Translations under genes and position numbers: made by a program
Notes under the pieces: generated by a model
What the model was told of the DNA's origin: nothing
Databases searched by the model: none
The model's input: the letters and a program-made list of their open reading frames with translations, nothing else
DNA from: an uncultured Chthoniobacter sp.
GTDB lineage: Bacteria; Verrucomicrobiota; Verrucomicrobiia; Chthoniobacterales; Terrimicrobiaceae
NCBI GenBank assembly: GCA_964585615.1
Contig: CAZPEN010000023.1
Span: forward strand, 1-64,000
Reading direction: 5' to 3'
Length of the DNA: 64,000 bases
In this document: positions 1 to 64,000 of the stretch, piece by piece
Position numbering within the stretch: the stretch's first letter is position 1
Layout: the number at the start of each line of letters is the position of its first letter

Positions 1-4
1 GGCC

Positions 5-68
5 GGTTCCGGGCGCTAGGTGTTACGCTTTATCCTTTTACCCTGCGAAGCAGGGACGGAAAAAATTT
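5..68. repeat. Copy 1 of a ~48-60 nt conserved intergenic element (core aggtgt..ccttttNCCCTGCgaaGCAGGGNcggaaaaaa) containing a 6-bp GC-rich inverted repeat
   Basis: Gapless alignment of 18-65 with 16577-16624 gives 42/48 identical nt. Internal palindrome CCCTGC-gaa-GCAGGG followed by an A-run. Lies about 110 nt upstream of the sigma-54 promoter at 178. Confidence 0.6.
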
Positions 69-177
69 TATGAATTTGGACAACTTGATGGCAGCTTTCG
101 CGCATCGGCATCAAGAAGGAAAGCTCCTCACATTCCGTTTGGCAGGGAGAACAAGGATTGCCATTTGCCGCACAAGT

Positions 178-193
178 TGGCACGATTTTTGCC
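178..193 (+). promoter_or_regulatory. Sigma-54 (RpoN) -24/-12 promoter: TGGCACGatttTTGC
   Basis: Exact match to the TGGCACG-N4-TTGC consensus. GC of the -12 element at 191-192, 15 nt before the ATG at 207. Same strand as the downstream gene block. Confidence 0.7.
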
Positions 194-206
194 TCATCTC
201 CATTCG

Positions 207-680
207 ATGAAAAAACTCACATACGCCCTCCTCGCCGCCGCAGTGCTTGCCGGTGCGGGAAACGGATTCACCCGCGAGCCGGAGAAGTTCACGACCGAAG
301 AGGTCGTGACGGAAAAGAAAACCGTGAAAGTGCAGGCCAGTCCGGCCTCGGCCTTTCCATCCAACCCAAACGCGCAATACGTGAAGCTGCGGGTGGGAGA
401 AATCCGCCCGGCCCTTGAATCGAAAGGGAGCCTGTTTGCCTCCGCTCCGGAAGCCTTTTATCTGCCCGCCGAGGCTATCGGAGTGGTGCAGGTGATCGTG
501 GAAAAGAAAGGCACGACCGCCACGTATTTCCTCAAGGGCCTGCGCAAGGGAAAAACGGTCGGGGGCGTGGTCCAGCGCGGATGGCTTGACAAGACCGGCT
601 TCAAACCGAGGACGATCACCGACGAAGGCCGCATCCAGCAAGCGCTCAAGGCAAAACCCTTTTACGTCACTGTCGAATGA
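207..680 (+). CDS. secreted hypothetical protein (signal peptide MKKLTYALLAAAVLAGAG)
   Basis: ORF 165..680; the N-terminal signal peptide starts at the ATG at 207. No recognisable catalytic motifs. Confidence 0.6.
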   Translation: MKKLTYALLAAAVLAGAGNGFTREPEKFTTEEVVTEKKTVKVQASPASAFPSNPNAQYVKLRVGEIRPALESKGSLFASAPEAFYLPAEAIGVVQVIVEKKGTTATYFLKGLRKGKTVGGVVQRGWLDKTGFKPRTITDEGRIQQALKAKPFYVTVE

Positions 681-949
681 AAAAAATATCCATCCCGCTC
701 GCCGCCTCGCTTTTGCTCGTGGGCTGCGCCACGCAGATCACGGAAGGCCCCACCGGCCCTTCACGTCCGGCTCCGGTAGTCACGTCCTCCCCCGCCCCAA
801 CGCCCCGGCCCCAACCGGCGGAATCACCACGACCGACGCCGTCCCCGGTGAGCCGACCCACCCCTTACCCGATCCCCCAGAGACCCGATACAGGCACCTC
901 GCCTCTGGCCCCTTCGCCGGACCAACCGATCTGGCAACGCACCCAGTAA
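677..949 (+). CDS. small proline-rich lipoprotein (LVGCAT lipobox)
   Basis: Signal peptide plus lipobox LLLVGC. Pro/Thr/Ser-rich low-complexity mature part. Start overlaps the previous stop by 4 nt. Confidence 0.5.
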   Translation: MKKISIPLAASLLLVGCATQITEGPTGPSRPAPVVTSSPAPTPRPQPAESPRPTPSPVSRPTPYPIPQRPDTGTSPLAPSPDQPIWQRTQ

Positions 950-958
950 AGGCACTCT

Positions 959-2620
959 ATGCCTGCCGTCTCCGAGCTCAATCTGGCGCTGGTGATTCTC
1001 CGCGATGGGGCCGAGGGGGAGACCATTCCACTCAAGGGCGGAAAATTTACGTTCGGGCGCGATGCGGCGCACGATCTCACCCTGCCCGATGCCTCGGTCT
1101 CCAGAAACCACGCGGAGCTGGCCATTTCGCCAGGTGGAGTGCAACTCCGCGACCTCGGGAGCCGCAACGGCATCCGAGTGAACCGGGTTCCCCGTAAGCA
1201 GGCCAACCTCCTGCCGGGAGACACCTTCGAGATTGGTGTATTTACCTTCCGCCTCAAGGCCGGAGCGGCTCAACGGCGTGCGCCCGCGCTGCAACGCCCT
1301 TCGCCAGAGGTCGCCATCGAACAAACCGTCTCTCGCGCCTTCCCACTCCCGCAGCTGTCCCATGAGCGGCAACTCTCCACCATTTACCACGCCTGTTTCT
1401 GGCTCACGGAGAGCACGGATCCTGAGCTTCTCACCGAACGCCTTGCCCGCCTGCTTTGCGATGCGACCGATGCGGTGGAGGCGCAGTTTTATTCCGCAGA
1501 TCTCACCCTGCGCCACCGCTGCGGAGAGGCCGGAAAACCTGTTGTGAAGATCGCTGCTTTCCTTGCTGAGAAATTCCAGTCCCTGCCCGAGGCGGCCATG
1601 GTATCCGGTAAGGAGATCGCCCGGCACCAAAGGGGCGTCGGCCAGTTCAACTATCTCGTGGGCCCGATTCGCCGGGGGGGGAATGGCGATGCGGCAGCCC
1701 CTTTTATCCTCCTCTTGCGCCCCGAAGATTGGGAACCTTTCACCCTCGATCAGCGCGTGCTGTTGCAAGCCGTCTGCCAACTTTGGGCCAGGGAGACGGT
1801 CAAAATCGAAGCCACTGAGACCCTCCGCCGCGAGAACCAAGCCCTCAAGTTGAAGGCGGCCTCCCCAACCTTGCTCGGCCAGAGCGACGTCCTCCAGCAC
1901 CTGCGCCAGCAACTCAACCGCGCCGCCGCCACCAAGGCCACCATTCTGCTCGATGGCGAGACCGGCTCCGGCAAGGAAGTTGTCGCCCAATTTATCCACG
2001 AATCCAGCCCCCGTGCCGCCAAGCCCTTCGTCAAGGTCAACTGCGCCGCCATTCCCGACGGCCTCATCGAGAGCGAACTCTTCGGCCACCAGAAGGGGGC
2101 CTTCACAGACGCAAAAGACAGCCGCAAAGGCAAATTCCTTCAAGCCAACGGAGGCACCCTTTTCCTCGACGAAATCGGCGAGATGCCTCTCTCCGTGCAG
2201 GCCAAGGTGCTCCGCGCCCTCGAAAACGGGGAGATCGAACCCCTCGGCAGCGAGGCCGTGCAGAAGGTGGATGTGCGCGTCATCGCCGCCACGCACCGCA
2301 ACCTTGCCGAGATGGTCGAGCGCAAGGAATTCCGCCAGGACCTCTACTTTCGTCTCAATGTCTTCAACCTCGGTGTCCCTCCGCTGCGAGAACACGCCGG
2401 GGATATCGCCGAACTGGCCCGCCATTTCCTCGAAGCCTTCTGCCGCGAAAACGGCCTCGCCGAACTCGCCATCGCCCCCGCGGCCCTGGCCCTTCTCGAA
2501 AAACACCAATGGCCCGGCAACGTGCGCGAACTGCGCAATGTCATCCAGCGTTGCGCGATCGTTGCCGCCGGGCCGACGGTTTTGGCGGAAGACGTGAAAA
2601 AGGCGATCGGTGTTTCCTAA
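959..2620 (+). CDS. FHA-domain / GAF-like / sigma-54-interaction (AAA+) transcriptional activator lacking a C-terminal HTH
   Basis: N-terminal FHA signature ([22 protein letters not shown]...NGIRVN). Central AAA+ sigma-54 activator motifs: GETGSGKE Walker A, GAFTDA (GAFTGA-like), DEIGEM Walker B, GNVREL. Protein ends about 30 aa after the AAA+ domain with no Fis-type HTH. Confidence 0.85.
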
Positions 2621-2638
2621 GCATCAAAAAATCCATCC

Positions 2639-4438
2639 ATGAAAAAACTCAAAATCCTCTGCATTCACGGCGTGGGCCAGCACGAGGCGGACATCGCCTG
2701 GGTGCAGGCTTGGGCGGATCATGCGATTCAGGGCACGAAGCCCTGGAACCCGACTCTGCAAACCGAGGCAGACCTTCTCTATTTTGAAAAGTTTTTCGCC
2801 GACGCGCCGATCAATGCGGCGACATATGCCAAAGCGATCTCAGCGATGACCTTCAGCGGGCTGACACACGGAATCGGGGATTTGTTCCGCCGCAACCGGG
2901 GGGTCACGGAGGTCTCCAACAAAGTTCGCTGGCTTGCAGGCATGGTGGTGCAATGGGCGGACAACCCTCAACTCCGGGACAAGGTGCGGAAGGCAATCCG
3001 GCAGAAAATCACGAACTATCAACCCGATGTGATTCTCGCCCATAGCCTTGGCTCGCTCGTCACCTACGATACATTCGTGCACGGCGGGGACGATCTCGTG
3101 CGGGACCGATATTACGTGACCTTCGGGTCCCAAATCGGAAATCCCTTCGTGAGAAATATTTTTGGAGGACGGATTGTCCCTCTACCCGCCAAACGCTGGT
3201 TCCATCTTTTCAATCCTCAGGATGACGTGCTGACCGCCCGATTGAATCTCTCGGACACAAATTTTCTTCAAGTCATCACGGATTTTGAGCTTGAAGGCGT
3301 TGGCGATCACGATGCCGATGGCTACCTCAGCCATGCATCTGCCGTTCAGGTTGTGTGGTCAGAGATCAGTGGGGCCGAAAAATCCCAGTTGGCGAGGAAT
3401 CTGAAGGGAAAGTTCACGGCATCCGTGCGCGGTGCGGGCAAGCCTCTCAACCGGGCGCTGATCATCGGAATCAACGACTATCCCGATCCCAAGATGCGGC
3501 TTGAGGGATGTGTCAACGACGCCTTCCGCATGAGTGAGACGCTCCAGGAGTGCGGCTTTCCCGCAGAGGGAATCCGCCTGCTGCTCAATGAGCGCGCCAC
3601 GACGGATGCCATCCGAGAGCGCCTGGCCTGGCTGCTTGACCGTCCCCAGCCGGGCGACCAGCGGTTCCTGGCCTTCAGCGGGCACGGAGCGCAGATCGAA
3701 TCCTACGGACTCGGTGAATCCGTGGACCGTCAGGACGAGTGTCTTGTGCCCTACGATTTCGACTGGAGCCTGGACCGTGCCATCCTCGACGACTTCATCC
3801 ACGACCTCTACGTGGACCTCCCCGAGGGGCTGGACTTTTACGCGTTCTTCGACTGCTGCCACTCCGGAGGACTGGCCCGTGAGGGAGGCCCGAGGGTTCG
3901 GGGCCTGCAGCCTCCCGACGATGTCCGCCACCGCAGCTTGGAATGGGATGGAAAGCTGCAACTCTGGAAAGCCCGCAACCTGCCTCCCGTTAATCCCGAT
4001 CTCGCCGCATCGACAAAAAGCACATCGGCGATCAGTGGCGACGGGTCGGCCCTTTCAAATGGACAGTCTTACCTGGGGCGATCCGGGAATCTGCACCGCC
4101 TCTTGCGCTCTTCCTCACTCCGCACACTGCCAAACGCAAAATACGACTCCGTGCGCAAGGATCTCCATCACCACGGCCCCTATCTGCCCGTCATCTTCCA
4201 AGCCTGTCAGGAAAGCGAACTCGCCTGCGAATACCACCACGGAGCAGTGCCCTACGGGGCTTTCACCTTTGTCACAACCAATATCCTCCGCCAACACGCC
4301 GCACAGAAAAAGACGATCACCTTTGCCTCGTTGATCAAACGAACCAACTCCGCGCTCAAGGCGCTCGGTTACACACAGACACCGGTGCTCGTGGGACCAA
4401 GCGTAAAAATGCGAAAACCAATGCCTTGGAAGAAATAG
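2639..4438 (+). CDS. alpha/beta-hydrolase (lipase/esterase-like, AHSLGS nucleophile elbow) fused to a C-terminal caspase-like peptidase C14 domain
   Basis: N-terminus ILCIHGVGQ, AHSLGS, and later D and H residues typical of alpha/beta-hydrolases. C-terminal half has the caspase His (FSGHGAQ) and Cys (FFDCCHSGG) dyad after an ALIIGINDYPD..L.GCVNDA start. Confidence 0.8.
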   Translation: MKKLKILCIHGVGQHEADIAWVQAWADHAIQGTKPWNPTLQTEADLLYFEKFFADAPINAATYAKAISAMTFSGLTHGIGDLFRRNRGVTEVSNKVRWLAGMVVQWADNPQLRDKVRKAIRQKITNYQPDVILAHSLGSLVTYDTFVHGGDDLVRDRYYVTFGSQIGNPFVRNIFGGRIVPLPAKRWFHLFNPQDDVLTARLNLSDTNFLQVITDFELEGVGDHDADGYLSHASAVQVVWSEISGAEKSQLARNLKGKFTASVRGAGKPLNRALIIGINDYPDPKMRLEGCVNDAFRMSETLQECGFPAEGIRLLLNERATTDAIRERLAWLLDRPQPGDQRFLAFSGHGAQIESYGLGESVDRQDECLVPYDFDWSLDRAILDDFIHDLYVDLPEGLDFYAFFDCCHSGGLAREGGPRVRGLQPPDDVRHRSLEWDGKLQLWKARNLPPVNPDLAASTKSTSAISGDGSALSNGQSYLGRSGNLHRLLRSSSLRTLPNAKYDSVRKDLHHHGPYLPVIFQACQESELACEYHHGAVPYGAFTFVTTNILRQHAAQKKTITFASLIKRTNSALKALGYTQTPVLVGPSVKMRKPMPWKK

Positions 4439-4444
4439 AAGGGT

Positions 4445-5758
4445 ATGATCACTACAACTGAAGAATTGCTTGCCCGCGCCCGCTCTGCCCTGGGAAAGAA
4501 GATCCCTTATGAGAACAGCAAAGGTGGCTTCAAACCCGAAATCGATACTCCCAATCAGCGCGGCGGTTGCGACTGTAGCGGTTTCGTCGCCTGGGCGCTC
4601 GGCATTAGCCGCCTCACGAAGGATCCGTTCTACCTCCGCAAGAATGGTGGCTGGATTGAGACAACAGCCGTTTATGAGGATATTGGCTCGCCGGTGGGGC
4701 TGTTCTCTGCCCTGGACCAGCCACAACCCGGATGCGTCGTGGTCTATCCAGATCACGTCGCCGGTGGCACACCACACGAAGGTCACATCGGAATCGTGAC
4801 GAAGGTAAGAAAAACCGCAGCCGGTGCGGAAGCAACCTCCGTGATTCACTGCTCCTCATCGGGTTGGAAGAAGCAGGGAGACTCTATCCAGGAGAACGCG
4901 CCAGCCGCTCTGCTCAAGAATCCAGATGTGAGATACGGGTGGTTTTCCGGTATGGAATCTGTCATGTCGCCCGCTTCCAGATCCACGATTACCACAGCAA
5001 CCAGAGGGTTGCTCAGAGATGTCCCGCATGCCGCGGGAGTCCGGTTTTCCGTGAAGGAAGGGGACGGGATATTTACCCACGCCTGGGAGTTCCCCGGCGA
5101 GACACCATTCTTTTTTCAGAGCCGCCTTCATGTGTGCGCTGACGGTGCGCCAGACGCCTATGCGCCGGGAAACCTGGGAACAGACGACCTGCGTAACGCC
5201 GGAAAGCCTCCTCGCAAAGACGCTCCGATGGATCGCGACTTTCACCTCTGGAAATGGTTTGGCATAGTTGTTGGTGACGGAAATCACCCCATTGTACAAA
5301 AAGCCTCCGACCCCAACCCCGGCTTCTTCGTTTCCCAAACCGCCCATGGCAACTGGGGACGCTACCCGGAGACCGATCCGCGCTGCTACGTGAACGCCAA
5401 CGAGATCGCCTATCTGGTGCTTCCGAGTGGGCATACCGGCGGAGCTCGCAAGGGAGATTTTGGATCTATTATTCATCGCCCCACCGGCAAGGCGATCCCC
5501 GCCATCTGGTCCGAAGTGGGGCCGGACGACGAGACCGGGGAAGCATCGATTCTGGCTGTGAAGCAACTGGGATTTGTCGCCAACCCTCGCAAGGGAGGCA
5601 GTTCAAAACGCGAATTCCTCTATCTCGTCTTCCCGGGCTCAGGCAATGGTCGGCCTCGCGAGCAGAAAGAGATCGAAAAGATCGGCGGCCGACTTTTCGC
5701 CGATTGGGGCGGAATCCAGCGGGTATCGCGCCTGCCGGATCTGACGGGACGGGTATGA
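4445..5758 (+). CDS. NlpC/P60-like (papain-fold) cell-wall peptidase domain protein with a C-terminal domain of unknown function
   Basis: GGCDCSGFVAWALG motif (NlpC/P60 catalytic Cys context) and downstream HIGIV His. About 290 C-terminal residues unassigned. Confidence 0.6.
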   Translation: MITTTEELLARARSALGKKIPYENSKGGFKPEIDTPNQRGGCDCSGFVAWALGISRLTKDPFYLRKNGGWIETTAVYEDIGSPVGLFSALDQPQPGCVVVYPDHVAGGTPHEGHIGIVTKVRKTAAGAEATSVIHCSSSGWKKQGDSIQENAPAALLKNPDVRYGWFSGMESVMSPASRSTITTATRGLLRDVPHAAGVRFSVKEGDGIFTHAWEFPGETPFFFQSRLHVCADGAPDAYAPGNLGTDDLRNAGKPPRKDAPMDRDFHLWKWFGIVVGDGNHPIVQKASDPNPGFFVSQTAHGNWGRYPETDPRCYVNANEIAYLVLPSGHTGGARKGDFGSIIHRPTGKAIPAIWSEVGPDDETGEASILAVKQLGFVANPRKGGSSKREFLYLVFPGSGNGRPREQKEIEKIGGRLFADWGGIQRVSRLPDLTGRV

Positions 5759-7596
5759 ACTTCAGGACGGAGGGGCATCTGAACAGGGAGGACTCGCAAG
5801 GCTGGTATTTTAGTGAGTTCGACAGAATTGGCCTTGGCCGATTCCTCCTCCGGCAGAACGCAGGGCGCAAGCTGGCTTTGTGGGCTTTGCTGTTCTGGTC
5901 GATCGTCCTGCTTCTTGGCCACTACGGGAAAGCCAACTATATTCCCCGCGTTTTCGAATTGTCTTTCCCGGTTGGAGAGCAATGGGAAAAATTCACTCTT
6001 GTTCTAAAAAGCGGCTACCTTGCCGAGGCCAACCACGGTCTTTTTTACCTGCTGGTTGCTCCCCTGTTTCTCTTCCTCGCCCACTCCTTTCTATGGCAAG
6101 TGGGTGCCATTACCAGGACCTTGATTGAACACCGCAGGCTTGTGCCCCTGCCACCCAGCGCGAGTTTTACGGAGCGCCTCGCACGATGGAACACCTGGTT
6201 TTTGCCAATTTGGATTCTGGCCTTTTGTGTTTGGGTTCCGGCCCAGCTGTTTCAGGAATATTCCAGCCTCAACAAGGTGAGGTCTTCCGGTTACGACCGG
6301 AAGTCGGAAAGCCTCTCAAAGAACTTTGGCTATGTGCAGGCTTGGCAGACGGGAAAATGGTGCGACACGTTTGGAGAAACTCCCCTGCACGAGCGGGCGG
6401 AATGGCTGGCATCAAGCCGATTGTGGAAAGAAGAGTCTCCCTCGTTATCCCAGAAATTCGAAAATCGCGTCGCTTATAACAAACTCGGCATCCCCTCAGA
6501 ATACTTTATCTCGCTTGAGGCCAGAACGCAGGGATTGGCCTTTAACACCCTCCGGCCAGAAAAGGCCGGAAGAATCTATGACTCGGGACACTTTGCGATT
6601 CGACTTCCCGATTGGTTGCACGCACGAGGAGTTGCTCTGGACAAGCCACCGAAATGGAACTTTACGGTGCTGCCCCAACATCGATGGGATGCCCAAACGG
6701 TACGGGAAAAATATTGCTTTGAAGCCTTCCTGTTTCTCAATCTTGCCTCGGAAGCCTGTTTCCAGGTTGTCGCAACGCTTATCGTGATCAAGAGCATCGC
6801 CTGGATCGTTCTTTTGCAATATTGGCTGCCTTCCGCGACAACTTCCAAACCAAACGGAACGATCTTTCGCTTCATGAGGGAGGTTTTCCCCAAGGTATTT
6901 GCCATTGCCGCGCTCGGACTTACGGTCGTTTTTGCTTGTATCAAGCCGATGACCTTGTTCGCCACGGTTCCGGCCTGGCTGCTGGCTGCCTTGCTTTTCA
7001 ATCTCGCACGTCAGGGACGCAAGGAGGCGATTGCGCACGCCAAGATCAGGCCGGACTGCCAGGATCCGACCCGCAAATACGGAATGGGGGAAATTCACGC
7101 CATATACAATGCCATGGTTGCCCTGGCCGCACTTGGAGCGCTGGGTCTATGCCTACTACTTCTGAATTCCTTCACCCCCGGAGTCTTGGACACGGGTGGC
7201 GGCCACACACAGGTTATCGAATTTCTGAGCATTCTTTTGGTTGTAGCAGTGGTTTTGGCCGTAGTTTTCGGGCCGATGACGTTATTCAGTTGGCACCTCG
7301 CGACGTATCGGGAAAAATGCATCGGCAGAGTGGCCGCCAAAGGCACGACGGAATGGCTGCGCTTGACGGATTTGATGAGAAGCCAATGGGCTTGGCCGTG
7401 GAAGAATGCCTGGTTTGTGACATTGTCGGGGGCGGTCATCGCATTTTGCGCCGTGGGAGCCGGCATGAGCCTGGGTTTTCTGCCGGGTGAGTTACAGAGC
7501 TCTGCCGACAGCTTCATGGATTTGCCACGAAACTTTCGCGAGTTGGCTTGCTATCTTGCTTCCGCCACCAATCCAGAATTGTCTTTCCGAGATTGA
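5755..7596 (+). CDS. polytopic integral membrane protein (about 12 predicted TM helices), unknown function
   Basis: Many long hydrophobic segments. ATG at 5755 overlaps the upstream TGA (ATGA coupling). Confidence 0.6.
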   Translation: MNFRTEGHLNREDSQGWYFSEFDRIGLGRFLLRQNAGRKLALWALLFWSIVLLLGHYGKANYIPRVFELSFPVGEQWEKFTLVLKSGYLAEANHGLFYLLVAPLFLFLAHSFLWQVGAITRTLIEHRRLVPLPPSASFTERLARWNTWFLPIWILAFCVWVPAQLFQEYSSLNKVRSSGYDRKSESLSKNFGYVQAWQTGKWCDTFGETPLHERAEWLASSRLWKEESPSLSQKFENRVAYNKLGIPSEYFISLEARTQGLAFNTLRPEKAGRIYDSGHFAIRLPDWLHARGVALDKPPKWNFTVLPQHRWDAQTVREKYCFEAFLFLNLASEACFQVVATLIVIKSIAWIVLLQYWLPSATTSKPNGTIFRFMREVFPKVFAIAALGLTVVFACIKPMTLFATVPAWLLAALLFNLARQGRKEAIAHAKIRPDCQDPTRKYGMGEIHAIYNAMVALAALGALGLCLLLLNSFTPGVLDTGGGHTQVIEFLSILLVVAVVLAVVFGPMTLFSWHLATYREKCIGRVAAKGTTEWLRLTDLMRSQWAWPWKNAWFVTLSGAVIAFCAVGAGMSLGFLPGELQSSADSFMDLPRNFRELACYLASATNPELSFRD

Positions 7597-7664
7597 AAAT
7601 ATAGCTCGTTGAAATACCTCGTCTCACAATGAGCACATTCTCCTATTGCGACATGACCAGAACT

Positions 7665-7680
7665 TGGCACAGAAATTGCC
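7665..7680 (+). promoter_or_regulatory. Sigma-54 -24/-12 promoter: TGGCACagaaaTTGC
   Basis: Matches the TGGCAC-N5-TTGC consensus. In the 95-nt gap before the kinase gene. GC of -12 at 7678-7679, 13 nt before the GTG at 7692. Confidence 0.65.
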
Positions 7681-7691
7681 GGCCAGCGTAA

Positions 7692-9599
7692 GTGACAAAC
7701 GACGAACTCAATTCCTCCACGCTCAGCGGCGCGACCAGCGCCGGCGACGGTGCGTTGCCGGACGACATCGATTTCGGCCAGACGATCCGCGGGTTTGTCG
7801 AAGGGCAGGAGGCGTTTGGCCGTTATCGCCTTCGGAAGATTTTGGGCCGGGGCGGCATGGGGCTTGTCTGGCTGGCATGGGACGGACGGCTGGAGCGGGA
7901 TGTCGCGCTCAAGTTCATGCCGGAGATGGTGCGTTTGGATGCTTCGGCCATTGACGATCTCAAGCGGGAAACGCGCAAGAGCCTCGAACTCACTCATGCC
8001 AACATCGTTCGCATTCACGATTTTGCCATGGACGACTTGTCGGCAGCCATCGCCATGGAATATGTGGATGGCCCTACGCTTTCGGCTCTCCGCATCCAAA
8101 AACCGAACCGCGTTTTCGAGCCGGACGAGATTGTTGAGTGGGTGCGCCAGCTCTGCGCCGCCCTCGACTATGCACACTCGGAGGCCAAAATCGTCCATCG
8201 TGACCTCAAACCCGCCAACCTGATGCTCAGTTCCGGCGGACGCCTCAAAATCACCGACTTCGGCATCGCACGATCAATCAGCGACAGCATGAGTCGCGTT
8301 TCGGTGCAGCATCACGACAGCAGCGGCACGCTCGCCTACATGAGTCCACAGCAGGCCATCGGTGCGAAGCCTTCCTCAGCGGATGACATCTACAGCCTCG
8401 GGGCGACTCTCTATGACCTCCTTACCGGGAAGCCTCCGTTCCACAGCGGGAACATCTACGCCCAAGTTCGAGAGGTTGTGCCACCACCCATAGCCGAGAG
8501 ACGGGTGCAGCTGGACGTGGGAAGCAGCATGGTGCTTCCTGAGTCATGGGAAAAGATGATTGCAGCTTGCCTGGCGAAGGATCCTGCACACCGCCCGCAA
8601 TCGGCTGCCGAGATCTGGGAGGGTCTCAACGTACGTGTGTCCGCTGACACGTTGAAAAAATCGAGCCGCTTTCCGGTGCGGGTGGCTGCTGTTGTGGTCC
8701 TCTCCCTCATCGCTGCAGGCGCAGGCTGGTGGTTCGGCTACGAGCAGCCGCGCCAGCAGGCTGCTGCCGCACTCGCAGCCCAGGCGCAGGCCGAGGGACT
8801 CGCCCGCCAGGCCGCTGCTGCCGAGGCACAGGTTCAAAAGGAAGAAGCCGAAACCGCCGCTCGACAGGAAGCCGAGCGAAAGAAGGCCGAAGCTGCCGCC
8901 GCCGAGCAAGCCCGCATCGCCGCAGCCAAGCAGCAGCTCATCACCGAGACCCAGGATCTTGCTCAAAAGGCGCTCGCGGCCAAACAGTGGAACCAGGCAG
9001 AGTCCATTGCCGACAAACTTACCTCGCTCGACCCTCAGAATACGCAGATCGCGAGCATCCGCCAGTCTACAGTAGTCGGCCGCGAAGCCCAGCGTACCTC
9101 CGAGGAACGCGCCCGGGCGCTGCCCCCCGACCTCCCCGCCTCCGCAGCCTTCAGCACAGAAGCGATCTTCGCTCCCTCCCCCTACGCATCATACAACAAC
9201 TACTCGCAAAGTCAGATCCTTCGAAGAGCTCAGGAAAAGCTCAAATCAGCCGGGCTTTACAGCGGATCCGCTGACGGAGAATCCGGTGCAGGAACCACAA
9301 ATGCACTCATCGCTTTCCAGCGGGCAGACATGAACTTGCCTGTTTCAGGACGGTTGGATGATCCCACGCTCGCCGCACTCGGCCTCACCGGCATCGCCGA
9401 AATGACAGCGCCTACCCCCACACCACGTCCAAAACCGACCGCCACACCGAGGCCAAAGCCCGCAGGCACTACGAAGCCTCCTCCTTCCAATCCCAATAGT
9501 TCCGTGGATCCTAGAAGTGCCCTTCAAAGAAACTACGAGGCGGGATACATAGACAAAGAAACAAGAGACTTTTACCTCGAAGGTTTAAAAAACAGATAA
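7692..9599 (+). CDS. Hanks-type Ser/Thr protein kinase with TM helix, Ala/Gln/Glu-rich coiled-coil linker and C-terminal peptidoglycan-binding (PG_binding_1-like) domain
   Basis: Kinase motifs GRGGMG, VALK, HRDLKPAN, DFG, SGTLAYMSPQQ. TM segment VAAVVVLSLIAAGAGWWFG. C-terminus LKSAGLYSGSADGESGAGTTNALIAFQRADMNLPVSGRLDDPTLAAL matches the PG_binding_1 pattern. GTG start. Confidence 0.9.
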   Translation: MTNDELNSSTLSGATSAGDGALPDDIDFGQTIRGFVEGQEAFGRYRLRKILGRGGMGLVWLAWDGRLERDVALKFMPEMVRLDASAIDDLKRETRKSLELTHANIVRIHDFAMDDLSAAIAMEYVDGPTLSALRIQKPNRVFEPDEIVEWVRQLCAALDYAHSEAKIVHRDLKPANLMLSSGGRLKITDFGIARSISDSMSRVSVQHHDSSGTLAYMSPQQAIGAKPSSADDIYSLGATLYDLLTGKPPFHSGNIYAQVREVVPPPIAERRVQLDVGSSMVLPESWEKMIAACLAKDPAHRPQSAAEIWEGLNVRVSADTLKKSSRFPVRVAAVVVLSLIAAGAGWWFGYEQPRQQAAAALAAQAQAEGLARQAAAAEAQVQKEEAETAARQEAERKKAEAAAAEQARIAAAKQQLITETQDLAQKALAAKQWNQAESIADKLTSLDPQNTQIASIRQSTVVGREAQRTSEERARALPPDLPASAAFSTEAIFAPSPYASYNNYSQSQILRRAQEKLKSAGLYSGSADGESGAGTTNALIAFQRADMNLPVSGRLDDPTLAALGLTGIAEMTAPTPTPRPKPTATPRPKPAGTTKPPPSNPNSSVDPRSALQRNYEAGYIDKETRDFYLEGLKNR

Positions 9600-9646
9600 T
9601 ACCGCGATTTCTAACAGCTACCAACTTACTATCTTTTAAACACAAT

Positions 9647-10252
9647 ATGAACCTGAAAAAATTCGCATGCCATTTCACTCTTGCCATGTTGCTTTTAGGA
9701 GTTACTCCGTCCTGCACACAAAATGACTCCCTCTATTCCGCCTGGGGGGTGAGGCGAGGGGAATTACTGATGAATAACTTCCCTGTGCCTGAAGGTGTAT
9801 ACGGATTCAACCCGTCTTGGGCGGAAACTGGTTTCCGGGGGTCAGTGACAGTGAGACGAGTTCCTCAAAGCGATGGCCTCAAAGTTTACAACATTACAGG
9901 TTCAATCTCTTGGAGTAGGCAGTCAAAGCCACATGAAAAAGATCCTCTGCCTGGTTGGCCAGATGCTCGAGAGGATGGCTCTGTCACTATAGACGGTGTA
10001 TATGCAAAAGCCGGGCGGTTCTACTTGCTAGATGGATCTGCTACTCTCAATGGCGTCGCGACTGGTCCTGGCTATTTCGACTATTTGAAGAAAGTCGGCC
10101 TGCCTGGCGGACAGAGAGAGTTTACAATCTCAACCCAGCAGATTCAGTGTGAAGTTGTGCCTACGAATACACCTCCAGGCTTAGTTATAAGCTGCTTCAA
10201 GAATAATGTGCCCATTCCACCTGTCAAAATTGTACTCTTCAAAAGACTCTGA
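9647..10252 (+). CDS. secreted hypothetical protein
   Basis: Signal peptide. Markedly lower GC than flanks. Confidence 0.5.
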   Translation: MNLKKFACHFTLAMLLLGVTPSCTQNDSLYSAWGVRRGELLMNNFPVPEGVYGFNPSWAETGFRGSVTVRRVPQSDGLKVYNITGSISWSRQSKPHEKDPLPGWPDAREDGSVTIDGVYAKAGRFYLLDGSATLNGVATGPGYFDYLKKVGLPGGQREFTISTQQIQCEVVPTNTPPGLVISCFKNNVPIPPVKIVLFKRL

Positions 10253-10352
10253 TCTCATCTCATATATGCAGCCGTTTCTTGGTAAACTGTAGTGTTAGTG
10301 CCATGATACAACACCACCATGAGATGTTACGTGGAGCAGAGAAACAAAAGCG

Positions 10353-11168
10353 ATGATCCCTACACTCCGCAAAAACGATAAAGGCGATGCTGTCTCGCGC
10401 TGGCAGACCTTTCTCATCGGCCAAGGCTTCCACGCAAAAGGCGCCGACGGCGTTTTCGGCAAGGACACGCTCATCGCCACGGCGGCTTTCCAAAAGAAAT
10501 ACAAACTCAAGCCCGACGGTGTCGTAGGCAACAGCACCTACGCGGTGGCCGCACAACTCGGCTTTCCGATCACCACCGATGACTCGACCGCCCAGAATTC
10601 CATCTCGTGGCCAGTGCCGCCGAAGGATTTCGGTCCGACCAACGCAGAAACCCGGGACGCTGAGTTCGGATGGTTTGATTTCGAGCACGCTCCAGCCCCC
10701 AAAAACTATGAACGCATCCGCATCCTCTCGACGTGGGAGAAGGATAATCTGATCGTGGTGGATGTCCCGCAACTAGCGAAGGCCCTTGGATTAGCCACCC
10801 AAAGAGCCACCATCCACAAGAATATCCAAGATCCCTTTCTCTCTGTGTGGGCAGCTTGGGAAAAAGCAGGGCTGCTAGACCGCATATTGACTTGGGAGGG
10901 TGCTTTCTCCCCACGCTTCATCCGGGGCGGAGCCACACCCAAGAACGTCCAGGCCAAGAATCGCAGCAAGCTCAGCAACCACGCATGGGGCACGGCTTTC
11001 GACATCAACTACGAGTGGAACCAACTCGGCTCCATTCCGGCCCTTGTCGGACAGAAGGGCAGCGTCCGCGAGTTGGTCCCGCTCGCCCTCAAGCACGGCT
11101 TCTTTTGGGGTGGTCACTTCCGCAACCGGCTCGACGGCATGCACTTCGAATGGGGGCGGTGGACATGA
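10353..11168 (+). CDS. peptidoglycan-binding domain (PG_binding_1) + M15 (VanY/L-Ala-D-Glu peptidase-like) zinc peptidase
   Basis: N-terminal GDAVSRWQTFLIGQGF..DGVFGKDT..AFQKKYKLKPDGVVGNSTY matches PG_binding_1. C-terminal SNHAWGTAFDIN and GGHF..DGMHFE motifs match M15 zinc-binding H-x6-D ... H. Confidence 0.75.
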   Translation: MIPTLRKNDKGDAVSRWQTFLIGQGFHAKGADGVFGKDTLIATAAFQKKYKLKPDGVVGNSTYAVAAQLGFPITTDDSTAQNSISWPVPPKDFGPTNAETRDAEFGWFDFEHAPAPKNYERIRILSTWEKDNLIVVDVPQLAKALGLATQRATIHKNIQDPFLSVWAAWEKAGLLDRILTWEGAFSPRFIRGGATPKNVQAKNRSKLSNHAWGTAFDINYEWNQLGSIPALVGQKGSVRELVPLALKHGFFWGGHFRNRLDGMHFEWGRWT

Positions 11169-11367
11169 TGCCCCGCCGGGGAGCGATGTATACCGCAGCC
11201 CCGAGCAAAGTGGGCGAACAAAGCTGGCACGGAAATCGGTTTTCGACTACAAAACTTCGCTTATGAATTTCTTCGCGAACGACCACCTCCAACGCAGCGG
11301 CTTGGCCTGATCAAACTCACTCTTTCAAATAATGTTTTGATTTCCCTCTTTTAACGATCCCACCTTC

Positions 11368-11838
11368 ATGAAAATAACAGATTTGACCGCGAAGATGAAA
11401 AAAGTCTCAGTACTTTCCGCAATCCTCTTCAGCCTTGCCTTTGCGGGGTGTGCTTCCATTTCCGATTACGACCAGACCGCATACAAGAATGCGGTTGATC
11501 TCAAGGTGGATACCCTGACTGTGATGAGTCGGGCCAATCAGCCCTATTCCTCCCAGAAAGACTCTTTGGACGCCTTGGGGGTGCAGATGGATAAGGCTTA
11601 CGAATACGACGCCGGACGACCAGTCAACCAGAAGACCCTCCAGATGTGGGATATCCTTTTGAAATCCGATGCCGCCATTCCCGAAAATGGAATCTGGCCG
11701 AAATTCGTGGAGAGGTGGCGGGCGGACGGGCGTCTCTCCGGAGCCTATCTGCAAGACAAGAAGGAAAACGTCGCCGATGCCTTCGACAAGATCATTGCCC
11801 TCGAAAGCGGCAAGTTGAAACCATCGGACATTCCCTGA
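11368..11838 (+). CDS. lipoprotein, unknown function
   Basis: Signal peptide with lipobox (LAFAGCAS). Confidence 0.5.
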   Translation: MKITDLTAKMKKVSVLSAILFSLAFAGCASISDYDQTAYKNAVDLKVDTLTVMSRANQPYSSQKDSLDALGVQMDKAYEYDAGRPVNQKTLQMWDILLKSDAAIPENGIWPKFVERWRADGRLSGAYLQDKKENVADAFDKIIALESGKLKPSDIP

Positions 11839-11844
11839 CAGCAT

Positions 11845-12171
11845 ATGGCAAAAAACAGCATTGATTGGGGCCAGGTCGGCAGCGACGTGGCGAAACTCGC
11901 ACAGAGCATCTTTTCGAGCCGCGCCAAGGCGCTGGCCAAGGATGGGATGATCTTCTTGAAGGAGGTCCAGGAGCGCGCAATTAAGTATCATCTTCAGCTC
12001 GCAACCGAGCAAATCACGAAGTCCGAATTCAACGAACTGATGCTTGACCTGAAGGCACTGGCGAAAATGGAAAAGCTCAAACAGGAGGGGCTCACCCTAG
12101 TCGCCCGTGACAAGTTTATTAACGGTGCCATCGACATCCTGATGAAAGCGGCGATTTCTGCCATTCCCTGA
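11845..12171 (+). CDS. hypothetical protein (helical)
   Basis: ORF tightly packed within the unidirectional cluster. Confidence 0.35.
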   Translation: MAKNSIDWGQVGSDVAKLAQSIFSSRAKALAKDGMIFLKEVQERAIKYHLQLATEQITKSEFNELMLDLKALAKMEKLKQEGLTLVARDKFINGAIDILMKAAISAIP

Positions 12172-12181
12172 GGAGGAGGCC

Positions 12182-12799
12182 ATGCCACTCTCTCTCCTGA
12201 ATAACACCTCGATCCGTCTCGATGAGGTGATTGCCGCCATGCGGGCGAAAAAATATCACGTATTTGACCGGGAGGACTACCAATTGAACATCGTCGGCAT
12301 CCGTCGGAGACCGTTCAAGGTGGATGTCTTCAACGATACTCTCTTCTGTTTTCACCCGTTGAACGGGCAGTGGACTTACGCGAAATACCAGATCACCACG
12401 ATTCCCGGACTCACGTATCTCAAGGAGAAATTTTATCATGAGAAGGGAACGGCCATTCTTATGCCCGGGCAATACAAGGATGCCTATGAAATCGGCAATC
12501 ATTGGGGGTATCAGGCGGTCTGCCAGAAGGACTCGGTGCGTCTGCCGGTCTATCGCGACGACAAGTTCGACGGTATCCCCGAGCTGGACGACAGAAAGCG
12601 CTTCACGGCTGGCGGGATCAATATCCACAGGGCTTCCCGACAAGGATGCACCATTCGGATCGGAGAGTACTCCGCCGGGTGCCAGGTTTTCCGGTGCGCC
12701 GAGCATTTCGATGGGTTTATGGCAACCGCCCGACGCGCCCGCGCAATGCATGGAAACTCCTTCACCTACACCTTGATCGACGAGTCGGACGTGCGGTGA
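12182..12799 (+). CDS. hypothetical protein
   Basis: ORF in the cluster. No motif I can assign with confidence. Confidence 0.4.
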   Translation: MPLSLLNNTSIRLDEVIAAMRAKKYHVFDREDYQLNIVGIRRRPFKVDVFNDTLFCFHPLNGQWTYAKYQITTIPGLTYLKEKFYHEKGTAILMPGQYKDAYEIGNHWGYQAVCQKDSVRLPVYRDDKFDGIPELDDRKRFTAGGINIHRASRQGCTIRIGEYSAGCQVFRCAEHFDGFMATARRARAMHGNSFTYTLIDESDVR

Positions 12800-12982
12800 G
12801 TTCCGCATGCTTCCGCTCAATAGCACTTGGGTGGAAAAACCATCGTGTCTCGACCGGCTATTCCGGGTTGATGGTCGAGAAGTCGGAGGTCCCGGAAGGT
12901 CCTCGGATTTTCTCTGTCATCGGTTTCCCGGATTGTCTCTTCACTGTCTCCACGGTTGAATTTTGGAGATTTGGGAGAAACT

Positions 12983-12998
12983 TGGCACGGAATCTGCC
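12983..12998 (+). promoter_or_regulatory. Sigma-54 -24/-12 promoter (near-consensus): TGGCACGgaatCTGC
   Basis: TGGCACG-N4-CTGC (GC of -12 conserved). 54 nt upstream of the ATG at 13051. Same TGGCACGGAAT as the promoter at 18894. Confidence 0.55.
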
Positions 12999-13050
12999 GA
13001 ATCGACATTTGTGAAAATATTGATTACCAACAAAAAATCATTCTAACGCC

Positions 13051-14592
13051 ATGGGATTCTTTACCGAACGCTGCCCGAACTGCGGGAAACCAATTTCCAA
13101 AAACGCCCAGCATTGCAACCACTGTGGCTGTCCGTCCTCCACCGCCTGGGCGAGTTGCCATTCCTGTGGCACCGCCGTGGGCGCGGACTCGAAATTCTGC
13201 TGGAAGTGCGGTTCCGAACAAAACCCGGACGCCAGGGTGAAGTTCTACGGCGACCGCTGGAGACGATCCGGTTCGGACTTCGCTGTGCGTGTGGAGTTGA
13301 ATACTCCTGAGGCCGTTCTCCACCACGGCCTTCAGGTGGACGACGGCACGCTTGCCCTGATTTTCCAGGACGGTCGGCTGCTGAGCACGCTGGAGCCGGG
13401 CTACCACACCTTCGACAACGTCCTCCAGCGGGTGCTGGGGCTGGACAAGGGCAAGTACGCCCACGCCGTGCTGCTTGACATGCGCTCGGCCGAGGTGGAC
13501 TTCTCGTTCTCCGGTTTGCAGGTGTCCGGCGGGCTGCTGGTGGATTTCCAGGCGCGGCTGTATTTTCAAATCACTGACCCGCAGGCATTTGTGGCTACGA
13601 TGGTGAGCGAGGCCGCATCAACTTTCACCACAGACGATCTCTCCCAGCGCTTCGGGGCGGAAGTTCGCGACGCCCTGCAGGGAGCCATCACCAGCCTCGA
13701 TCTCAACGACCTCCTTGTGCTGGGTGGCGTGCGGTCCCAAGTGGAGGAGGCAATGTCTGGCCCACTCCAACAGCGACTTGCGCCCTTCGGGATGCAGGTG
13801 GCGGGGTTGCGGTTGGTGGATTTCCATGGAACGGCCGTCGAAGGGGCCCGGGCCAAGCTCGGTGAACTGGCCCAACTCAACCGCGAATTCGAACTCAACC
13901 GCCGCCTCGAGGAGGCCCTCCGCCGCGAGAAAGTCGAGGCCTTCCGCAGCGAGGAGGAGGCGGGCGATTACTATTCGAAGATCACTGACGAATACGGACT
14001 CAAAGATGCAGAGCGCGAGGAGAAGAAAAAGCGTTGGGTACAGGCCGCCGAGAACCAGACGCAGGTCGAGGGGATCCGCCTCGATTACCAACTCCGCCGC
14101 CAGGAAATCCTCCACCGCCTCGACGAGCAGGCACTCCTTCACGAGCACGACTTTACCGATCTCAAGGCGAAGCTCGACCAGGACCGCCTCCGGCTCAACG
14201 AGGCGCTGGCCCACGATAAAGCACGCTTCGACCAGGAGCAGGCCCAACGACTCCATAAAGCCTCCACAAATAAAACCATCGCCGAGCAGGGTATCGACAC
14301 TCTCGTGAAGCTCAAGGAGGCGAAACTAGGGGTACGCAAGCAGGAAGACGAGCATGAGTTGAACCTCGAAAGCCAGCGCCTGCGCCTGAGAGGCGACGCA
14401 CCGCTCCAAGCCCTCATCGCCACACTGCCCGCCGAGCAGGCGGACCGATTGCTCAAACTGGCCGAGATGGAAATGCGCAAAGGGCTGAGCGCCGAGCAAT
14501 CCCTCGCGCTTGTCGCAGAAAAATCTCCCGAGATTTCTCCTGCTGTCGCCGACGCCCTGCGGGCGCGCTATGCAAACAAGGAGAAAGAATAA
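13051..14592 (+). CDS. zinc-ribbon (4 CxxC pairs) + SPFH/band-7-like domain + long coiled-coil protein
   Basis: N-terminus CPNCG..CNHCG..CHSCG..CWKCG. Middle region is beta-rich then helical, as in SPFH. C-terminal 200 aa charged coiled coil. SPFH assignment is tentative. Confidence 0.55.
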   Translation: MGFFTERCPNCGKPISKNAQHCNHCGCPSSTAWASCHSCGTAVGADSKFCWKCGSEQNPDARVKFYGDRWRRSGSDFAVRVELNTPEAVLHHGLQVDDGTLALIFQDGRLLSTLEPGYHTFDNVLQRVLGLDKGKYAHAVLLDMRSAEVDFSFSGLQVSGGLLVDFQARLYFQITDPQAFVATMVSEAASTFTTDDLSQRFGAEVRDALQGAITSLDLNDLLVLGGVRSQVEEAMSGPLQQRLAPFGMQVAGLRLVDFHGTAVEGARAKLGELAQLNREFELNRRLEEALRREKVEAFRSEEEAGDYYSKITDEYGLKDAEREEKKKRWVQAAENQTQVEGIRLDYQLRRQEILHRLDEQALLHEHDFTDLKAKLDQDRLRLNEALAHDKARFDQEQAQRLHKASTNKTIAEQGIDTLVKLKEAKLGVRKQEDEHELNLESQRLRLRGDAPLQALIATLPAEQADRLLKLAEMEMRKGLSAEQSLALVAEKSPEISPAVADALRARYANKEKE

Positions 14593-14863
14593 ATAAAATG
14601 GACTCCAGTTCCAATGACAATTCGGTTTCCCGTTGGATGGAACATCTCAGTTCCGCACTGCTTTTGCTCATGGGTGGCTGCCTGGGAGGGGGCGCGATTT
14701 TCGAGATTGTCTTTAAACGCGGAGAACCTTCCGTTTTGCGACAGGAAACATTGCTGGGAATTTTGGTGGCGGCAGCCCTCCTTCTTCCGGGGGTGGCACC
14801 AGAGTTTCGCGCAAACTAGCCAAACAAAAAATGAGAAATCAAAAATGGGGAAGCTGCAGAGAA

Positions 14864-15640
14864 ATGAAATACATTGTTTTAGCACTGCTGGGCATAGCAG
14901 GATTCTCTCGCGCGCAGGAGACAAATTCGCTTGGGATGAAACTTGTGCCGGTGCCTGGAACAAAGATCCTGATGGCGACGACGGAGGTGACGGTGGACCA
15001 ATACAAGGCGGCAGGGCTCGGGTATGAGTCGCCGAAGTTTCCGCAGGGAGGCAATCACCCTGCGGTGAACGTGAGCTGGAACGACGCGAAGAAGTATTGC
15101 GCGTGGCTGAGTAAGAAGGAGGGGAAGAAGTATCGGCTGCCGACAGATCATGAATGGAGTTGCGCTGTCGGAATCGGACATTTGGAGAATCCAGCAGACA
15201 ATCCGGCAAGCAAGAGTGAAAAGATCGTTGATGTGTATCCATGGGGAAAAGGGAAGCCGAGCGGGAAGGCAGGCAACTACATGGGGCAGGAGTGGAATTC
15301 GCCAATGGGAATCGAGACCGCTCAAAAATACGGATTCAAGCGGGGCGAGTGGAGTTTAGTTCCTGGCTATCACGACGGAGTTCTTTTCACATCGGCGGTC
15401 GGCAACTACTCACCGAATACATTTGGGATCTACGATTTGGGGGGAAACGTTTGGGAGTTGTGCGAGGACAAGTTCGGCGGGAACGGATATGATAAGAGCA
15501 TGCGTGTGCAACGGGGCGGGTCATGGGGATACTTCACCAAGGATTTTGTATTATCGTCCTCCCGTATCCGCAATGAACCAGGATCTCGCAGCGACAACAT
15601 CGGCTTTCGGGTTGTGTGTATTCCAATAGATAAACCGTGA
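14864..15640 (+). CDS. FGE-sulfatase (SUMF1/formylglycine-generating enzyme family) domain protein, secreted, paralog 1
   Basis: NHPAVNVSWNDAKKYCAWLS, RLPTDHEW, DLGGNVWE, RGGSW motifs typical of the FGE-sulfatase domain. Signal peptide. Confidence 0.8.
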   Translation: MKYIVLALLGIAGFSRAQETNSLGMKLVPVPGTKILMATTEVTVDQYKAAGLGYESPKFPQGGNHPAVNVSWNDAKKYCAWLSKKEGKKYRLPTDHEWSCAVGIGHLENPADNPASKSEKIVDVYPWGKGKPSGKAGNYMGQEWNSPMGIETAQKYGFKRGEWSLVPGYHDGVLFTSAVGNYSPNTFGIYDLGGNVWELCEDKFGGNGYDKSMRVQRGGSWGYFTKDFVLSSSRIRNEPGSRSDNIGFRVVCIPIDKP

Positions 15641-15756
15641 ATGATATGAATGAATCAAAAACGTTGGCAAAGCCAGGAATTGGAAGACAGCCTTCCGGAT
15701 TTAGTATCGAAGTGGAGAGCGAAGCGAAGCAAATGGCTTGCCGATCCGTCCGAGTA

Positions 15757-16566
15757 ATGAAAGCGAAACGCATCGGCAGGATGCGGATGCCACGATGGGT
15801 TGTCTTGGCGATGGCGCTTGTGGTGTCGGCGTCTATCGCTCGCGCGCAGGGTTTCACGAACAGCGTTGGAATGAAGATGGTTCCTGTGCCGGGCACAAAG
15901 ATCCTGATGGGGACGACGGAGGTGACAGTGGATCAATACCGGGCGGCAGGTCTGGGGTATGAGGCACCGGAGTTCGCGCAGAGCGGGAACCATCCGGCGG
16001 TGAATGTGAGCTGGAACGATGCGAAGAAATACTGCGCATGGCTGAGCAAGAAGGAGGGGAAGAAGTATCGTTTGCCGAGTGACCGGGAGTGGAGTTGCGC
16101 GGTGGGGATCGGGAATCTGGAGAGCGTGGGAGGGAGCCCGGAGAGCAAGTGCGAGAAGTTGCCGGATGTGTTTCCGTGGGGAAGCGGGAAGCCGAGTGGG
16201 AGGGCAGGGAATTACATGGGGCAGGAGTGGAAAAGTAGCTCGGCAGGAATAGCATATGCGAAATCGAAGGGTTGGAAAGAGGGGCAACTGTGCCTGGTTC
16301 CCGACTACAATGATGGACACATGTTCACGGCTCCCGTGGGAAGCTATTCACCGAACAGTCTTGGGATCTACGATCTGGGGGGAAACGTGTGGGAATGGTG
16401 CGAGGACAAATACGGAGGAAGCGGAGCAGCAAAAGCCTATCGTGTGATGCGCGGCGGGGCGTGGGGCGGTGGCGACATCTGCGGTTTGCTGTCGTCGTGT
16501 CGCGATCACGTCAATCCCGAGTATCGCGGCGGTAGCTACGGTTTTCGGGTGGTCTGTGAGGCGTGA
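15757..16566 (+). CDS. FGE-sulfatase domain protein, secreted, paralog 2 (tandem duplicate)
   Basis: About 70% identical to the upstream paralog over the domain. Same motifs. Confidence 0.8.
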   Translation: MKAKRIGRMRMPRWVVLAMALVVSASIARAQGFTNSVGMKMVPVPGTKILMGTTEVTVDQYRAAGLGYEAPEFAQSGNHPAVNVSWNDAKKYCAWLSKKEGKKYRLPSDREWSCAVGIGNLESVGGSPESKCEKLPDVFPWGSGKPSGRAGNYMGQEWKSSSAGIAYAKSKGWKEGQLCLVPDYNDGHMFTAPVGSYSPNSLGIYDLGGNVWEWCEDKYGGSGAAKAYRVMRGGAWGGGDICGLLSSCRDHVNPEYRGGSYGFRVVCEA

Positions 16567-16630
16567 TCCGGCGGCGAGGTGTAGCCCTTTACCCTTTTTC
16601 CCTGCGAAGCAGGGTCGGAAAAAACTTCAA
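16567..16630. repeat. Copy 2 of the conserved intergenic element with CCCTGC-gaa-GCAGGG inverted repeat
   Basis: See copy 1. Located immediately after the FGE paralog 2 stop and before the C39-like peptidase gene. Confidence 0.6.
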
Positions 16631-16646
16631 CCAGTAGATCAAAACC

Positions 16647-17366
16647 ATGAAATGCCATTTTGGTGGTTCAAAGCGGTCGAATCGAGAAAGCCAAGCCTCT
16701 CAACAGGAACTTAACGGTGTCCGGCGGATTTCGCTACTGCCTCTTTGCGTTTTTTTGATCCTGACTTTTCTCGCGAGCCATGTCGGAGCGCAATCCTACG
16801 GCTTGGCACCAATTTATGTGGGTATTGAGAAGAACGCGATATCCGGTATTTCGGCTTCGCAGAAGACACCGATGTGGTGTTGGGCTGCTTGTATTGAGAT
16901 GGTGTTGCGGTATTACAACATTGAAATCACTCAGGAAGATGTCGTCTATCGCACCTACGGTATTGACGCGGCTGGAAATCTGCCAGTATTTGGAGCGAAA
17001 GCCCCGGAGATCACACGGAATCTAAATAACTGGAGTTTCGATCGGAATGGCAAACCTTACGTGGTTCGGGCGGCGTTGTTTCCGGGAACTCCGCGTAACG
17101 AGATTGTCATTGATCATCTCAAATCGGGAAGGCCCATTATCCTGGGATATGGACCTGATCCTGATTCCGGCCATGTCGTGGTGCTGACGGCACTGAGTTA
17201 TGTCGTGGACCAATATGGGAGGCCATATGTGACTACCTTGATTGTGCGAGATCCGTTTCCCGATAATTGGGGATTGATGGATCGAGGGCGAAAGGAATAC
17301 GTGAACGGCATGCTCCCGGCACCGATTCAATGGATGTGGATCGTGGATGCAAAACGGGCCTATTGA
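16647..17366 (+). CDS. secreted papain-like cysteine peptidase (C39-like domain)
   Basis: Signal peptide. PMWCWAACIEMVL (Cys in a C39/papain-like context) and downstream SGHVVVLTAL His. Confidence 0.55.
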   Translation: MKCHFGGSKRSNRESQASQQELNGVRRISLLPLCVFLILTFLASHVGAQSYGLAPIYVGIEKNAISGISASQKTPMWCWAACIEMVLRYYNIEITQEDVVYRTYGIDAAGNLPVFGAKAPEITRNLNNWSFDRNGKPYVVRAALFPGTPRNEIVIDHLKSGRPIILGYGPDPDSGHVVVLTALSYVVDQYGRPYVTTLIVRDPFPDNWGLMDRGRKEYVNGMLPAPIQWMWIVDAKRAY

Positions 17367-17502
17367 ACTGCCACGCCTGATGAAGTACAAATAAATGTCT
17401 GCCCAGCACCGCGATAAATCCCTGTCCGCTCTTCTTTTAAAATATGACTGTAGCCAGATCCAAATATAGAAAGAGAAAGCTACAAATGGCTGTTCAGATT
17501 GG

Positions 17503-18771
17503 ATGTGTTGGGTTTCTGGTTGTATGAAAACAAGACCATGCCTTAGGATTGTGCGTCTAGCCTGCAAGCATTTCAATAAGTTGAGTCAGCGCGAGGTTTT
17601 CGCATTTGTTGTCATTTCTCTGGGAGGCTTGGCTGGTGGTTTTTTGAGTGATTTACGACATCCAGATCCTCTGGCAAGCCGGGAGAGCATGGATTATTTT
17701 TACCTGATTTTCGGTGTGGCTGCAGCTTGGGTTGGCGTCTACGTCGTTCTGGGGAGTGAGGTCGTCAAGCTTGTTCGCCGCTTTGCCCTGTCGGTGGTTT
17801 GTGGCTTCGCTGGCGTAGCGGTAATTGAAAGCACGCAAAGCTTTGTTGGAGTGAAGGAGAAGGTGGATTTTCAGAGTGCTTTGAATCAAGAGAAATTGAT
17901 ACAAGAAAGGATTCGACAGATTATCCGACAGCAGGAATTGCAAGTTGATGGGGCGAGAATTGAGAATAGCGCTGAAGCAAAGATCCAGGAGACGCGAAAT
18001 CGTTTAGCTCAGCTTCTTTCGATGGCAGCTGCCTATCCTTCGATGGAAACGGATGGCATGATACTTCCGACACTTTTTGTCGGCCTCGATACTCTTGAAG
18101 ACGGAGTCAAGCAAGCTCCGCGTGAGTCAGTGCAGGCACTTCGTGATCTTTCGGGATTGGAAGGTCTCTGCTTGTCGGATTACATGAAGGGTCTCCTAAA
18201 GCGACACTTGAGGAACGCGGAAACATCTCTGCAGGCAGTTGCCGCCTCTACTCCGATTCCCAATTTGGCAGGTTCTGAAGTCGCTTCCTCTCCTGCGACA
18301 GCGAAGCCCACTGCGCAAATAGGAAACATGCCCGGCAGAGGTGCATCACCCTCTCCTTCTCCAATCGGCCTTTCTACGGCTAGTCCAACGCCTGAGCAAG
18401 AATCTGCCGTGGGGTTTATCAGGGTTGCGAACTATGGCCCTCTTCAAAGTCAAAATCCAAAGTGGGATGATATTTTGATTCGCTCCGCGCAAGGAAATAA
18501 GAATCGAGGCTTCCCTAAACCAACCGGAGCGGAGCCCGAGAATGAAATGCTGGATCTGAACGCGAAATACGTTGTGGAGGCCGATATTTTTCTTCGTAGC
18601 GACTTTCCCTCAGTGAACGAGAAGGGGCTGTTATTCGCCCCCAGTATCGCCGTAATTAAAAGGGGATCTCTGGTTACAGTGACACGTGCGGCGATCAGAT
18701 CGAACAAATCGCTGTCTCAACTTTGGGCGGAAGTTTCCGTTAACCGAAACGATCTTCTTTCTGTTGAGTGA
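17503..18771 (+). CDS. membrane-anchored coiled-coil protein, unknown function
   Basis: N-terminal TM segments then long helical region. Lower GC at its 5' end. Confidence 0.45.
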   Translation: MCWVSGCMKTRPCLRIVRLACKHFNKLSQREVFAFVVISLGGLAGGFLSDLRHPDPLASRESMDYFYLIFGVAAAWVGVYVVLGSEVVKLVRRFALSVVCGFAGVAVIESTQSFVGVKEKVDFQSALNQEKLIQERIRQIIRQQELQVDGARIENSAEAKIQETRNRLAQLLSMAAAYPSMETDGMILPTLFVGLDTLEDGVKQAPRESVQALRDLSGLEGLCLSDYMKGLLKRHLRNAETSLQAVAASTPIPNLAGSEVASSPATAKPTAQIGNMPGRGASPSPSPIGLSTASPTPEQESAVGFIRVANYGPLQSQNPKWDDILIRSAQGNKNRGFPKPTGAEPENEMLDLNAKYVVEADIFLRSDFPSVNEKGLLFAPSIAVIKRGSLVTVTRAAIRSNKSLSQLWAEVSVNRNDLLSVE

Positions 18772-18893
18772 ACCAATCAACGACTGACTTTGCCATCCAT
18801 CGCCCCATGCCAAACAACGACATTGATTTTGCTCAGCCGTTTCATCGGGCAGGCACCAACCAGTGGTGTTGCGCCACACGGTTGCATGAATCT

Positions 18894-18909
18894 TGGCACG
18901 GAATTTGCC
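18894..18909 (+). promoter_or_regulatory. Sigma-54 -24/-12 promoter: TGGCACGgaatTTGC (perfect consensus)
   Basis: Exact TGGCACG-N4-TTGC. 58 nt upstream of the ATG at 18966. Precedes the tandem FHA-TM-caspase genes. Confidence 0.75.
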
Positions 18910-18965
18910 CAGAAGGCAGGCGTGACGAAACGTCCGAAGGCTATTAACTTTTCGAAGCATTTGCC

Positions 18966-20921
18966 ATGCCTGCCATAAACCCTCTCCGCATTTCCCGACT
19001 CAGCGGCTTCGGCTCGAAGCCCCCGCAGGACTTTGATCGATCTCCCGTTACCCTCGGCACAGCGTCCAGTTGTCACATTCGCTTCGATGCCGTTCTCGAC
19101 AAGGGCGTGGGGCCGCAGCATGCCCGGCTGGAGTGGAATGGAGAGGCGTGGTATTTGCTGGATGGCGGAACGCCCGCTGGCATCTGGTTAGATGGGCGTC
19201 GGCTGGAAGAACCCCTGCGGGCGGGAGGGGAGTTTTCCTTTCGGCTGGGTCAATCGGGTCCGGGAGTTTCCGTGCACGTGCTGCCAGCCAGCGTTATGTC
19301 TGAGGTCCCGGTCGCTCCGTTGCCGGTTCTTCCGCCCCCAAAAACAAAGCCACGTCTGCCAGTCGCGGGGATTGTGGTGGCAATCGTGCTTGCGGTGGCA
19401 ATCCTCGCCGGGGGTGGGGTTTTCATAGGGCGGAAGCTCGCGAACCCCAAAAATCTGGATTTCTCCGCACCAGCCCAAGAAGAGGATTTCTCACTAACCG
19501 ATCCCGTCTTTCAGGCGCAGCAGGCACAACAGCAACTCGCCTCAACCCCGCCGGGTCCGCAACCATGGGATCAGACCGGTCCGGACGAGGAGGATCTCAC
19601 CTGGCTGCCGATGGAGCCATCGTATCAATACTCAACTTATGTCCAAGGATGGACTCCCGGGAGCGGCAGCAGCCCCTTCACCGGAGATCTCTCCAGCCCA
19701 AGCCTGGCACAGGAATTTGCCCAACTCAGCATCCGCCCCCCGCAATTCGTCGAAGAACCCGGCGGTGGCCTGCCCCCCCAATCGGCGGGAGCAATCTGGA
19801 CCACGGACGACACCCGGTTGGCGGTGGAGCTGATGCTGGCGGCGGAATATGGCGCCAATCCCCCGCCAGATACAGAGGCACAGGGAGGGCTGCCAGCACA
19901 GGGAGCACCGGGCGTGTTCGTTCCGGGCAATCTTTCTCCTGAAGAGCTCCAGGCGGTCGAGGATCAGCTTGGCCGCCAGGCATCGAAGGCAGCAGGGGGA
20001 AATGCGCGGCATTTTGCAAAGACTTTGCGCATGGCCCTCGATACGGAGGCTCGCAATGCCGGACGGCAGCGCCTTGCGGCAAGTGCACGGGAGGAGGGGG
20101 CAACTTCTCCAGACGTCAGCCCGCAGGTGTGGGCGGTGATCGTTGGCATTGACGATTTTGAGAATATCAACGACATCGTGGGCTGCAAAAACGATGCCAT
20201 CGGCATGGCGAAGATTCTCATGCTGCACGGGTTGCTCCATCCCAAACGAACCTACTTGATGACCGACAAGATGCAGGGAGCCATGCGACCGACGGGAGCG
20301 AACATCAAAAGAGCCTTGAACGAGGTCCTCACCAAGGCGGGACCGAACGATATGGTGGTTTTCTTTTTTTCCGGCCACGGGGGAGAAGATCCCGCCTCGG
20401 GGGAAACCGTGTTCACCGGTGTGGACTTTACCTTCGACGATCCACTGGATACGGGGTTGACCGGCTCCGCTCTCCAGTCACTTATTAAACGCTCCGCCGC
20501 GTCCAAGTTACTCATGTTCTTTGATGCCTGCCACGCTGGCGGTTTGGCGCCACTGGGCCGGAATCCGCGGGGATTTCGCAGTGGTGTGAATCCGACTTTT
20601 CTCGATCAACTGGCCGAGGGCCGCGGGCATGTGGTGATCCGCGCCGCCGCCAAGGAGGAGATGAGCATCGGGAGCGATAAATTGAATCACGGTATTTTTA
20701 CATTTGTCACGCTGGCGGGTCTGACAGGAGGGGCGGATCGCGACAAGGATGGAATCGTGACCCTCAGCGAACTGCGACCCTACGTGACTCGGGAGACTCC
20801 GAAGCTTGCCAAGCAACTCGGCCATGACGTCTTCCATCCGAGCTTTACGAGCGGCGGACAGGCGGGTGAAATCGGCGACATTCCGCTGACGATCGTTCCT
20901 CCACCGGCACCCAAAAAATAA
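18966..20921 (+). CDS. FHA domain - TM helix - Pro/Gln-rich linker - caspase-like C14 peptidase
   Basis: N-terminal FHA (SPVTLGTASSCHIRFD..QHARLEW..WYLLDGGTPAGIWLDGRRL). TM VAGIVVAIVLAVAILAGGGVFIG. C-terminal caspase with FFFSGHGG (His) and FFDACHAGG (Cys). Confidence 0.85.
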   Translation: MPAINPLRISRLSGFGSKPPQDFDRSPVTLGTASSCHIRFDAVLDKGVGPQHARLEWNGEAWYLLDGGTPAGIWLDGRRLEEPLRAGGEFSFRLGQSGPGVSVHVLPASVMSEVPVAPLPVLPPPKTKPRLPVAGIVVAIVLAVAILAGGGVFIGRKLANPKNLDFSAPAQEEDFSLTDPVFQAQQAQQQLASTPPGPQPWDQTGPDEEDLTWLPMEPSYQYSTYVQGWTPGSGSSPFTGDLSSPSLAQEFAQLSIRPPQFVEEPGGGLPPQSAGAIWTTDDTRLAVELMLAAEYGANPPPDTEAQGGLPAQGAPGVFVPGNLSPEELQAVEDQLGRQASKAAGGNARHFAKTLRMALDTEARNAGRQRLAASAREEGATSPDVSPQVWAVIVGIDDFENINDIVGCKNDAIGMAKILMLHGLLHPKRTYLMTDKMQGAMRPTGANIKRALNEVLTKAGPNDMVVFFFSGHGGEDPASGETVFTGVDFTFDDPLDTGLTGSALQSLIKRSAASKLLMFFDACHAGGLAPLGRNPRGFRSGVNPTFLDQLAEGRGHVVIRAAAKEEMSIGSDKLNHGIFTFVTLAGLTGGADRDKDGIVTLSELRPYVTRETPKLAKQLGHDVFHPSFTSGGQAGEIGDIPLTIVPPPAPKK

Positions 20922-20923
20922 CT

Positions 20924-22600
20924 ATGAGCAGCGAACTTCAAATCACCAAGATCACGGGATTTCAGCGGGGCAAAGCGACCCGGTTTGTCGAGAGCCCCGT
21001 GGTGCTTGGCACGGCCGACACTTGCTCTCTCATTTTTGATCCCGCTTGGGATAAGACGGTTTCTGCCAAGCACGCCACAGTGGAACTCCGGGAAGGTGAC
21101 TGGTGGTTCATTGACCACAGCGAGCATGGCAGTTGGATCAACGGCCAACGGCTTTCCGCCGCCCGCAAACTGGAGCCGGTGACCGAAATCGAACTCGGGC
21201 GCGGCGGCCCAAAGATCCGGTTGGAGTTTGCCGTGGCCCCGATGTCGTCTCCTGTGCCCATGAGTCCTCCTCCTGTGCAAGCCCCGGTACCCCCTGTGCC
21301 CACGCTCCCGGCTTCAATGGGGCCAGTCAAAAGGGGATCTCGCGGATCCAAGCCCCTCGTATTGGCAGCAGGGATTATTCTTTTTCTGGGTTTGGGAGTG
21401 GCGGGGATCGTGTTTTGGAACGGCTCCAAAGAGGAACAAGCCCTGGAGGAAACTGCTCAGGAAGCCCCGCCCGACGAAGAGTTGTGCGAACTGGTCGAGG
21501 AATCCGCCCCGCAAAATCCCCCGCCTTCGGCAACGACTCCCGCGTCGTCAGCCATTGGTCGCGGCTGGGCCATCATTGCTGGCGTCAACCAATACTCCAA
21601 CGGAATCAACTCCCTCGCCATGTGTGTCAACGACGCCAAGGCGGTCGCCAAGTCGCTGGTGGACTCCGGCATCTTCCACTCGGACAGCGTGATTCTGATG
21701 ACGGACGAATCGCCTCCCGAGTTGCAGCCGACTTCGATCAATATCGAACGGATGATCAAGACCGTAGCCGCCCAGGCCAAGCCCGAGGACATTGTCTATT
21801 TCAGCTTTTCCGGGCATGGCGACTGGGACGAAGCGAAGCAAGACTCGATGATTATCACCAGCGACGCCAATCCGCAGAATCTCGAACGCACCACTCTCTA
21901 TGGCGCGACCCTGCAAAAGCTCTTCTCCGGAATCGCGGCCGAGAAGCTCATTGTCGTGCTGGACTCCTGCCACAGCGGCGGCATTCAGGTAAAGGGCCGC
22001 AAGGAAGTCCGCCAAGCCGCAGGAATCCCCGAGGCGTTTTATCAGAAGTTCACCGATTCCAAGGGGCAGATCACCGTGCGTTCCTGTGCTTTCAACGAGG
22101 TTTCCTGGGAGTCACCCGAACTGGGGCACGGGCTCTTCACCTACCATCTGGTCGCCGGGCTCACCGGAGCGGCAGATCGCGACGGGGATGGAATCGCCAC
22201 CCTTTCCGAGGTGAGGGCGTATGTTTCCGAAAAGGTCCCGGCAGACGCGGTTGCCAAATTCGGCGAAAAGCAAACCCCGAGCTTTACCAGCGGCGGCCTG
22301 CTGGGTGAGGTCGGCGACATTCCGCTCACCGTCATACCGGCCCAGCGAGCCCGACGTCTCGGCACGCTGGACACCCTGCGCCAGCGCGCCAGCGCCCTCT
22401 CCGCCCAGGACAAAATTTCCGCTCAGGAACTCGATACCATCAAAGATACCCTGCGTGTCCTCTCCGAAAAACGCCGTTTCGCTCCCGCCGAACAAGAACA
22501 GATCAAACTCACACTTCGGCTGCTCCTGGGAAAGACCACTGCAGCCGACTACCGCCTGGCCTCACGGGCACTCGGCGGCACAAAGCCCGCGTCTAAATAG
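20924..22600 (+). CDS. FHA domain - TM helix - caspase-like C14 peptidase (paralog of the upstream gene)
   Basis: FHA (SPVVLGTADTCSLIFD..KHATVEL..WWFIDHSEHGSWINGQRL). TM LVLAAGIILFLGLGVAGIVFW. Caspase FSFSGHGDWDE and VLDSCHSGG. 3-nt intergenic gap from the upstream paralog. Confidence 0.85.
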   Translation: MSSELQITKITGFQRGKATRFVESPVVLGTADTCSLIFDPAWDKTVSAKHATVELREGDWWFIDHSEHGSWINGQRLSAARKLEPVTEIELGRGGPKIRLEFAVAPMSSPVPMSPPPVQAPVPPVPTLPASMGPVKRGSRGSKPLVLAAGIILFLGLGVAGIVFWNGSKEEQALEETAQEAPPDEELCELVEESAPQNPPPSATTPASSAIGRGWAIIAGVNQYSNGINSLAMCVNDAKAVAKSLVDSGIFHSDSVILMTDESPPELQPTSINIERMIKTVAAQAKPEDIVYFSFSGHGDWDEAKQDSMIITSDANPQNLERTTLYGATLQKLFSGIAAEKLIVVLDSCHSGGIQVKGRKEVRQAAGIPEAFYQKFTDSKGQITVRSCAFNEVSWESPELGHGLFTYHLVAGLTGAADRDGDGIATLSEVRAYVSEKVPADAVAKFGEKQTPSFTSGGLLGEVGDIPLTVIPAQRARRLGTLDTLRQRASALSAQDKISAQELDTIKDTLRVLSEKRRFAPAEQEQIKLTLRLLLGKTTAADYRLASRALGGTKPASK

Positions 22601-22722
22601 CCGCTGGAGCATCTCCCGACTCCCACCGCTTATCACCACATGTTTCGTATCGAATTTGGCAGCTTGCAGCGGCAGTTTGGCTCGCACTCTTCCGAGTATA
22701 CCCACGCGCCGGTGGTGCTGCC

Positions 22723-23172
22723 GTGCTTGATCATGCACGCACGAAGCGCGTAACCGATCCATCCCCTCACCCGTACATTGGCGCGAGCGACGACTTCTTC
22801 GGGTTTCTTCCACAAGGTGCTCCAGGCGGTTTCCTCCCGGATCCCTTCCCGCTGTTGAGTCCTTCTGGACAAGCTCTTCGAGAAATCCCGACGATGCTCC
22901 AAAAAATGTTTGTCGGGGACGCGGGGCGGTTGCGACAGGTGTTGCTCAACCTCACGGACAATGCCGTCAAATTTACGGAAGCAGGATATGTTTTCATCGC
23001 GATTTCCAGCGAATCGCCCCTTCTCTTTTGCGTAAAGGACAGCGGGACGGGAATTATTGATGGGCGGTTCCCTGCTCGTGGAAACCAGCCCCGGATTCAG
23101 TTCCTGCTTCTTTTTCCAACTTCCGTTGGAGCCGATGTTGGAAGACTGAATTTTTGGGTTTCTAACTTTTGA
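22723..23172 (+). pseudogene. remnant of a sensor histidine kinase (HATPase_c N-box/G1-box only; no HisKA/DHp, degenerate G2)
   Basis: GDAGRLRQVLLNLTDNAVKFTEAGYVFIA...VKDSGTGI is a typical HATPase_c core. The upstream and downstream sequence is not kinase-like. Confidence 0.6.
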
Positions 23173-23318
23173 GGATCACTCGATTCTCAAAAGTCATAAT
23201 TCATGGGGCAAAATTGGGGCAAAAGCTGACCCTTTCCGCTGATTTCCTGACAATTCCTGTCGGATGTCAAAAATTGCGTTATTGCTCGCAAAGCCTCTAT
23301 TTATCAGGCATTCAGGAG

Positions 23319-23403
23319 CGGATGGGGGGGGATTCGAACCCCCGGTACCTTTCGGTACACACGCTTTCCAGGCGTGCGCAATCGACCACTCTGCCACCCA
23401 TCC
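23319..23403 (-). tRNA. tRNA-Ser (anticodon GGA), class II with long variable arm; CCA not encoded
   Basis: Manual fold of the reverse complement: acceptor GGATGGG/CCCATCC, 3-bp D stem GCA/TGC, anticodon stem CACGC/GCGTG with loop CTGGAAA, variable arm GTACC-GAAA-GGTAC, T arm GGGGG-TTCGAAT-CCCCC. Confidence 0.8.
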
Positions 23404-23698
23404 CCTTCGGAGAGAGCCGTTAGAGTTAACTGACTTGTGGAAGTTTGACAACCTTCGTGATGGAATTTCTGCTTGCGAGTAGTGGGCCAACAATCCGATG
23501 CCAGATTGTTGAAGTGAAGATCTCCACCGCGCTGACAGACCGCGACTGCAAGTGCGCTACCCCGCCAAAAGCACAGTGACACCCGGCAGCGGAGCCTTGG
23601 GTTCGTTTCCGAAAGGAAATCTGCAGTCTCCCCGCCGAAGGGGAAAGAAACGATTTCAAAGACACCCGAACGCACAAAAGCACCAAACTCTGATAAAA

Positions 23699-23775
23699 TG
23701 GTGCAGCCGATAGGACTCGAACCTATAACCTTCTGATCCGTAGTCAGATGCTCTATCCAATTGAGCTACGGCTGC
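23699..23775 (-). tRNA. tRNA-Arg (anticodon ACG), CCA encoded
   Basis: Reverse complement GCAGCCGTAGCTCAATTGGATAGAGCATCTGACTACGGATCAGAAGGTTATAGGTTCGAGTCCTATCGGCTGCACCA folds as a cloverleaf with anticodon loop CTACGGA. Confidence 0.85.
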
Positions 23776-24177
23776 TTGGCGCGGGAGGGAAAATAGAACA
23801 GCAAATAAGCGATGGCGTCAAATGGGAAATGAAAATTCCTCTGCCTGCAAATGGACTTGCATGAAAAGCGCTCTCCCCCGGGAAAAATGATTGCTCCTTG
23901 AATCACCGGCCGGCCGCTGTGTTATGCTCGGGCAACTTCCTTCCTGTGCAAAACAAAATCACGAGATCATTGTCCGTGTCGTTTGTTCCAAGGCTTTTTG
24001 GTTTCCCTCGTCTTCCCATTTCTGGCATTTGTCCGCCCGGTGACGGCACAGGAGGGGGGCCCCTTCTCTTCAGCAATCTCAACCAGACCACGACATCGTC
24101 GCTGCAGTTGGAACACGCCTTCGTCGGATTCCCCTTTGCGAGCGTGTTTGTCACCGGCAGCAAATCCTGCGTTTCAA

Positions 24178-24720
24178 ATGAAAAAAACACACACCCAAGA
24201 GCAACTGCTCCAGGCATTGCAAATCCGATTTGAGAAAAACCCGCACCGTCACAGGAATTTGAATTGGGCAATGGTGCAGGCGCGGTTGGAGGCGAATCCG
24301 GACAGTCTGCGCTCGCTCGCGGAAATGGAGCGAACCGGCGGCGAACCGGATGTGGTGGGGGGAAAATCGGGCGAATTCCTTTTCATGGATTGCTCGCCGG
24401 AAAGTCCCGCCGGGCGGCGCAGTGTGTGTTACGACCGCGAAGGCCTGGAGTCGCGCAGGGAGCACAAACCGGAAGCCGCCGCCATGGACATGGCAGCAAC
24501 CATGGGCATCGGCCTGTTGACGGAAGAGGAATACCTTGCACTGCAAAGGCTGGGAGAATTCGATCTGAAGACTTCCAGCTGGATCGCCACCCCGCCGGAG
24601 ATCCGCAAGCGGGGCGGGGCGCTGTATGCCGAACGCCGCTACGACCGTGTGTTCATCGGCCACAACGGAGCGCAGTCCTACTACGCCATCCGGGGATTTC
24701 GCGGTTCACTCAGGGTCTGA
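24178..24720 (+). CDS. DUF4256-family protein (tentative)
   Basis: 180-aa ORF starting MKKTHTQEQLL. Sequence pattern recalled as DUF4256-like; uncertain. Confidence 0.45.
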   Translation: MKKTHTQEQLLQALQIRFEKNPHRHRNLNWAMVQARLEANPDSLRSLAEMERTGGEPDVVGGKSGEFLFMDCSPESPAGRRSVCYDREGLESRREHKPEAAAMDMAATMGIGLLTEEEYLALQRLGEFDLKTSSWIATPPEIRKRGGALYAERRYDRVFIGHNGAQSYYAIRGFRGSLRV

Positions 24721-24770
24721 ACCCCGAAGCGAAAGGACAAAAATCGGTGGATTCTCCGCTTTTCCCGGGA

Positions 24771-25598
24771 TTATTTTGCGTGAAGCCAGGGAGCGTCGGC
24801 CTCCGAGGCTTTCAAGGAATTCATCACAATGTAGAGCAACGCCTCCAGCATCTCCGGGGTGGTGCGGTAAATGTCCGTCGCTCCTTCCGGAGGCTGCCAT
24901 GTCGAGGCGGGAAGCGAGGGGACAAAGCTCAGATCCCGGATGTCCACCACTGCGGTGAAATCCTTGCGCGTGACCTCCATGCGGCGGGGCAGATAGCCCG
25001 GAGCGACCCAGATACGGCCCTGAAAATCCTCCGCCTTGGTCGCTTTGGCAAGCTCCGGCATCAGCCCCGCAGTCAGCACCCGGCAATCCTCTCCGTTCAA
25101 GGTCTCCACCTCGGCCACATCGGCCCGGGCGATGGAGAAGAGCGCCGGCAGAAAAATCGCCTGCTGGGCCGAGACGGGCACAAAAATCGGGGTGGTCAAC
25201 TTGAGGTTCTTCTTCGGTTTGACTTTGAACTGCGAAATCAGGAACTCCACCTTGCTGCCGGGGGTCGCCCAGACTTCGTTGCCGTTCCGACAAATTGTGA
25301 ATTGCTCGCCGAGCACGGGGGCCTCCAGCCTCACCTTGTCCGGAAACTGCACCGCCGCTTTGAGTGTGGCCCCTTTCATGTTGGCCGGAAGCCGGCCGGC
25401 CACCCCGGTCATCTCAATGGTGAGCGTCGCCGCCCGGTTTGCGCTTTTCGTATCGGCCAGCAGGACTCCCCAGAGCGGTTGAAAAATTTTCCCGATGACA
25501 TCGTAAGGATTGTCCCTCGGAACTCCCTGTTGGGCGTGAATAGGAAGGGTGGCGGCCAGCAAAAGAAGCAGGATCGGGCGATACATCGGCGCCCTCAT
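24771..25598 (-). CDS. exported hypothetical protein (signal peptide MRAPMYRPILLLLLAATLPIHAQ)
   Basis: Signal peptide at an internal Met of the longer ORF. Beta-rich. Confidence 0.5.
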   Translation of the reverse strand: MRAPMYRPILLLLLAATLPIHAQQGVPRDNPYDVIGKIFQPLWGVLLADTKSANRAATLTIEMTGVAGRLPANMKGATLKAAVQFPDKVRLEAPVLGEQFTICRNGNEVWATPGSKVEFLISQFKVKPKKNLKLTTPIFVPVSAQQAIFLPALFSIARADVAEVETLNGEDCRVLTAGLMPELAKATKAEDFQGRIWVAPGYLPRRMEVTRKDFTAVVDIRDLSFVPSLPASTWQPPEGATDIYRTTPEMLEALLYIVMNSLKASEADAPWLHAK

Positions 25599-25708
25599 TA
25601 CCCCCGATTCCTTTCCGAGGCAAAAAGTTTTGCATTTTTCCTCCATCCGGTGTCGGTTAGCGTCCGACGAATGAATACCGCAACCGGATGGGGATCGATT
25701 GAACGGGC

Positions 25709-26452
25709 ATGATTGCCGCCGGACTCGTTTACGCATTTTTGGAGAGTACGATTGAGGGGAAGCTGGTCCTTCTCACCCTCTTTCTTGCCTCGATTTTCAG
25801 TTGGTCGGTGATGGTGACCAAATTGCGCTATCTGCACTTTGCCAGGAAGCAAAGTGCGCGATTCTCAGCGCTCTTCCACCGCGACCGGCTGCCGCTCCGG
25901 ATCTACGAGCAGGGAGTCCGCTTCGAGGGCTCCCCGCTTTACGAGATTTACCGGGCGGGCACGGCCGAACTTTGCTTCCAGATGCTCGGCTCCACCGAGG
26001 TGGACGAAACCTTCCGGGCCAGGCTGGAATCTGCGGACAAGATCAGCCCCGCCCAGATGCGGGCGGTGCAGGCGGCCATGGAGCGGGCCGTCGGAGAATC
26101 GGCGCTCAAGCTGGAATCGCAGATGATCATCCTCTCCACCGCCGTCAGTGGCGGCCCCTTCCTCGGTCTCCTGGGGACTGTCTGGGGTGTCATGGACGCC
26201 TTTTCCGGCATCGCCGCGGCGGGCACGGCCAACCTGGCCGCAATGGCTCCCGGTGTCTCCGGCGCACTGATCACCACCGTCGTCGGATTGCTTGTCGCGA
26301 TCCCTGCGATGTTCGGGTACAATTTTCTGGTCACCAGCGTCCGCTCAATGATTGTCCAGGCGGACAATTTCGCGGCGGAACTTTCTTCCGAGATTGAACA
26401 CCGTTACGTCGAACACGGAACGCGCGATTCCCGCCGTTCCCTCCACTCCTGA
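25709..26452 (+). CDS. exbB: MotA/TolQ/ExbB proton-channel family protein
   Basis: Three TM helices and conserved C-terminal GLLGTVWGVMDAF...PGVSGALITTVVGLLVAIPAMFGYNFL. Confidence 0.85.
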   Translation: MIAAGLVYAFLESTIEGKLVLLTLFLASIFSWSVMVTKLRYLHFARKQSARFSALFHRDRLPLRIYEQGVRFEGSPLYEIYRAGTAELCFQMLGSTEVDETFRARLESADKISPAQMRAVQAAMERAVGESALKLESQMIILSTAVSGGPFLGLLGTVWGVMDAFSGIAAAGTANLAAMAPGVSGALITTVVGLLVAIPAMFGYNFLVTSVRSMIVQADNFAAELSSEIEHRYVEHGTRDSRRSLHS

Positions 26453-26454
26453 CC

Positions 26455-26880
26455 ATGCGCCGCTATTCCTCGCGACAGAGCCTGCAAACGCTCACGGAGT
26501 TGAACGTGACCCCCCTTCTGGATCTGGCGTTCGTGTTGCTGATCATTTTCATGATCACCACTCCGCTCATTGAAAACAGCCTCGACCTTGTCGTTCCGAC
26601 CAGCTCGACCGCGAAGTCCTCGGTGAATCCGGCGGAAGTCTTCACCATCTCCATCGACAAGGACAACGGGCTGAAACTGAACAACGAGCCCGTCACCGCC
26701 GCAGATCTCGAATCCCGACTGGCCGCCCTCCATTCGCAGGATCCCGCCACTGCTGTTGTGGTGCGCCCGCACAAGGATCTGCCGGTCCAAAATTTTGTGT
26801 CGGTCATGGACATCCTCCAACGCACCGGCATCACGAAAGTCGGCGTCATGACCCATCCGGAACAACCCGCCACTCCCTGA
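26455..26880 (+). CDS. exbD: ExbD/TolR biopolymer transport protein
   Basis: N-terminal [23 protein letters not shown] typical of ExbD/TolR. Confidence 0.85.
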
Positions 26881-26881
26881 C

Positions 26882-27859
26882 ATGGGCGATCCAAGGTTCC
26901 GGCGGAATCTTATCCTCGTTGCCGCCATCCACATCCTGGCACTGGCAGCCTTCTTCGCCTTTTCCAGGCGGGAGATCAAAAAGCCGGCCGGGGAAGTTGT
27001 CTGGATGAATCCCGGCGCATTTTCCATGGCCGCGGAGCAGGACAATTCGTCCCCGGAAGTGGAGCCTTCTCCCACCCCGGAACCGACTCCCGAATCAACG
27101 CCGGAGCCCACCCCGGAACCAACGCCAGAACCGACTCCGGAGTCCACTCCGGAACCCACCCCCGAAATCCCCCCTGCGGACTCCGACATTCCCGTTGCAA
27201 CGCCCTCACCAACTCCCACACCCAAACCAACCCCCTCTCCGACTCCCAAACCAACCCCAAAGCCAACGCCCAAACCGTCTCCCAAACCGTCTCCCAAACC
27301 CTCTCCAAAGCCAACACCCAAGCCCAGTCCAAAACCCAGCCCCAAAGCGAGCCCGAAACCCAGCCCCAAAGCCTCTCCAAAACCGGATGCTTCCCCCAAG
27401 GCCTCCGCTTCTCCCAAAGCCTCTCCGGGAGCCTCTCCCAAAGCTTCCCCCGGTGCTTCTCCGGGCGAATCCACCACGGGATCTTCCTCCTCGAAGTCCG
27501 GCGACAAAGGCTCCGGCAGCGCCTCCCAAGGCTCGGGCAACAGTTCGAAAGCCGGAGCCGGAGGAGACGCCTCCCAGTTTGCCTGGTACCATGAACTCAT
27601 CCACGATCGCTTCTACAGCCAGTGGGACCAGCCGACATCGATTTTCGACCAGGCCAAATCGTTCGTCTGCACGGTCAAAATCCGCATCGAAAAGGACGGC
27701 AAAATTTCCAGTGCGGAGATCGTCAAAACAAGTGGAAACCCCCTCATGGACGAATCCGTTCTCGCCGCAGCAAAGCGGGTGTCCCAGATCGACCCTCCCC
27801 CGTCCGGCCTCTCCTCCGGTGGTGCCTATACGGTCAACATCAACTTCGAACTCGAGTAA
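26882..27859 (+). CDS. tonB: TonB-family energy transducer with long Pro-rich tandem-repeat spacer
   Basis: N-terminal TM, (TPEP)n and (PKPS/TPKP)n repeats, C-terminal TonB_C-like domain. Directly follows exbB-exbD. Confidence 0.75.
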
Positions 27860-27951
27860 ACCCGGATCCGGAGATTCTTCACGCAGCGACACAGAGAAAA
27901 ACGGTTTCGGGATAAATCGCCCGGGGATTTTCCGTTCGAGTCAACTGCACC

Positions 27952-28731
27952 TCAGTTGTCCATGCCGCGTTGCAGCCTGCGATTGCAATACAGGACATCC
28001 ACAACGTTGCGCACATATTGTTCGTCACTGATCCCGTCCGTCGCCTCCGCGGGAAAAACCACCTTGCTGCGAAAATAGGCGGCCAGCTCGGAAAACAACT
28101 CGATGCGGGCGCTCGGATCAAAGTCTTCCCGGCGCAGGAGGGACTGCAGGGCGATGGCTGCATCGCCCGGTCCGATCTGTTGGCGAAGACGGGCTTCCAG
28201 ATGGGGATACTGCCGCAAAGAGTTGTAGCGTCCCGCGACAAGTTGAGCGACATCCGGCTCGGCAATCGCTGGAATTCGAGCAACAATCGTGTTCGCTGCG
28301 ATGTCCCCAAGGCGCTGGAACTTGCGGGAAAACCAGCAGGAGAGGCCTCCCACCGCATAAAAAAGCGGCAGACAATCGACAAAGCGCAGCAGGTTTCTCA
28401 CCACGATCTGGTGAAACTGAAGCTTCAGCCCCTCCGCGTCCACCACCCGGAGCCGGAGGAGTTTTTTTCCAATGGTCTGGCCCCGCCAAAACCATTCAAA
28501 AACCAGGCCATATCCGATCGAAATGGCAAAATACAAAAATGTGTAGACTGCGGCGGCAATATCCCGGCTGACAAACCTCAGGAAGCCGATGAACAGCCCC
28601 GCCAGACTCATCAGGGCCCCGACTGCGGCGAGGTCGATGAGCCAGGCGGCAAAACGCACCACAGGACCGGCCAAAACCTGGGAAAAAACCACGCCTTCCG
28701 GCGTGCGGATGCGAAGAGAACTCGGCTTCAT
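27952..28731 (-). CDS. RDD-family membrane protein
   Basis: WRGQTIGKKLLRLRVVDAEG motif and TM helices. ATG overlaps the upstream TGA (ATGA). Confidence 0.7.
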   Translation of the reverse strand: MKPSSLRIRTPEGVVFSQVLAGPVVRFAAWLIDLAAVGALMSLAGLFIGFLRFVSRDIAAAVYTFLYFAISIGYGLVFEWFWRGQTIGKKLLRLRVVDAEGLKLQFHQIVVRNLLRFVDCLPLFYAVGGLSCWFSRKFQRLGDIAANTIVARIPAIAEPDVAQLVAGRYNSLRQYPHLEARLRQQIGPGDAAIALQSLLRREDFDPSARIELFSELAAYFRSKVVFPAEATDGISDEQYVRNVVDVLYCNRRLQRGMDN

Positions 28732-29723
28732 GCCTTTGGCTTTCCAGTTCCGGATTTCAACAGAAAGAGCGCCAGCAACACGAACTCCACCAAACCAAGG
28801 GTGATCTTGGCCCAATAAGGAAAGACGGGTTCGTGATACTGGGAGAGAAAAGCTTCGACAAATCCCGCCCAAACCAGCAGCAGGGCCACGCCGGTGATCA
28901 ATGTCACCAGATCGGCACCAATGGCGCGCAGGCGAACGGCAAGCGGTTCGCGCCCCCCCCAGCCAATAAGGGCACCGGCCAGAAGCAACCCCGCCTGACC
29001 GGCAATCAGAATGGCGGGAATCTCCACGACCCCGTGCGGAAGGAGCCACCCGAGAAGAAACTCCGTTTGTCCAGCGAGGATGTAATCAAACCCCACCGCA
29101 CCAAGAATCACTCCATTGTAGAAAAGCAGCACCACCGTCCCCACCCCCCAGGTCATTCCAAGTGCCAGGGCCAGAATGGAAACCCTGGTGTTGTGGGTCA
29201 TCAATTGGGTGGAGAAGGAAGCCCGGCCATCCCGGAGCCGATCGTCCTCGGCTGCCTCCTCTTTGGCAACACGCTCTGCGGGATTCTGGAGCAAATGAGG
29301 AAAAGGAGTGATGACTTGCTTGGCCTCGGGGTCAAACGCAATCGCCCCCGCGCCAAAAAAACAGCCGGCAAGCGTAATGCCCACCGCCAGAAAAAATGCA
29401 CGGAGATGACGGCGGAAGGTTTGAGGCAGGGAGCAAAAGAACCAGTGCAGTGGATGCAACCGCGTCTGGTTTCCACGGGTTTCATGAATCTCCCCGTAGG
29501 CGCGGGAGACGAGATTCTCGAGGAATTGCCGGGTTTCGGGTTCCGGATATCCGGCCAAACGAGCAAGATCCGAAGCGCTTCGTTCGTAGAGAAAATGAAA
29601 GCGCTTCACTTCTTCGAGGGAAAGATGCGCATGGGGATCGGTTTCCAGCCGCTGCAGGAACTCTTCCAACTCCCGCCAGCAGGGGCTCCCGGCAGCAATG
29701 AATCGCGGCAGGTCGATAATCAC
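28728..29723 (-). CDS. SpoIIM-like (DUF95) membrane protein; probable GTG start overlapping the upstream stop
   Basis: TM-rich C-terminal half (GVILGAVGFDYILAGQ...LPHGVVEIPAILIAGQAGLLLAG). The longer ORF overlaps the DUF58 gene, so it is trimmed to the GTG at 29723. Confidence 0.55.
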   Translation of the reverse strand: MIIDLPRFIAAGSPCWRELEEFLQRLETDPHAHLSLEEVKRFHFLYERSASDLARLAGYPEPETRQFLENLVSRAYGEIHETRGNQTRLHPLHWFFCSLPQTFRRHLRAFFLAVGITLAGCFFGAGAIAFDPEAKQVITPFPHLLQNPAERVAKEEAAEDDRLRDGRASFSTQLMTHNTRVSILALALGMTWGVGTVVLLFYNGVILGAVGFDYILAGQTEFLLGWLLPHGVVEIPAILIAGQAGLLLAGALIGWGGREPLAVRLRAIGADLVTLITGVALLLVWAGFVEAFLSQYHEPVFPYWAKITLGLVEFVLLALFLLKSGTGKPKA

Positions 29724-31021
29724 AGAATCTGACGTTTTTTGATGTTGAGATATTCCGACACAAGGCGCAGTCCCATGCGTTCGCTGTCGAACAGCATCCA
29801 CTTCGCTCCCCGACGCCGGAGCTGTCGCCCCAGTTCTTCGAGATTGTGCCAGCGCAGGTGGCTGCCCAAGCGCCCGTAAAGATCCTCTGTGTGGGAAACC
29901 GGATCGCAAAACATCGGGAAAATCCCCGATGGACGCATCATTCCAACCATCACCAGATGCTGCCGGGCGACAAGCTCCACGTTGCGCAGAAAACTCCCGG
30001 CAAGCACCGGATCGTCCAGAACCGTGAGAAAAATCACCAGCGAACGACGGCGCAGACGCAGGCGGATGAACGTGCAAACTTCGTCGAAATCCGGATTCAC
30101 CATGCGGGGTTGGATCGCATAAATCGCATCGCGACAGGCCTGATAATGGGAAAAGCCGCTGCGCGCCCGCACAAAATTTTCCACCCGGTCGGAAAAAGAC
30201 AGCAGGCCGAACAAATCACCCTGTTGTTCTGCCGCGAGCCCCAACAACAGAGCCGAGGAAAGGTGTCGCTCGACGGCTTCCTCCCGTGCGCTCAGACGCG
30301 AGGCATCGACCGCAACATACACTTCCTGCGTGCGCTCGATCTGAAAAACCTTGGTGATGGGCTGTCCCCGCCGCGCCGTGGCTTTCCAATGAATGTCCTC
30401 GGACCCGTCGCCGGCAACATACTCGCGAAGTTTCTCGAACTCCCGCCCCTTGCCGATCTGCCGCTGGGCATGAGCGCCAAACGCCCCGCGGAACATCAAA
30501 TCCAGTCCCTTCCGCTCTTTCTGCAAATCCGGATACACCCGAATTTCCCCCCGCAAAGGCAGTCTTGTGCGGATGTTCCAGAATCCCAGGGGAGAAGAAG
30601 CTTCCACATGCACCGCGTGCAGCGGGTAGCTCCCGCGCTTCTCGGGGCGGCAGGCCCACGGCAGCCTGGACCACTCCGCACCGCCCGGCAACGCAACCTC
30701 CACTTCATCGCGGGACACAAAAAATTCACCGGGCAGCGGCAGTGCCACACGCAGCGTGCGCGGACGGCAGTCTGGATTTCGCATTCGAAGTTCGATTTGA
30801 GCATCCTTTTCCAGCCTCAACCGCGAAACAGCGGGCGCATCGAGTCCGATTCCGTTCAACACACCCCGGGAAAGCAGCCCATCCAGAATCACCAGAAACA
30901 CCAGGGCCGCAATCAGCGCGACACCAATCCCAAACGTCGAGGGGTGAACTCCCGCCAACACGGAGAACGGCAGGGCGACCAGCGCAAACCAAAAAAGAAG
31001 GCGGTTGCGCGGGGAGATCAT
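29720..31021 (-). CDS. DUF58-domain protein (vWA-like, MoxR partner)
   Basis: Two N-terminal TM helices. VAGDGSEDIHWKATARRGQPITKVFQIERTQEVYVAVDAS is typical of DUF58. Confidence 0.75.
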   Translation of the reverse strand: MISPRNRLLFWFALVALPFSVLAGVHPSTFGIGVALIAALVFLVILDGLLSRGVLNGIGLDAPAVSRLRLEKDAQIELRMRNPDCRPRTLRVALPLPGEFFVSRDEVEVALPGGAEWSRLPWACRPEKRGSYPLHAVHVEASSPLGFWNIRTRLPLRGEIRVYPDLQKERKGLDLMFRGAFGAHAQRQIGKGREFEKLREYVAGDGSEDIHWKATARRGQPITKVFQIERTQEVYVAVDASRLSAREEAVERHLSSALLLGLAAEQQGDLFGLLSFSDRVENFVRARSGFSHYQACRDAIYAIQPRMVNPDFDEVCTFIRLRLRRRSLVIFLTVLDDPVLAGSFLRNVELVARQHLVMVGMMRPSGIFPMFCDPVSHTEDLYGRLGSHLRWHNLEELGRQLRRRGAKWMLFDSERMGLRLVSEYLNIKKRQIL

Positions 31022-31977
31022 CGCGGCACGGAAACCTGCTCGAGAACATGGGAAACAGACTCGGGAACGGTGACCCCTTCGATCTCAAACTCCGGACGCA
31101 GGATCAGGCGATGTTCCAGCACCGGCAGGGCCATGCTCTTGATGTCATCGGGCGTGACGAAATCCCGTCCGCAAATGGCCGCATTGGCGCGGGCGGCCAG
31201 AATCAGGGCCTGCGTGGCACGCGGTCCGGCACCGACCAGAACATTCTCATGCCGGCGGGTGGCGAGAACGATGTCCACCGCATAGGCCAGGAGCTCCTCG
31301 CTCACAACAATCTCCCGGAGCTGCTCCCTCAAGGTCAGCAGATCCTCATGCCGGATCACGGCCCGCACGGCCCCTCCGGCCAGGGTGGCTTCGGGAGAGT
31401 CCGGGCCAATGGTGCGGCGGGCCAGCAGGAGTTCCTCCGGACGCTCCGGTGCACTCATCGTGATCTTGAGCATGAAGCGATCTTTCTGCGCTTCCGGCAA
31501 CGGGTAGGTGCCTTCGTATTCAATGGGATTCTGTGTCGCGAAAACCGTGAAATTCGCCGGCAGATGATGCGTCTCGCGGTCGATCGTCACCTCCCGCTCC
31601 TGCATCGCCTGGAGCAATGCGGACTGCGTTTTTGCAGGCGCACGATTGATTTCATCCGCAAGCAGAAATGATGTGAAAATCGGGCCGCGCACGAGAGAAA
31701 ATTCGTTGCGCTGGAGGTTGAAGACGTTGGTTCCGGTGATGTCGGACGGCATCAGATCGGGCGTGAACTGGATGCGGGAGAAATCGCATCCGAGCACATG
31801 CGCCAGCGTGCGCACAAGCAGGGTTTTTGCCACGCCCGGCACGCCTTCGATGAGCGCGTGGTGGCCGGTAAAAATGGCGATGAGGGCCTTTTCGATCACA
31901 TCCTGCTGGCCAATGATGACTTTGCCCACCTCGGCGCGGGCATCGGTGAGAACTTCCTTCAAGCGGGTGTTTTCCAT
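31018..31977 (-). CDS. moxR: MoxR-family AAA+ ATPase
   Basis: LIEGVPGVAKTLL Walker A, DEINRAP Walker B, 319 aa. Confidence 0.9.
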   Translation of the reverse strand: MENTRLKEVLTDARAEVGKVIIGQQDVIEKALIAIFTGHHALIEGVPGVAKTLLVRTLAHVLGCDFSRIQFTPDLMPSDITGTNVFNLQRNEFSLVRGPIFTSFLLADEINRAPAKTQSALLQAMQEREVTIDRETHHLPANFTVFATQNPIEYEGTYPLPEAQKDRFMLKITMSAPERPEELLLARRTIGPDSPEATLAGGAVRAVIRHEDLLTLREQLREIVVSEELLAYAVDIVLATRRHENVLVGAGPRATQALILAARANAAICGRDFVTPDDIKSMALPVLEHRLILRPEFEIEGVTVPESVSHVLEQVSVPR

Positions 31978-33209
31978 GATTTTTTGACGGGTTGAATGCT
32001 GGTGTTCTGAGGACCGTGGCGGAGGACGTCACGAATTTTTTGGTAGGCGGCGACAGGATCGCGTCCGCGAACAGGTCGCTCTTCTTCCACGCGGACGATC
32101 TCCTCCACGGCGGATTTTTCACGGGCCGAGACGGTCCGGCCAAAAGATTTCCGCCACTCCTGAAGACAAACGTCAAATACCTGATCCGGGGGAATATTGC
32201 GCCGGAGCAAACCGACAAACCCGGCCGTGGTGTTCCGTCCAACAATGACATCCTCCCGCCCGCTCCCCACCGAGCGGCGGGGCACGAGAGTGGAGGAATT
32301 TTTCCAAATGAAAAGCCCGGCCAACACAAGAAGGGTGGCGACTCCACCAAAGAGCCGGTATTTGCGTACCAGCGCGGCAATGCCGGGGGATTCCATGATC
32401 CCGAAATGGGCTTCATCAAAGACGATGTGCCTGCCGGAACCCACTAGCCAGGCCAACACGGCAGGTTGGCGATCCTTCACCATGGCCTCATTGCTCACAA
32501 AGTAAGAGTCCGTTGCCACCACCACGCTGCCCCGCCCGCGTTTCATCTCGGCCATCACCGGACCTTCCTTGCTCCGATAAAGAACGGTCCACAAGGCGGA
32601 AGGATCTTTGAGGATGGTTTCCCCATGCCATTTCAACTCAAGAGGAAGGCCGTCCGCAGCGACATTTTGCACCGGATATTCCCCGGACCCCTCGGACGGA
32701 ATCACCTCCAGGGACAGCCCCCACTTTTCCCGGAGGCTGACAAATTCCTTTTCCTTTCTCTCTTCCTTTTTTTTCTTTTTTTCCGGAGCCTTCTCCTCGC
32801 CTTCTTTTTTTGACTCTCCGTCCCTTTCCTGCCGGGCCCGCCAGCCCGCATATCCGGGAGCAAGGGTGATGACAAGGCGTCCGCCTTCGAGCAGGAAGCG
32901 GTCAATGACACGAAACGCATCCACCGGCAGCAAGTCCCAGTCACCCGCCCTGGCGGAAAACTGCATATACGTGGTTCCCTTTCCTTCCGGCAGACGATTC
33001 ACCGCGCTGTGGTCGCGGGTTGCCCACACGCCGGGAAGGGTCTGCAGACTTTCGTAAAAGATCATGGTTCCGAGCGGATCGCTGCGCAACGAAGACGACG
33101 GAGGGTAAACATCCCCCCGGTCAAAACGATCTTTGAGCAGGAGAAACAATGTTCCCGCAAAAAGTCCCGCACAGGCAAACAAAAGAATCACGGGAGCATG
33201 CGACTTCAT
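31959..33209 (-). CDS. DUF4350-like exported protein of the MoxR operon
   Basis: Signal/TM N-terminus, a Lys/Glu-rich insert and a C-terminal TM. Assigned by operon position. Confidence 0.45.
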   Translation of the reverse strand: MKSHAPVILLFACAGLFAGTLFLLLKDRFDRGDVYPPSSSLRSDPLGTMIFYESLQTLPGVWATRDHSAVNRLPEGKGTTYMQFSARAGDWDLLPVDAFRVIDRFLLEGGRLVITLAPGYAGWRARQERDGESKKEGEEKAPEKKKKKEERKEKEFVSLREKWGLSLEVIPSEGSGEYPVQNVAADGLPLELKWHGETILKDPSALWTVLYRSKEGPVMAEMKRGRGSVVVATDSYFVSNEAMVKDRQPAVLAWLVGSGRHIVFDEAHFGIMESPGIAALVRKYRLFGGVATLLVLAGLFIWKNSSTLVPRRSVGSGREDVIVGRNTTAGFVGLLRRNIPPDQVFDVCLQEWRKSFGRTVSAREKSAVEEIVRVEEERPVRGRDPVAAYQKIRDVLRHGPQNTSIQPVKKSWKTPA

Positions 33210-34813
33210 TCACTGCCTTTCATTTTTTCCAGATTGGCGGCAAAACACTGCACAAGCCCGGCATTCACCGCGTGAAGGCCATACCAGACTCGCTCGAAGA
33301 CACGGACATTTTCATGAAAGAGAACGGGGATTTCCGGCAGGGAATGCCCGCGCCGTCCGAGTTCCCGTTCATAGTCCCGGTTGGATTTGAACCGGGCAAT
33401 TGTGATGAGTCCACGCGAGGCAAGGTGCGAGAGCCCGGCCAGGTAGAAAGCCCTCAGGGCCGGGCGAAACTCCCCCCTCTCCTGAAGCTGCCGCCCCATT
33501 TTCACCCAGTCGTCTTCGGGAAGATCATCGGCAGAAGTGGTCTCGTCTTCCAGGTCGGGAACGGCGCTGAGGACGGTCCCCGTCACGGAAACGGAGCGCC
33601 GGTGCCTGCGAACGATCCGCATGGTGGTCAGAGCCAGTCCCACCGTAACCAGAGCCAGGACGGAGAAGAGAAAAACATTCTGGAAGGCCATCCACCCGGG
33701 CTCCGGGCCGGGTGAAGACGAGCGACGCTCGCGCGAAAAAATCCAGTCGAAAATCTTCCGAAGAAACTCCGCAAGGACTTCAACCCCCTCCCGAACCACC
33801 CGGAAAACACTCTTGAGAAAACCGGCGAACAACCCACTTTTTTCAACGGTTTTTTCCTCCACACCAACCCGCCATGTATATTTTTCCTGTTGAATGACGC
33901 TGGAGATGGACCGATCCAGCTCAGCTTCGACAACCGGCCTCGGGCGCTGCTCCGCGGAAAGGGCGGAAGACCCAAAACTGAAAAACAGGCAGACCGCCAG
34001 AATGGCCGCAGAACCGGAAAGACGCCGGACTTCCATCCTCAGGTCATCCCCGGACTTCAGGGACTTTCCGTAAAAGCATCTCAGAACAAAGCAAGCCTTG
34101 AACAAAGGATCGACGCTCAAATACGTCAAAACAGCAGTGGCGGCAAAAAATGTGGTGTTCAGCAGGCTCATCGGGCTCTGCGTAAAAACGGATTCCACGC
34201 CGAAAAACATCTTGAGCAGATGAGGTGCAACAAGTCCGAGGGTGATCCAGTTCATGAAGACATAGAGAGCGAACAGGGAGAGAAGTGTCAGCAGCGTATG
34301 ATTTTGCGCCGGCCAGAACCTGGCCTGTTGCCAGGCGCTTCGAACCAGATCCCTCAAACGGGTTTTTCCATCGTCCAACGTGGAAAAATTCTGAAAAAAG
34401 GCATAGGCCCAACCGAAAGGCAGAAAAGCGATCGCAGCAAGGGGCAGCACAACCAGCCCCGCGGAATGACAGATCGTTTGAATGCACAAAGAACGGAAAA
34501 CTCTCCCCGGCGTGAAGACCCCGGGCCTCCCGCCGCGCAACTTCACAAGGAGGCTTGCGGCAAAGCAGGATTGAAAAAACTTCATCCAGATGAACAACAC
34601 GGTCATGGCCAGCGCCGCTCCTCCCAGACGGCTGTTCGCACCGGCCTTCCCGCCAAGATCGGCACAAAAAATCAAGAACCCGGCGGCGAAGGGAACCGAG
34701 CCAAGATAATAAGCCGCCAGGATGCCGGTGGGACAGGAACGCAGGAGAACGAACCCCTCCTCGATCAACTCGACTCCAGACTTGCCGTGTTCGCGCAGAA
34801 ACGCCTTCTTCAT
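33206..34813 (-). CDS. polytopic membrane protein with C-terminal DUF4129-like domain
   Basis: Multiple TM helices. C-terminal KMGRQLQERGEFRPALRAFYLAGLSHLASRGLITIARFKSNRDYEREL resembles DUF4129. Confidence 0.55.
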   Translation of the reverse strand: MKKAFLREHGKSGVELIEEGFVLLRSCPTGILAAYYLGSVPFAAGFLIFCADLGGKAGANSRLGGAALAMTVLFIWMKFFQSCFAASLLVKLRGGRPGVFTPGRVFRSLCIQTICHSAGLVVLPLAAIAFLPFGWAYAFFQNFSTLDDGKTRLRDLVRSAWQQARFWPAQNHTLLTLLSLFALYVFMNWITLGLVAPHLLKMFFGVESVFTQSPMSLLNTTFFAATAVLTYLSVDPLFKACFVLRCFYGKSLKSGDDLRMEVRRLSGSAAILAVCLFFSFGSSALSAEQRPRPVVEAELDRSISSVIQQEKYTWRVGVEEKTVEKSGLFAGFLKSVFRVVREGVEVLAEFLRKIFDWIFSRERRSSSPGPEPGWMAFQNVFLFSVLALVTVGLALTTMRIVRRHRRSVSVTGTVLSAVPDLEDETTSADDLPEDDWVKMGRQLQERGEFRPALRAFYLAGLSHLASRGLITIARFKSNRDYERELGRRGHSLPEIPVLFHENVRVFERVWYGLHAVNAGLVQCFAANLEKMKGSE

Positions 34814-35136
34814 TTTTCCAGCATCTTGAATGTTTTCCAGATCGTTCCCTCGTGAAAGGAACTCGGAATGGCAAGAAGGCTCCTGCCGATGAGAAAAAAG
34901 AAAAACCAGATGAAAACAACGGCAAACAGGCCCAGCAACAGACGTCCGATCCCGTCAAAACGACGCCGGGGGGAAACGGCGGGCGCCAGGAGCCGCCGCA
35001 GACAGTCCGCACAAAGGATGCGCCCATCGTGTTCGGAGACACACTCCCGGCAGAAATACCGTTTGCATTCCGGACAACGGGCAACGGCTTCCCGTTCGGC
35101 GTGATGCCGGCAACGTTGATGGACGAGCGCCCTCAT
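34810..35136 (-). CDS. small zinc-ribbon + TM protein
   Basis: CPECKRYFCRECV...CADC then a hydrophobic segment. ATGA overlap with the upstream gene. Confidence 0.45.
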   Translation of the reverse strand: MRALVHQRCRHHAEREAVARCPECKRYFCRECVSEHDGRILCADCLRRLLAPAVSPRRRFDGIGRLLLGLFAVVFIWFFFFLIGRSLLAIPSSFHEGTIWKTFKMLEK

Positions 35137-35594
35137 GAGGAGCCAGCTTCCCGCTGGGCGGCCATGATGGCCGGGTGCAGTCGCGTCAACATCTTGCGCG
35201 CGGAACGCACCCGATGAAGGGAGGGAAGTTCCAACGTCTGCACCGCCGTGCGCAGCGTACACCGGCACGTCGGTCCCTGAAGATGGTTGATCGCAGCCAT
35301 GAGAAAAAACAGCCCGGCAATGATGCCGAACATCACCGCTCCTTCAACAGGAACAAAAAATGCAGGAACACCAGCAACCAGCCCCAGCAGGCAGAGCACA
35401 AGGGTCATCACCAGACCATTCTTTGTCCGGCAGATGACGATGGCCTGGATATCGCGGTAAAAAAATCTCCTGTAAGATTCGGTGACGCCGTGGGAATAGA
35501 CCAGCAGAAGATGGTCGGCGGATGTCCACAGCGTGGTAGTGAAAAGGAACCGTCCGCTGCGCCCGGGAAGCCGTTTGTAGGGGTGCCTGTCCAT
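35133..35594 (-). CDS. membrane protein, unknown function
   Basis: Two or three TM segments. Confidence 0.4.
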   Translation of the reverse strand: MDRHPYKRLPGRSGRFLFTTTLWTSADHLLLVYSHGVTESYRRFFYRDIQAIVICRTKNGLVMTLVLCLLGLVAGVPAFFVPVEGAVMFGIIAGLFFLMAAINHLQGPTCRCTLRTAVQTLELPSLHRVRSARKMLTRLHPAIMAAQREAGSS

Positions 35595-35597
35595 TGA

Positions 35598-36182
35598 TCA
35601 AAAAATCTTGAAGAGCTTCCCGAAGAACATCCCCCAGGCAAGGGTTTCCACCAACCCAAGCAGGATGGCGAACACGAAGCTCGCCCGACGGGGCCCGGTG
35701 AGACTCGGCGGCCTGCTCCACCCGTAAAGAGCGGCCACCACTGCAAGCGGTCCGGTCACAAACGTCACCGGCCACATGATCAACACCGGCAGCACAGCGA
35801 TCATCAAGGCAATTCCCCCGTAAAGAATACGATCCCCATCAAGGTTCCCGATATGTTTTTTCCCACGCGAAGAACTCATACACCCCGGACACACATGCCG
35901 TCCCTGCAACTCCACATCGCAGAGAGCGCAAAGGAACCGTCCGCAAAGATCGCACACCTGCCGGGCTCGGCTCTGGGGATGATAAAAACACCCCGCATCT
36001 TCCGCCGCGACCACGGCTTCAACCGGACTGCAGACAGGCAATGAACGGGAATAGGCGGGGAAAACCACCCCCTCGAGAAGGCGTCCACACGAAGGGCACG
36101 GGTGCGCAGCCCCGGGCTGCACGAAATCCTCCTGGAGATCGGTCCGGCATTTGGGACAGGACAAATGGACAGGTTCTGTCAC
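35598..36182 (-). CDS. double zinc-ribbon membrane protein
   Basis: CPKCRTDL..CPSCG and CDLCGRFLCALCD...CPGC, then TM helices. Confidence 0.5.
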   Translation of the reverse strand: MTEPVHLSCPKCRTDLQEDFVQPGAAHPCPSCGRLLEGVVFPAYSRSLPVCSPVEAVVAAEDAGCFYHPQSRARQVCDLCGRFLCALCDVELQGRHVCPGCMSSSRGKKHIGNLDGDRILYGGIALMIAVLPVLIMWPVTFVTGPLAVVAALYGWSRPPSLTGPRRASFVFAILLGLVETLAWGMFFGKLFKIF

Positions 36183-36188
36183 AGGCGC

Positions 36189-37262
36189 TCAGGCCGTTGT
36201 GGTCCCCGCGCCTTCTTCGCCGAAGATGTCTTCGTAAAGCCGCGACACCGACGCAAAAGCAATCGGAAGCACGACCAAAATGCCAACACACAAGGCAAGC
36301 AAACCAAGAAGGGACAACATCATCAGGACCGCAAAGAAACCCAGAATCTTCCAAAAGTGGAGGTGAACAACACGGCGGCTCAGTTTCATCGCAGCCGTCG
36401 CATTCAACCCCCGGTCAAGGATGAGCAGGGGGGTGAACATCCAACTAAGAGTAAAATAGAACATCGCCAGCAGGACCGGAACCAGCAGGACAAGCGGAAC
36501 GAACGACAAAATCCCGGGTGTCCCCCCCTCCTTTGATGACACAGAGACGATTGCCGGTATGTAAAGGGCCAGGGGAATGGCACAGACAAGCATCCCCCCA
36601 AGAATGACCGCAGTCACGATGAGCATGTAGATGGCCTGTTGGGCAAAGCCACGACGAAACCCTTCAAACCCATCGTTCAAGGTGGCCGCTTCTCCACGAA
36701 ACTGCTTGAGGAAATACCAGTTCAATCCCGCCATGATCTGAGGTTGGACCAGGAAAACCGCCAGAATCCCGAGAATCGGAATCTGCTGGGAACCGATCAG
36801 AACCAGGTAACACAGCAGGGTGACGCCGAGGCACGGCCAGAAATTTCCCTTCACCAGGTTCCATGTGCGCGACAGCACCGAGCGGATCGTGAAATCATAG
36901 CCGCGCTGCTGGACCAATTTCCAGAGATCCTCGGCATTGATCGTCCGCCCGAAGCTCACCACCCCTTCCTGGAATTTCTGCACGGCCACCGGCTTGCAGG
37001 CACCACAGACGAATCGTCCGGCCAGGGAAATCAACTGGTCCGGAGGGAAAAGCCGGCCGCACTCGGCACAGCGAGACATTCCATGGGCAGGAGGCGGTGG
37101 TGGCAGGTCGAAAATACTGGCATAGGGCACCCATTTTTCCATGCCCTCCTTCCAGATAAGCGTGTCCGCCGCAATGGCACCGGATTGCAGGAGGTTGCCG
37201 AGCGCCGTTTCATCGACCGGGCCGACCTGTGTTTTATCAATTGTCGCGTAAAACCAGTTCAT
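36189..37262 (-). CDS. DUF4339 (GYF-like) domain + zinc-ribbon + polytopic membrane protein
   Basis: N-terminal MNWFYATIDKTQVGPVDETALGNLLQSGAIAADTLIWKEGMEKWVPY is DUF4339-like. CAECGRLF..CGAC. About 5 TM helices. Confidence 0.55.
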   Translation of the reverse strand: MNWFYATIDKTQVGPVDETALGNLLQSGAIAADTLIWKEGMEKWVPYASIFDLPPPPPAHGMSRCAECGRLFPPDQLISLAGRFVCGACKPVAVQKFQEGVVSFGRTINAEDLWKLVQQRGYDFTIRSVLSRTWNLVKGNFWPCLGVTLLCYLVLIGSQQIPILGILAVFLVQPQIMAGLNWYFLKQFRGEAATLNDGFEGFRRGFAQQAIYMLIVTAVILGGMLVCAIPLALYIPAIVSVSSKEGGTPGILSFVPLVLLVPVLLAMFYFTLSWMFTPLLILDRGLNATAAMKLSRRVVHLHFWKILGFFAVLMMLSLLGLLALCVGILVVLPIAFASVSRLYEDIFGEEGAGTTTA

Positions 37263-37482
37263 TTTTTCTGGTGCTCTTTAGTACACTTGAAAAATCCAAA
37301 TGGCCAGCATGGAAATCCAAACAGGCGATCATGGTCAGGGTGTTTTGGCTTGAAGGTCAAGAAGGCCGATAGAGAGAGGAAAAAAGCTATCCTGAACTTC
37401 GAGGGAGAAAAACGCCGCAAAGCCGCAAGGGCACTTGAGTCGTGGTCTTTTTTTGCTTCACTATGTCGACATGTGAACATAA

Positions 37483-37677
37483 TTGCTTCATGCGCTGGCA
37501 ATGGTAGCCATGTTCATCGAATCGGTCCGCCCCCCCCACAAAGACGCCCCCACTCTGCGCCTGATCAAAAAGGCCGGTGCCAAAGTCCTCTTCCTGCCCG
37601 CCTGCTCCCCGGACCTCAACCCCATTGAAACACAGGGGCCCGTTGCGAGGGCTCGCGTCAGGGATGATTTTTCCTGA
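37483..37677 (+). mobile_element. remnant of an IS630/Tc1-mariner family transposase (C-terminal DDE fragment)
   Basis: KAGAKVLFLPACSPDLNPIE matches the conserved LPPYSPDLNPIE region of IS630 transposases. Only about 60 aa present, no upstream transposase ORF. Confidence 0.55.
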
Positions 37678-39319
37678 AAATCTCCCGCAGGGGGTGTTCA
37701 TCAAGGACATTTGCCCGGATTCCCCCGAGTTTCTCCGGGTCGTAGAGCTGGATGCCGACGTAGTAATAGATCGGGGCCACCGGCACGGCCTGCCGCACGA
37801 GGAGGTCTTCCGCCCGGCGGAGGATGTCGAGACGCCTGGCGGGATCGACCTCCCGGGTGGCCTCGGAGAGCAACCGGTCGTATTCGGGGCTGCTCCAGCC
37901 GGTCCGGTTGTTGCCGCCGCCGGTGAGGAACATGTCCAGAAAGGTGTTCGGGTCCGGGTAGTCGCCCACCCAGCTTGAACGCGCGATGTCGTAATCCAAA
38001 AGCGACAGCGAATTGAGATAGACCTTCCACTCCTGGCGGACGAGGTTCACGTTCACCCCGAGCGTCTCGCGCCACATGCTTTGCAACTCCACCGCCACCG
38101 CCTCGTTGAGTTCGCTCTTGCTGTAAAGGTAGTTCACCAGGGGAAACCCATGCCCCCCGGGGAAACCCGCCTCCGCCAGCAGTTGTCGCGCCGCGGCGGG
38201 ATCGAATGCCAGCCCATCGGTCCCCGCATAGCCCGGAATCCCCGGCGGCACAAACCCCGGCGCGGGCAGCTCCCCGGCCCGTGTGATTTTTTCCACGATG
38301 CGCTTCTTGTCGATCGCCTGCGAGAATGCCCGCCGCACCCGCTCGTCCGCAAACGGTCCGTGGACGCAGTTGTAGCGCAGGAAGTAGATCCCCAGGAACG
38401 GCGCTGCGTGGAACCATGGTTGCTTCTTCAGTTCGTCCAGCAGTGCGGGCGGAGCGAGCCCCTTGTCCATCACCAGATCCGCGAGGCCGCTGGCGAAAAA
38501 ATTGAACGCCACATTCGCATCGGAGATCGGAAGCACATCCACGGTCCCGAGCGCGACCCCGGCCCTGTTCCAATAGTGCGGATTTTTTTTGAGCCGGATC
38601 TTGTCATTGATCCGCCAATCCTCGAGAACATACGCCCCATTGCCAATGAGGTTTCCGGGCTTCACCCAATCGTCCCCCACCCGCGCGATCAGATCCACGC
38701 GCACCGGATGCAGCGTGGGAAATGCACACAACTCCAGGAAATACGGCGTCGGATTTTCCAGCTCCACCACCAGCGTCCGCCCGTCGGGAGCCTTCACCCC
38801 CACATCCGCAAAATCCACCGTCGCCCCCTCCGCAAAGGCCCGGGCATTTTTCACCGGAAAGAGCATATAGTTGTATTGCGCACCAGTGGCCGGGGTGAGC
38901 GTGCGCTTCCACGATGCCACAAAATCCTCCGCCACCAACGGACGCCCGTCGCTCCACCTGGCATCCTCCCGGAGGTGAAAAGTATACGTCCGGCCATCCG
39001 GAGAGATCTCCCACGACTCCGCCACCCCGGGAACCGCCCGTCCGGCCGCATCGAACGCACAAAGCCCCTCGAAAAGGGCGTTCACCACCCGCCCCTCGGG
39101 CTGGCCCGTGATCACAGCCGGATCCAGAGTCTCCGGCTCCGCCCCGTTGATGAAGACCAGATCCGCCCGGCGCGACGGCGCATCGCACGCCCAAAGAAAA
39201 ACCGGACCGAGCAGGACAAGCAACCGTCGGGCTTGAAATATCCCCGCCATCCTTGCCGCAAATCCCTTCGCATCCCTCGATTTGCTCCGCTGCGTTGTGA
39301 TTCTGTACATTTTGTTCAT
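37658..39319 (-). CDS. ABC transporter substrate-binding protein, family 5 (oligopeptide/dipeptide/nickel type)
   Basis: 553 aa with signal peptide. Typical SBP_bac_5 N-terminal region LVFINGAEPETLDPA. Confidence 0.8.
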   Translation of the reverse strand: MNKMYRITTQRSKSRDAKGFAARMAGIFQARRLLVLLGPVFLWACDAPSRRADLVFINGAEPETLDPAVITGQPEGRVVNALFEGLCAFDAAGRAVPGVAESWEISPDGRTYTFHLREDARWSDGRPLVAEDFVASWKRTLTPATGAQYNYMLFPVKNARAFAEGATVDFADVGVKAPDGRTLVVELENPTPYFLELCAFPTLHPVRVDLIARVGDDWVKPGNLIGNGAYVLEDWRINDKIRLKKNPHYWNRAGVALGTVDVLPISDANVAFNFFASGLADLVMDKGLAPPALLDELKKQPWFHAAPFLGIYFLRYNCVHGPFADERVRRAFSQAIDKKRIVEKITRAGELPAPGFVPPGIPGYAGTDGLAFDPAAARQLLAEAGFPGGHGFPLVNYLYSKSELNEAVAVELQSMWRETLGVNVNLVRQEWKVYLNSLSLLDYDIARSSWVGDYPDPNTFLDMFLTGGGNNRTGWSSPEYDRLLSEATREVDPARRLDILRRAEDLLVRQAVPVAPIYYYVGIQLYDPEKLGGIRANVLDEHPLREIFRKNHP

Positions 39320-39343
39320 TCTGTCCCAAAAGCCGTTCTCGGG

Positions 39344-40306
39344 TTACCCCCCGGCCAGCCGCTCCAGTGTCTTCTCCACCCAGGCCGCCACGCCCTCCCA
39401 CGAGCGGAACTCCCCCACCGCCCGCGCATCCCCACGCCCGCTCCCCCCGAGAAACGCATGGGCCAACTGGCATCCCGGTCCCAGCTCCAGCACCACGTCG
39501 CACTCCGCCTCGCGCAACCGCTGTCTCACCAGATCCCAACGCACCGTCCGGTGTATTTGCTCCGGCAGCGTTGCTTCCATCTGCTGGCGCGTGGACACCT
39601 TCCCGGAATCAATCCCCGCCAGGATCGGAGACACCGGCGGACTCCACCGCAGCAGGTGCAGCGCCTCCCGGAACGGCTCCACCGCCGCATCCAGCAGCGG
39701 CGTGTGCGATGGCACCGACACCGGCAGCACCACAGCCTCCCGTGCCCCCGCCGCCAGGAGCCCTCTCACGATCTCCCCCTCGCCTCCCGCACGGCACCCC
39801 ACCACACAATGATCCTCCGCCAGCACAATCGCCAAAAATCCCCCCCCCGCCTTCGCCACCTCTTCCACCCGCGGAACCTCCAGCCCCATCACCGCCACAA
39901 GCTCCCCGCTCCCTGCCGCATCCATCGCCCGCGCCCGCAGGCCCGCCAACCGAACGACATCCACCTCTCCCAACACCCCCGCACAGCCATACGCCGACAA
40001 TTCCCCCAGACTGTAACCCGCAAAAAACTGCGGCGTCGGCAGACTCCCGGCCAATTCCGCCCACACCATCTGCTGGAACAGGCACAACAATGGCTGCGAA
40101 AAATGGTTCCTGAAAATTTCCTCCGGCCGCGCCCCCGGCTCCGCAAGCCACGCCGCCACCTCCGGTTCCAGACATCCCGCCTCCACCACCCGCCGCCGCA
40201 CCCCATTTCCCTTTTCCGTGAAAGGCATCTGCTGGAAGAGATCCGGCGACTGGGCGCCCTGCCCGGAACAAATAATCGCGAAATTCATGCGGTCCCCTCC
40301 ATTCAT
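39344..40306 (-). CDS. malonyl-CoA:ACP transacylase-like acyltransferase (MdcH/FabD family)
   Basis: FAIICSGQGAQ (GQGxQ motif) and acyltransferase fold length. Start ambiguous because of an 18-nt tandem duplication. Confidence 0.6.
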   Translation of the reverse strand: MNGGDRMNFAIICSGQGAQSPDLFQQMPFTEKGNGVRRRVVEAGCLEPEVAAWLAEPGARPEEIFRNHFSQPLLCLFQQMVWAELAGSLPTPQFFAGYSLGELSAYGCAGVLGEVDVVRLAGLRARAMDAAGSGELVAVMGLEVPRVEEVAKAGGGFLAIVLAEDHCVVGCRAGGEGEIVRGLLAAGAREAVVLPVSVPSHTPLLDAAVEPFREALHLLRWSPPVSPILAGIDSGKVSTRQQMEATLPEQIHRTVRWDLVRQRLREAECDVVLELGPGCQLAHAFLGGSGRGDARAVGEFRSWEGVAAWVEKTLERLAGG

Positions 40307-41184
40307 GCGGTCCCCTCCAGATAATGCACAAACAACGTCGCCGCCAGCAAATCCGCCACGCCACCCGCCGTCAGTCCCCGTGCCACAAACGCCCGGTGGA
40401 TGCCCACCGCCCGCTCTTCCCACCCCGCCTCATAAATTCCCCCCGACGCCAGGAACTGCCCGGCCTCTTCTCGCGCAAACCACCATCCCCCGCTCCCCCC
40501 GCGCTTCAACAGCGTCGTATCCCCGCAGCACGTCAACAGCTCAAAAAACACCTGCACCCCTGCCTGTTCCACCGACACCCCCGCATCCACCGCCCGCCGC
40601 AAAGCCGGCAGGCCGACATCGTAAATCGAAGGATATCCCCCCTTTGCCTCCCCGCGCGCCCCGGTCACCCCATGCCGCCGACACATCACCAGCCCGTCAC
40701 TCGCCCCTGCCACTTCCCCCGGCATCGGCAACTCCCCGCCCCAGCGCCCCGCCACGATCTCCCCCAGCGTCCCCACGGTCCCCCCGGACCTCACCCCCGC
40801 AGCCGCAGCCAGCAGTCCCAGACAAAAAATCGCCCCCCGGTGCGTGTTCCGTCCCCCCGTCGCCTCCAGCATCGCCCTTTCCGCCGCCAACCCGATCCGC
40901 TGCAACTCGCCCAGTTCCTCCCCCGCCGCACCCGCCGCCGCCATCGCCTGGAAAAATGGCTCCAAACACGCGATCGACTCCAGAAAACACCCCGCATCCA
41001 TGTCCGGATGACTCCCATTGTCCACAAAACTCACCAAACCCGGCTTCGGATACACCGCCAGTTCCTCCCTCAACGCACGGACCACCCACCCGGCGATCTC
41101 CGCCGGGGCCAGCCCCTCCGCCTGCATCGTTTCAATTCCCCCGGACATCCCCGGACTCTGTTCAGAATCCCCCGGCGATTTCAA
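40303..41184 (-). CDS. triphosphoribosyl-dephospho-CoA synthase (CitG/MdcB family)
   Basis: GGRNTHRGAIFCLGLL motif region typical of CitG/MdcB. 293 aa. Confidence 0.65.
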   Translation of the reverse strand: MKSPGDSEQSPGMSGGIETMQAEGLAPAEIAGWVVRALREELAVYPKPGLVSFVDNGSHPDMDAGCFLESIACLEPFFQAMAAAGAAGEELGELQRIGLAAERAMLEATGGRNTHRGAIFCLGLLAAAAGVRSGGTVGTLGEIVAGRWGGELPMPGEVAGASDGLVMCRRHGVTGARGEAKGGYPSIYDVGLPALRRAVDAGVSVEQAGVQVFFELLTCCGDTTLLKRGGSGGWWFAREEAGQFLASGGIYEAGWEERAVGIHRAFVARGLTAGGVADLLAATLFVHYLEGTA

Positions 41185-41405
41185 CCCCGGAACCCCGGAT
41201 TGTTTTCTCCCCCCACAAAAACCATTTGCCAGTCGCCCCCGTCACCAATGACAGCGCCGAGTGGATGTGATTTCCCAAACCGTTCCAAAGCACGCTCCCT
41301 CGAGAATTCGCAGGCAGCCGCCGTTTTCAGGATAAAGTTGCCGCAACAGCGCTTTCTTTGCAGCGCGGTCTGTCCTTTCCGGCGCGGACATGCGACAACC
41401 GGGGC

Positions 41406-41933
41406 ATGGAACATTCTCCCGCCATCCTGATCCGCAGACGGGCCTGGGGTGACACGAGCTGGATCGTCACATGGCTCACCCTGGAGCACGGGAAGGTCTC
41501 CACCATGGCGCGCGGAGCACGGCGTCCGGGCAGTCCGTTTGCCGGGAAGCTGGATCTCTTTTACTCCGCGGAAATCTCGTTCCAATCCTCCAGAAAGTCC
41601 GCCCTCCACTCGTTGCGGGAAGTGCAGCTCCTCGAACCTTTCGACGCTTCGGGCGTGCCCTGCGCGAACATTTACCTCTGTGGCTATTTCGCGGAGATGA
41701 CCGACCTCGTCACGGAACCGGGTGCGCCCGTCGCGGGAGTCTACGATCTTCTGCGCCGGGCTCTGGGTCACCTCCGGAGCCAAACCGCCACGCTCCGCGC
41801 ACTGGAACACTTCGAGCGGGAACTCGCCCGTGCGCTGGGCGTCGGGGACGGAGTCGTCCTCTCCGCACTGGAAACCTGTTGCGGCAGCATCCCCTCCTCC
41901 CGAAATGCCGCACTGAAACTTCTCAAAAAATAA
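41406..41933 (+). CDS. recO: RecO-like DNA repair protein (short form)
   Basis: N-terminal ILIRRRAWGDTSWIVTWLTLEHGKVSTMARGARR matches the RecO OB-fold start. Confidence 0.55.
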   Translation: MEHSPAILIRRRAWGDTSWIVTWLTLEHGKVSTMARGARRPGSPFAGKLDLFYSAEISFQSSRKSALHSLREVQLLEPFDASGVPCANIYLCGYFAEMTDLVTEPGAPVAGVYDLLRRALGHLRSQTATLRALEHFERELARALGVGDGVVLSALETCCGSIPSSRNAALKLLKK

Positions 41934-41981
41934 AAATCCTTCTCGTCTCAAAGTTCCCTTTTCCCTATTCTGTCGTCTTCT

Positions 41982-42791
41982 ATGCAGACCACTGCAAATC
42001 TTTGGGAAGTCCTCTGCCGGGATCTGGAAGAACAGCGCAGCCTGCCCTCGCGGGAACAGCACCATGTCGCGGCGCAGAAATTCAAGGAGGCGGCCAACCA
42101 GGTCTTCCGCAAGAGCAGTCCGCGTCTCAGCGATGCCCTGGAAATCGCGGGCGATGTGTGCCAGGCCTCCGGCTTTTTTTCCGATGCGGTGCAGGACTTC
42201 AAGGACTCCCTGGATCACAACCTGGAAAACGGAAACCTTTCCTCCGCCGCGCGCGTGGCGGCGAAGCTGGCCCTGTTGTTGGATCATCAGGGCGAGGAAG
42301 CCGGTGCGCGCCGTTACTACAGCCAGGCCCTGGAGCTTTACGAGGCCGCCCATGACTATTCCCAGCACTGTATGCTTGCCAGCAACCTCGCCGGTCTGGA
42401 AAAGCGCGCGGGGAATTTTCCCGCCTGTGAAAAGCACTACCAACAGGCGCTGGATATCGCCGTCCGTCTCCACGGGGAAGTTCATCCGAGCGTGGCCCTC
42501 GTCTGCAACAACCTCGCCGTGGCCTACACGGATGCCGGAGATTGGGTCCGTGCAGAAAACCTCCACATGCGCGCACTTGGCATCCGGGAACAGGTCTTCG
42601 GGGCCATTCACCCGGAAGTCGCCCAATCCCTCGCCAACCTCGGCGTGGTCTACCATGCCAGTTCCAATTTTGAAAAAGCCCGCAGCTACTACGAGGCGGC
42701 GATGAAAACCTATCTCGCGTTCAAGAAACCCGACGCCCCCGAACTGCATTCCCTTAAGGCAAACCTGGAAAAATTGAACCGACGCGCATGA
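41982..42791 (+). CDS. tetratricopeptide-repeat protein (kinesin-light-chain-like TPR_12 repeats)
   Basis: Repeated ...ALxNLAxxYxxxGxxxxAxxLxxxAL... units. Confidence 0.7.
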   Translation: MQTTANLWEVLCRDLEEQRSLPSREQHHVAAQKFKEAANQVFRKSSPRLSDALEIAGDVCQASGFFSDAVQDFKDSLDHNLENGNLSSAARVAAKLALLLDHQGEEAGARRYYSQALELYEAAHDYSQHCMLASNLAGLEKRAGNFPACEKHYQQALDIAVRLHGEVHPSVALVCNNLAVAYTDAGDWVRAENLHMRALGIREQVFGAIHPEVAQSLANLGVVYHASSNFEKARSYYEAAMKTYLAFKKPDAPELHSLKANLEKLNRRA

Positions 42792-43297
42792 TTTCTCCCC
42801 GCATTCTCTCCCCTGCCGAAGCCCGTGCGGAGCGGGATCGTCTCGTGGCAGCTGGAAAGACACTGGTTTTCACCAACGGTTGCTTCGACATCCTGCACCG
42901 CGGCCATGCGACCTACCTGGCATTCGCCCGGGCCCAGGGCGACGCCCTCTGCGTCGGCCTCAACAGCGACGCCTCCGTCCGCAGAAGCAAGGGCCCCACA
43001 CGTCCGGTCAACCCGGAGGAAGACCGCGCCTTCGTCGTCGGTTCGCTGAAGGCGGTGGATTTTGTTGTTCTCTTCGACGGGGACGAACCGAAGGATCTCA
43101 TCGCAAAAATCCTCCCGCAGGTGCTGGTCAAGGGAAAGGACTGGGCCCACTACGTGAGCGGACGCGACATCGTCGAGGCCCACGGTGGCCGGGTCGTCCT
43201 GGCGGATATGGTTGAAGGACGTTCCACAACCGGCACCATCGAACGGGTACTCTCCAGCCAGGCGAAAGAGGCGGAGAAGTCCGTCCTCAGGCCGTGA
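42788..43297 (+). CDS. rfaE2: D-glycero-beta-D-manno-heptose 1-phosphate adenylyltransferase (RfaE domain II / cytidylyltransferase-like)
   Basis: TNGCFDILHRGH (HxGH nucleotidyltransferase motif), 169 aa. Confidence 0.75.
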   Translation: MISPRILSPAEARAERDRLVAAGKTLVFTNGCFDILHRGHATYLAFARAQGDALCVGLNSDASVRRSKGPTRPVNPEEDRAFVVGSLKAVDFVVLFDGDEPKDLIAKILPQVLVKGKDWAHYVSGRDIVEAHGGRVVLADMVEGRSTTGTIERVLSSQAKEAEKSVLRP

Positions 43298-44894
43298 GGG
43301 CGAAGCGGTCCGAGCCCAGAAGGCCGGATTTTTCGAGAAAGTAATCGTAGCCACCCGGGTAGGAGGTCACGGTGCCGGCGTTGATGTGGAGAATCCGGTT
43401 GGCCAGTTTCCGGATGAAGTGGACGTCGTGGGAGATGAAGAGCAGGGTGCCCTCGTAGGCTTCCAGGGCGAGGACAAGGGATTCGACAGTGAGGATGTCC
43501 AGATGCGTCGTCGGTTCGTCCATGAGGAGGAGATTCGGCGGATCGACAAGGAACTTGATCAGGTTGAGGCGCGTCTTTTCCCCGCCGCTGAGGACCGCGG
43601 TTTTCTTGTGAATGTCGTCGCGTTTGAAGAGAAACGACCCCAGCATGCTGCGGGCATCTTCCTCGCGGAGGGTGCCGTTGCTGGCAAGGACTTCCTCGAT
43701 GACGCTGTTGTTGGGATCGAGCGAAGCGGAACGGTGCTGGCTGAAGTAGCCGATCTTCGAGTTGTGCCCGGCCTGGCAGGTACCTTTCTGGATCGGGACA
43801 ATCCCGGCCATGATCTTGAGAAGCGTGGATTTCCCCGCGCCATTTGGACCGACCAGAGCGGTGCGTTCGCCGCGTTCGACCAGAAGATCAAGCCCGCGGT
43901 AAACCGGACGATCCCCGTAGGCCATGTGAACCCCCTTGAGTGCCATCGCCTGCTGGCCGCCCCGCGGCGGCTGGGGAATGCGGAAGCGGAACGGTTTTTT
44001 CGGAGGTTCCGGGCGCTCGATTTTTTCCATCCGCTCGATTTGCTTGAGCTTGCTCTGTGCCTGGGCGGCCTTGGAAGAGACAGAGCGGAAGCGATCGGCA
44101 AATTCCTGGAGGGCGGAAATTTCCTTCTGCTGGTTCTTCCAGGCGGCGGCGAGCTGCTCGTAGTTCGCCTCGCGCTGGCGCATGGCGTCGGAGAAATTTC
44201 CCGTGTAGGAGAGGATCTTGCGGTTGGAAATCTCGAAGACCTTGCCGACCAGGGCGTCCATGAACTCCAGATCGTGGGAAATCAGGAGCACGGCTCCGGA
44301 GTAGTTCTGGAGGTATTTCTGGAGCCAGAGCAGCGAGAGCAGATCAAGGTGGTTGGTGGGTTCGTCCAGAAGCAGAAGATCGGGCTCCATGACGAGCAGT
44401 CGCGCAAGGTGGGCACGCATCACCCATCCCCCGCTCAGTTCCCTGGCGGGCCGGTCGAAATCCTCCTCCCGGTAGCCGAGTCCCTTGAGCATCTTTCTGG
44501 CGCGGGCCTCGACATGCGAGTTGCACAGGGCCTCGTGCTTGGCATGGGCCTCCAGATAATCCGCACCCTCGACAAGACCGTCTTTCTCCAGCCGGGCCAG
44601 TTGGGCTTCCAGCGCGGGAATCTCCCCGGCCCGCCCGGTGGCAATATCCAGGGCCGTCTCCGCCCCGACCGCCTCGCCTTCCTGCGGCAGATACCCGAGC
44701 ATCGTCCACTCGTCGCGCTGGACGCTTCCCGCGTCGGGCTCGTCTTTTTTCAGGATGAGCGAAAAGAGCGTGGATTTCCCCGCGCCATTGGGCCCGACCA
44801 GAGCCACCCGCTCGCCATAGTTCACCTGAAGCGAGGCGTCTTCAAAAAGCAAACGCCCGCCCTGGCTCTTCCTCAAATCCCGGATCGTCAACAT
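43287..44894 (-). CDS. ABC-F family ATPase (two tandem ABC domains, no TMD)
   Basis: Two Walker A (GPNGAGKST, twice), two LSGG signatures, an inter-domain linker. Confidence 0.85.
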   Translation of the reverse strand: MLTIRDLRKSQGGRLLFEDASLQVNYGERVALVGPNGAGKSTLFSLILKKDEPDAGSVQRDEWTMLGYLPQEGEAVGAETALDIATGRAGEIPALEAQLARLEKDGLVEGADYLEAHAKHEALCNSHVEARARKMLKGLGYREEDFDRPARELSGGWVMRAHLARLLVMEPDLLLLDEPTNHLDLLSLLWLQKYLQNYSGAVLLISHDLEFMDALVGKVFEISNRKILSYTGNFSDAMRQREANYEQLAAAWKNQQKEISALQEFADRFRSVSSKAAQAQSKLKQIERMEKIERPEPPKKPFRFRIPQPPRGGQQAMALKGVHMAYGDRPVYRGLDLLVERGERTALVGPNGAGKSTLLKIMAGIVPIQKGTCQAGHNSKIGYFSQHRSASLDPNNSVIEEVLASNGTLREEDARSMLGSFLFKRDDIHKKTAVLSGGEKTRLNLIKFLVDPPNLLLMDEPTTHLDILTVESLVLALEAYEGTLLFISHDVHFIRKLANRILHINAGTVTSYPGGYDYFLEKSGLLGSDRFALTA

Positions 44895-44906
44895 AGGGCG
44901 GTCCGG

Positions 44907-45680
44907 TCAGCGAACGATGCCGCGCTGGGAACTCTCGATGAACGAAAGCAGGTGGTCCCGGACCCCGGAAGCGGCGATCTCCGCCGCAATCTGCCCGCAG
45001 GCCTGCCTGACATTGAGGTTCGAACGATACAGGAGCCGGTAGGCCTCGCGGAGTGCCCGCACATCCTCCGCGGAAAATCCCCTCCGCTCGAGTCCCACCT
45101 GGTTCACCCCGCGGATCTCCGCCGGATTCCCATCGGCAATCATGTAGGGCGGAACGTCCTGCACGATTTTCGTGCAGCCGCCAATGATGGAATGCCGTCC
45201 GATCCGGCAGAATTGATGCACGCCGGAAAGTCCGCCGATCACGGCATGGTCATCGACGAGCACATGCCCGGCGATGGTGCCATTGTTGGAGAAAATCACA
45301 TGGTCGCCGACCGTGCAATCGTGGGCGACATGCGAATAGGCCAGAAAATTCCCGTGGTTTCCAATCACGGTCCTGGTTCCCGGAAGGGTCCCACGGTTGA
45401 CGGTGCAGAATTCGCGGAAGGAATTGTCGGAGCCGATTTCCAGGTGGGTCGGTTCGCCGGAATACTTCAGATCCTGCGAGCGCTGGCCGATCGAACAATA
45501 CGGGTAAAAGGTGTTGCGGTCCCCGATTTTCGTGGGTCCGGCAATGGTCACATGCCCGATGAGGCGGCACCCGGCCCCGATTTCCACGCCGGCACCAATG
45601 TGACAGAAGGGTCCGATCTCCGTGTCCTCGCCGAGGGACGCGGAGGGGTCCACAACCGCGCTGGGATGGATCACCGTCAT
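44907..45680 (-). CDS. lpxA: acyl-ACP--UDP-N-acetylglucosamine O-acyltransferase
   Basis: Left-handed beta-helix hexapeptide repeats from MTVIHPSAVVDP. 257 aa. Confidence 0.85.
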   Translation of the reverse strand: MTVIHPSAVVDPSASLGEDTEIGPFCHIGAGVEIGAGCRLIGHVTIAGPTKIGDRNTFYPYCSIGQRSQDLKYSGEPTHLEIGSDNSFREFCTVNRGTLPGTRTVIGNHGNFLAYSHVAHDCTVGDHVIFSNNGTIAGHVLVDDHAVIGGLSGVHQFCRIGRHSIIGGCTKIVQDVPPYMIADGNPAEIRGVNQVGLERRGFSAEDVRALREAYRLLYRSNLNVRQACGQIAAEIAASGVRDHLLSFIESSQRGIVR

Positions 45681-46993
45681 TTGTCAACCAACCCGAAAAG
45701 AAGCTGCGCCTCGGAGACCACTTCGCCGTTCACCAGGCAGCGGCAGACCGCCTTGCCGAGCCGCCTTTTCATGCTGGTCATCTCGCCTTCGATGAAAAGC
45801 GTGTCCCCCGGCATCACCGGTTTGCGGAACTTCACCTCGTCGGCACTCATGAAATACCCGATCTTCCCGGCGTTCTCGGTCTTGCGCATCATCACAATGC
45901 TGGCAACCTGCGCCATGGCCTCCAACTGGAGCACGCCCGGCATCACGGGATGCCCCGGGAAATGTCCCTGAAAATACGGTTCGTTGATCGAGATGGCCTT
46001 GACCCCGATCGCTTTCGTGTCCCCCTGGAACTCGATGATGCGGTCGACCATGAGGAACGGATAACGGTGCGGGAGCGTGCGCATGACCTCGTTGACATCG
46101 AGGGCTCCGGCGGTCGCCGCGACGGGCCGCGGGGCGGCGGCGGCAATCTCCGCATGGCGCGAGGCCAGGCGCTTGGCGGCCTCGGTATTGATCCCATGGC
46201 CGGGTTTCACCGCGACCACGTGTCCGCGGATGCGGCGTCCCGAGAGGGACAGATCCCCGATGATGTCGAGGATCTTGTGGCGCACGAATTCGTCCGGGAA
46301 ACGAAGCGGTTCCTTGCTGAGGACACTGTCCCCGCGTGCGACGATCGCATTTTCCAGGCTGCCCCCCTTGATGAGCCCCTTGTCCATGAGCGGCTTCACA
46401 TCCTCGTAAAAAACGAACGTCCGCGCCGGGGCGATTTCCTTCTCGTAGAATTCCGGGGTGATCTCCGCGGAGAGAAATTGCGTGAAACGTCCCTGCGGGC
46501 CGACCTGGGTGCAGGAGACACGGAATTTCGTGTCGGGCAAAATCACAAAAACCGACTCCCCCATCTCGATGGTCAGGGGTTCCAGAATGTCGAGATAACT
46601 CCGCGGGGCATCCTGCTCGACGATCCCGGCCTTGAGAATCATCGCGACATAGGCCGAAGCACTGCCGTCGCCGATCGGCGGCTCGTTGGCATTCATCTGG
46701 ATGAGGGCGTTGTCCACACCCAACCCGCTCAATGAGGAAAGCACATGCTCGACCGTGTGGATTTTCACCATCCCCTGCACCAGGGTCGTTGCGCGTTCGA
46801 CGGTCTTGACATGCGACGCGGCCGCCTCCACCACCGGTTCATCGGGCAGATCCACCCGCTGGAACTTGAAGCCGTGTCCGGCCGGGGCGGGAAGAATGGT
46901 CAGGGTGACGTCTTCCCCGGTGTGAAGAGCGCTTCCGGTGAGTGTTGCAGGGGCTGCGAGTGTGCGTTGTTTGTCCACGTTTCTTTGTTTCAA
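45677..46993 (-). CDS. lpxC-fabZ: bifunctional UDP-3-O-acyl-GlcNAc deacetylase / 3-hydroxyacyl-ACP dehydratase (LpxC-FabZ fusion)
   Basis: N-terminal LpxC-like 280 aa. C-terminal FabZ hot-dog with FPGHPVMPGVL motif. Confidence 0.8.
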   Translation of the reverse strand: MKQRNVDKQRTLAAPATLTGSALHTGEDVTLTILPAPAGHGFKFQRVDLPDEPVVEAAASHVKTVERATTLVQGMVKIHTVEHVLSSLSGLGVDNALIQMNANEPPIGDGSASAYVAMILKAGIVEQDAPRSYLDILEPLTIEMGESVFVILPDTKFRVSCTQVGPQGRFTQFLSAEITPEFYEKEIAPARTFVFYEDVKPLMDKGLIKGGSLENAIVARGDSVLSKEPLRFPDEFVRHKILDIIGDLSLSGRRIRGHVVAVKPGHGINTEAAKRLASRHAEIAAAAPRPVAATAGALDVNEVMRTLPHRYPFLMVDRIIEFQGDTKAIGVKAISINEPYFQGHFPGHPVMPGVLQLEAMAQVASIVMMRKTENAGKIGYFMSADEVKFRKPVMPGDTLFIEGEMTSMKRRLGKAVCRCLVNGEVVSEAQLLFGLVDK

Positions 46994-46999
46994 AAATTT

Positions 47000-47500
47000 T
47001 TATTCCTGCGCTCCGGTGCGGAGCAGGATGTCCACGTACTTCTGGTTGCCGGCCCGGAGCCGTCCGACGAGGGCCCGGCCAATGGCTCCGAGGAGCTGGA
47101 TGGCGGCGTTCGGCTGCAACCCGCCCAAAACTCCGATGGTCATGCGGGTGATCCGAAGAAGCACGCAGGTCTCCAGGGCGGTCACATCGGCCGACCGCGG
47201 GCCGTCGTCGACCAGCGAGACCTCTCCAAAAAAATCTCCGGTCTCCAGCCGGGCCATCTCAATGTCCCGCCCCTCGGCATCCACCGTCACCCGGACGCTT
47301 CCCTCCAGGACGACATAGAGACAATGCCCTTCTTCCCCCGCCCGGACAACCCGGTCCCCGGCAGCGCAGTTCACCACATCGGTCAATTGCAGCAACGTGG
47401 TGAGTTCCTCCGGCGCAAGTCCCGCAAAGACGCAGAACTTCTGCAACCGCGGGTCATCCGGCGTGAGCGTTGTCGTTGAAGTGATTGAGGATTTTTCCAT
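47000..47500 (-). CDS. cyclic-nucleotide-binding domain protein
   Basis: GDFFGEVSLVDDGPRSADVTALE matches the cNMP_binding signature. Confidence 0.65.
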   Translation of the reverse strand: MEKSSITSTTTLTPDDPRLQKFCVFAGLAPEELTTLLQLTDVVNCAAGDRVVRAGEEGHCLYVVLEGSVRVTVDAEGRDIEMARLETGDFFGEVSLVDDGPRSADVTALETCVLLRITRMTIGVLGGLQPNAAIQLLGAIGRALVGRLRAGNQKYVDILLRTGAQE

Positions 47501-48146
47501 CGAGCATTTGGATTCGGACCGGTGCCAGGGCGGCAACCGGTTCGCTGTGAGTCACAATAACCAGCACGGCAATTTTTTGGGAAGCAATCTTTGAGAGTGT
47601 CTCACAAACCCTGGCGGCATTTGCCGAGTCCAGATTCCCGGTGGGTTCGTCGGCCAGGAGCAGACGGGGGCTCCCGGCAAGAGCCCTCGCGATGGCTGTC
47701 CGTTGCATTTCCCCCCCGCTGAGCTGATGGGGGAAATGCCCGGCCCGGGCTCCCAACCCCACGAGATCCAGCATCTCCGCGACACGGGGAGCGGTCTTTC
47801 CCGGAGAATCCCCGCGCAGGAGAAGCGGCAGTTCCACGTTCTCCCGCACCGTCATCGCCGGGAGCAGATTGAAAAACTGGAAGACAATCCCGAGAGTATG
47901 CCGGCGGTAGGCGGTCAGGGTCTTTTCATCCGCCCCGTGAAGCGGCACTCCATCCACCACCACTTCCCCGGATGTCGGGCGGTCCAGCCCGCCCAGAAGA
48001 TTCAACAGGGTGCTCTTCCCGCAGCCGCTCGGTCCGGTGATCGTCACAAACTCCCCTGCGGCAATATCCAGCGACACCGCATCCAGCGCCCGGATGGTCC
48101 CCGTGCCGGAAGAATACGTTCGCGTGACATTTCGCAAATGGATCAT
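47454..48146 (-). CDS. ABC transporter ATP-binding protein (LolD/MacB-type)
   Basis: [36 protein letters not shown]. Start taken at MIHLRNV. Confidence 0.8.
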
Positions 48147-48980
48147 AGTGGCACCCACCATTGCCGTGATGTGAGACCTGTTCAAGAAGACTTCGAAATC
48201 CTCGGGGAAACTCCCGACCTCCTTGTCGTGGACAAACCGGCCGGCCTCCTCGTGCATCCCACCAAGCCCGGCGGCCCGCGTACCCTCTGGGACGGATTGC
48301 GCGAGCTCCTTGGTTACGAACTCGTCAATGGCGGCCAGGTGTCGCTCATCAACCGGCTCGACCGTGAGACCAGCGGAGCCGTGCTGGTGGCCAAATCCTC
48401 CTCCGCCGCCCGCACCGCGGCCATGGCCATGCAGGAGGGAAAAATCCGGAAGTCCTACCTCGCCATCGTCTGCGGCTGGCCGACGGAAGAAACTTTTGAC
48501 ATCAATGCCCCCATCCTCCGGCTCGGCGAGGTGGCCGAAACCACGATCCACCTCCAACGCGCCGTGCATCCCGCCGGAGCCCCCGCCCACACCCGTTTCC
48601 GCGTCCTCTCACGACACCTGCACCACGGAAGTCCCTTCGCCCTTGTCTCCGCGGAACCCCTCACCGGCCGCACCCACCAAATCCGGGTCCACCTTGCCCA
48701 CCACGGACATCCTGTCGTCGGCGACAAAATCTACGGCCCCTCTCCCGATTGCTACCTGGAATTCATCCGCACCGGATGGACGCCTTCTCTCGCCGAACGT
48801 CTTCTCCTCCCCCGCCATGCCCTCCACTCCGTCGGAATTGCCCTGGATTGGAACGGCGCGAACCTTCACTGGACCTGCAACCTGCCTGCGGATATGAGGG
48901 ATTTTCTCGAAAAAGAGGCACTGGGCAGCACCGGACACGGCCAGCAGCAGAACGAACAGCCCCGCGCTCAGCCGCAATAA
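48138..48980 (+). CDS. RluA-family pseudouridine synthase
   Basis: LLVVDKPAGLLVHP and HQIRVHLA motifs. Start uncertain (ATG at 48138 or the downstream GTG). Confidence 0.75.
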   Translation: MDHSGTHHCRDVRPVQEDFEILGETPDLLVVDKPAGLLVHPTKPGGPRTLWDGLRELLGYELVNGGQVSLINRLDRETSGAVLVAKSSSAARTAAMAMQEGKIRKSYLAIVCGWPTEETFDINAPILRLGEVAETTIHLQRAVHPAGAPAHTRFRVLSRHLHHGSPFALVSAEPLTGRTHQIRVHLAHHGHPVVGDKIYGPSPDCYLEFIRTGWTPSLAERLLLPRHALHSVGIALDWNGANLHWTCNLPADMRDFLEKEALGSTGHGQQQNEQPRAQPQ

Positions 48981-49285
48981 ACATGCCGCCCGGCGGTGAA
49001 GGCCATCTTCACCAACAACGGACGGGGTGTTTGAAACATCGCCGATTGCGGGAAAACATGGACTCCCACCGGCTCACCGGGAAATTTTTCGCGGAGCAAC
49101 TCCCGCGCCCCGGCTTCCACACGCGAAACCGCCCGGCCATCGGCAACCAGAAGAATGAGATTTTTTTCCGCATCAAGCCCGCACTCCTTTGCCACCCCCG
49201 CATCAAGCGACCAGATATCCTCAATCGGAAAAGCCGCCACCAGCAAGGCAACCCGTTCCTCCACCGACAATGCTGTTGTATTCAT
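48968..49285 (-). CDS. small hypothetical protein
   Basis: C-terminal 105 aa of a longer ORF. Confidence 0.3.
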   Translation of the reverse strand: MNTTALSVEERVALLVAAFPIEDIWSLDAGVAKECGLDAEKNLILLVADGRAVSRVEAGARELLREKFPGEPVGVHVFPQSAMFQTPRPLLVKMAFTAGRHVYCG

Positions 49286-49433
49286 AGGGAGAGATCCCAA
49301 AATACCCCTCCCGTTCCCATTTTGCAAAGCTCCCCGAAGAGAAAGAACACGATTGCCTGTCTCGATAATCCTCCGCTTTTTTCCCAAGAAATCCGCTTGT
49401 GTATTCGGATGACGAAGATCAAGAATCCGGGGT

Positions 49434-50762
49434 ATGCGAATCCCGCTTGCGGTTTTATTGATCGTCTCGACTCTGGGAGTTGCGCGGGCGGCCTCGGAGC
49501 TGGAGCAAAAATTGGAACTGGCCCGGGAAGCAAATGACACCCATGCGGAGATCGAGTTGCTCCGGCGCTGGCTGGAAGCAAACCCGAGCGATGCCGCGGC
49601 CGTGGAGGAATTGGTCACACTTTGGCTGGAAGTGCCGGATTACGCCATGGCCCTCCAAACCCTGAAGTTGGCTCCTTCCCCGGATGCCGGTCTGGTGGCG
49701 CGGACCAATGCAGAGGTGGTCTGGCGGCGGGATGAGAACCAGCAGGAGGCTCTCAAAATCCTGAGGGAACGCCTGCTCGCGGCCCCGAAGGATCGCGATT
49801 CCCAGTTGATGCTGGCGGACTACCTGGCGAAGGCCGGGGAACGCCGGGAACAAATCACCGTGCTGGATGCGCTCATTGCCGGACAGAGCGACTTCGACCT
49901 CCTTCTCGACCGTGCCGATGCGAAACTCGCCCTGGACGATCCCCGGGGAGCCCTGACAGATTTTCACAACGCCGCCTCCGGAGCGCCGGACGAATCCCGC
50001 GTCAAGGAGGCCCAACCGGGTTTTGAACGGCTCGAAGTGGCTTTGGAAAAAACCTCCTCGCTGGACAGGCAGCCGGAAAGTCCTCCCGGGCACCTCAAAA
50101 AATCCTACTGGTGGTTCTACGGCGGTCTCCCGCGCCGCGGGCTCTCGGAGGCTGTCGCAGGGCTCCAAGCCTGGCCGGACTCGGCTTTGGGAAAAATCCT
50201 GGAAACAAAGGGCCTGGTTGCCAATGGCACGCTCGATTCCGCCAAGGCCCGCCAGGAACGCCATGTGGATGTCTCCGCCAGCCTGGACGATGAAAAAGGA
50301 CGCCAGGGCATCCTGCTGGCGGATGCGGATCTGGCAAAGAAACCCGCGGATCCCGCCCTGCTGGCCCGCCGCGCTTCCTGGCTGAATTACATGGGACAAT
50401 ACCTCCTCGCCATGGATGACGTGGAGGCCGTCCTGAAGGCGGATCCCTCGAATGTCCTCGCCCTCCATATCGCCGTCGCCGCCAGCCTCCGCCTCGGGAA
50501 TTTTCCTGCGGCAACGGCCTATGCCCAGAAACTCGAAAATCTCAAGGCCCCGAAGGATGTCCTCTCGGATGTCTTCTCCGGGCTGGCTCAAATGGCATTC
50601 GAGCAGTCGAATCTTCCCCTCGCCCTCGATTTCGCAGAGCGCTCGCTGGCCGCACAGCCAACCGCCACGGTCTGGAAATTGAAGGCCGCCTGTCACACCC
50701 GCCTCGGCCAGCCGAATGAGGCCGCTGACGCCTTGAAAAAGGCGGAGAAAGGCTCCCGATGA
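49434..50762 (+). CDS. secreted TPR-repeat protein
   Basis: Signal peptide MRIPLAVLLIVSTLGVARA. Multiple TPR-like helical repeats. Stop overlaps the A2M start. Confidence 0.65.
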   Translation: MRIPLAVLLIVSTLGVARAASELEQKLELAREANDTHAEIELLRRWLEANPSDAAAVEELVTLWLEVPDYAMALQTLKLAPSPDAGLVARTNAEVVWRRDENQQEALKILRERLLAAPKDRDSQLMLADYLAKAGERREQITVLDALIAGQSDFDLLLDRADAKLALDDPRGALTDFHNAASGAPDESRVKEAQPGFERLEVALEKTSSLDRQPESPPGHLKKSYWWFYGGLPRRGLSEAVAGLQAWPDSALGKILETKGLVANGTLDSAKARQERHVDVSASLDDEKGRQGILLADADLAKKPADPALLARRASWLNYMGQYLLAMDDVEAVLKADPSNVLALHIAVAASLRLGNFPAATAYAQKLENLKAPKDVLSDVFSGLAQMAFEQSNLPLALDFAERSLAAQPTATVWKLKAACHTRLGQPNEAADALKKAEKGSR

Positions 50763-53700
50763 AAAAATGGCTTCTTCTCCTCGCCCTCGGCACCGCTTCC
50801 GCGATGCAACCCCCGCCACCGAAACCGGCGGGCCCGGCTCCCACGGTGACTCCCGCCCCGCTTCCTCCGCCGCCGGTTTTTGAGATTCCCGAGGATACCC
50901 GTCGCTTCACAAATGACCCCGAAGCAGGTGGCATGGGGATTTCTCCCGTCGACGGAAAAATCGAGCCCTACTCGAGTTTCAGCATCACATTTCCAAGTGA
51001 CATCATCACTCCGGACAAGATCGACATGGAGGGATCGGAATCCCCCGTGGCAGTCTGGCCGCCGCTGGAGGCCTCGTATTATTGGCGATCTCCGGTCGAG
51101 GGCGACTGGCTGGTCACCGGACCGCGCATCCCGGGACAAACCTATCGCCTGCGGTTGCGCGAAGACCTCAGGACGCTGGATGGCAGCCCGTTGCCGGTCA
51201 ACTCCTGGGGCGTCGAACTCCGGAGCGATCCGCTCAAGGTCTCCAGCTGGTATGACGAACGCGATCAACTGAACTCGCGCCCGGTCGTGCCGCTGGAATT
51301 CAACTACCCGGTCCGCCTCCACGACGTCGCAGAAGGCCTGTGGTTCCAGGACCGCGCGACACGGAAGCGATTCCCCGCCCAGGTCTCGGTTGAGTTCGGA
51401 GAGGATGAGGAAAAATCCCTGCTCCTGCCAACCCCGACCACCATCCGCGCCATTCCACGCGAACCGCTCCCGGTGGGGGCCTTTTACGACATCGTGGTGG
51501 AAAACGTCCACGATGCCTACGCCGGCCGCATCCTTCCCTACCCGAAGGTCTTCCCGCTCGGCTCCACACGCCCGCTGGCGGTGGACTTCGTCGCCGCCCG
51601 CAACTGGGCCACGGACAAACCCCACATCGAAATCAAATTCCGCACGGATCTCTCCGACGATCCCCTCCCCGCAAATGCCGTGAAAATCGAGCCGCCCGTG
51701 CCCGGATTTTCCCTGCGCAAGGACAGCGCCCGCATCTACGTGGACGGGCGTTTTGATACGAACACCCGCTACAAGGTCACGATCTCAAAGGCCGTCACCG
51801 GCGACCGGGGATTCCCGATGGCCGCTGATTCCCTGTGGGGCGCGACGTTCCCGCACAAACCGCCAACCATCCTTTTCCCTCCGGGAGAGTTCCGCCAACG
51901 CAGCGCGCTCGGCCTGCGCTTCGCCCTCGTCCAGTCGAATACCGAAACCCTCCATTGGCGGCTTGCGAAGATCCCGGGAGAAAAATTGCAGGCCGTCCTT
52001 GATGCGGTTCGCAAAGAGTCCGTGGCGGGAGATCCCCTCATCATCGACCAGTTCGCTCTCGAAGTCCTCGGCAACGGAGAATTTCCCGCGGTGTCGGATG
52101 ACAGGGAAGAACTCCGGAAAATCGAATTCAAACCCTCCGTCCCACTCGGCGGCCCCTGCATCATCGAGGCTGTTGCCGGAACAGCAGATGGCACAAAGGT
52201 CGCCAACCGCGCACTCGTCTGGTTCGGAGATCTCGCCCTCACGCAGAAACTCGCTCCGGACACCCTCACGATCCGCATCGCCGGCATGGGGAACGGACAG
52301 CCGGTCCCCGGAGTCCGCCTCCAGCTCCTGACCAAGGAATTGCTGGAAGTGGCCTCTGCCGTCAGCGACTCCTCCGGCCTCGTCACTTTCCCGCGCACCG
52401 CCTCGACCGCCGCCATGTATTTCCAAACCACGCAGGATGGCCGCCCGACTCTCTGGCCAGCGGCTCCGGACGGACAGTTTGCCTCCGGCTCCTCCTACTT
52501 CTCTCCCCAGCCATCCGTGCTGGGACGCACCCTCACCGACCGGCCGCTTTATCGGCCGGGACAGGATCTGAAGATCAAGGGGTTCGTCCGGGAAAAGAAA
52601 GACGGCCTGCTTGTCGTGCCGGAAGGACAGACCATTTCCTGGGAAATCACCAAGGCCTGGCAGGATGACATCCTCGCTTCGGGTACCGCAAAAGTCAGTT
52701 CTTCCGGCGGCTGGGACGCCGACTGGACCACTCCCGCGGACGGCGATCTCGGAGAGTTTCGTGTGCGGGCAAAACTCGGCATCGCGGATGCCGGCAACCC
52801 CGCCCTCTTCCGCATCGAGGAATTCCGCAATCCGCCTTTCTCGGTGAGTTGCCTGGCGGAGGACGCCGCCAAACCGGCCGAATCGGTCATCAGCATCGCC
52901 TCGCGCTATTTCCACGGCGCTCCCAATGCCGGCAGCCGGGTCAAGTGGAAAGCCACGTGGCTCAGCGACCACGAGGGCGAATTTTATTACGCCGAGGAAA
53001 GCGACGGCTTCATCCAGGTTGATCTTTATTCCCAAATGCTGAAGCCCCCGGTCTACGAGACCGTCGTCGAGGGCGAAACGGTGCTGAATGGAAACGGCCT
53101 CGCCACCATCACCTGCCCGCAACCCTTCCCCGATCCCGGCAACCGCGCCGACACCACGGTCTTCTGGCAGGTGGATGTCACGGGCCCGGATGGACAGACC
53201 ATCACCGGCGGCGTCACGGACAGCGTGGCCATGAATGAGGTCGCCCTCGGGGTGAAGCCTCTCGATGAGCGCCCGGAAAACACCGCCCGATTCGAACTCC
53301 GAGCGGTTCCGCGACTCGAAGGCACCCCCGTTCCGGAGAAAGTCCCGGTCGTTCTCTACCTCGTCAAAGCCAAGTCGGTGAAGGAACAGATCGCCCCGTT
53401 TGTCTATCGCTACCGGAATTTTGACGACTACATCCGCCTGGCGGCAAAGGACGTTCCCTCGAACGGAACGGTGGATTTCCCCGCAAAAGAACCCGGTCGC
53501 TACGTCCTCGTCGCAGGCCCCATCGCGGGCGGAATGCAGGTCAGCGCACAGGAAGATGTCACCGGTCCCGGCGAGTCGGAGTTTCCGGTCCGCAATGACG
53601 AATCTCTCGATGTCTCCGGTCCGCAAAATCCCGTGATCCTCGGTCAGAACGCCGGATTCGACATCCTCGCCCCCTCCGGAGGAATTGCCTGGGTCACTGT

Positions 53701-56251
53701 CGAAACCGACCGCATCCTGGACTCCCGCACGCTCGAACTCCCCGGCAATGCCACCCGCATCGAAATCCCGACAAAAGAAGAATTTTTGCCCAACGCCTTT
53801 GCCTCCGTCTATGTGCTGAGACCGGGAGGAAATGACAGGATTCCGGGCGAAATGTTTGGTTACAGTGCTTTCCAGGTCTCCGACCCCTCGAAGGAACTGA
53901 GCGTCCACCCACAACTCGACAAGCCGACTTGTGAACCACGCGAAAAGGTCACCGGCTCGGTGCTCGTGACGAACGAAGGAAAACCGGTCGAGGGTGCCGA
54001 GGTCACGGTCTACGCCGTGGATGATGCCATTCTCACCCTCGGCGACTGGATGCTTCCGGACTTGGCCGCCCCCTTCTTCCCTCCGAATACCTTCAATATC
54101 ATCACCTCCCCCGCACTCCGCGGACTCGTGGCGGGAATCAATCCCGAGCAGCTCACTCAAAAGGGCTACACCGTCGGCGACGGCGGCGGCGAGGAATTCG
54201 GCAGCGTGGAATTCACCCGCAAGGATTTCAAGCCGCTCCTCTTCTGGAGTCCGGCACTGAAAACCGATGCCAGGGGGCTGGTCTCCTTCGAGACCACCGC
54301 TCCGGACAACCTCACACGCTTCCGGGTGATCGCTCTCGCCCAGACTCCGAAAAGCCAGTTCGGTGCCGCCTCGGACACCTTCGAGGTCTCCAAAAAACTG
54401 ATCATCGAACCGGCTCTCCCGCGCTTCCTGCGCGAAGGCGACGAGGTCGAACTCCGCGCCGTGGCCCGCCAGAAATTCGCCGCCAACGAAAAACTGCTCG
54501 TCCGTTGCACTGGCAACCTCCCGCTTTCCGGACCGGACCGCCTGGAAGTCGCAGCCGACCGGAACGCCCCGGCCGTGGTTCGCTTCCCGGCCAAAGTGGG
54601 AAAAAATCTTTCCAGCGCCACCATCCGCTTCGATGTGATCTCCACCGGTTCTGAAAAAGCGGCGGACTCCGTGGAAGTCACTCTCCCGGTGCTCCCGCGC
54701 ACCATCACCGTGAACGAATCCCGCGCCGGCAACTGGTCCGGGGACAAATTCTCCACAGCAGATTTTCTGCCGCCGGAATGGGCCGCATCGCAAGGAACAT
54801 TCGACACCACGCTTTCCACTTCCCCATGGCTCACGAAGTTGATGGGCCTGCCTGCCGTGCTTGACTACCCCCACGGCTGCCTGGAGCAGCAATCCTCGCG
54901 AATCCTCGCCTTCACCTCGCTGGCGGAACTCCTCAAGTGGCTCCCCACGGACAAAGAGCGCGATGAAAACTACCGCCACACGATCTTGGAATCCTTGAAA
55001 GTCATCGAAGCCTCACTGCTTCCCGATGGACTCCTTCCCTATTGGCCGATGGGCACCGTGGGCAGTCCCTTTGTCACCATCCAGACATCCCTCGCGGTTG
55101 CCATGGCAGAGGCGGAAGGCATGGACGTTCCCCAACGCCTCTCGGAGGAACTGCCGGGAGCTCTCAACGCCATGGTACAACGCACAATCAGCGTCACCCC
55201 CACGCTACGGGCCTTTGCTCTGTTCGCCCTCACCCAGATCGAGGAAAATCCCGACCTCGCCGCCCCGGCGGATGAATTGTATCTCGAACGCGACAAGCTC
55301 ACCTACGAGGGCAGGGCCTTCCTCGCCCTGGCTTATGCGGAACTCAAACTTGCCCCGGAAAAACAAAAGGAACTCGTCGCCGGGTTGCCGGGAGAATTCC
55401 CCGATCAGGGCTTCGACCCCCAGACCTTTTCTTCGCCAACCCGCACCGAGGCTTTGTGCCTGCTCGCCCGCTTCTCCGTGGATCCCTCCACCCAGGCGGG
55501 AACCATCCGCTCCCGGATCGGTCAGCTCATGGAATCCTCCGCCTCGCTCTCCACCCAGGAAAACCTGTGGCTCCTTCTCACCTTCAAGGCCCTCCTGAAA
55601 ATGCAGCCGCCCGTCGGCTTCGCAAAATCCGTCACCCCCGCTCCCGATGCCCTCGCCCCGAACAAAACCGCTGCCGAATGGACCGGCCGGATGCTCGACA
55701 CTGCCGCCGGATTCCAGCTCTCCGGCCTCGGCAAAAACGGAAAGGGAACCTTCGTCCTGAACGCCACACGACAACTCACCGAAACAGAAACCCAGCCGGT
55801 GCAAAAGGGCATGAGGATCGACCGGCTCGTCAAAAATGTCACCGACGCCTCGCGCAAGGGAACCGCCGATGCCCCCTTCCGGCTCGGCGATGAAATCCTC
55901 ATCACCTACCGCTTCCAATCCGCAAAACCCCAGAACTTCATTGCTCTGGAAGACGCACTCCCTGCCGGTGTGGAAGTTCTGAATCCCAACCTTGATCTCT
56001 TCGGCAAATACTATTCCGTGAACGAAGACGCCGGGGTCATCATCCCCACCCTGTCGCATTCGGAAATGCGGGACAGCCGGACGGATCTCTACTTCGACGA
56101 TCTGCCCGCCGGGTTGAATTCCTACACCGTCCTTGCCCGGGTAACCTCCGCGGGCACGTTCGGGTGGCCGGCCGCCCAGATCTACCCGATGTACGACAGC
56201 CGCATCTACGCCCGCACCGCGCCCTCACCCTGTGTGGTGAAGGCGCAGTAA
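50759..56251 (+). CDS. bacterial alpha-2-macroglobulin family protein with intact thioester (GCLEQ)
   Basis: 1830 aa, signal peptide MKKWLLLLALGTASA, DYPHGCLEQQSS thioester motif near residue 1370, MG-domain-sized repeats throughout. Confidence 0.8.
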   Translation: MKKWLLLLALGTASAMQPPPPKPAGPAPTVTPAPLPPPPVFEIPEDTRRFTNDPEAGGMGISPVDGKIEPYSSFSITFPSDIITPDKIDMEGSESPVAVWPPLEASYYWRSPVEGDWLVTGPRIPGQTYRLRLREDLRTLDGSPLPVNSWGVELRSDPLKVSSWYDERDQLNSRPVVPLEFNYPVRLHDVAEGLWFQDRATRKRFPAQVSVEFGEDEEKSLLLPTPTTIRAIPREPLPVGAFYDIVVENVHDAYAGRILPYPKVFPLGSTRPLAVDFVAARNWATDKPHIEIKFRTDLSDDPLPANAVKIEPPVPGFSLRKDSARIYVDGRFDTNTRYKVTISKAVTGDRGFPMAADSLWGATFPHKPPTILFPPGEFRQRSALGLRFALVQSNTETLHWRLAKIPGEKLQAVLDAVRKESVAGDPLIIDQFALEVLGNGEFPAVSDDREELRKIEFKPSVPLGGPCIIEAVAGTADGTKVANRALVWFGDLALTQKLAPDTLTIRIAGMGNGQPVPGVRLQLLTKELLEVASAVSDSSGLVTFPRTASTAAMYFQTTQDGRPTLWPAAPDGQFASGSSYFSPQPSVLGRTLTDRPLYRPGQDLKIKGFVREKKDGLLVVPEGQTISWEITKAWQDDILASGTAKVSSSGGWDADWTTPADGDLGEFRVRAKLGIADAGNPALFRIEEFRNPPFSVSCLAEDAAKPAESVISIASRYFHGAPNAGSRVKWKATWLSDHEGEFYYAEESDGFIQVDLYSQMLKPPVYETVVEGETVLNGNGLATITCPQPFPDPGNRADTTVFWQVDVTGPDGQTITGGVTDSVAMNEVALGVKPLDERPENTARFELRAVPRLEGTPVPEKVPVVLYLVKAKSVKEQIAPFVYRYRNFDDYIRLAAKDVPSNGTVDFPAKEPGRYVLVAGPIAGGMQVSAQEDVTGPGESEFPVRNDESLDVSGPQNPVILGQNAGFDILAPSGGIAWVTVETDRILDSRTLELPGNATRIEIPTKEEFLPNAFASVYVLRPGGNDRIPGEMFGYSAFQVSDPSKELSVHPQLDKPTCEPREKVTGSVLVTNEGKPVEGAEVTVYAVDDAILTLGDWMLPDLAAPFFPPNTFNIITSPALRGLVAGINPEQLTQKGYTVGDGGGEEFGSVEFTRKDFKPLLFWSPALKTDARGLVSFETTAPDNLTRFRVIALAQTPKSQFGAASDTFEVSKKLIIEPALPRFLREGDEVELRAVARQKFAANEKLLVRCTGNLPLSGPDRLEVAADRNAPAVVRFPAKVGKNLSSATIRFDVISTGSEKAADSVEVTLPVLPRTITVNESRAGNWSGDKFSTADFLPPEWAASQGTFDTTLSTSPWLTKLMGLPAVLDYPHGCLEQQSSRILAFTSLAELLKWLPTDKERDENYRHTILESLKVIEASLLPDGLLPYWPMGTVGSPFVTIQTSLAVAMAEAEGMDVPQRLSEELPGALNAMVQRTISVTPTLRAFALFALTQIEENPDLAAPADELYLERDKLTYEGRAFLALAYAELKLAPEKQKELVAGLPGEFPDQGFDPQTFSSPTRTEALCLLARFSVDPSTQAGTIRSRIGQLMESSASLSTQENLWLLLTFKALLKMQPPVGFAKSVTPAPDALAPNKTAAEWTGRMLDTAAGFQLSGLGKNGKGTFVLNATRQLTETETQPVQKGMRIDRLVKNVTDASRKGTADAPFRLGDEILITYRFQSAKPQNFIALEDALPAGVEVLNPNLDLFGKYYSVNEDAGVIIPTLSHSEMRDSRTDLYFDDLPAGLNSYTVLARVTSAGTFGWPAAQIYPMYDSRIYARTAPSPCVVKAQ

Positions 56252-56268
56252 TCGCCCCGGAGCGAAAC

Positions 56269-56604
56269 TCAGAGCTTGAGCTTCACCATCGCCGCGTGCT
56301 CTTCATCCGAACAGGCGGAATTGAGCGGCACGTCGGTCTCTTTTGAAGACTCCCCGACAAGCCCGTTCGCAAGCAAATAGCTCTCCAGTTCCTCGCCGCT
56401 GAGATCCGGCAGCATCACCCCGTTCACCACGACGCAGGGCGACAACGGCTGGCCGCTGAGCTGCTCCATCTCGAACCGGTAATCGGGATTCAAAATAATG
56501 TCCTTCTCCGTGTAGGGAATGTCGTATTTGGCCAGAACGGCGCGAACGCCCTTGCTCCAGCCACAGTGAGTTTTCAGGTAGGCAGTGATTTCAGGTTTGC
56601 TCAT
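56269..56604 (-). CDS. glutaredoxin-like protein with monothiol-type CGWS motif
   Basis: KTHCGWSKG at the N-terminus and thioredoxin-fold length. Start at internal MSKPEIT. Confidence 0.55.
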   Translation of the reverse strand: MSKPEITAYLKTHCGWSKGVRAVLAKYDIPYTEKDIILNPDYRFEMEQLSGQPLSPCVVVNGVMLPDLSGEELESYLLANGLVGESSKETDVPLNSACSDEEHAAMVKLKL

Positions 56605-56765
56605 TTTCAAATGGGAAATTGCGGCGCAATGTAACGGCAAATCCGCCCGAGTCAATGGGAGAGACGTTTTCTGTCGCTGCAAACAAACCTGAACAAAAAC
56701 GCACGACACACGATTTGAACTTTCTCTTGCAACATTCAAAAACCCGACTATCTTCTGTCCTTCAA

Positions 56766-56842
<77 letters not shown>

Positions 56843-57049
56843 ACTTTCAAGCCCTGACAACACGAAATGCTGTCAGGGCTTTTTGCTTATAGTCAGCGAG
56901 TTACAAGGATAATTCGGGTTCTTGCTCCGCAAAAATCAGAAATTTTGCTGCATGACTGGAAATGGATGGAATTTACAGGAAGTCGCATGAAAGTGTCCGC
57001 CATTTATCCGCCCAAAATCCTCGAAAATCCTGTTTTCGAGGAAGGTATT

Positions 57050-58189
57050 TCAAAATCTCATGCGAATGCCTTGGGAATGCCGCTGCTGTCGTTGCTCATT
57101 TTCTAGGATTCGGATGATGGTTCGTAGGAGTCGCAGGGAGCCGACAAGCAATTGACCTCGCCGGAAATGATGGCCCAAAGCAAGTCGGGAAAGATCATTT
57201 CCACTGGCAAGGAAACGAGCCAGCTCTCTTGCCGGGTCCGAATGTGCAACCCTCGTTTTGGGATGAGTTCGATCAGGTCGATTTCCTCCGTAGGAAACGC
57301 GCGATTTTCCACGGACAGCCACCCCGTAGGTTTGACGAGGTGATAGGGGTCGATGCGGCTCGCGATTTCGAGCCATGTTTGGTTTCTGGTGGGTTCGGTT
57401 TTTTTTACAAGTTTGGTTTTCGGTGTTTCGATTGCCATGATGTTTGAGTTGGTTGAGGTTGTCGTTGATTTCCGCCAGACGGCGGGATTCTGAGGAAATG
57501 GCTTTGTTGATTTCGGCCTTGCGCATTTTGCGACCGGCGCGGCTCATGGCGGCGATCTGCGGGCCGAGATGTTGGGAGGGTGGACGTTCAATGTCCTGGG
57601 CTTTGAGAGATTGCCGGTTGACGGTTTCGGAATGCCCGGCCTTCTTCAATGCGCGGTTACAGCGCGTCTCCCACATTTCCCGGATGCGCTCGACTTCCAG
57701 CGGGCCGGTTTTGCGATCATCAAGGCAGCGGATTTTATGGGAGGAGAAATTTCCTTTTTCGTCCACGGCACGGGCCGTCATGAATATATGGCCGTGGGTA
57801 TTTCGACTGTCGCCTTTCACGTTGGGATGGTGGAGATTCACACAAACGGCGCACCCGTAGGTGTCGCGAAGTTGAAGGCCGAAACCGCGCAATAGCGCCC
57901 ACTGTTCTTTCGTGCCCAGCTCATGAGGCAAGGCAACATCCATCGCCCGGCCCACACGGGCATCGTAACGCTTTTCTGCCCCTTCTGCGGCGGCGGCAAG
58001 GCATCCCGGCGTCATGGCGGGACCGATGATTTGGGATTCGATCACGTCGGTCTTGTGCTTGGACCAATCGTGTTTTTGACCGGTGCGCTCGTCGGTCAAC
58101 TTGGTGCGCGTGTCATAGGCGATTTGGGCAAAGGCACTGTGCCCCTTGCCCCGGCTGATCGGGCGGATGGACAAATGGAAAATCGCCAT
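57050..58189 (-). CDS. MobA/MobL-family relaxase (C-terminal ~120 aa of this frame look non-protein-like)
   Basis: N-terminus MAIFHLSIRPISRGKGHSAFAQIAYDTR (MobA/MobL signature incl. catalytic Tyr region) and HxH motif (NTHGHIFM). Confidence 0.75.
   Translation of the reverse strand: MAIFHLSIRPISRGKGHSAFAQIAYDTRTKLTDERTGQKHDWSKHKTDVIESQIIGPAMTPGCLAAAAEGAEKRYDARVGRAMDVALPHELGTKEQWALLRGFGLQLRDTYGCAVCVNLHHPNVKGDSRNTHGHIFMTARAVDEKGNFSSHKIRCLDDRKTGPLEVERIREMWETRCNRALKKAGHSETVNRQSLKAQDIERPPSQHLGPQIAAMSRAGRKMRKAEINKAISSESRRLAEINDNLNQLKHHGNRNTENQTCKKNRTHQKPNMARNREPHRPLSPRQTYGVAVRGKSRVSYGGNRPDRTHPKTRVAHSDPARELARFLASGNDLSRLALGHHFRRGQLLVGSLRLLRTIIRILENEQRQQRHSQGIRMRF
57103..57438 (-). CDS. hypothetical protein in alternative frame overlapping the relaxase 3' region
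   Basis: Protein-like composition, unlike the relaxase frame over the same nucleotides. Confidence 0.25.
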   Translation of the reverse strand: MAIETPKTKLVKKTEPTRNQTWLEIASRIDPYHLVKPTGWLSVENRAFPTEEIDLIELIPKRGLHIRTRQESWLVSLPVEMIFPDLLWAIISGEVNCLSAPCDSYEPSSES

Positions 58190-58481
58190 TTCAGGAAACC
58201 GGTTTGGCCGGGTAGGAAAAGAAAACATCCGCCGGACCGGGTGTCCGGTCCGTGGGGCGCGAAATCGCGGCTCTCCAAAATCCGTGCGTGGGATTTTGGC
58301 AGAGCGGTCGGGCCAAGTCCCGACTGCCCGCACAGGTGTCAGGCGAACGGTAGTGAGCCCTTTTCGCCCCCGGCGAAAACGCGCTCGCGTCGTGGGGTTC
58401 CCCCCACGATGCGTAAGTGCGCTTCGCCTTCAAGAGAAGGCTTCGGTGGCTCGGAAGTCTCATTTGCAAAGACCCTCTCTT

Positions 58482-58757
58482 TTACCGGCGAGAGGGAGGC
58501 AGTGCTTCCTTCGCGGCCTGGGGAAAGACCGAACGCAAAACCTCCCTGTCCGGCTCTGAGGCGGCGGACAGGAGTTCGGAGAGCAATGGCTGATGATCAC
58601 GCAAGACCAGCCCGCCAAGAATGATCTTGGCGCGGGTCAGTCGTTTGCGCTCGGAGGTTTTGGCTTCTTGACGGAGACGGCGGATTCGTTCTTCGATCTG
58701 CCGTTTCTCGGTTTCGAGCTTTTCAATCTTTTGCTGGCTGGTGGTTGGGATTTCCAT
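58482..58757 (-). CDS. MobC-like relaxosome accessory protein
   Basis: Coiled-coil KRQIEERIRRLRQEAKTSERKRLTRAKIILGG resembles the MobC family. Immediately upstream of the relaxase. Confidence 0.5.
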   Translation of the reverse strand: MEIPTTSQQKIEKLETEKRQIEERIRRLRQEAKTSERKRLTRAKIILGGLVLRDHQPLLSELLSAASEPDREVLRSVFPQAAKEALPPSRR

Positions 58758-59048
58758 AGGTCTGGGGTTGGTGTTTTGAAAATGCCGTTTGTTCAAAACG
58801 GCGGGAGAGTGGTGCGCCTGAAATTCCCGACAGGCTTTCCGCGTTCGTCGTTGCCCGCTCCGGTTTCGTAAACTGGTAGGATGAAAACTGGCTTGCCTCT
58901 TCGGGCCATTGCAGGCGATTCCATCCAACCGCTCGCCACATGACACCGCCTCCCCGGCAGACAACGCCACGCCCCTTTTTTCTTCCTACAGGCCGGAAAG
59001 AAATCGACGGAGATTTTGTGATTCCCGATTTTTCGCATGAGGCCCTTT

Positions 59049-59564
59049 TCATGCCGTGACCCCGGTTTCAGCCGATCTGACAAAACGTCTCTCGCTGGGC
59101 ATGAGGGGAGGCAATTCCCCGCCCACCAATCGTTCGTATGCTGTTTCCACGGATTCCGTGGCGACAAGCAGGTCCCGTCCTTCCCGCAGAATGATAAACC
59201 AACCGCCCTTCGCGTGCCGGGTAGCCCACAGCATCCGGTCAACGAGCTTGGCCGAACCAAGCACGGCGATGATTTGCTTTTTTGTCAACGTCAGCGGGCG
59301 CATGCCTGCAATGGAAACTCGCTGGATAGAACGATTCATCCGATTCTCCGGTTGGAAATTTCGACCTTCATCATGAGTCTCAAGGTAGAAAAGTTTTCGG
59401 AATTGATGTCTCTGATTATGGAGAAATCTGTTTTCGGCTTCATGGATGCCACTACCGCACAATGGCGGGAAAACCCTGTTCCTGGCTGGGAACAATATGC
59501 GCCAATTTTTTGCGGCGATTTTGTCGGCGGTCTGCTGGGTCTGATCGCGGTCATGAAGCGACAA
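59049..59564 (-). CDS. hypothetical protein
   Basis: ORF between mobC-like and abiEii; competing plus-strand ORF is low-complexity. Confidence 0.25.
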   Translation of the reverse strand: MSLHDRDQTQQTADKIAAKNWRILFPARNRVFPPLCGSGIHEAENRFLHNQRHQFRKLFYLETHDEGRNFQPENRMNRSIQRVSIAGMRPLTLTKKQIIAVLGSAKLVDRMLWATRHAKGGWFIILREGRDLLVATESVETAYERLVGGELPPLMPSERRFVRSAETGVTA

Positions 59565-59676
59565 TTAGCCGCTGCTGCGCGGTCCCCCTGCTCCAGATTG
59601 GGAGCAACTTCAAGCGGCGCAGAACTTCCGTGGAAATCGGTGGACGACCTCGGTCACACGGACGGGTCGGAACAAT

Positions 59677-60546
59677 TCAAACGCGAGGTCTTGTCAGCGA
59701 AATCCAAGGCCCCGGATGCTTCCAGTCCATTGTGAAAGAATCTCCAGTGCGCAACGCCTCGTGAACAGGCCGCAAAAATCCCCGGATCGCAGTGACCGCA
59801 TCGGAGAATGTCGATGGAGCTTCGGAAGGTCGCATCCGTTTCAAGAACCCTGCCCATTGTGACTGCTTGGAAGGGTCGAAGTCGTCCTCGAATGCCTGTG
59901 GTGCGGCGGTAAGTTCCGTCCCCCGTTTGCGAAAAGTGGCAAGGATGGCAGCACTCAAGTCGGCACCGGAAAAATCCGATGTGTTTGCCAGCAACCACAC
60001 GTCGAAGAAATCCTTCATTCTGCTGTTGAGTCTTCCCAGAGAGACCATCGCCTCGAACTTTTCGGCAATGGCTGTTTCCCGGTTGTAGGCACGCAAGACG
60101 GGAGCGGGATAGTCGAGAATGGTCGGATAGCTGATTTCGACCGGTCCGGGAGTCACGATGTCGCTGAACCCCATATCGATCTGCATGGAGAGCCGTGTGG
60201 TGGCGAGAATTCCGGTAAAGGTTGCCCGCACCCCCTCGTAGTCGGCATCCTCGGCAATCCTCGTCGTGATCACGCTTTCGGAGTCGAACAAAACCCCATC
60301 ATCCGGCACATCTGTCCGGCAAATCTCCGCAATGATGCGCGTGATCCCGTTGAGATCGTTACTGGTTCTGGCCAGCAGGTCGATGTCACGGGTCGCCCGC
60401 AGGATCGGAGCACGCCATGCCACGAGCATCAACGCCCCTTTCAGGATGAAAAGATTCTCGTGCCCGGACTGCGACAATCGATAGAGCCATCTTTCCAGCG
60501 CGTAATACTGAACGAGGGAAGGAACGCCCCGACTCTTTTGACACAT
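59677..60546 (-). CDS. AbiEii/AbiGii-family nucleotidyltransferase toxin (type IV TA)
   Basis: YALERWLYRLSQSGHENLFILKGALMLVAWRAPILRATRDIDLL matches the AbiEii N-terminal signature. Confidence 0.7.
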   Translation of the reverse strand: MCQKSRGVPSLVQYYALERWLYRLSQSGHENLFILKGALMLVAWRAPILRATRDIDLLARTSNDLNGITRIIAEICRTDVPDDGVLFDSESVITTRIAEDADYEGVRATFTGILATTRLSMQIDMGFSDIVTPGPVEISYPTILDYPAPVLRAYNRETAIAEKFEAMVSLGRLNSRMKDFFDVWLLANTSDFSGADLSAAILATFRKRGTELTAAPQAFEDDFDPSKQSQWAGFLKRMRPSEAPSTFSDAVTAIRGFLRPVHEALRTGDSFTMDWKHPGPWISLTRPRV

Positions 60547-60591
60547 TCTTGAGCCGCTGGTGGACCGAGGCTCCGATATTCTTGAGCTCGC

Positions 60592-61194
60592 TCACGCGAC
60601 GGCCTCCAAATAAGGCCGCATCACATTTTCAACCCGGCACGTGCGGGCGAAATCCAAAACCTTGTCGAATCGCCGCGGCTTGCTGCGGGCATAGTTGCGG
60701 AGCGCCTCGGTCGCTGTCTCGATTCCGATCCGATTCCGGAATTTGAAAATGTCGGCCAGCGTTTTCTCCCGGCTGAAGATGCGGGCAGTGACTCCGTCGA
60801 TGTCATGCTCTTCAACGCCACAGGATAGGGATTGCAGAGAAAAGCTGAACACCTCAATCGGCGGATGCTCGATTTTTGGGGGCCAGCTTCCCGGACGCAG
60901 CGCGATCTGCACCGTGTGGGGGATTTGGGTAGTCAGCTCATGGAACGCAAGGGCGCTGATCAGACAGACCACAGCCGATGGAACTCGCTTGGCCACCAGT
61001 GTCAGGTCGGGATTGGCCAGCGGAGGAAGCCCAACGAGGCGAAACAGCCCGCGGCTGGTTTGCTCAATGATCCCCGCATCCCGCATCTCATAGAGTGTGC
61101 GCGAGTGAATCCCTGCCTGAATGGCCTCACGCGTGCGAACGAGTCCGCCGCTCGATTCGAATACGGCCTTTGCTCGCTCAATGGGTGTGCTCAT
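60592..61194 (-). CDS. AbiEi-family antitoxin (type IV TA)
   Basis: N-terminal GGLVRTREAIQAGIHSRTLYEMRDAGIIEQTSRGLFRL is AbiEi_4-like. Directly upstream of the AbiEii gene. Confidence 0.7.
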   Translation of the reverse strand: MSTPIERAKAVFESSGGLVRTREAIQAGIHSRTLYEMRDAGIIEQTSRGLFRLVGLPPLANPDLTLVAKRVPSAVVCLISALAFHELTTQIPHTVQIALRPGSWPPKIEHPPIEVFSFSLQSLSCGVEEHDIDGVTARIFSREKTLADIFKFRNRIGIETATEALRNYARSKPRRFDKVLDFARTCRVENVMRPYLEAVA

Positions 61195-61397
61195 GGTTGC
61201 CTTGGATAAAAACCAAGGCACATGGTGGCATCTAGTGAGGTTTTTATCCAGAGAAAACGCGTCAACGACCTCGGCTCAATGGCGCGGAGCGCATCGCGAA
61301 CAGAGCAACATGCCTCCACGACGCTCGACGAACAACACGGCACCCCCTGCTTCTGATAAGACGGTCTTTCAGAATAATAGAAGGCATGCGAGGTATT

Positions 61398-64000
61398 TCA
61401 CTCTACGACGATGCGAAAAAAACGTCGCGGCTGACTGCCATCGTTAGCGAGGTTTACCGTCACAGTACCGCCTGTGCCCGGAATGTGTTGCTGAAGAGCC
61501 TGCCAGGCCGCTCCCGATTCGAGTCGATCTGACTGCTCAAGTCGGTAGGTTTTTTCGGAAACAGTCGTGAAACTGAGCAGGAGATTGTTATCGCTTTGTC
61601 CAATGAAAGCCCGCAACACACTTGCCGCATCAACAGGGCTGGTTCCAGCCAGATATTCTTTTTGGTTGTCTTGGCCGTCGCCATCTGGATCAGCGTTGGC
61701 GGCAGCATCCCCAGCCGCGCTCAGCCCGTCTCCGAAATACTGAAGCCGCCATGCACCCGGGAACCCATCTCCGACTCCCGCCGGAGTGGAGGCGTTCAGG
61801 ACCGCATAGTCGGAAGAAAATCCGGACACAAGGCACTTCAGCCGGTAATCATAAGATGCGGAGGCGTCAAGAAGTGAGTCGGTGTAAGTTGTGGAACTGG
61901 CAGAGAGGCTGCCATCGAGCGTTGTCCAAGTGTTCAGGGCATGCGGTGACCTTTGCAAAATGTAGCCGGTTCCAAACGGGGCATTGTCTGTCCATGTTAG
62001 CCGGATCTGCGATTCTGACAGGGCCGCTCCCGCAAGATTTGATGGCGCAGGAACATCAACGGTGACGAAAAACGTGCGGAAAGATGTATTTCCGAGCACG
62101 TCCATTGCGCTCGTCGTGACCGTTGTTGTTCCGATGGGAAACACGGAACCGGATGCAGGGTTGTTGGTTGTTCCGAGAACGCCGCTGATATTGTCCAGCG
62201 CAGCGGTGCTGAATGTGACAGCAGCTCCGGCGGCACCCGTGGCATAAGCAGAGATACCTGCCGGGACGCTGATGTCCGGAGGCGTCAGATCAACCACCAC
62301 TTCGTTGCTGTTCGGGCTTTCACCGGCGGGGTCTGATGCGGTGATGCAGTAGTAGAAGGTCGAGCCGGGATTCAGATTGGTGCATTCGTAACCCAGTGCA
62401 TTCAGCCCCGAGGCGACCGTGGTGTAGGGACCTCCGCTGATCGTTGCCCGCTTGACGTTGTAAGCGGCGGCGGCAGCGGAGGAGTTCCAACGCAGTGTGG
62501 CCTGGACTGCCCCCGGAGTTTGAGCCACACTCAGACCAGAAGGCGCGGGGGGTGCCTGGAATGTCAATCCGGAAACTGTCACATTGTCAAAAACCGCTGT
62601 AGTTGCAGTTGCGTTGTCAGATGAAGACACAGCCAGACCCACGCAAATCGGATCTGTCATCAAAATCGCGGGAGGATTGAAATACAGAGAGGTCCAGGTT
62701 GTTCCATCGGTGGACACATAGCCTGAAAAGGTATTTCCCACCCTAACCACACGCACCCAAGGATGGGTGGCAGCGTTCACTCCGGTGTTGCTGTTGGCGA
62801 CCTTGGTGGCCCCGTCGGTTGCGGTTCGAAGTTCACATTTCGCCGACGAGGTGTTGGCCACAACCGCTGCGCTGGCAGCACCGGCATCTGGCGAGGCTCG
62901 CATCATTACCCCGACCTTCGACACGCTGGAGCCTGGCGAAACGATCCGCGCAGTGATCGAACAATTGCCGGACAAATGGACATACACGAAGTGAAGGGAA
63001 TCGGCCGTACCGCCAATGTCAGCACCGGATCCCACGACCGTGTAATTGCCGGAGGTGCCTGCCCAGGCACCACCACCAAGTCCCACCGTTCCCACGTCGG
63101 CATCCTGCAAAGGAGGGGGGAGGAAACTGGGCACGGCGTGAACGGGCAGGGAATTCACCGTCTCGCCTCCTGAGTCCGCTGCCGTCACCACGTAGTAGAA
63201 GGAGTCGCCAGCAAGAACGGTCTGATCGGTATAGGTGGTGGTGATGCCAGAAACGGTGGCAACAGTGTCAAACGGTCCGCCGGGCGATGAAGCCCGCTTG
63301 ATGTTGTAGGAGCCAACCGTCCCGTCGAATGGGGCCCAGGTCAACACCACCTTGCCCGTGTTGTCCGTCACCGTCACGTCATTGACAACAGGAACGAGGG
63401 TCGCGCTGACCGGCGAAGAATCCGGCCCTTCGCCCTGGGGATTGACTGCGGAAACAACATAGTAGTAGGTCGTTCCGCTGCCGACAGTGTCATCGACATA
63501 CTTGGTTGTGCTCGCAAGGTTTTCGGCAATCGTTGTGAATGGTCCTCCAACAGAGGAGCTGCGTTTGAGATTGTAATGAACGGCATTCATCGCCGTCCAA
63601 GCCAGAGTCACCTTGCCAACTTCCGGAGATGCCGTCAGATCCGTGGGAGCAGCGACAACCCGGTAATTTGCAAGGACTGTGACATAGCGCTGCCCAGTCG
63701 TAGCAGTGGCAGTCGAAGATCCGGCGGCACTCAGGAACCCGACATCCCCGCTCCAGTGATCAAATACAAGACCTGTGGTCGAGTTGGCCGTAATGCCCAC
63801 CGTGGCATTGAGTGAATAGTTTCCGCTGCCGGAGCCGGAATTGACAACCAGCTTGCAGGGTTGATCCGTTCGAAACGGACTGGCTGGCACACCGTCAACA
63901 ACATTCCCCGAAGTGTCGACAACTTTGCGGTAAAGATTGCAAATGGGGTTGTTGTCCCAAAGGTAGCGCACCGAGACAGGAACGGGTACGCTGGCACTGG
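61398..64000 (-). CDS. large surface/secreted repeat protein (FN3-like and HYR-like Ig-fold repeats), N-terminus beyond the window
   Basis: Repeated ~90-aa beta-rich modules (…YNVKRASS.GGPY…). PPDISVPAGISAYATGAAGAAVTF is HYR-like. No signal peptide at the ORF start within the window, so it likely continues upstream. Confidence 0.6.
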   Translation of the reverse strand, partial: SASVPVPVSVRYLWDNNPICNLYRKVVDTSGNVVDGVPASPFRTDQPCKLVVNSGSGSGNYSLNATVGITANSTTGLVFDHWSGDVGFLSAAGSSTATATTGQRYVTVLANYRVVAAPTDLTASPEVGKVTLAWTAMNAVHYNLKRSSSVGGPFTTIAENLASTTKYVDDTVGSGTTYYYVVSAVNPQGEGPDSSPVSATLVPVVNDVTVTDNTGKVVLTWAPFDGTVGSYNIKRASSPGGPFDTVATVSGITTTYTDQTVLAGDSFYYVVTAADSGGETVNSLPVHAVPSFLPPPLQDADVGTVGLGGGAWAGTSGNYTVVGSGADIGGTADSLHFVYVHLSGNCSITARIVSPGSSVSKVGVMMRASPDAGAASAAVVANTSSAKCELRTATDGATKVANSNTGVNAATHPWVRVVRVGNTFSGYVSTDGTTWTSLYFNPPAILMTDPICVGLAVSSSDNATATTAVFDNVTVSGLTFQAPPAPSGLSVAQTPGAVQATLRWNSSAAAAAYNVKRATISGGPYTTVASGLNALGYECTNLNPGSTFYYCITASDPAGESPNSNEVVVDLTPPDISVPAGISAYATGAAGAAVTFSTAALDNISGVLGTTNNPASGSVFPIGTTTVTTSAMDVLGNTSFRTFFVTVDVPAPSNLAGAALSESQIRLTWTDNAPFGTGYILQRSPHALNTWTTLDGSLSASSTTYTDSLLDASASYDYRLKCLVSGFSSDYAVLNASTPAGVGDGFPGAWRLQYFGDGLSAAGDAAANADPDGDGQDNQKEYLAGTSPVDAASVLRAFIGQSDNNLLLSFTTVSEKTYRLEQSDRLESGAAWQALQQHIPGTGGTVTVNLANDGSQPRRFFRIVVE

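Follow-up and report, generated by a model that had tools for sequence, protein, structure and literature searches.

Gene content and setting of the locus

The window, the whole 64,000-nt stretch of DNA that was analysed, comes from an uncultured Chthoniobacter sp. and carries at 207-22600 a block of 19 intact plus-strand genes, 94% coding, besides one gene remnant. The features are listed below; L numbers designate other loci.

1-68, plus: 3'-terminal piece, with hairpin tail (CCCTGC-GAAG-CAGGG), of one more FGE-sulfatase gene whose larger part precedes the window
178-193, plus: putative sigma-54 promoter P1, TGGCACGATTTTTGCC; position kept in L003 and L168
207-680, plus: sec157, secreted protein of 157 aa with an Ig-like beta-sandwich at its C-terminus; conserved backbone gene
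677-949, plus: Pro-rich lipoprotein (LVGC lipobox); backbone gene with homologs in L168 and L009
959-2620, plus: FHA-bEBP, with canonical FHA, conserved middle domain, sigma-54 AAA+ domain (GAFTDA loop) and AAA lid
2639-4438, plus: fusion of an alpha/beta-hydrolase-like domain and a caspase (Peptidase_C14, 3.6e-26); cytoplasmic; accessory
4445-5758, plus: CHAP/NlpC-P60-like amidase (DCSGF) that lacks a signal peptide; its C-terminal domain weakly resembles GH75; accessory
5755-7596, plus: polytopic membrane protein, ~9 TM; no family match found; accessory
7665-7680, plus: putative sigma-54 promoter P2, TGGCACAGAAATTGCC; 12 nt before the kinase GTG
7692-9599, plus: Hanks Ser/Thr kinase, with N-terminal tail, TM segment, Ala-rich coiled coil and PG_binding_1
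9647-10252, plus: lipoprotein, 201 aa, GC 0.48; accessory
10353-11168, plus: PG_binding_1 and Peptidase_M15_4 (Pfam), endolysin-like; no signal peptide; accessory
11368-11838, plus: lipoprotein, 156 aa; accessory
11845-12171, plus: helical protein, 108 aa; accessory
12182-12799, plus: protein of 205 aa that lacks a signal peptide; related to phrog_3000 and to an endolysin domain; accessory
12983-12998, plus: putative sigma-54 promoter P3, TGGCACGGAATCTGCC; motif match
13051-14592, plus: ZnR-SPFH, with double zinc ribbon, SPFH/Band_7 and coiled coil; cytoplasmic
14592-14786, plus: remnant of a pYEATS gene, deleted here but intact in L168
14831-15640 and 15637-16566, plus: two secreted FGE-sulfatase-fold paralogs (Pfam FGE-sulfatase)
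16647-17366, plus: secreted Peptidase_C39_2/C70-like cysteine protease (Pfam); accessory
17503-18771, plus: 3-TM protein, 422 aa; accessory
18894-18909, plus: putative sigma-54 promoter P4, TGGCACGGAATTTGCC; motif match
18966-20921, plus: FHA-TM-caspase A, with atypical FHA, one TM, long Pro/Gln-rich linker and metacaspase-like domain
20924-22600, plus: FHA-TM-caspase B, with atypical FHA, one TM, metacaspase-like domain and helical C-terminal tail
23318-23775, minus: tRNA-Ser(GGA) and tRNA-Arg(ACG), ~700 nt past the island's right end

Pfam supported the domains called in the initial annotation (FHA, Sigma54_activat, Pkinase, PG_binding_1, Peptidase_C14, FGE-sulfatase, Band_7, M15 and C39), and PADLOC gave matches at the domain level only. 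The NlpC/P60 call at 4445-5758 retains its DCSGF...HIGIV motif, but the CHAP match (25.5 bits) falls marginally under the 26-bit cut-off.

The locus continues beyond the left window edge, since the additional FGE-sulfatase gene runs into the window and stops near position 19. Identity is 81% between window 1-68 and window 16560-16627, and 74% between L001 3-239 and window 16333-16627; a hairpin (16599-16613) also lies 3' of the second FGE-sulfatase paralog. On the right, homology to L168 stops at window 22630, and the tRNA pair is likely an integration landmark. The GC content is mosaic across the block, and IS21, Phd/PIN and T4SS genes border its relatives. These features, with the adjacent tRNA-Ser, suggest that a Verrucomicrobiota genome probably carries a genomic island here and that the block is its right-hand part.

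Promoters, activator, kinase and proteases

The motif TGGCAC-N5-YTGCC occurs five times in the window, against 0.11 expected. Four of the matches (178, 7665, 12983 and 18894) are intergenic, lie on the plus strand and stand ~12-57 nt 5' of start codons; the fifth, at 30732, lies within a gene. The four had been proposed as sigma-54 promoters, and comparison argues that they are real, equivalent positions being kept in L168, L008, L009 and L171-L175. P3 has its equivalent 5' of the SPFH gene in L168, L009, L174 and L175, and 5' of the small gene(s) preceding that gene in L171-L173, while in L168 and L008 the equivalent of P4 stands 5' of the caspase pair. Loci of the system carry the motif at 1.29 per 10 kb; in 157 unrelated loci the figure is 0.056 per 10 kb. 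At P1 the ATG is only 14 nt away, so that its transcript would be nearly leaderless. The first transcription unit includes the activator gene, as had been claimed, and the activator would thus drive its own expression. No rpoN gene was found within the window, and a search for an upstream motif common to the promoters found none.

The activator (FHA 1.7e-14, Sigma54_activat 3e-71, AAA_lid_14) has orthologs that share 49-90% identity, measure 552-557 aa and all end after the lid. The canonical FHA, the GAFTDA loop and the Walker motifs are present, and an HTH is absent, in 5/5 activator orthologs; neither Pfam nor ortholog comparison revealed a DNA-binding domain in FHA-bEBP. Such a protein would be expected to act from solution on any sigma-54 closed complex. 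The locus had also been credited with three phosphothreonine readers. Its activator FHA is indeed canonical and, alone among the FHAs of the locus, keeps the GR...SRxH...NG pThr-binding residues, but all protease-linked FHAs have lost the phosphate-binding Arg (to T/S/A) and the Asn (to H/G/D/A), some also the Ser (to G/A). Their pThr reading is unproven, and kinase-to-protease coupling is therefore doubtful.

In the kinase, one TM segment separates Pkinase (8e-47) from PG_binding_1 (4e-12). Its catalytic motifs are intact, its N-terminal tail is conserved with Thr10-Leu11 invariant, and its kinase domain is 52-65% identical to those of L009 and L171-L175. The description of a peptidoglycan-sensing kinase agrees with the PG_binding_1 ectodomain found here, but does not extend to the orthologs, whose ectodomains are PEGA, TonB_C or beta-helix. 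In the closest relative, L168, the kinase is reduced to a 35-aa relic.

Both FHA-TM-caspases matched FHA and Peptidase_C14 in Pfam, with a single TM segment in between. The caspases have a metacaspase fold in which the His/Cys dyad (His298/Cys349 in B) and the EF-hand-like loop (carried by the metacaspase-like domain of A) are invariant, and the N-in, single-TM topology predicts that this domain lies outside the cytoplasm. Two FHA-TM-caspases, as first annotated, are confirmed for this locus by Pfam, but the caspase is not constant: in the wider family of FHA-TM-proteases it is swapped for trypsin.

Backbone and cargo in related loci

We define the backbone as sec157, the lipoprotein, FHA-bEBP, the kinase, ZnR-SPFH and the FHA-TM-protease pair. 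It is co-conserved in the window and eight other loci, all of which share the promoter motif; the neighbourhood check suggested in the initial annotation thus placed FHA-bEBP, Hanks kinase, ZnR-SPFH and the protease pair together in nine loci. ZnR-SPFH is the most widely conserved backbone gene, with 109 homologs, mostly full-length at 43-95% identity, and all those bearing an organism name are from Verrucomicrobia. Verrucomicrobial contigs on which no mobility genes are visible, 35 kb to 3.3 Mb long and taken here as chromosomal, carry the backbone too; there trypsin replaces caspase, and more kinases and a PP2C phosphatase are present. In L171 and L172 the PP2C gene adjoins SPFH, an arrangement in keeping with reversible control by pThr.

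Several kinases, PP2C and several FHA proteins cluster in L171 and L172, which could recall growth, division or developmental signalling, as in actinobacterial fhaA-fhaB-pstP-pknA-pknB or among the FHA-EBPs known to regulate development in Myxococcus. We consider such a role improbable, given that divisome/elongasome genes (RodA, PBP, FtsW) were found in none of the loci and that apparently mobile copies are unexpected for core cell-cycle machinery.

The lytic enzymes, FGE-sulfatases and alpha/beta-hydrolase-caspase had been counted as parts of the system. They are unconserved; on comparison of the loci, the PG hydrolases, the fusion, C39 and the FGE-sulfatases are variable cargo, missing from L171-L175. 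The FGE-sulfatase paralogs are restricted to island-type loci (window, L168, L008), and the fusion is absent from L168 and L009 as well as from L171-L175. The fusion carries Ser136/Asp195/His224 in its hydrolase-like half and SGHG / DCCHSGG in its caspase. No Pfam or PDB match of its own was found for the former half, and the annotation is upheld by Pfam for C14 and at the family level for the hydrolase: among at least 485 representatives the HG...AHSxG...D...H pattern is invariant, 38 of 42 sampled members carry C14, and three weakly match alpha/beta-hydrolase Pfam families. The fusion resembles a protease-licensed death effector, and an alpha/beta-hydrolase and caspase pair has been characterised by experiment as a death-effector module (PMC12642450).

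It is possible that the backbone alone is the system, and that the 10.3-kb insert at 2621-12954 (minus the kinase) and 15637-18771 are unrelated cargo in the same orientation. These genes are lower in GC (0.48-0.58; 0.50 for the C39 and 3-TM genes at 16647-18771), are absent from L168, which connects bEBP almost directly to P3, and have no homologs in L009 or L171-L175; for the C39 and 3-TM genes no sigma-54 promoter was found. We nevertheless hold this to be doubtful. The genes at 2639-7596 are joined to the bEBP gene by gaps of -4 to 18 nt and those at 9647-12799 follow the kinase with no other recognisable promoter, so that they would be co-transcribed from P1 and P2; moreover, envelope-degrading cargo occupies the same places in other island-type relatives.

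A putative inducible envelope-directed response

We propose, with a probability of roughly 0.55 for the whole explanation, that the locus is a kinase/FHA-gated sigma-54 island mounting an inducible envelope-directed response. Its regulatory logic appears well supported by comparison; its biological role, a response to envelope attack or lysis, we infer. An envelope cue would activate the membrane kinase, with its extracytoplasmic wall- or surface-binding domain, which would phosphorylate itself or a partner on Thr. The canonical FHA of the activator would read this pThr and license assembly of the AAA+ ring, a step suggested by the intact FHA residues and co-conservation. The activator would then fire every TGGCAC-N5-TTGCC promoter of the island, that of its own gene included, and this positive feedback would confer switch-like behaviour. 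Outputs would include the SPFH scaffold, secreted lectin-like proteins of the FGE-sulfatase fold, and the two metacaspase-like proteases A and B, which would be anchored in the inner membrane, face the periplasm and probably act as a pair; signal-less PG hydrolases, polytopic membrane proteins and the fusion would be outputs of this island alone. The response would most likely answer attack by phage or competitors, or conjugation-type envelope damage, and lead to remodelling of the envelope or to altruistic lysis. The island may be able to use the host's own kinases and activator, which would explain the kinase loss in L168.

Some observations count against this proposal: L168 lacks the kinase and no PP2C was found at the window locus; the accessory genes are unconserved and may be cargo with no link to the system; abortive infection calls for a faster response than a transcriptional switch gives; and a protective stress role suits the backbone equally well. 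The last would make the locus a Psp- or sigma-E-like regulon in which kinases sense damage and the sigma-54 output serves repair instead of killing: beside the SPFH scaffold, the periplasmic proteases anchored in the membrane would act like DegS/HtrA, and the hydrolases would remodel the wall. PspF/sigma-54 is a precedent for envelope stress, a phylum-wide family suits housekeeping signalling better than defence, and L171-L175, with no mobility genes in view, combine trypsin-type FHA-TM-proteases, SPFH and PP2C with no lytic cargo. For the window we find this unlikely: its version lies on a probable island with three signal-less PG hydrolases and a fusion typical of death effectors, its relatives adjoin TA and T4SS genes, and positive autoregulation suits commitment better than homeostasis.

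The T4SS genes, which directly adjoin the caspase pair in L008 and lie nearby in L168, could instead point to interbacterial weaponry: signal-less amidases, lipase-like hydrolases and proteases exported by the element's conjugative-type T4SS, with the adjacent lipoproteins as immunity proteins and the kinase/sigma-54 circuit triggering effectors on contact, the same logic as in kinase/Fha-gated T6SS firing (PMC10482370). The CHAP/GDSL-lipase-like cargo of L008, the LCAT-like lipase of L168 and the alternation of lipoprotein and hydrolase genes in the window are in line with this. It would still surprise us, since the window contains no secretion-system gene, no recognisable effector-targeting domains were found, and the conserved backbone of L171-L175 comes with neither cargo nor T4SS.

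The locus-level wiring had been called undescribed, and our literature searches likewise gave no description of such a cluster. As judged from its sequence and that of its relatives, the 22-kb block is a genuine and probably mobile version of a cluster of genes that is widespread in Verrucomicrobia.

Gene content and promoters of the block

The plus-strand block at 207-22600 comprises 19 intact genes according to ORF listing and translation, with a coding share of 94% and gaps of -4 to 251 nt. Long minus-strand ORFs lie within these plus-strand genes and were left out of the Pfam scan; shadow ORFs are frequent in GC-rich DNA, and we took these as non-coding. Most domain calls of the initial annotation were recovered by Pfam:

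Genes of the block, with Pfam domains, and its promoters
178, 7665, 12983 and 18894, plus strand: predicted sigma-54 promoters P1 to P4
207-680, plus strand: sec157, a 157-aa secreted protein with a generic Ig-like fold
959-2620, plus strand: FHA-bEBP, a sigma-54 activator (FHA, Sigma54_activat, AAA lid)
2639-4438, plus strand: putative alpha/beta-hydrolase-caspase fusion, the third caspase domain (Peptidase_C14)
7692-9599, plus strand: Hanks kinase (Pkinase, PG_binding_1, single TM segment)
10353-11168, plus strand: peptidoglycan hydrolase (PG_binding_1, Peptidase_M15_4)
13051-14592, plus strand: ZnR-SPFH protein (zinc ribbons, Band_7)
14831-16566, plus strand: two FGE-sulfatase paralogs
16647-17366, plus strand: C39-like protease (Peptidase_C39_2/C70)
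18966-20921, plus strand: caspase A (FHA, TM, Peptidase_C14)
20924-22600, plus strand: caspase B (FHA, TM, Peptidase_C14)

Two calls stood in part. The protein annotated as NlpC/P60 has a CHAP match slightly under the Pfam threshold, although its DCSGF/HIGIV motif is present. Neither Pfam nor PDB supports the alpha/beta-hydrolase half of 2639-4438 directly, but the alignment of its family does, an exhaustive search having found at least 485 representatives. The 42 members sampled all share HG11, H135, G138, D195 and H224, and S136 varies little; C14 is present in 38 of them, and three give weak matches to alpha/beta-hydrolase Pfam families. The family size, the conserved triad pattern and the frequency of C14 argue that the fusion is real and widespread. 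By domain content, its pairing would resemble that of protease-effector death modules such as the characterised LcHydrolase/LcCaspase, which combine a lipase-like alpha/beta-hydrolase with a caspase; here, by contrast, the two are fused into a single chain. The three peptidoglycan hydrolases of the block have no signal peptides, and polytopic membrane proteins are encoded alongside. Searches of the unknown block genes against PADLOC, PHROGs and NCBIfam returned nothing beyond domain-level or endolysin-like matches. The endolysin-like matches fall at 10353-11168 and 12182-12799; a phage lysis cassette or prophage was rejected, given no phage structural genes and no close IMG/VR relatives.

The 64-kb window has five matches to the motif TGGCAC-N5-YTGCC, where 0.11 would be expected. 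Four occurrences are the promoters proposed in the initial annotation, all on the plus strand, intergenic and 14-57 nt 5' of start codons, with GG at -24 and GC at -12 at sigma-54 spacing. The fifth, at 30732, lies inside a DUF58 gene and was considered chance, and weak sites at 11225 and 14794 were dropped because a proper -12 element is missing. No such motif was found in the remaining sizeable gaps of the block, so that the C39 gene and a 3-TM gene have no sigma-54 promoter of their own. P1 and P2 lie very near the start codons, and their transcripts would therefore be almost leaderless. No rpoN gene was found within the 64-kb window; sigma-54 use has been reported for Opitutia (PMC12316311). 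A terminator scan returned chance-level matches, and neither it nor the sigma-70 promoter scan was informative.

The activator, the kinase and the membrane-anchored proteases

The activator matches Sigma54_activat (PF00158) at 3e-71, and its Walker A and B motifs and GAFTDA loop are invariant in five orthologs. Its C-terminus has no HTH: the protein stops three residues past the AAA lid, the next gene begins 18 nt on, and all five orthologs end directly after the lid. It is thus assigned to the subgroup of bEBPs without a DNA-binding domain. A shared k-mer search 5' of 13 promoters found no common enhancer motif, which fits the missing HTH. The activator must work from solution, in which case all sigma-54 promoters of the cell would be fired by whichever copy is active. 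The activator gene itself stands in a sigma-54-driven unit in the window and in two loci of the wider family (L171 and L175), and also, with a weaker -12 element, in the related island L168; positive feedback is therefore predicted.

Two known types of activator resemble it. Helicobacter FlgR and Chlamydia CtcC, the latter from PVC relatives of the Verrucomicrobia, are response regulators with receiver domains that also lack a DNA-binding domain, stop after the AAA lid and act from solution; the present bEBP combines an FHA domain with a middle domain of a novel kind. Myxococcus xanthus, a kinase-rich organism, has EBPs with the same fusion of an N-terminal FHA domain to a sigma-54 AAA+ activator. 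Unlike these, the present family has no HTH, is driven from its own sigma-54 promoters and stays linked in the genome to kinases, SPFH proteins and FHA-TM-proteases. We regard a developmental circuit, one of the outcomes raised in the initial annotation, as improbable.

The kinase (Pkinase at 8e-47) has all the expected motifs, GRGGMG, VALK, HRDLKPAN and DFG. Its N-terminal tail is conserved too, and one Thr in it is invariant. The claim that the three FHA domains are phospho-Thr readers divided along the protein families. In the bEBP, the pocket residues GR34, S48-R-x-H51 and N70-G71 align to those of OdhI and GarA, and all five orthologs keep this GR/SRxH/NG pocket. By contrast, both caspase FHA domains lack key residues (Arg to Thr and Asn to His or Ala, with Ser to Gly in addition in caspase A). 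The protease-linked FHA domains, those of trypsin-type proteins included, form a divergent subfamily in which the phosphate-binding Arg and the Asn are missing in every member, and a role for them as phospho-Thr readers is unproven.

Caspases A and B begin with an FHA domain that has no signal peptide, and one TM segment comes next; by this topology their caspase domains are predicted to lie in the periplasm. Peptidase_C14 scores above the Pfam threshold and the His-Cys dyad H298/C349 is invariant. Foldseek with the predicted model returned metacaspases (E about 1e-10, TM about 0.63) at a mean pLDDT of only 63; the domains resemble metacaspases in sequence and in predicted fold, the model being of moderate confidence. 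An EF-hand-like loop, D-x-D-x-D-G-I-(V/A)-T-L-S-E, is present in all eight aligned FHA-TM-caspases, with invariant Asp, Gly, Ile, Thr, Leu and Glu positions; it lies at 22172-22207 (caspase B residues 417-428), with a homologous site in caspase A, and suggests Ca2+ control of the periplasmic protease. Outside the island, an 1830-aa bacterial alpha-2-macroglobulin, a broad protease trap, is encoded at 50759-56251 on the plus strand.

Related islands and the wider Verrucomicrobial family

A search of 5.8 billion proteins gave just four lineages close to caspase B, which has no close relatives in GTDB representatives (best 35% identity), PLSDB plasmids or IMG/VR; a metagenome scan contributed the L168 lineage only. 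We compared loci through the gene contexts of the relatives and all-against-all BLAST. The compact island L168/L003 (caspase B 78% identical) reads IS21, Phd/PIN, FGE-sulfatase genes, sec157, lipoprotein, FHA-bEBP, ZnR-SPFH, pYEATS, FGE-sulfatase and caspases A and B, followed by a ClpB-like ATPase and then a T4SS coupling protein. Its bEBP is almost directly joined to P3 and its kinase is reduced to a 35-aa relic. Relative to it, the window has an additional 10.3 kb (2621-12954) and an additional segment at 15637-18771, and has lost all but about 200 nt (14592-14786) of the prokaryotic YEATS gene (pYEATS) that L168 has at 13522-14286, between SPFH and FGE-sulfatase. In L168, tandem pairs of sigma-54-like sites (TGGCATGGGACTTGCC, TGGCATGGAAGCTGCC) stand before each of two FGE-sulfatase genes, at 3922, 3990, 7847 and 7962, and these genes appear to belong to the sigma-54 regulon too. 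In L008 (58% identity), CHAP/lipase-like cargo flanks the caspase pair on one side and TrbL/VirB9/VirB10 genes on the other. L009/L010 (57% identity) carries caspases A and B, SPFH, sec157 and lipoprotein, as well as a kinase ortholog whose ectodomain is PEGA; p300, p230 and ZnR-FHA are encoded there by a divergent sigma-54-driven operon.

For ZnR-SPFH, 109 homologs were found, of which the majority are full-length with 43-95% identity; wherever these carry an organism name, it is Verrucomicrobial (Opitutaceae, Chthoniobacteraceae or "Verrucomicrobia bacterium"), and one sec157 homolog is from Lacunisphaera. Five further loci (L171-L175), on contigs of 35 kb to 3.3 Mb, have a pooled feature list of which no single locus has all items: one to four Hanks kinases with a kinase domain 52-63% identical and PEGA, TonB_C, beta-helix or DnaJ_C ectodomains; bEBPs of 552-555 aa, 49-57% identical to that of the window, in three of the five; PP2C in L171 and L172 (none in the window by Pfam scan); sec157 homologs, p300, p230 and ZnR-FHA; and an FHA-TM-protease pair, trypsin/trypsin in L171 and caspase/trypsin in L174 and L175. 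The protease domain of the FHA-TM-proteases is thus interchangeable. The stretches read from these loci contain no mobility genes. That the system serves T4SS-linked antagonism we consider improbable.

The promoter motif precedes equivalent genes at orthologous positions in the relative loci, and system loci have 1.29 sites per 10 kb where 157 unrelated loci have 0.056, a 23-fold enrichment. Shared genes and a shared promoter motif indicate that the window holds a variant of a phylum-wide cluster. The co-conservation expected of the neighbourhood was seen for FHA-bEBP, kinases and FHA-TM-proteases, but the hydrolases, FGE-sulfatases and alpha/beta-hydrolase-caspase are, by this comparison, island-specific cargo. 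Backbone genes have a host-like GC content of 0.60-0.63, and accessory genes 0.48-0.58. That the accessory genes are unrelated and merely carried along on the backbone is a possibility we take seriously, albeit an unlikely one.

The window block is a probable genomic island. The GC difference between backbone and accessory genes speaks for this, as does the related genome L006, which has the neighbouring MoxR operon in common with the window but no more than a truncated caspase B relic. Homology to L168 stops at 22630 and is followed by a histidine-kinase fragment, tRNA-Ser and tRNA-Arg. This isolated HATPase_c fragment (149-aa ORF, 22723-23172), between the island end and tRNA-Ser, looks like a histidine-kinase relic marking a scarred junction. 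The left end is missing, and a further FGE-sulfatase gene ends at about position 19. Positions 1-68 and 16560-16627 share a 68-nt tail (81% identical, with the hairpin CCCTGC-GAAG-CAGGG and an A-run) 3' of two different FGE-sulfatase genes, so that the FGE cassette must have been duplicated along with its 3' end. Diversification of these genes by a DGR was rejected: there is no RT domain or template repeat, and the only repeat is the FGE1/FGE2 paralogy. A 383-aa caspase, P0005, in a related genome (L006 10001-11152, L007 601-1752) is 71% identical to caspase B residues 166-552, has no FHA or TM part and sits in an unrelated context at a different place; it is probably a decayed caspase B remnant. 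Beyond the island, minus-strand genes for DUF4129, DUF4350, MoxR (AAA_3), DUF58, SpoIIM and RDD (27952-34813) form a MoxR-DUF58-SpoIIM-RDD operon common to the window and L006, syntenic at 67-75% nt identity. A fused LpxC-FabZ gene (45677-46993, minus strand), whose 90% cluster of 72 members comes entirely from metagenomes or MAGs, would suit an uncultured lineage that is common; from the named homologs of other window genes, we take this lineage to be Verrucomicrobiota. Another small mobile element (56767-61221), the second of the window, follows tRNA-Met (56767-56843), with a GC content of 0.565 versus 0.605 for the core; an Rfam scan returned tRNAs only.

Genes of the second element
57050-58333, minus strand: MobA/MobL relaxase
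59677-61221, minus strand: AbiEii/AbiEi type IV toxin-antitoxin pair

Known systems and the proposed switch

Full-text literature searches gave no description of the cluster, in keeping with the initial view that its wiring is undescribed. Its logic is closest to the T6SS threonine-phosphorylation pathway with sigma-54 activators. TagQRST-PpkA-Fha1-PppA answers to envelope damage through a Hanks kinase that has an extracytoplasmic domain and is preceded in the pathway by a periplasmic protein and a lipoprotein (PMC10482370). FHA readers, PP2C (here in L171 and L172) and sigma-54/bEBP (VasH/Sfa2) control of the same locus are common to both. However, FHA here forms part of the bEBP itself and of membrane proteases, a DNA-binding domain is missing from the bEBP, and the outputs are proteases, SPFH and hydrolases. 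No Pfam match to T6SS structural genes (TssA-M, Hcp, VgrG) was found among the ORFs scanned across the window. The FGE-sulfatase fold of TagR is a lead only, and the literature searched gave no corroboration.

FGE-sulfatase (FGS), kinase, FHA and caspase domains also belong to the vocabulary of antiviral conflict systems (Kaur et al., 2020, PMC7159879; PMC12642450). Here, by contrast, sigma-54 exerts the control at the level of transcription, the main caspases are periplasm-facing and the FGS proteins are secreted. The window contains no STAND or MoxR+vWA NTPase core encoded with effectors; the MoxR-DUF58 operon was rejected as such a core, being on the opposite strand and syntenic in L006, which has no island. 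A known anti-phage system was likewise rejected, PADLOC having given generic kinase (PD-T4-6), caspase and RtcR-AAA matches and no system-specific match. In Psp, a sigma-54/bEBP pair controls a membrane scaffold (PspF-PspA), and in the sigma-E pathway DegS is a membrane-anchored periplasmic protease that transduces stress. A bEBP-controlled scaffold with a membrane-anchored periplasmic protease is what our cluster shares with these; the input here is a Ser/Thr kinase with FHA, the scaffold an SPFH protein with zinc ribbons, and the proteases a conserved pair with cytoplasmic FHA domains. A protective envelope-stress regulon is a rival reading that we consider less likely than the one below. 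With no T6SS genes, HTH, STAND or MoxR-vWA core, DGR or system-specific PADLOC match, the cluster is not a member of the T6SS, Myxococcus or conflict systems compared.

The best-supported reading of the locus is a predicted self-amplifying sigma-54 switch gated by Ser/Thr phosphorylation, the conserved outputs of which would be SPFH as a scaffold and two proteases that face the periplasm. In the window copy, on its probable island, this switch would drive envelope-degrading cargo as well. There is strong comparative evidence for this predicted wiring; its trigger and physiological outcome we infer. In its fullest form, to which we assign a probability of roughly one in four, the switch would be a phylum-wide, undescribed Verrucomicrobial trans-envelope system. 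Receptor Ser/Thr kinases, PP2C and the FHA-bEBP without a DNA-binding domain would form the self-amplifying circuit, and the executioners would be a heteromeric inner-membrane protease pair (trypsin or metacaspase) with cytoplasmic non-canonical FHA and periplasmic Ca2+-dependent catalytic domains. Mobile elements would have copied this circuit, swapped trypsin for caspase and added lytic cargo, yielding an inducible suicide or defence island. If so, bacteria would have their own equivalent of the way in which death receptors activate caspases across a membrane.

With four short promoters and a single activator, the regulon should be easily testable in a heterologous host. The locus offers a tractable case for the role of bacterial caspase homologs outside the cytoplasm, the specificity of an activator without a DNA-binding domain, and the way in which cargo of mobile elements becomes wired into the signalling of a host. 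The findings point to a conserved system of several genes for signalling and proteolysis, in a phylum that has received little study, in which system eukaryote-like Ser/Thr phospho-signalling would be tied directly to sigma-54 transcription, and both to periplasm-facing caspase-like or trypsin-like proteases.

Follow-up and report, generated by a model that had tools for sequence, protein, structure and literature searches.

The 64-kb window, by which we mean the whole stretch of DNA that was analyzed, most probably carries an enhancer-independent sigma-54 regulon on a Verrucomicrobial chromosome, which comprises four co-directional operons, is gated by Ser/Thr phosphorylation and governs envelope proteins. 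Each operon is preceded by a candidate sigma-54 promoter, termed P1 to P4, of the -24/-12 type (described in general in PMC3162934), and operon 1 encodes a sigma-54 activator (bEBP) with an FHA domain. The transcription starts given here are predictions; at sigma-54 promoters the start is expected ~11-13 nt downstream of the GC.

177..193, + strand: P1, candidate sigma-54 promoter TTGGCACGATTTTTGCC, GG at 179-180 and GC at 191-192, exact TGGCAC-N5-TTGC at 178-192
~204, + strand: predicted P1 transcription start, leader of ~3 nt to the ATG at 207
7664..7680, + strand: P2, candidate sigma-54 promoter TTGGCACAGAAATTGCC, exact TGGCAC-N5-TTGC at 7665-7679
~7691, + strand: predicted P2 transcription start, adjoining the GTG start codon at 7692
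12982..12998, + strand: P3, candidate sigma-54 promoter TTGGCACGGAATCTGCC, top family-PWM score of the window
~13009, + strand: predicted P3 transcription start, leader of ~42 nt
18893..18909, + strand: P4, candidate sigma-54 promoter TTGGCACGGAATTTGCC, exact TGGCAC-N5-TTGC at 18894-18908
~18920, + strand: predicted P4 transcription start, leader of ~46 nt

The sites had originally been proposed from three exact matches and one near-exact match to TGGCAC-N5-TTGC, where about 0.1 exact matches were expected by chance, and from a frame common to all four. We found the same three exact matches, while the core of P3, TGGCACGGAATCTGC at 12983-12997 (+ strand), differs from the pattern by one nucleotide (T to C in TTGC). 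The recomputed expectation for the exact pattern was 0.14 per window, in agreement with the earlier estimate, and one of 100 shuffles of the window reached three exact matches. The common frame could be written as TTGGCAC-N5-YTGCC, which was found four times in the window compared to 0.03 times expected; none of 100 shuffles reached four matches. When a PWM built exclusively from sites in other, related loci was applied to both strands of the window (128 kb), P1 to P4 were the top four matches with 22-29 bits. The fifth-best match scored 12.9 bits, compared to a mean maximum of 13.3 bits for the null.

The sigma-54 consensus sequence, attributed to Barrios et al. (1999), is reportedly YTGGCACGrNNNTTGCW. 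The four sites resemble canonical sigma-54 promoters in the spacing of the GG and GC doublets, which is canonical in all of them, in the TGGCAC and TTGC elements, in their location just upstream of genes and in having a bEBP gene nearby. They deviate from canonical promoters in that the base at -11 (TTGCC) is a C at all 42 family sites, a position that is A or T in the canonical consensus, and in that sites from relatives have C or T about equally often after GGCA. Also, two of the four predicted leaders are only ~1-3 nt long, and no enhancer motif common to the DNA upstream of P1 to P4 was found (no shared k-mer of at least 8). No IHF consensus was found upstream of the four sites either.

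All four sites were intergenic, located on the + strand and co-oriented with the genes, as first described, at a distance of 12-57 nt from the start codon. Counted from the C of the -12 element the distances are 14 (P1), 12 (P2), 53 (P3), and 57 (P4) bases. Only ~7% of the block is intergenic, and all four sites fall within this part and on the gene strand. The sites had also been said to occupy the only sizeable intergenic gaps of the block; this was correct with respect to their intergenic location, but other gaps of ~100-240 nt lack a full site (10253-10352, 11169-11367, 14593-14830, and 17367-17502), the gap at 11169-11367 containing a -24-like half site only. No co-oriented sigma-70-like site was found in the four promoter gaps. 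Candidate terminators, considered as operon borders, were no more numerous than expected by chance. P1 and P2 are predicted to give rise to near-leaderless mRNAs, with leaders of ~1-3 nt. Leaderless mRNA with a GTG start codon, as predicted for P2, would be inefficient in some bacteria. We found nothing specific on leaderless sigma-54 transcripts in the literature.

The operons and their genes are given below.

207-7596, + strand: operon 1
207..680, + strand: lipo157, secreted 157-aa protein, first gene of operon 1, signal peptide and Ig-like beta-sandwich
677..949, + strand: uncalled gene for a 90-aa lipoprotein, lipobox LVGC, start overlapping the prior stop as ATGA
959..2620, + strand: sigma-54 activator (bEBP), FHA domain at residues 9-101, GAF-like alpha/beta domain at ~134-290, AAA+ domain at 300-550
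2639-4438, + strand: caspase-like protein, His/Cys dyad present
4445-5758, + strand: protein with a weak, sub-threshold CHAP-like match
5755-7596, + strand: 8-TM membrane protein
7692-12799, + strand: operon 2
7692-9599, + strand: transmembrane Ser/Thr kinase, all catalytic motifs, one TM segment, external PG_binding_1 domain
9647-10252, + strand: lipoprotein
10353-11168, + strand: PG_binding and M15 peptidase
11368-11838, 11845-12171, and 12182-12799, + strand: three genes of unknown function
13051-18771, + strand: operon 3
13051-14592, + strand: double zinc-ribbon and SPFH protein
14831-15640 and 15637-16566, + strand: two FGE-sulfatase-domain proteins
16647-17366, + strand: C39-like peptidase
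17503-18771, + strand: 3-TM protein of unknown function
18966-22600, + strand: operon 4
18966-20921 and 20924-22600, + strand: two FHA-TM-caspase proteins, His/Cys dyads in both

No Pfam or NCBIfam family was found for lipo157. Its PDB matches (filamin repeats, the GspB siglec domain, and a chagasin-like cysteine-protease inhibitor) had E values of 5e-3 or worse, which does not suffice to infer a function from the fold. NCBIfam had no names for the locus proteins of unknown function, and the PADLOC models for anti-phage defence gave generic kinase, caspase and AAA+ domain matches only.

We compared the window to 14 distinct related loci, mostly from Verrucomicrobia and Terrimicrobiaceae MAGs, the closest named relatives of the locus being Terrimicrobiaceae MAGs. 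Every strong site in these loci was followed by a co-oriented ORF after 4-128 nt, and the genes behind the sites encode homologues of the small secreted protein, the zinc-ribbon-SPFH protein, the Ser/Thr kinases, the FHA proteins, and the activator. Within ~300 kb (window and related loci, both strands) there were 42 matches that reached 16 bits. All but one of these are followed, within 4-89 nt, by the start codon of an ORF with a length of 50 aa or more; at the one exception the next gene is a 44-aa call. For three loci outside the PWM training (L018-L020), all 11 matches of at least 18 bits were intergenic and co-oriented.

When orthologous intergenic DNA from distant loci was aligned, the -24/-12 element was the only conserved block besides the start codon. 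The close relative L021 had a longer conserved stretch, which includes the -24/-12 element at the same positions. P1, P3, and P4 were found at orthologous positions in L021 with spacings of 14, 53, and 65 nt, those of P1 and P3 being identical to the spacings in the window. Counterparts of P1 precede lipo157 homologues in eight loci, and a P2-like motif is located 14-26 nt before the start of Ser/Thr kinase genes in L003, L009, L013, and L019. Sites orthologous to P3 were found before the zinc-ribbon-SPFH gene in L003, L004, L006, and L021, and a site orthologous to P4 before the FHA-caspase gene in L021. A lipo157 profile search of genome contigs found four true loci only, none of them from the genome of the window. 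The conserved module consists of the small secreted protein, a lipoprotein, the zinc-ribbon-SPFH protein, FHA proteins, kinases, and the FHA-AAA+ activator, which lacks a DNA-binding domain.

The presence of an FHA-bEBP gene at the locus, part of the original prediction, was borne out by a match to PF00158 (Sigma54_activat, E=3e-71) together with an FHA domain. The AAA+ domain contains Walker A and B, arginine fingers and sensor II; the Walker and sensor residues and the GNVREL motif are invariant in the family. The AF2 model of this domain overlays the solved activators FlrC, NtrC1, LuxO, and FleQ at 1.3-2 A. The FHA domain has the conserved Arg/Ser/His/Asn of a phosphothreonine pocket in the motifs GR (33-34), SRNH (48-51), and SRNG (68-71), with R34, S48, H51, and N70 invariant in 46 family members. 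The activator has the loop motif GAFTDA, not GAFTGA; GAFTDA occurs in 84 and GAFSGA in 33 of the proteins retrieved by the activator search. Both were listed among the loop variants of D. vulgaris judged still able to activate (PMC4641369).

The activator ends at the AAA+ lid, 27 residues past GNVREL, and of the 122 proteins obtained from the activator search, the 117 that carry this motif all end 25-39 aa after it. The activator scores below every curated NCBIfam cut-off, and the alignment of NCBIfam bEBP models to it stops before their DNA-binding domains. No HTH was seen in the AF2 model, and no split HTH or DNA-binding domain was found in the small ORFs after the activator gene, including those of the relatives. 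When the N-terminal half was searched against 1.8 billion cluster representatives only ~15-20 covered both the FHA and middle domains, and the activator family is therefore small. The full-length representatives are 541-574 aa, and none is long enough to hold a DNA-binding domain. Because a C-terminal HTH and a shared enhancer motif are both missing, we grouped the activator with the bEBP subclass lacking a DNA-binding domain, known from Chlamydia (CtcC), Helicobacter pylori (FlgR), and Rhodobacter sphaeroides (FleT) (PMC3162934, PMC3372290). The rpoN gene is absent from the window, and a tblastn search of the related loci with an approximate E. coli RpoN query gave no match, which is uninformative. 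A survey from 2011 found RpoN in every Verrucomicrobia genome that it covered (PMC3372290).

An activator without an HTH has no physical tie to P1-P4. The sites could then be real sigma-54 promoters that respond to a different, DNA-binding bEBP, or to several, from another part of the genome, with the local FHA-bEBP merely being regulated or serving other promoters. This would agree with L018, where sites precede lipo157 and another gene and no bEBP is found within 10 kb. We consider this explanation improbable, since 13 of the 14 distinct related loci have an FHA-bEBP gene next to such promoters, the upstream DNA has no enhancer-like motif in common, and just 68 nt separate the preceding stop codon from P2; furthermore, enhancer-independent activators have precedent (PMC3162934, PMC3372290).

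The core of the motif is dyad-symmetric (GGCA-N7-TGCC) and near-perfect palindromes occur in relatives, e.g., TTGGCAAAAGCCGTGCCAG in L009 and TTGGCACATTTTTTGCCAT in L006, which would fit an operator bound by a dimeric transcription factor, i.e., a repressor or activator site over ordinary promoters. However, the motif and its flanks are conserved asymmetrically, which is expected for promoters. A T precedes GGCA in 22 of 23 sites while the mirror position is A, G, or T in seven, seven, and nine sites, respectively, and position 11, for which the dyad would require a purine, is a T in 19 of 23 sites. The better-scoring strand faces the downstream gene at every site, the spacings to the start codon cluster at 12-26 and 42-65 nt, and the motif matches the sigma-54 consensus and adjoins a gene for a sigma-54 activator. 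An operator is therefore very unlikely. A chance origin of P1-P4 in GC-rich DNA has a negligible probability, despite the single shuffle with three exact matches. It is effectively refuted by the PWM ranking, by the scan of the window and related loci with its 42 matches, and by the statistics of the extended motif; the gene-strand intergenic placement of the sites and the conservation of their positions in the relatives also speak against it. Altogether, the PWM ranking, the relatives, the conserved footprints, the motif asymmetry, and the local FHA-bEBP support that P1-P4 are sigma-54 -24/-12 promoters, as originally suggested.

We infer that the local bEBP, with its FHA, GAF-like, and AAA+ domains, is the likely activator of P1-P4. 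Since it lacks a DNA-binding domain it would act from solution and without an enhancer on the promoter-bound sigma-54 holoenzyme, like CtcC of Chlamydia and FlgR of H. pylori. CtcC, FlgR, and FleT are similar to the window activator in having no HTH and in an activation that is presumed to be enhancer-independent and to take place from solution. Both CtcC and FlgR belong to the two-component response regulators, their receiver domains being controlled by histidine kinases, whereas the window activator has FHA and GAF-like input domains and is encoded together with Ser/Thr kinases as the sensors. The Chlamydiae are conventionally grouped with the Verrucomicrobia in the PVC superphylum.

The FHA domain may couple assembly or activity of the ATPase to phosphothreonine, the source of which would be the co-encoded transmembrane Ser/Thr kinase; through its external peptidoglycan-binding domain a signal from the envelope could serve as the input. 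The output would be an envelope set including lipoproteins, the PG-binding M15 peptidase, the protein with the weak CHAP-like match, the SPFH scaffold, the FGE-sulfatase-domain proteins, and membrane-anchored caspase-like proteases. Both the activator gene and the kinase gene lie downstream of these promoters themselves, which suggests positive feedback. Such feedback would depend on a basal promoter, and the four gaps were not found to contain one. If the genome encodes other bEBPs, there is no obvious promoter selection by an activator that does not bind DNA.

FHA-domain enhancer-binding proteins of Myxococcus xanthus were reportedly described by Jelsbak, Givskov and Kaiser in 2005 (PNAS 102:3010; cited in PMC12288465). 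These proteins also have an N-terminal FHA domain fused to a sigma-54 AAA+ domain, in an organism that is rich in Ser/Thr kinases. A Myxococcus-like FHA-AAA+ fusion together with many Ser/Thr kinases implies that phosphothreonine signalling feeds into sigma-54 transcription. The Myxococcus proteins reportedly retain a DNA-binding domain at the C terminus and work at enhancers. The family of the window activator differs in that its proteins stop at the AAA+ lid, contain a GAF-like domain in the middle and carry a GAFTDA or GAFSGA loop.

In Mycobacterium, PknB is a peptidoglycan-sensing Ser/Thr kinase with FhaA and GarA as FHA partners. Both systems combine a transmembrane Hanks-type kinase, which bears a peptidoglycan-binding module on the outside, with cytoplasmic FHA proteins as readers of its phosphothreonines. 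They differ in that the external module is PG_binding_1 and not PASTA in the window, that the window has membrane-anchored caspase-like proteases among its FHA partners, and that the proposed output is direct sigma-54 transcription by way of the FHA-AAA+ fusion.

A further-reaching and doubtful interpretation is that the regulon is a self-reinforcing, Verrucomicrobia-specific switch for envelope surveillance. Transmembrane Ser/Thr kinases would phosphorylate targets, and the FHA-gated activator, which does not bind DNA, would recognize these and turn on near-leaderless transcripts for itself, the kinases, membrane-anchored caspase-like proteases and cell-wall hydrolases. Such a commitment circuit could bring about autolysis, programmed death or differentiation, possibly in a manner resembling abortive infection. 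The kinases would carry varied external sensors (PG_binding, PEGA, FGE-sulfatase, Sel1, and beta-helix), and new cassettes could enter the regulon merely by bearing a -24/-12 element of their own.

In the literature we found no account of a sigma-54 regulon of this kind for Verrucomicrobia, and nothing specific on FHA domains in connection with sigma-54 in this group. The regulon is uncharacterised, well-supported and mechanistically ordinary, and there is precedent elsewhere for each of its unusual features. Sigma-54 has been proposed to control the bacterial exterior (PMC3162934), and a regulon for envelope proteins is in agreement with this. The regulon joins three topics that are usually kept separate, i.e., sigma-54 transcription, signalling by Hanks-type Ser/Thr kinases and FHA domains, and caspase-like proteases with cell-wall enzymes, and it provides a concrete sigma-54 regulon for Verrucomicrobia that is open to testing. 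The mechanism of bEBP and sigma-54 is standard, so the value of the finding lies mainly in annotation and hypothesis generation; the module together with the family promoter matrix YTGGCAY-N6-TGCC could serve for regulon annotation across many genomes of uncultured organisms.

A pattern scan of the window placed exact matches to TGGCAC-N5-TTGC at 178, 7665 and 18894 on the + strand (0.14 expected by chance per window), and the site at 12983 (+) carried one mismatch (TCTGC), as the original prediction of three exact matches and one near-exact match had stated. The common frame that had been claimed was also recovered, since TTGGCAC-N5-YTGCC was present at all four sites compared to 0.03 expected, and none of 100 shuffles reached four. 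The sites are listed with the distance from the -12 C to the start codon, counted in intervening bases:

177-193 (+), P1, 14 bases
7664-7680 (+), P2, 12 bases
12982-12998 (+), P3, 53 bases
18893-18909 (+), P4, 57 bases

Read against the ORF map, all four were intergenic and aimed at the next + strand gene, in agreement with the proposed co-orientation. No additional site was found in the window beyond the block. The sites were, however, wrongly described as occupying the only sizeable gaps of the block; four other gaps of ~100-240 nt lack a full site. A half site, CTGGCACGGAAATCGG, at 11224-11239 (+) combines a perfect -24 element with a degenerate -12 element. Its position is the 199-nt gap 5' of the lipoprotein gene at 11368, and it could represent a very weak promoter or one that has decayed (6.5 bits by the weight matrix described below).

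Gene content was assigned from Pfam, from gene calls on an identical metagenome contig and from a hydrophobicity scan. The block is organized as four tightly packed operons:

Operon 1 (P1), secreted 157-aa protein, 207-680 (+)
Operon 1, uncalled 90-aa lipoprotein, 677-949 (+)
Operon 1, FHA and sigma-54 AAA+ activator, 959-2620 (+)
Operon 1, caspase-like protein
Operon 1, protein with a weak, sub-threshold CHAP-like match
Operon 1, 8-TM protein
Operon 2 (P2), Hanks-type Ser/Thr kinase, catalytic motifs complete, single TM segment, PG_binding_1 domain on the external side
Operon 2, lipoprotein
Operon 2, PG_binding and M15 peptidase protein
Operon 2, three unknown genes
Operon 3 (P3), double zinc-ribbon and SPFH protein
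Operon 3, two FGE-sulfatase-domain proteins
Operon 3, C39-like peptidase
Operon 3, membrane protein
Operon 4 (P4), two FHA-TM-caspase proteins with intact His/Cys dyads

Gene calling on the identical contig overlooked the 90-aa lipoprotein (MKKISIPLAASLLLVGC...), whose ATG overlaps the stop codon of the 207-680 gene (ATGA). In most related loci, homologues of it are flanked by the small secreted protein gene on one side and by the activator or SPFH gene on the other. The small secreted protein is modeled (mc159dfe064fb) with an Ig-like beta-sandwich fold. Its weak PDB matches include a chagasin-like cysteine-protease inhibitor (3m86, E=0.012), which is far from significant, though suggestive given the caspase-like, C39-like and weakly CHAP-like cysteine peptidases of the predicted regulon. 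The first FGE-sulfatase gene (14831-15640, +) misses approximately the first 80 profile positions and its start is overlapped by a 137-aa ORF without family match (14614-15027, +); 14614-15640 could contain a frameshift or a mis-set start.

Starting from homologues of the activator and the small secreted protein, 14 distinct related loci were identified, the named ones being Terrimicrobiaceae and Verrucomicrobia MAGs. These carry the same motif, intergenic and co-oriented with the genes that follow. It precedes small secreted protein homologues (14-50 nt from the start), zinc-ribbon-SPFH genes (42-53 nt), Ser/Thr kinase genes (14-26 nt) and FHA protein genes, and in two loci a TGGAAT variant of the -24 element probably precedes the activator gene itself. 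A weight matrix built from 23 non-window sites only was scored at all window positions on both strands. The window sites ranked first to fourth (29.1, 25.5, 25.1, and 22.2 bits), with the near-exact site at 12983 being the strongest, while the fifth match reached 12.9 bits and Markov-random sequences had a mean best score of 13.3. Across ~300 kb (window and loci) 42 matches scored at least 16 bits; 41 of these are followed within 4-89 nt by a start codon that opens an ORF of 50 aa or more, and the single exception precedes a 44-aa call. In three loci outside the training set all 11 matches of at least 18 bits were intergenic and co-oriented.

The core GGCA-N7-TGCC is a dyad and could be read as an operator rather than a promoter, but this reading is very unlikely: a T precedes GGCA in 22/23 sites with no constraint at the mirror position, a T before TGCC (19/23) breaks the dyad, and the better-scoring strand pointed toward the gene in every case. 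The asymmetric conservation and the strand facing the gene fit a promoter element that has a direction and matches the sigma-54 consensus, and the sigma-54 interpretation is overall supported. Canonical sigma-54 promoters have A or T at -11, whereas this family always has C after the -12 GC (TTGCC, 42/42 sites; window and related loci L003-L020). The base following GGCA is C or T at about equal frequency in the 42 sites. When the upstream DNA of the zinc-ribbon-SPFH gene (four loci) or the small secreted protein gene (eight loci) was aligned, only the -24/-12 element and the start codon were conserved.

The FHA-bEBP named in the original prediction was found at 959-2620. Its FHA domain has the canonical phosphothreonine-pocket residues (GR, SRNH, SRNG), and its AAA+ domain has Walker A (GETGSGKE), Walker B (DE), sensor II (GNVREL) and the loop motif GAFTDA. 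Among 122 proteins collected in searches the loop was GAFTDA in 84 and GAFSGA in 33, both being among the variants judged still able to activate in D. vulgaris (PMC4641369). The AAA+ model overlays solved sigma-54 activators at 1.3-2 Å with 43-52% identity. All 117 proteins carrying GNVREL end 25-39 residues past it, and alignments to NCBIfam models (NtrC, NifA, NorR, and others) stop before their DNA-binding domains. The AlphaFold model (pLDDT 88) comprises FHA, a disordered linker, a GAF-like alpha/beta domain, AAA+ and the chain end. No small HTH ORF was found 3' of the activator gene in relatives, and no upstream motif common to the four promoters was found; P2 lies only 68 nt from the preceding stop codon. 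Taken together, these observations from sequence and model put the activator among those that lack a DNA-binding domain, a subclass already represented by Chlamydia CtcC, H. pylori FlgR and R. sphaeroides FleT (PMC3162934; PMC3372290). It is unlikely that a DNA-binding activator encoded elsewhere in the genome drives P1-P4 instead, as the local activator gene adjoins such promoters in 13 of the 14 distinct loci; this adjacency suggests that the local activator drives them.

In the close relative L021, whose activator falls in the same 90%-identity cluster, P1, P3, and P4 all occur at orthologous positions, where the spacings are 14, 53, and 65 nt. L021 lacks ~10 kb matching window 2639-12799, a stretch that holds the genes for the caspase, CHAP-like and 8-TM proteins as well as the complete P2 kinase operon with its promoter; at the compared interval of L021 (11675-11966) its activator gene is directly followed by the P3/zinc-ribbon-SPFH operon. 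It has further sigma-54 sites 13 nt 5' of two FGE-sulfatase genes. The locus therefore appears modular, growing by cassettes that each bring their own -24/-12 element. From the P3 -12 C to the start codon (12998-13050) 52/53 nt are identical between the window and L021, while the two sequences have diverged farther upstream, beyond about -45. Immediately 5' of the P1 -24 element there is a conserved block, AGAACAAGGATTGCCATTYGCC (150-171). Both are possible extra regulatory elements.

The gene ending just left of P1 (window 1-19; 3-239 in locus L001) ends in an FGE-sulfatase domain, so the signaling module probably extends past the left edge. The remainder of the window is ordinary chromosome, including LpxC-FabZ and ABC-F genes. 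Features at the right end of the block and beyond are:

22723-23172 (+), short ORF with a fragment of a histidine-kinase ATPase domain, left of both tRNAs, probably a gene remnant
23318-23403 (-), tRNA-Ser(GGA), first of the two tRNA genes (23318-23775) that bound the block on the right
23699-23775 (-), tRNA-Arg(ACG)
27952-34813 (-), MoxR AAA+/DUF58/DUF4350/DUF4129/RDD/SpoIIM-like operon
50759-56251 (+), bacterial alpha-2-macroglobulin, 1830 aa; such a gene also adjoins the module in related locus L008
56767-61221, probably a small integrated mobile element: tRNA-Met, MobA/MobL relaxase (57050-58333, -) and AbiEii/AbiEi toxin-antitoxin pair (59677-61221, -)

Sigma-54 promoters beside a bEBP gene are an already known kind of system. 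Jelsbak reportedly described FHA-type activators in Myxococcus in 2005 (cited in PMC12288465), and the Chlamydia and Helicobacter activators likewise lack a DNA-binding domain. In the literature searched we found no description of an FHA domain and a missing DNA-binding domain in one activator, of the family-specific promoter form, of the apparently near-leaderless arrangement, or of a Verrucomicrobia regulon of kinases, FHA proteins, SPFH, caspase-like proteases and cell-wall enzymes. With transcription starting ~12 nt after the -12 C, the usual geometry, the P1 and P2 leaders would be ~3 and ~1 nt, and this short spacing was found again at many homologous sites.

The small secreted protein, the lipoprotein and zinc-ribbon-SPFH recur in a conserved neighborhood together with FHA proteins, the activator and kinases whose external domains vary; PP2C or Metallophos phosphatases occur in two related loci. 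In the model we propose, a transmembrane kinase would sense external envelope signals and the activator FHA domain would read phosphothreonine. This could lead to assembly of the AAA+ ring, which would remodel promoter-bound sigma-54 holoenzyme from solution. The four operons would be switched on, and since the activator and kinase genes are among them, positive feedback would result. The family of intact sigma-54 activators implies that rpoN is present in this genome; RpoN was found in all Verrucomicrobia genomes of a 2011 survey (PMC3372290). The great majority of the predicted regulon products are envelope proteins, consistent with the published idea that sigma-54 controls the bacterial exterior (PMC3162934).

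Follow-up and report, generated by a model that had tools for sequence, protein, structure and literature searches.

The gene at positions 959-2620 of the window (the whole 64,000-nucleotide stretch of DNA analysed here) encodes an activator of sigma-54 RNA polymerase that is built from an FHA domain, a GAF-fold domain and an AAA+ core and that has no DNA-binding domain. This architecture and its conservation among homologues are close to certain. In the reading that we favour, to which we assign a probability of about 0.6, the protein is a kinase- and FHA-gated, enhancer-independent and self-feeding sigma-54 activator; the protein-protein steps, the signal and the enhancer independence are what we infer within this reading.

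The activator gene and its missing DNA-binding domain

The gene and its domains are as follows:

959-2620, + strand: FHA-GAF-AAA+ sigma-54 activator without a DNA-binding domain (ATG to TAA, 553 amino acids [aa])
1049-1237, + strand: FHA domain, residues 31-93 (Pfam E 1.7e-14)
1325-1327, + strand: codon for Thr123 in the low-confidence FHA-GAF linker, a candidate phospho-acceptor on grounds of conservation
1355-1855, + strand: divergent GAF-fold domain (residues ~133-262), then a 37-residue helix (263-299) into the AAA+ core
1874-2371, + strand: Sigma54_activat AAA+ core, residues 306-471 (Pfam E 3.1e-71)
2387-2608, + strand: AAA+ lid domain AAA_lid_14, residues 477-550, including the sensor II motif GNVREL (nt 2516-2533)

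The open reading frame is a real gene, and independent JGI metagenome contigs encode an identical protein. Against PF00158 the activator scores 238.9 bits (cut-off 20.2), with residues 306-471 corresponding to model positions 2-167 of 168. The protein ends three residues past the lid domain, 28 residues after GNVREL (520-525). Neither HTH_8 nor Response_reg is found in a Pfam scan of the activator, which has the FHA domain and GAF fold in place of a receiver domain. NCBIfam models (NorR, NifA, NtrC and others) align to it by their central parts only, the NtrC match spanning model positions 124-381 of 463. The alignments to the NifA structure 9qq6 and the ZraR structure 1ojl stop early, at chain residues 454 of 528 and 249 of 304, respectively, indicating that the linker and HTH of NifA and ZraR have no counterpart in the activator. 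In the other two frames, no HTH-coding potential was found, and the ATG of the following gene lies 18 nt past the activator stop codon.

The same end point is found in the homologues (n=122; 46-100% identity, median length 554 aa). An exact GN[VIL]REL motif is present in 117 of them, and all but one of these proteins end 25-37 residues later (the exception ends at 39). Four of the other five have a one-residue variant of the motif with the same end point and one is a partial record. A profile search with the GAF-like domain recovers 28 proteins among 1.84 billion (1.84e9) cluster representatives, and each of the complete proteins scanned (9/9) ends in AAA_lid_14, without HTH_8. Together, the shared end point, the profile search and the lid endings show that the missing DNA-binding domain is a fixed family trait and not a sequencing error. 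The first-pass annotation of this DNA had placed the end of the protein about 30 residues past GNVREL, had seen no Fis-like HTH there and had found none obvious in another frame; all of this is borne out, and comparison with the homologues identifies the short C-terminus as truncation by design, conserved across the family. The probability of an artefact, be it a frameshift, a misassembly or the pseudogene remains of an ordinary activator that once had an HTH, is negligible: such explanations are excluded by the ends of homologues from many samples, the profile search, the domain scans, the frame check with its neighbouring gene, the identical protein on independent contigs and the intactness of every catalytic motif.

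AAA+ core, FHA domain and GAF fold

The AAA+ core carries Walker A (GETGSGKE, residues 333-340), Walker B (DE, 404-405), R459 and R465 in addition to GNVREL. Each Walker A and B, R459, R465 and sensor II residue that was checked is shared by 120-122 of the 122 homologues; the exception is V522 of sensor II, which is V in 111 homologues and I or A in 10. The L1 loop of the activator is GAFTDA (380-385; nt 2096-2113), and across the homologues it is GAFTDA (84) or GAFSGA. Both are among the variants compatible with activation, and the characterised Desulfovibrio activator DVU2106 has GAFTDA (PMC4641369). Judging from its motifs, 959-2620 most likely encodes a functional activator of sigma-54 RNA polymerase of the enhancer-binding AAA+ type.

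The residues of the FHA domain that bind phosphothreonine are present: G33-R34, S48-R49-x-H51 and N70-G71. R34 and S48 are conserved in 120 of the 122 homologues, N70 in 117 and G71 in 121; H51, which was read from the sequence, is kept in at least 90%. Between the FHA and GAF domains, Thr123 is Thr in 120/122 homologues and the neighbouring positions are variable. This linker (model residues 1-30) has AF2 pLDDT values of 51-64. The near invariance of both the phosphothreonine-contact residues and Thr123 points to selection for phosphopeptide binding.

No Pfam model (GAF models included) matches residues 96-305 of the activator, even at E<=10, and a PDB sequence-profile search of this middle region returned a chance match only (E 0.43). 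An AlphaFold2 model of the domain, made with a 32-sequence alignment, has a pLDDT of 88.3 and a pTM of 0.81, and a fold search settled it as a GAF fold. Its final helix of 37 residues leads straight into the AAA+ core. A profile of the domain finds no relatives outside this family, and the domain has diverged too far to be matched by the Pfam GAF models. Invariant residues in the domain are H144-x-C146-x-W148, R137, E211 and Q224, and no known ligand-binding motif was recognised. The invariant H-x-C-x-W (residues 144-148, window 1388-1402) is located in the first helix of the fold, and C273 and W276, in the last helix, are mostly conserved. These could form a redox site, a metal site or a dimer interface.

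The domains named in the first-pass annotation were thus well chosen: an HMM match confirms the FHA domain, the sigma-54 AAA+ core is intact and the GAF assignment is right at the level of fold. The same annotation had proposed control through the FHA domain rather than by a receiver or ligand domain. The first half of this exclusion stands, as Response_reg is absent, but the second goes too far, since a GAF fold is carried; because this fold is a ligand sensor in NifA/NorR-type activators, a second, small-molecule input is possible.

Sigma-54 promoters and the activator operon

The following promoters and genes of the window are relevant to expression of the activator and to its proposed targets:

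178-192, + strand: exact sigma-54 promoter TGGCACGATTTTTGC, heading the activator operon; its -12 element ends 14 nt before the ATG at 207
207-680, + strand: first operon gene, encoding an exported 157-aa protein with a signal peptide, a C-terminal Ig-like beta-sandwich and, in this copy, no lipobox Cys
677-949, + strand: second operon gene, encoding a 90-aa proline-rich lipoprotein (LVGC lipobox) that is a conserved companion of the activator
2639-4438, + strand: downstream operon gene, encoding a 599-aa protein with a caspase (Peptidase_C14) domain
7665-7679, + strand: second exact sigma-54 promoter, 12 nt ahead of the kinase start codon
7692-9599, + strand: receptor Ser/Thr kinase with its kinase domain in the cytoplasm, a single hydrophobic segment that probably spans the membrane, and a C-terminal PG_binding_1 domain
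12983-12997, + strand: near-exact sigma-54 promoter TGGCACGGAATCTGC, preceding the SPFH/zinc-ribbon gene 13051-14592
14794-14808, + strand: near-exact sigma-54 promoter TGGCACCAGAGTTTC, preceding two tandem FGE-sulfatase-domain genes (14831-16566)
18894-18908, + strand: third exact sigma-54 promoter, preceding two FHA-caspase genes (18966-20921 and 20924-22600)

Exact matches to TGGCAC-N5-TTGC occur three times in the window (178, 7665 and 18894), in each case intergenic and on the + strand. The number expected from shuffled sequences is 0.14, and three were reached in 1 of 100 shuffles. Two sites with one mismatch before + strand genes (12983 and 14794) are also intergenic, and the five exact or near-exact promoters head operons within the first 23 kb. 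Spacing from the -12 element to the start codon is 12-16 nt (window 178-207 and 7665-7692; L006 3514-3545, L007 7895, L008 8900); given the usual distance to the start site, this suggests that the transcripts are leaderless or nearly so, including that of the kinase, which would begin at GTG. There is no rpoN gene in the 64-kb window. RpoN is often present in Verrucomicrobia (PMC3372290), and from the promoters and the phylum together sigma-54 is presumably present in the source organism.

No upstream activator motif is shared by the five promoters beyond what chance would give. The sequence ATTGTCT(T/C)T occurs at 7578, 12932 and 14706 (also at 5958), corresponding to positions -87, -51 and -88 of three of the five promoters. 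ATTGTCT was rejected as a shared enhancer: shared 7-mers are present in approximately the number expected by chance, and none of the orthologous promoter regions that were examined contains ATTGTCT. Only about 70-120 bp of intergenic space lies 5' of the 7665 and 18894 promoters.

In the activator operon, the gene for the 157-aa protein overlaps that for the 90-aa lipoprotein by 4 nt, and the activator gene follows after a 9-nt gap. Genes for the caspase-domain protein, then a CHAP-domain protein and a membrane protein, are located 3' of the activator. No terminators are predicted at the operon gene junctions. From promoter 178, the tight gene spacing and the lack of a predicted terminator, the activator is very probably expressed from the class of promoter that it activates, and the earlier placement of the gene inside the first sigma-54 unit holds, behind two small genes.

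For comparison, 20-kb loci were used, and 12 related loci were compared by BLAST. The 157-aa exported protein is a conserved companion, with an orthologue adjoining the activator in six loci. Both small exported proteins are encoded co-directionally with the activator in L006, L007 and L008 and divergently in L003, L011 and L014; in L014 the first protein alone was detected. In each co-directional locus the first small gene has a sigma-54 site, with one or two mismatches, 14-16 nt ahead of its ATG. Two of the three divergent loci (L003 and L014) have a sigma-54 site before this gene as well, further upstream. SPFH orthologues are likewise preceded by exact sigma-54 sites (L006 3467-, L007 7075-). 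The positive autoregulation proposed in the first-pass annotation is accordingly upheld where the genes are co-directional, but in the divergent loci the activator is outside the sigma-54 unit, so that autoregulation is not a family rule. It also counts against autoregulation that a gene served only by a promoter dependent on its own product needs some basal expression, for which we identified no source.

Ser/Thr kinases beside the activator

Ser/Thr kinases flank orthologues of the activator in 5 of 10 other distinct loci by BLAST, with two more that are weaker or HMM-only. These adjacent kinases, all within 10 kb, are found in L003 (three), L006, L007 (two), L009 and L012. Their kinase domains are 50-65% identical to that of kinase 7692; the extracellular domains differ (PG_binding, FGE-sulfatase, beta-helix and PEGA). 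Through its predicted extracellular peptidoglycan-binding domain, kinase 7692 probably reports on the cell envelope.

Near its N-terminus, kinase 7692 has the motif DDIDFGQTIRGF (residues 24-35, window 7761-7796), which includes Thr31. When this kinase was compared with seven that adjoin orthologous activators (in L003, L006, L007, L009 and L012), all eight were found to have D-x-D-F-G-(Q/A)-T-(I/L/V)-R on the N-terminal side of the kinase domain. This shared Thr motif is a candidate docking site for the FHA domain.

Two more distant members of the family, P0036 and P0102, lie among housekeeping genes, with no gene of the Pkinase type inside 10 kb; the sole kinase at the P0086 locus is a distant CHASE2 kinase. 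Kinase 7692 had been put forward as the obvious candidate partner of the FHA domain. This proposal is strengthened by the similar kinases that flank orthologues in half of the loci, but because no Pkinase-type gene lies beside P0036 or P0102, kinase 7692 is a good candidate and not a proven partner.

Genomic setting and family distribution

From position 1 to 22600 of the window, every gene is on the + strand, in several units headed by sigma-54 promoters. This region encodes three caspase-domain proteins, two of them with an N-terminal FHA domain, together with CHAP, M15/PG-binding and C39-like peptidases, an SPFH/double-zinc-ribbon protein and the PG-binding Ser/Thr kinase. The two tandem FGE-sulfatase-domain paralogues are 64-69% identical. 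This set of domains recalls the systems for conflict or cell death described by Kaur et al. 2020 (PMC7159879). PADLOC gave generic matches only (RtcR-type AAA+, PD-T4-6-type kinase and caspase), and no known defence system was assigned. Elsewhere in the window are a MoxR (AAA_3)-DUF58 operon at 29.7-32 kb and, near the window end, MobA/MobL relaxase and AbiEii toxin genes (57050-60546) that represent a mobile-element remnant; both are unrelated to the activator finding.

A genome scan with a 12-sequence GAF alignment gave matches in MAGs of the Terrimicrobiaceae, Chthoniobacterales, Limisphaerales and Verrucomicrobiales, and the activator family belongs to the Verrucomicrobiota. Two contigs that bear the family, L009 (DATLZF010000529) and L010 (CAZZAQ010000064), are filed as Methylomirabilota and 'uncultured Bifidobacterium sp.' MAGs, labels that are probably the result of binning contamination. 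Recurrent in the related loci are SPFH/zinc-ribbon proteins and FHA-domain proteins homologous to the FHA-caspases of the window. The 64-kb window and the flanks of the 12 BLAST-compared loci contain no other activator gene; in L017 and L018, too, none is called beside P0036 and P0102.

Comparison with known activators

Sigma-54 activators without an HTH are an accepted class (PMC7175178; PMC3162934; CtcC in PMC7482065), and the principle of enhancer-independent activators is already established. Reviews distinguish five groups of sigma-54 activators, among which the only group without a DNA-binding domain is receiver-driven; the classification has no group that combines FHA or GAF input with the lack of a D domain (PMC7175178). 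FlgR (Helicobacter/Campylobacter) and CtcC (Chlamydia), of group 5, are like the activator in that the AAA+ core and lid come last, with no HTH (PMC7175178; PMC7482065). They are presumed to contact the promoter-bound holoenzyme directly, as we presume for the activator. The difference is in the input: in FlgR and CtcC this is a receiver that is Asp-phosphorylated by a histidine kinase, whereas the activator has an FHA domain and GAF fold, and its neighbours are Hanks-type Ser/Thr kinases. Chlamydiae, the source of CtcC, are grouped with Verrucomicrobia in the PVC superphylum.

In the group 3 activators NifA, NorR, FhlA and Aquifex Nlh1/Nlh2, a GAF domain is N-terminal to the AAA+ core, as it is in the activator. 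These proteins have an HTH and no FHA domain, and the activator is the reverse. Jelsbak, Givskov and Kaiser reportedly described, in 2005, enhancer-binding proteins of Myxococcus xanthus in which an N-terminal FHA domain replaces the receiver. Control by Ser/Thr kinases is said to have been suggested for these proteins, from organisms rich in such kinases, and they reportedly retain a C-terminal HTH, with the FHA domain followed by the AAA+ core and no GAF domain in between. An N-terminal FHA domain with phosphothreonine-binding residues is common to them and to the activator, which differs in having no HTH and in coming from a different phylum.

A further likeness is to GarA/OdhI of Actinobacteria, in which an FHA domain is found beside a conserved Thr in a flexible segment and a receptor Ser/Thr kinase is encoded nearby. 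In GarA, which regulates metabolic enzymes, this Thr is N-terminal to the FHA domain; once phosphorylated, it is bound by the FHA domain in cis and the output is switched. The FHA domain and Thr123 of the activator may be likened to this phospho-switch by way of analogy only.

Lacking both the receiver of FlgR and CtcC and the HTH of the other two groups, the activator is not a member of any named subgroup. Its elements are each known (HTH-less in FlgR, CtcC and FleT; FHA-bearing in Myxococcus; GAF-regulated in NifA, NorR and Nlh1/2), and their combination is uncharacterised. In the literature searched, no paper describes an activator that has an FHA domain and lacks a DNA-binding one, nor does any deal with this in Verrucomicrobia.

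Proposed mechanism and alternatives

In the reading that we favour, the membrane Ser/Thr kinase would autophosphorylate, possibly on the conserved Thr of DxDFG(Q/A)T(I/L/V)R. The FHA domain of the activator would then dock on the phosphothreonine of the kinase, on its own linker residue Thr123 after phosphorylation by the kinase, or on both. Docking would free the AAA+ core from restraint by the GAF domain and its long helix, allowing the core to assemble into an active ring; GAF and receiver domains restrain the core in Nlh2- and NtrC1-type activators. As there is no HTH, the ring would engage the promoter-bound sigma-54 holoenzyme directly, with no upstream enhancer, as FlgR and CtcC do, and would open the clustered promoters at 178, 7665, 12983, 14794 and 18894. 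Its targets would be the operon that encodes it, giving positive feedback, that of the kinase, and the caspase-like, FHA-caspase, peptidoglycan-hydrolase, SPFH and FGE-domain genes. The circuit would amplify itself, since sigma-54 promoters precede both the activator operon and the kinase operon. Enhancer-independent activation 'from solution' and control through FHA and phosphothreonine, both of which the first-pass annotation had suggested, are thus also what we infer. For enhancer independence, the lack of a common upstream motif and the short intergenic stretches 5' of the promoters are indirect pointers. Two further points count against this reading: FHA domains can bind partners without phosphorylation, and the GAF domain could be the carrier of the main signal.

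The second of these points can be extended to an alternative in which the GAF-fold domain is the real switch, responding to a small molecule, a metal or redox state, and the FHA domain serves for localisation or as a scaffold only, possibly as a negative tether (for example, by keeping the activator beside the membrane kinase or the FHA-caspases). GAF domains are sensors in the NifA/NorR/FhlA class (PMC7175178), and the invariance of H144-x-C146-x-W148, R137, E211 and Q224 and the existence of family members without an adjacent Pkinase-type gene are consistent with this proposal. However, it does not sit well with the almost invariant phosphothreonine-contact residues and Thr123, with the recurrence beside the activator gene of kinases that have a common N-terminal Thr motif, or with a GAF-fold domain that holds no recognised ligand-binding motif and escapes the Pfam GAF models. 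We consider this alternative unlikely.

Activation through mixed rings, in which the activator would work only as a subunit together with a DNA-binding activator that is encoded elsewhere and gives promoter targeting, appears quite unlikely. Mixed rings are established, as for FleT with FleQ in Cereibacter sphaeroides and HrpR with HrpS, and FleT is without regulatory and DNA-binding domains (PMC7175178; PMC3162934). FlgR and CtcC have been described as working in genomes with only one or two activators (PMC3162934), where the loss of DNA targeting costs little specificity; an HTH-less activator that is one of several in a genome would otherwise lack it. Against this proposal, no second activator gene is found in the window, in the flanks of the 12 BLAST-compared loci or in L017 and L018. 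There is also no shared upstream motif above chance, the sole candidate being absent from orthologous loci, and the intergenic space upstream of the 7665 and 18894 promoters is short.

Significance

A kinase- and FHA-gated activator of this kind, if the favoured reading is true, would be a new type that joins eukaryote-like Ser/Thr kinase signalling directly to sigma-54, free of an enhancer. The hypothesis is compact, involving one kinase, one FHA domain, one conserved Thr and five nearby promoters. The suggested sigma-54 targets, envelope-associated caspase-like proteases and peptidoglycan hydrolases, agree with a published view of sigma-54 as the governor of the bacterial exterior (PMC3162934).

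More broadly, and as a tentative suggestion that we hold to be possible if doubtful, the FHA-GAF-AAA+ family may be the general enhancer-independent sigma-54 activator of the Verrucomicrobiota, corresponding to CtcC of the sister phylum Chlamydiae. Sigma-54 would then be gated by Hanks-type kinases through a GarA-like switch of FHA and phosphorylated Thr123, rather than by two-component systems, and one output would be a self-amplifying module for envelope damage or cell death, made up of caspase-like proteases, FHA-caspases and peptidoglycan hydrolases. For specialists, the interest lies in the combination of domains, its fixity across the phylum and a link from kinase to FHA to sigma-54 that is directly testable, in a phylum of soil and water that has almost no regulatory genetics.
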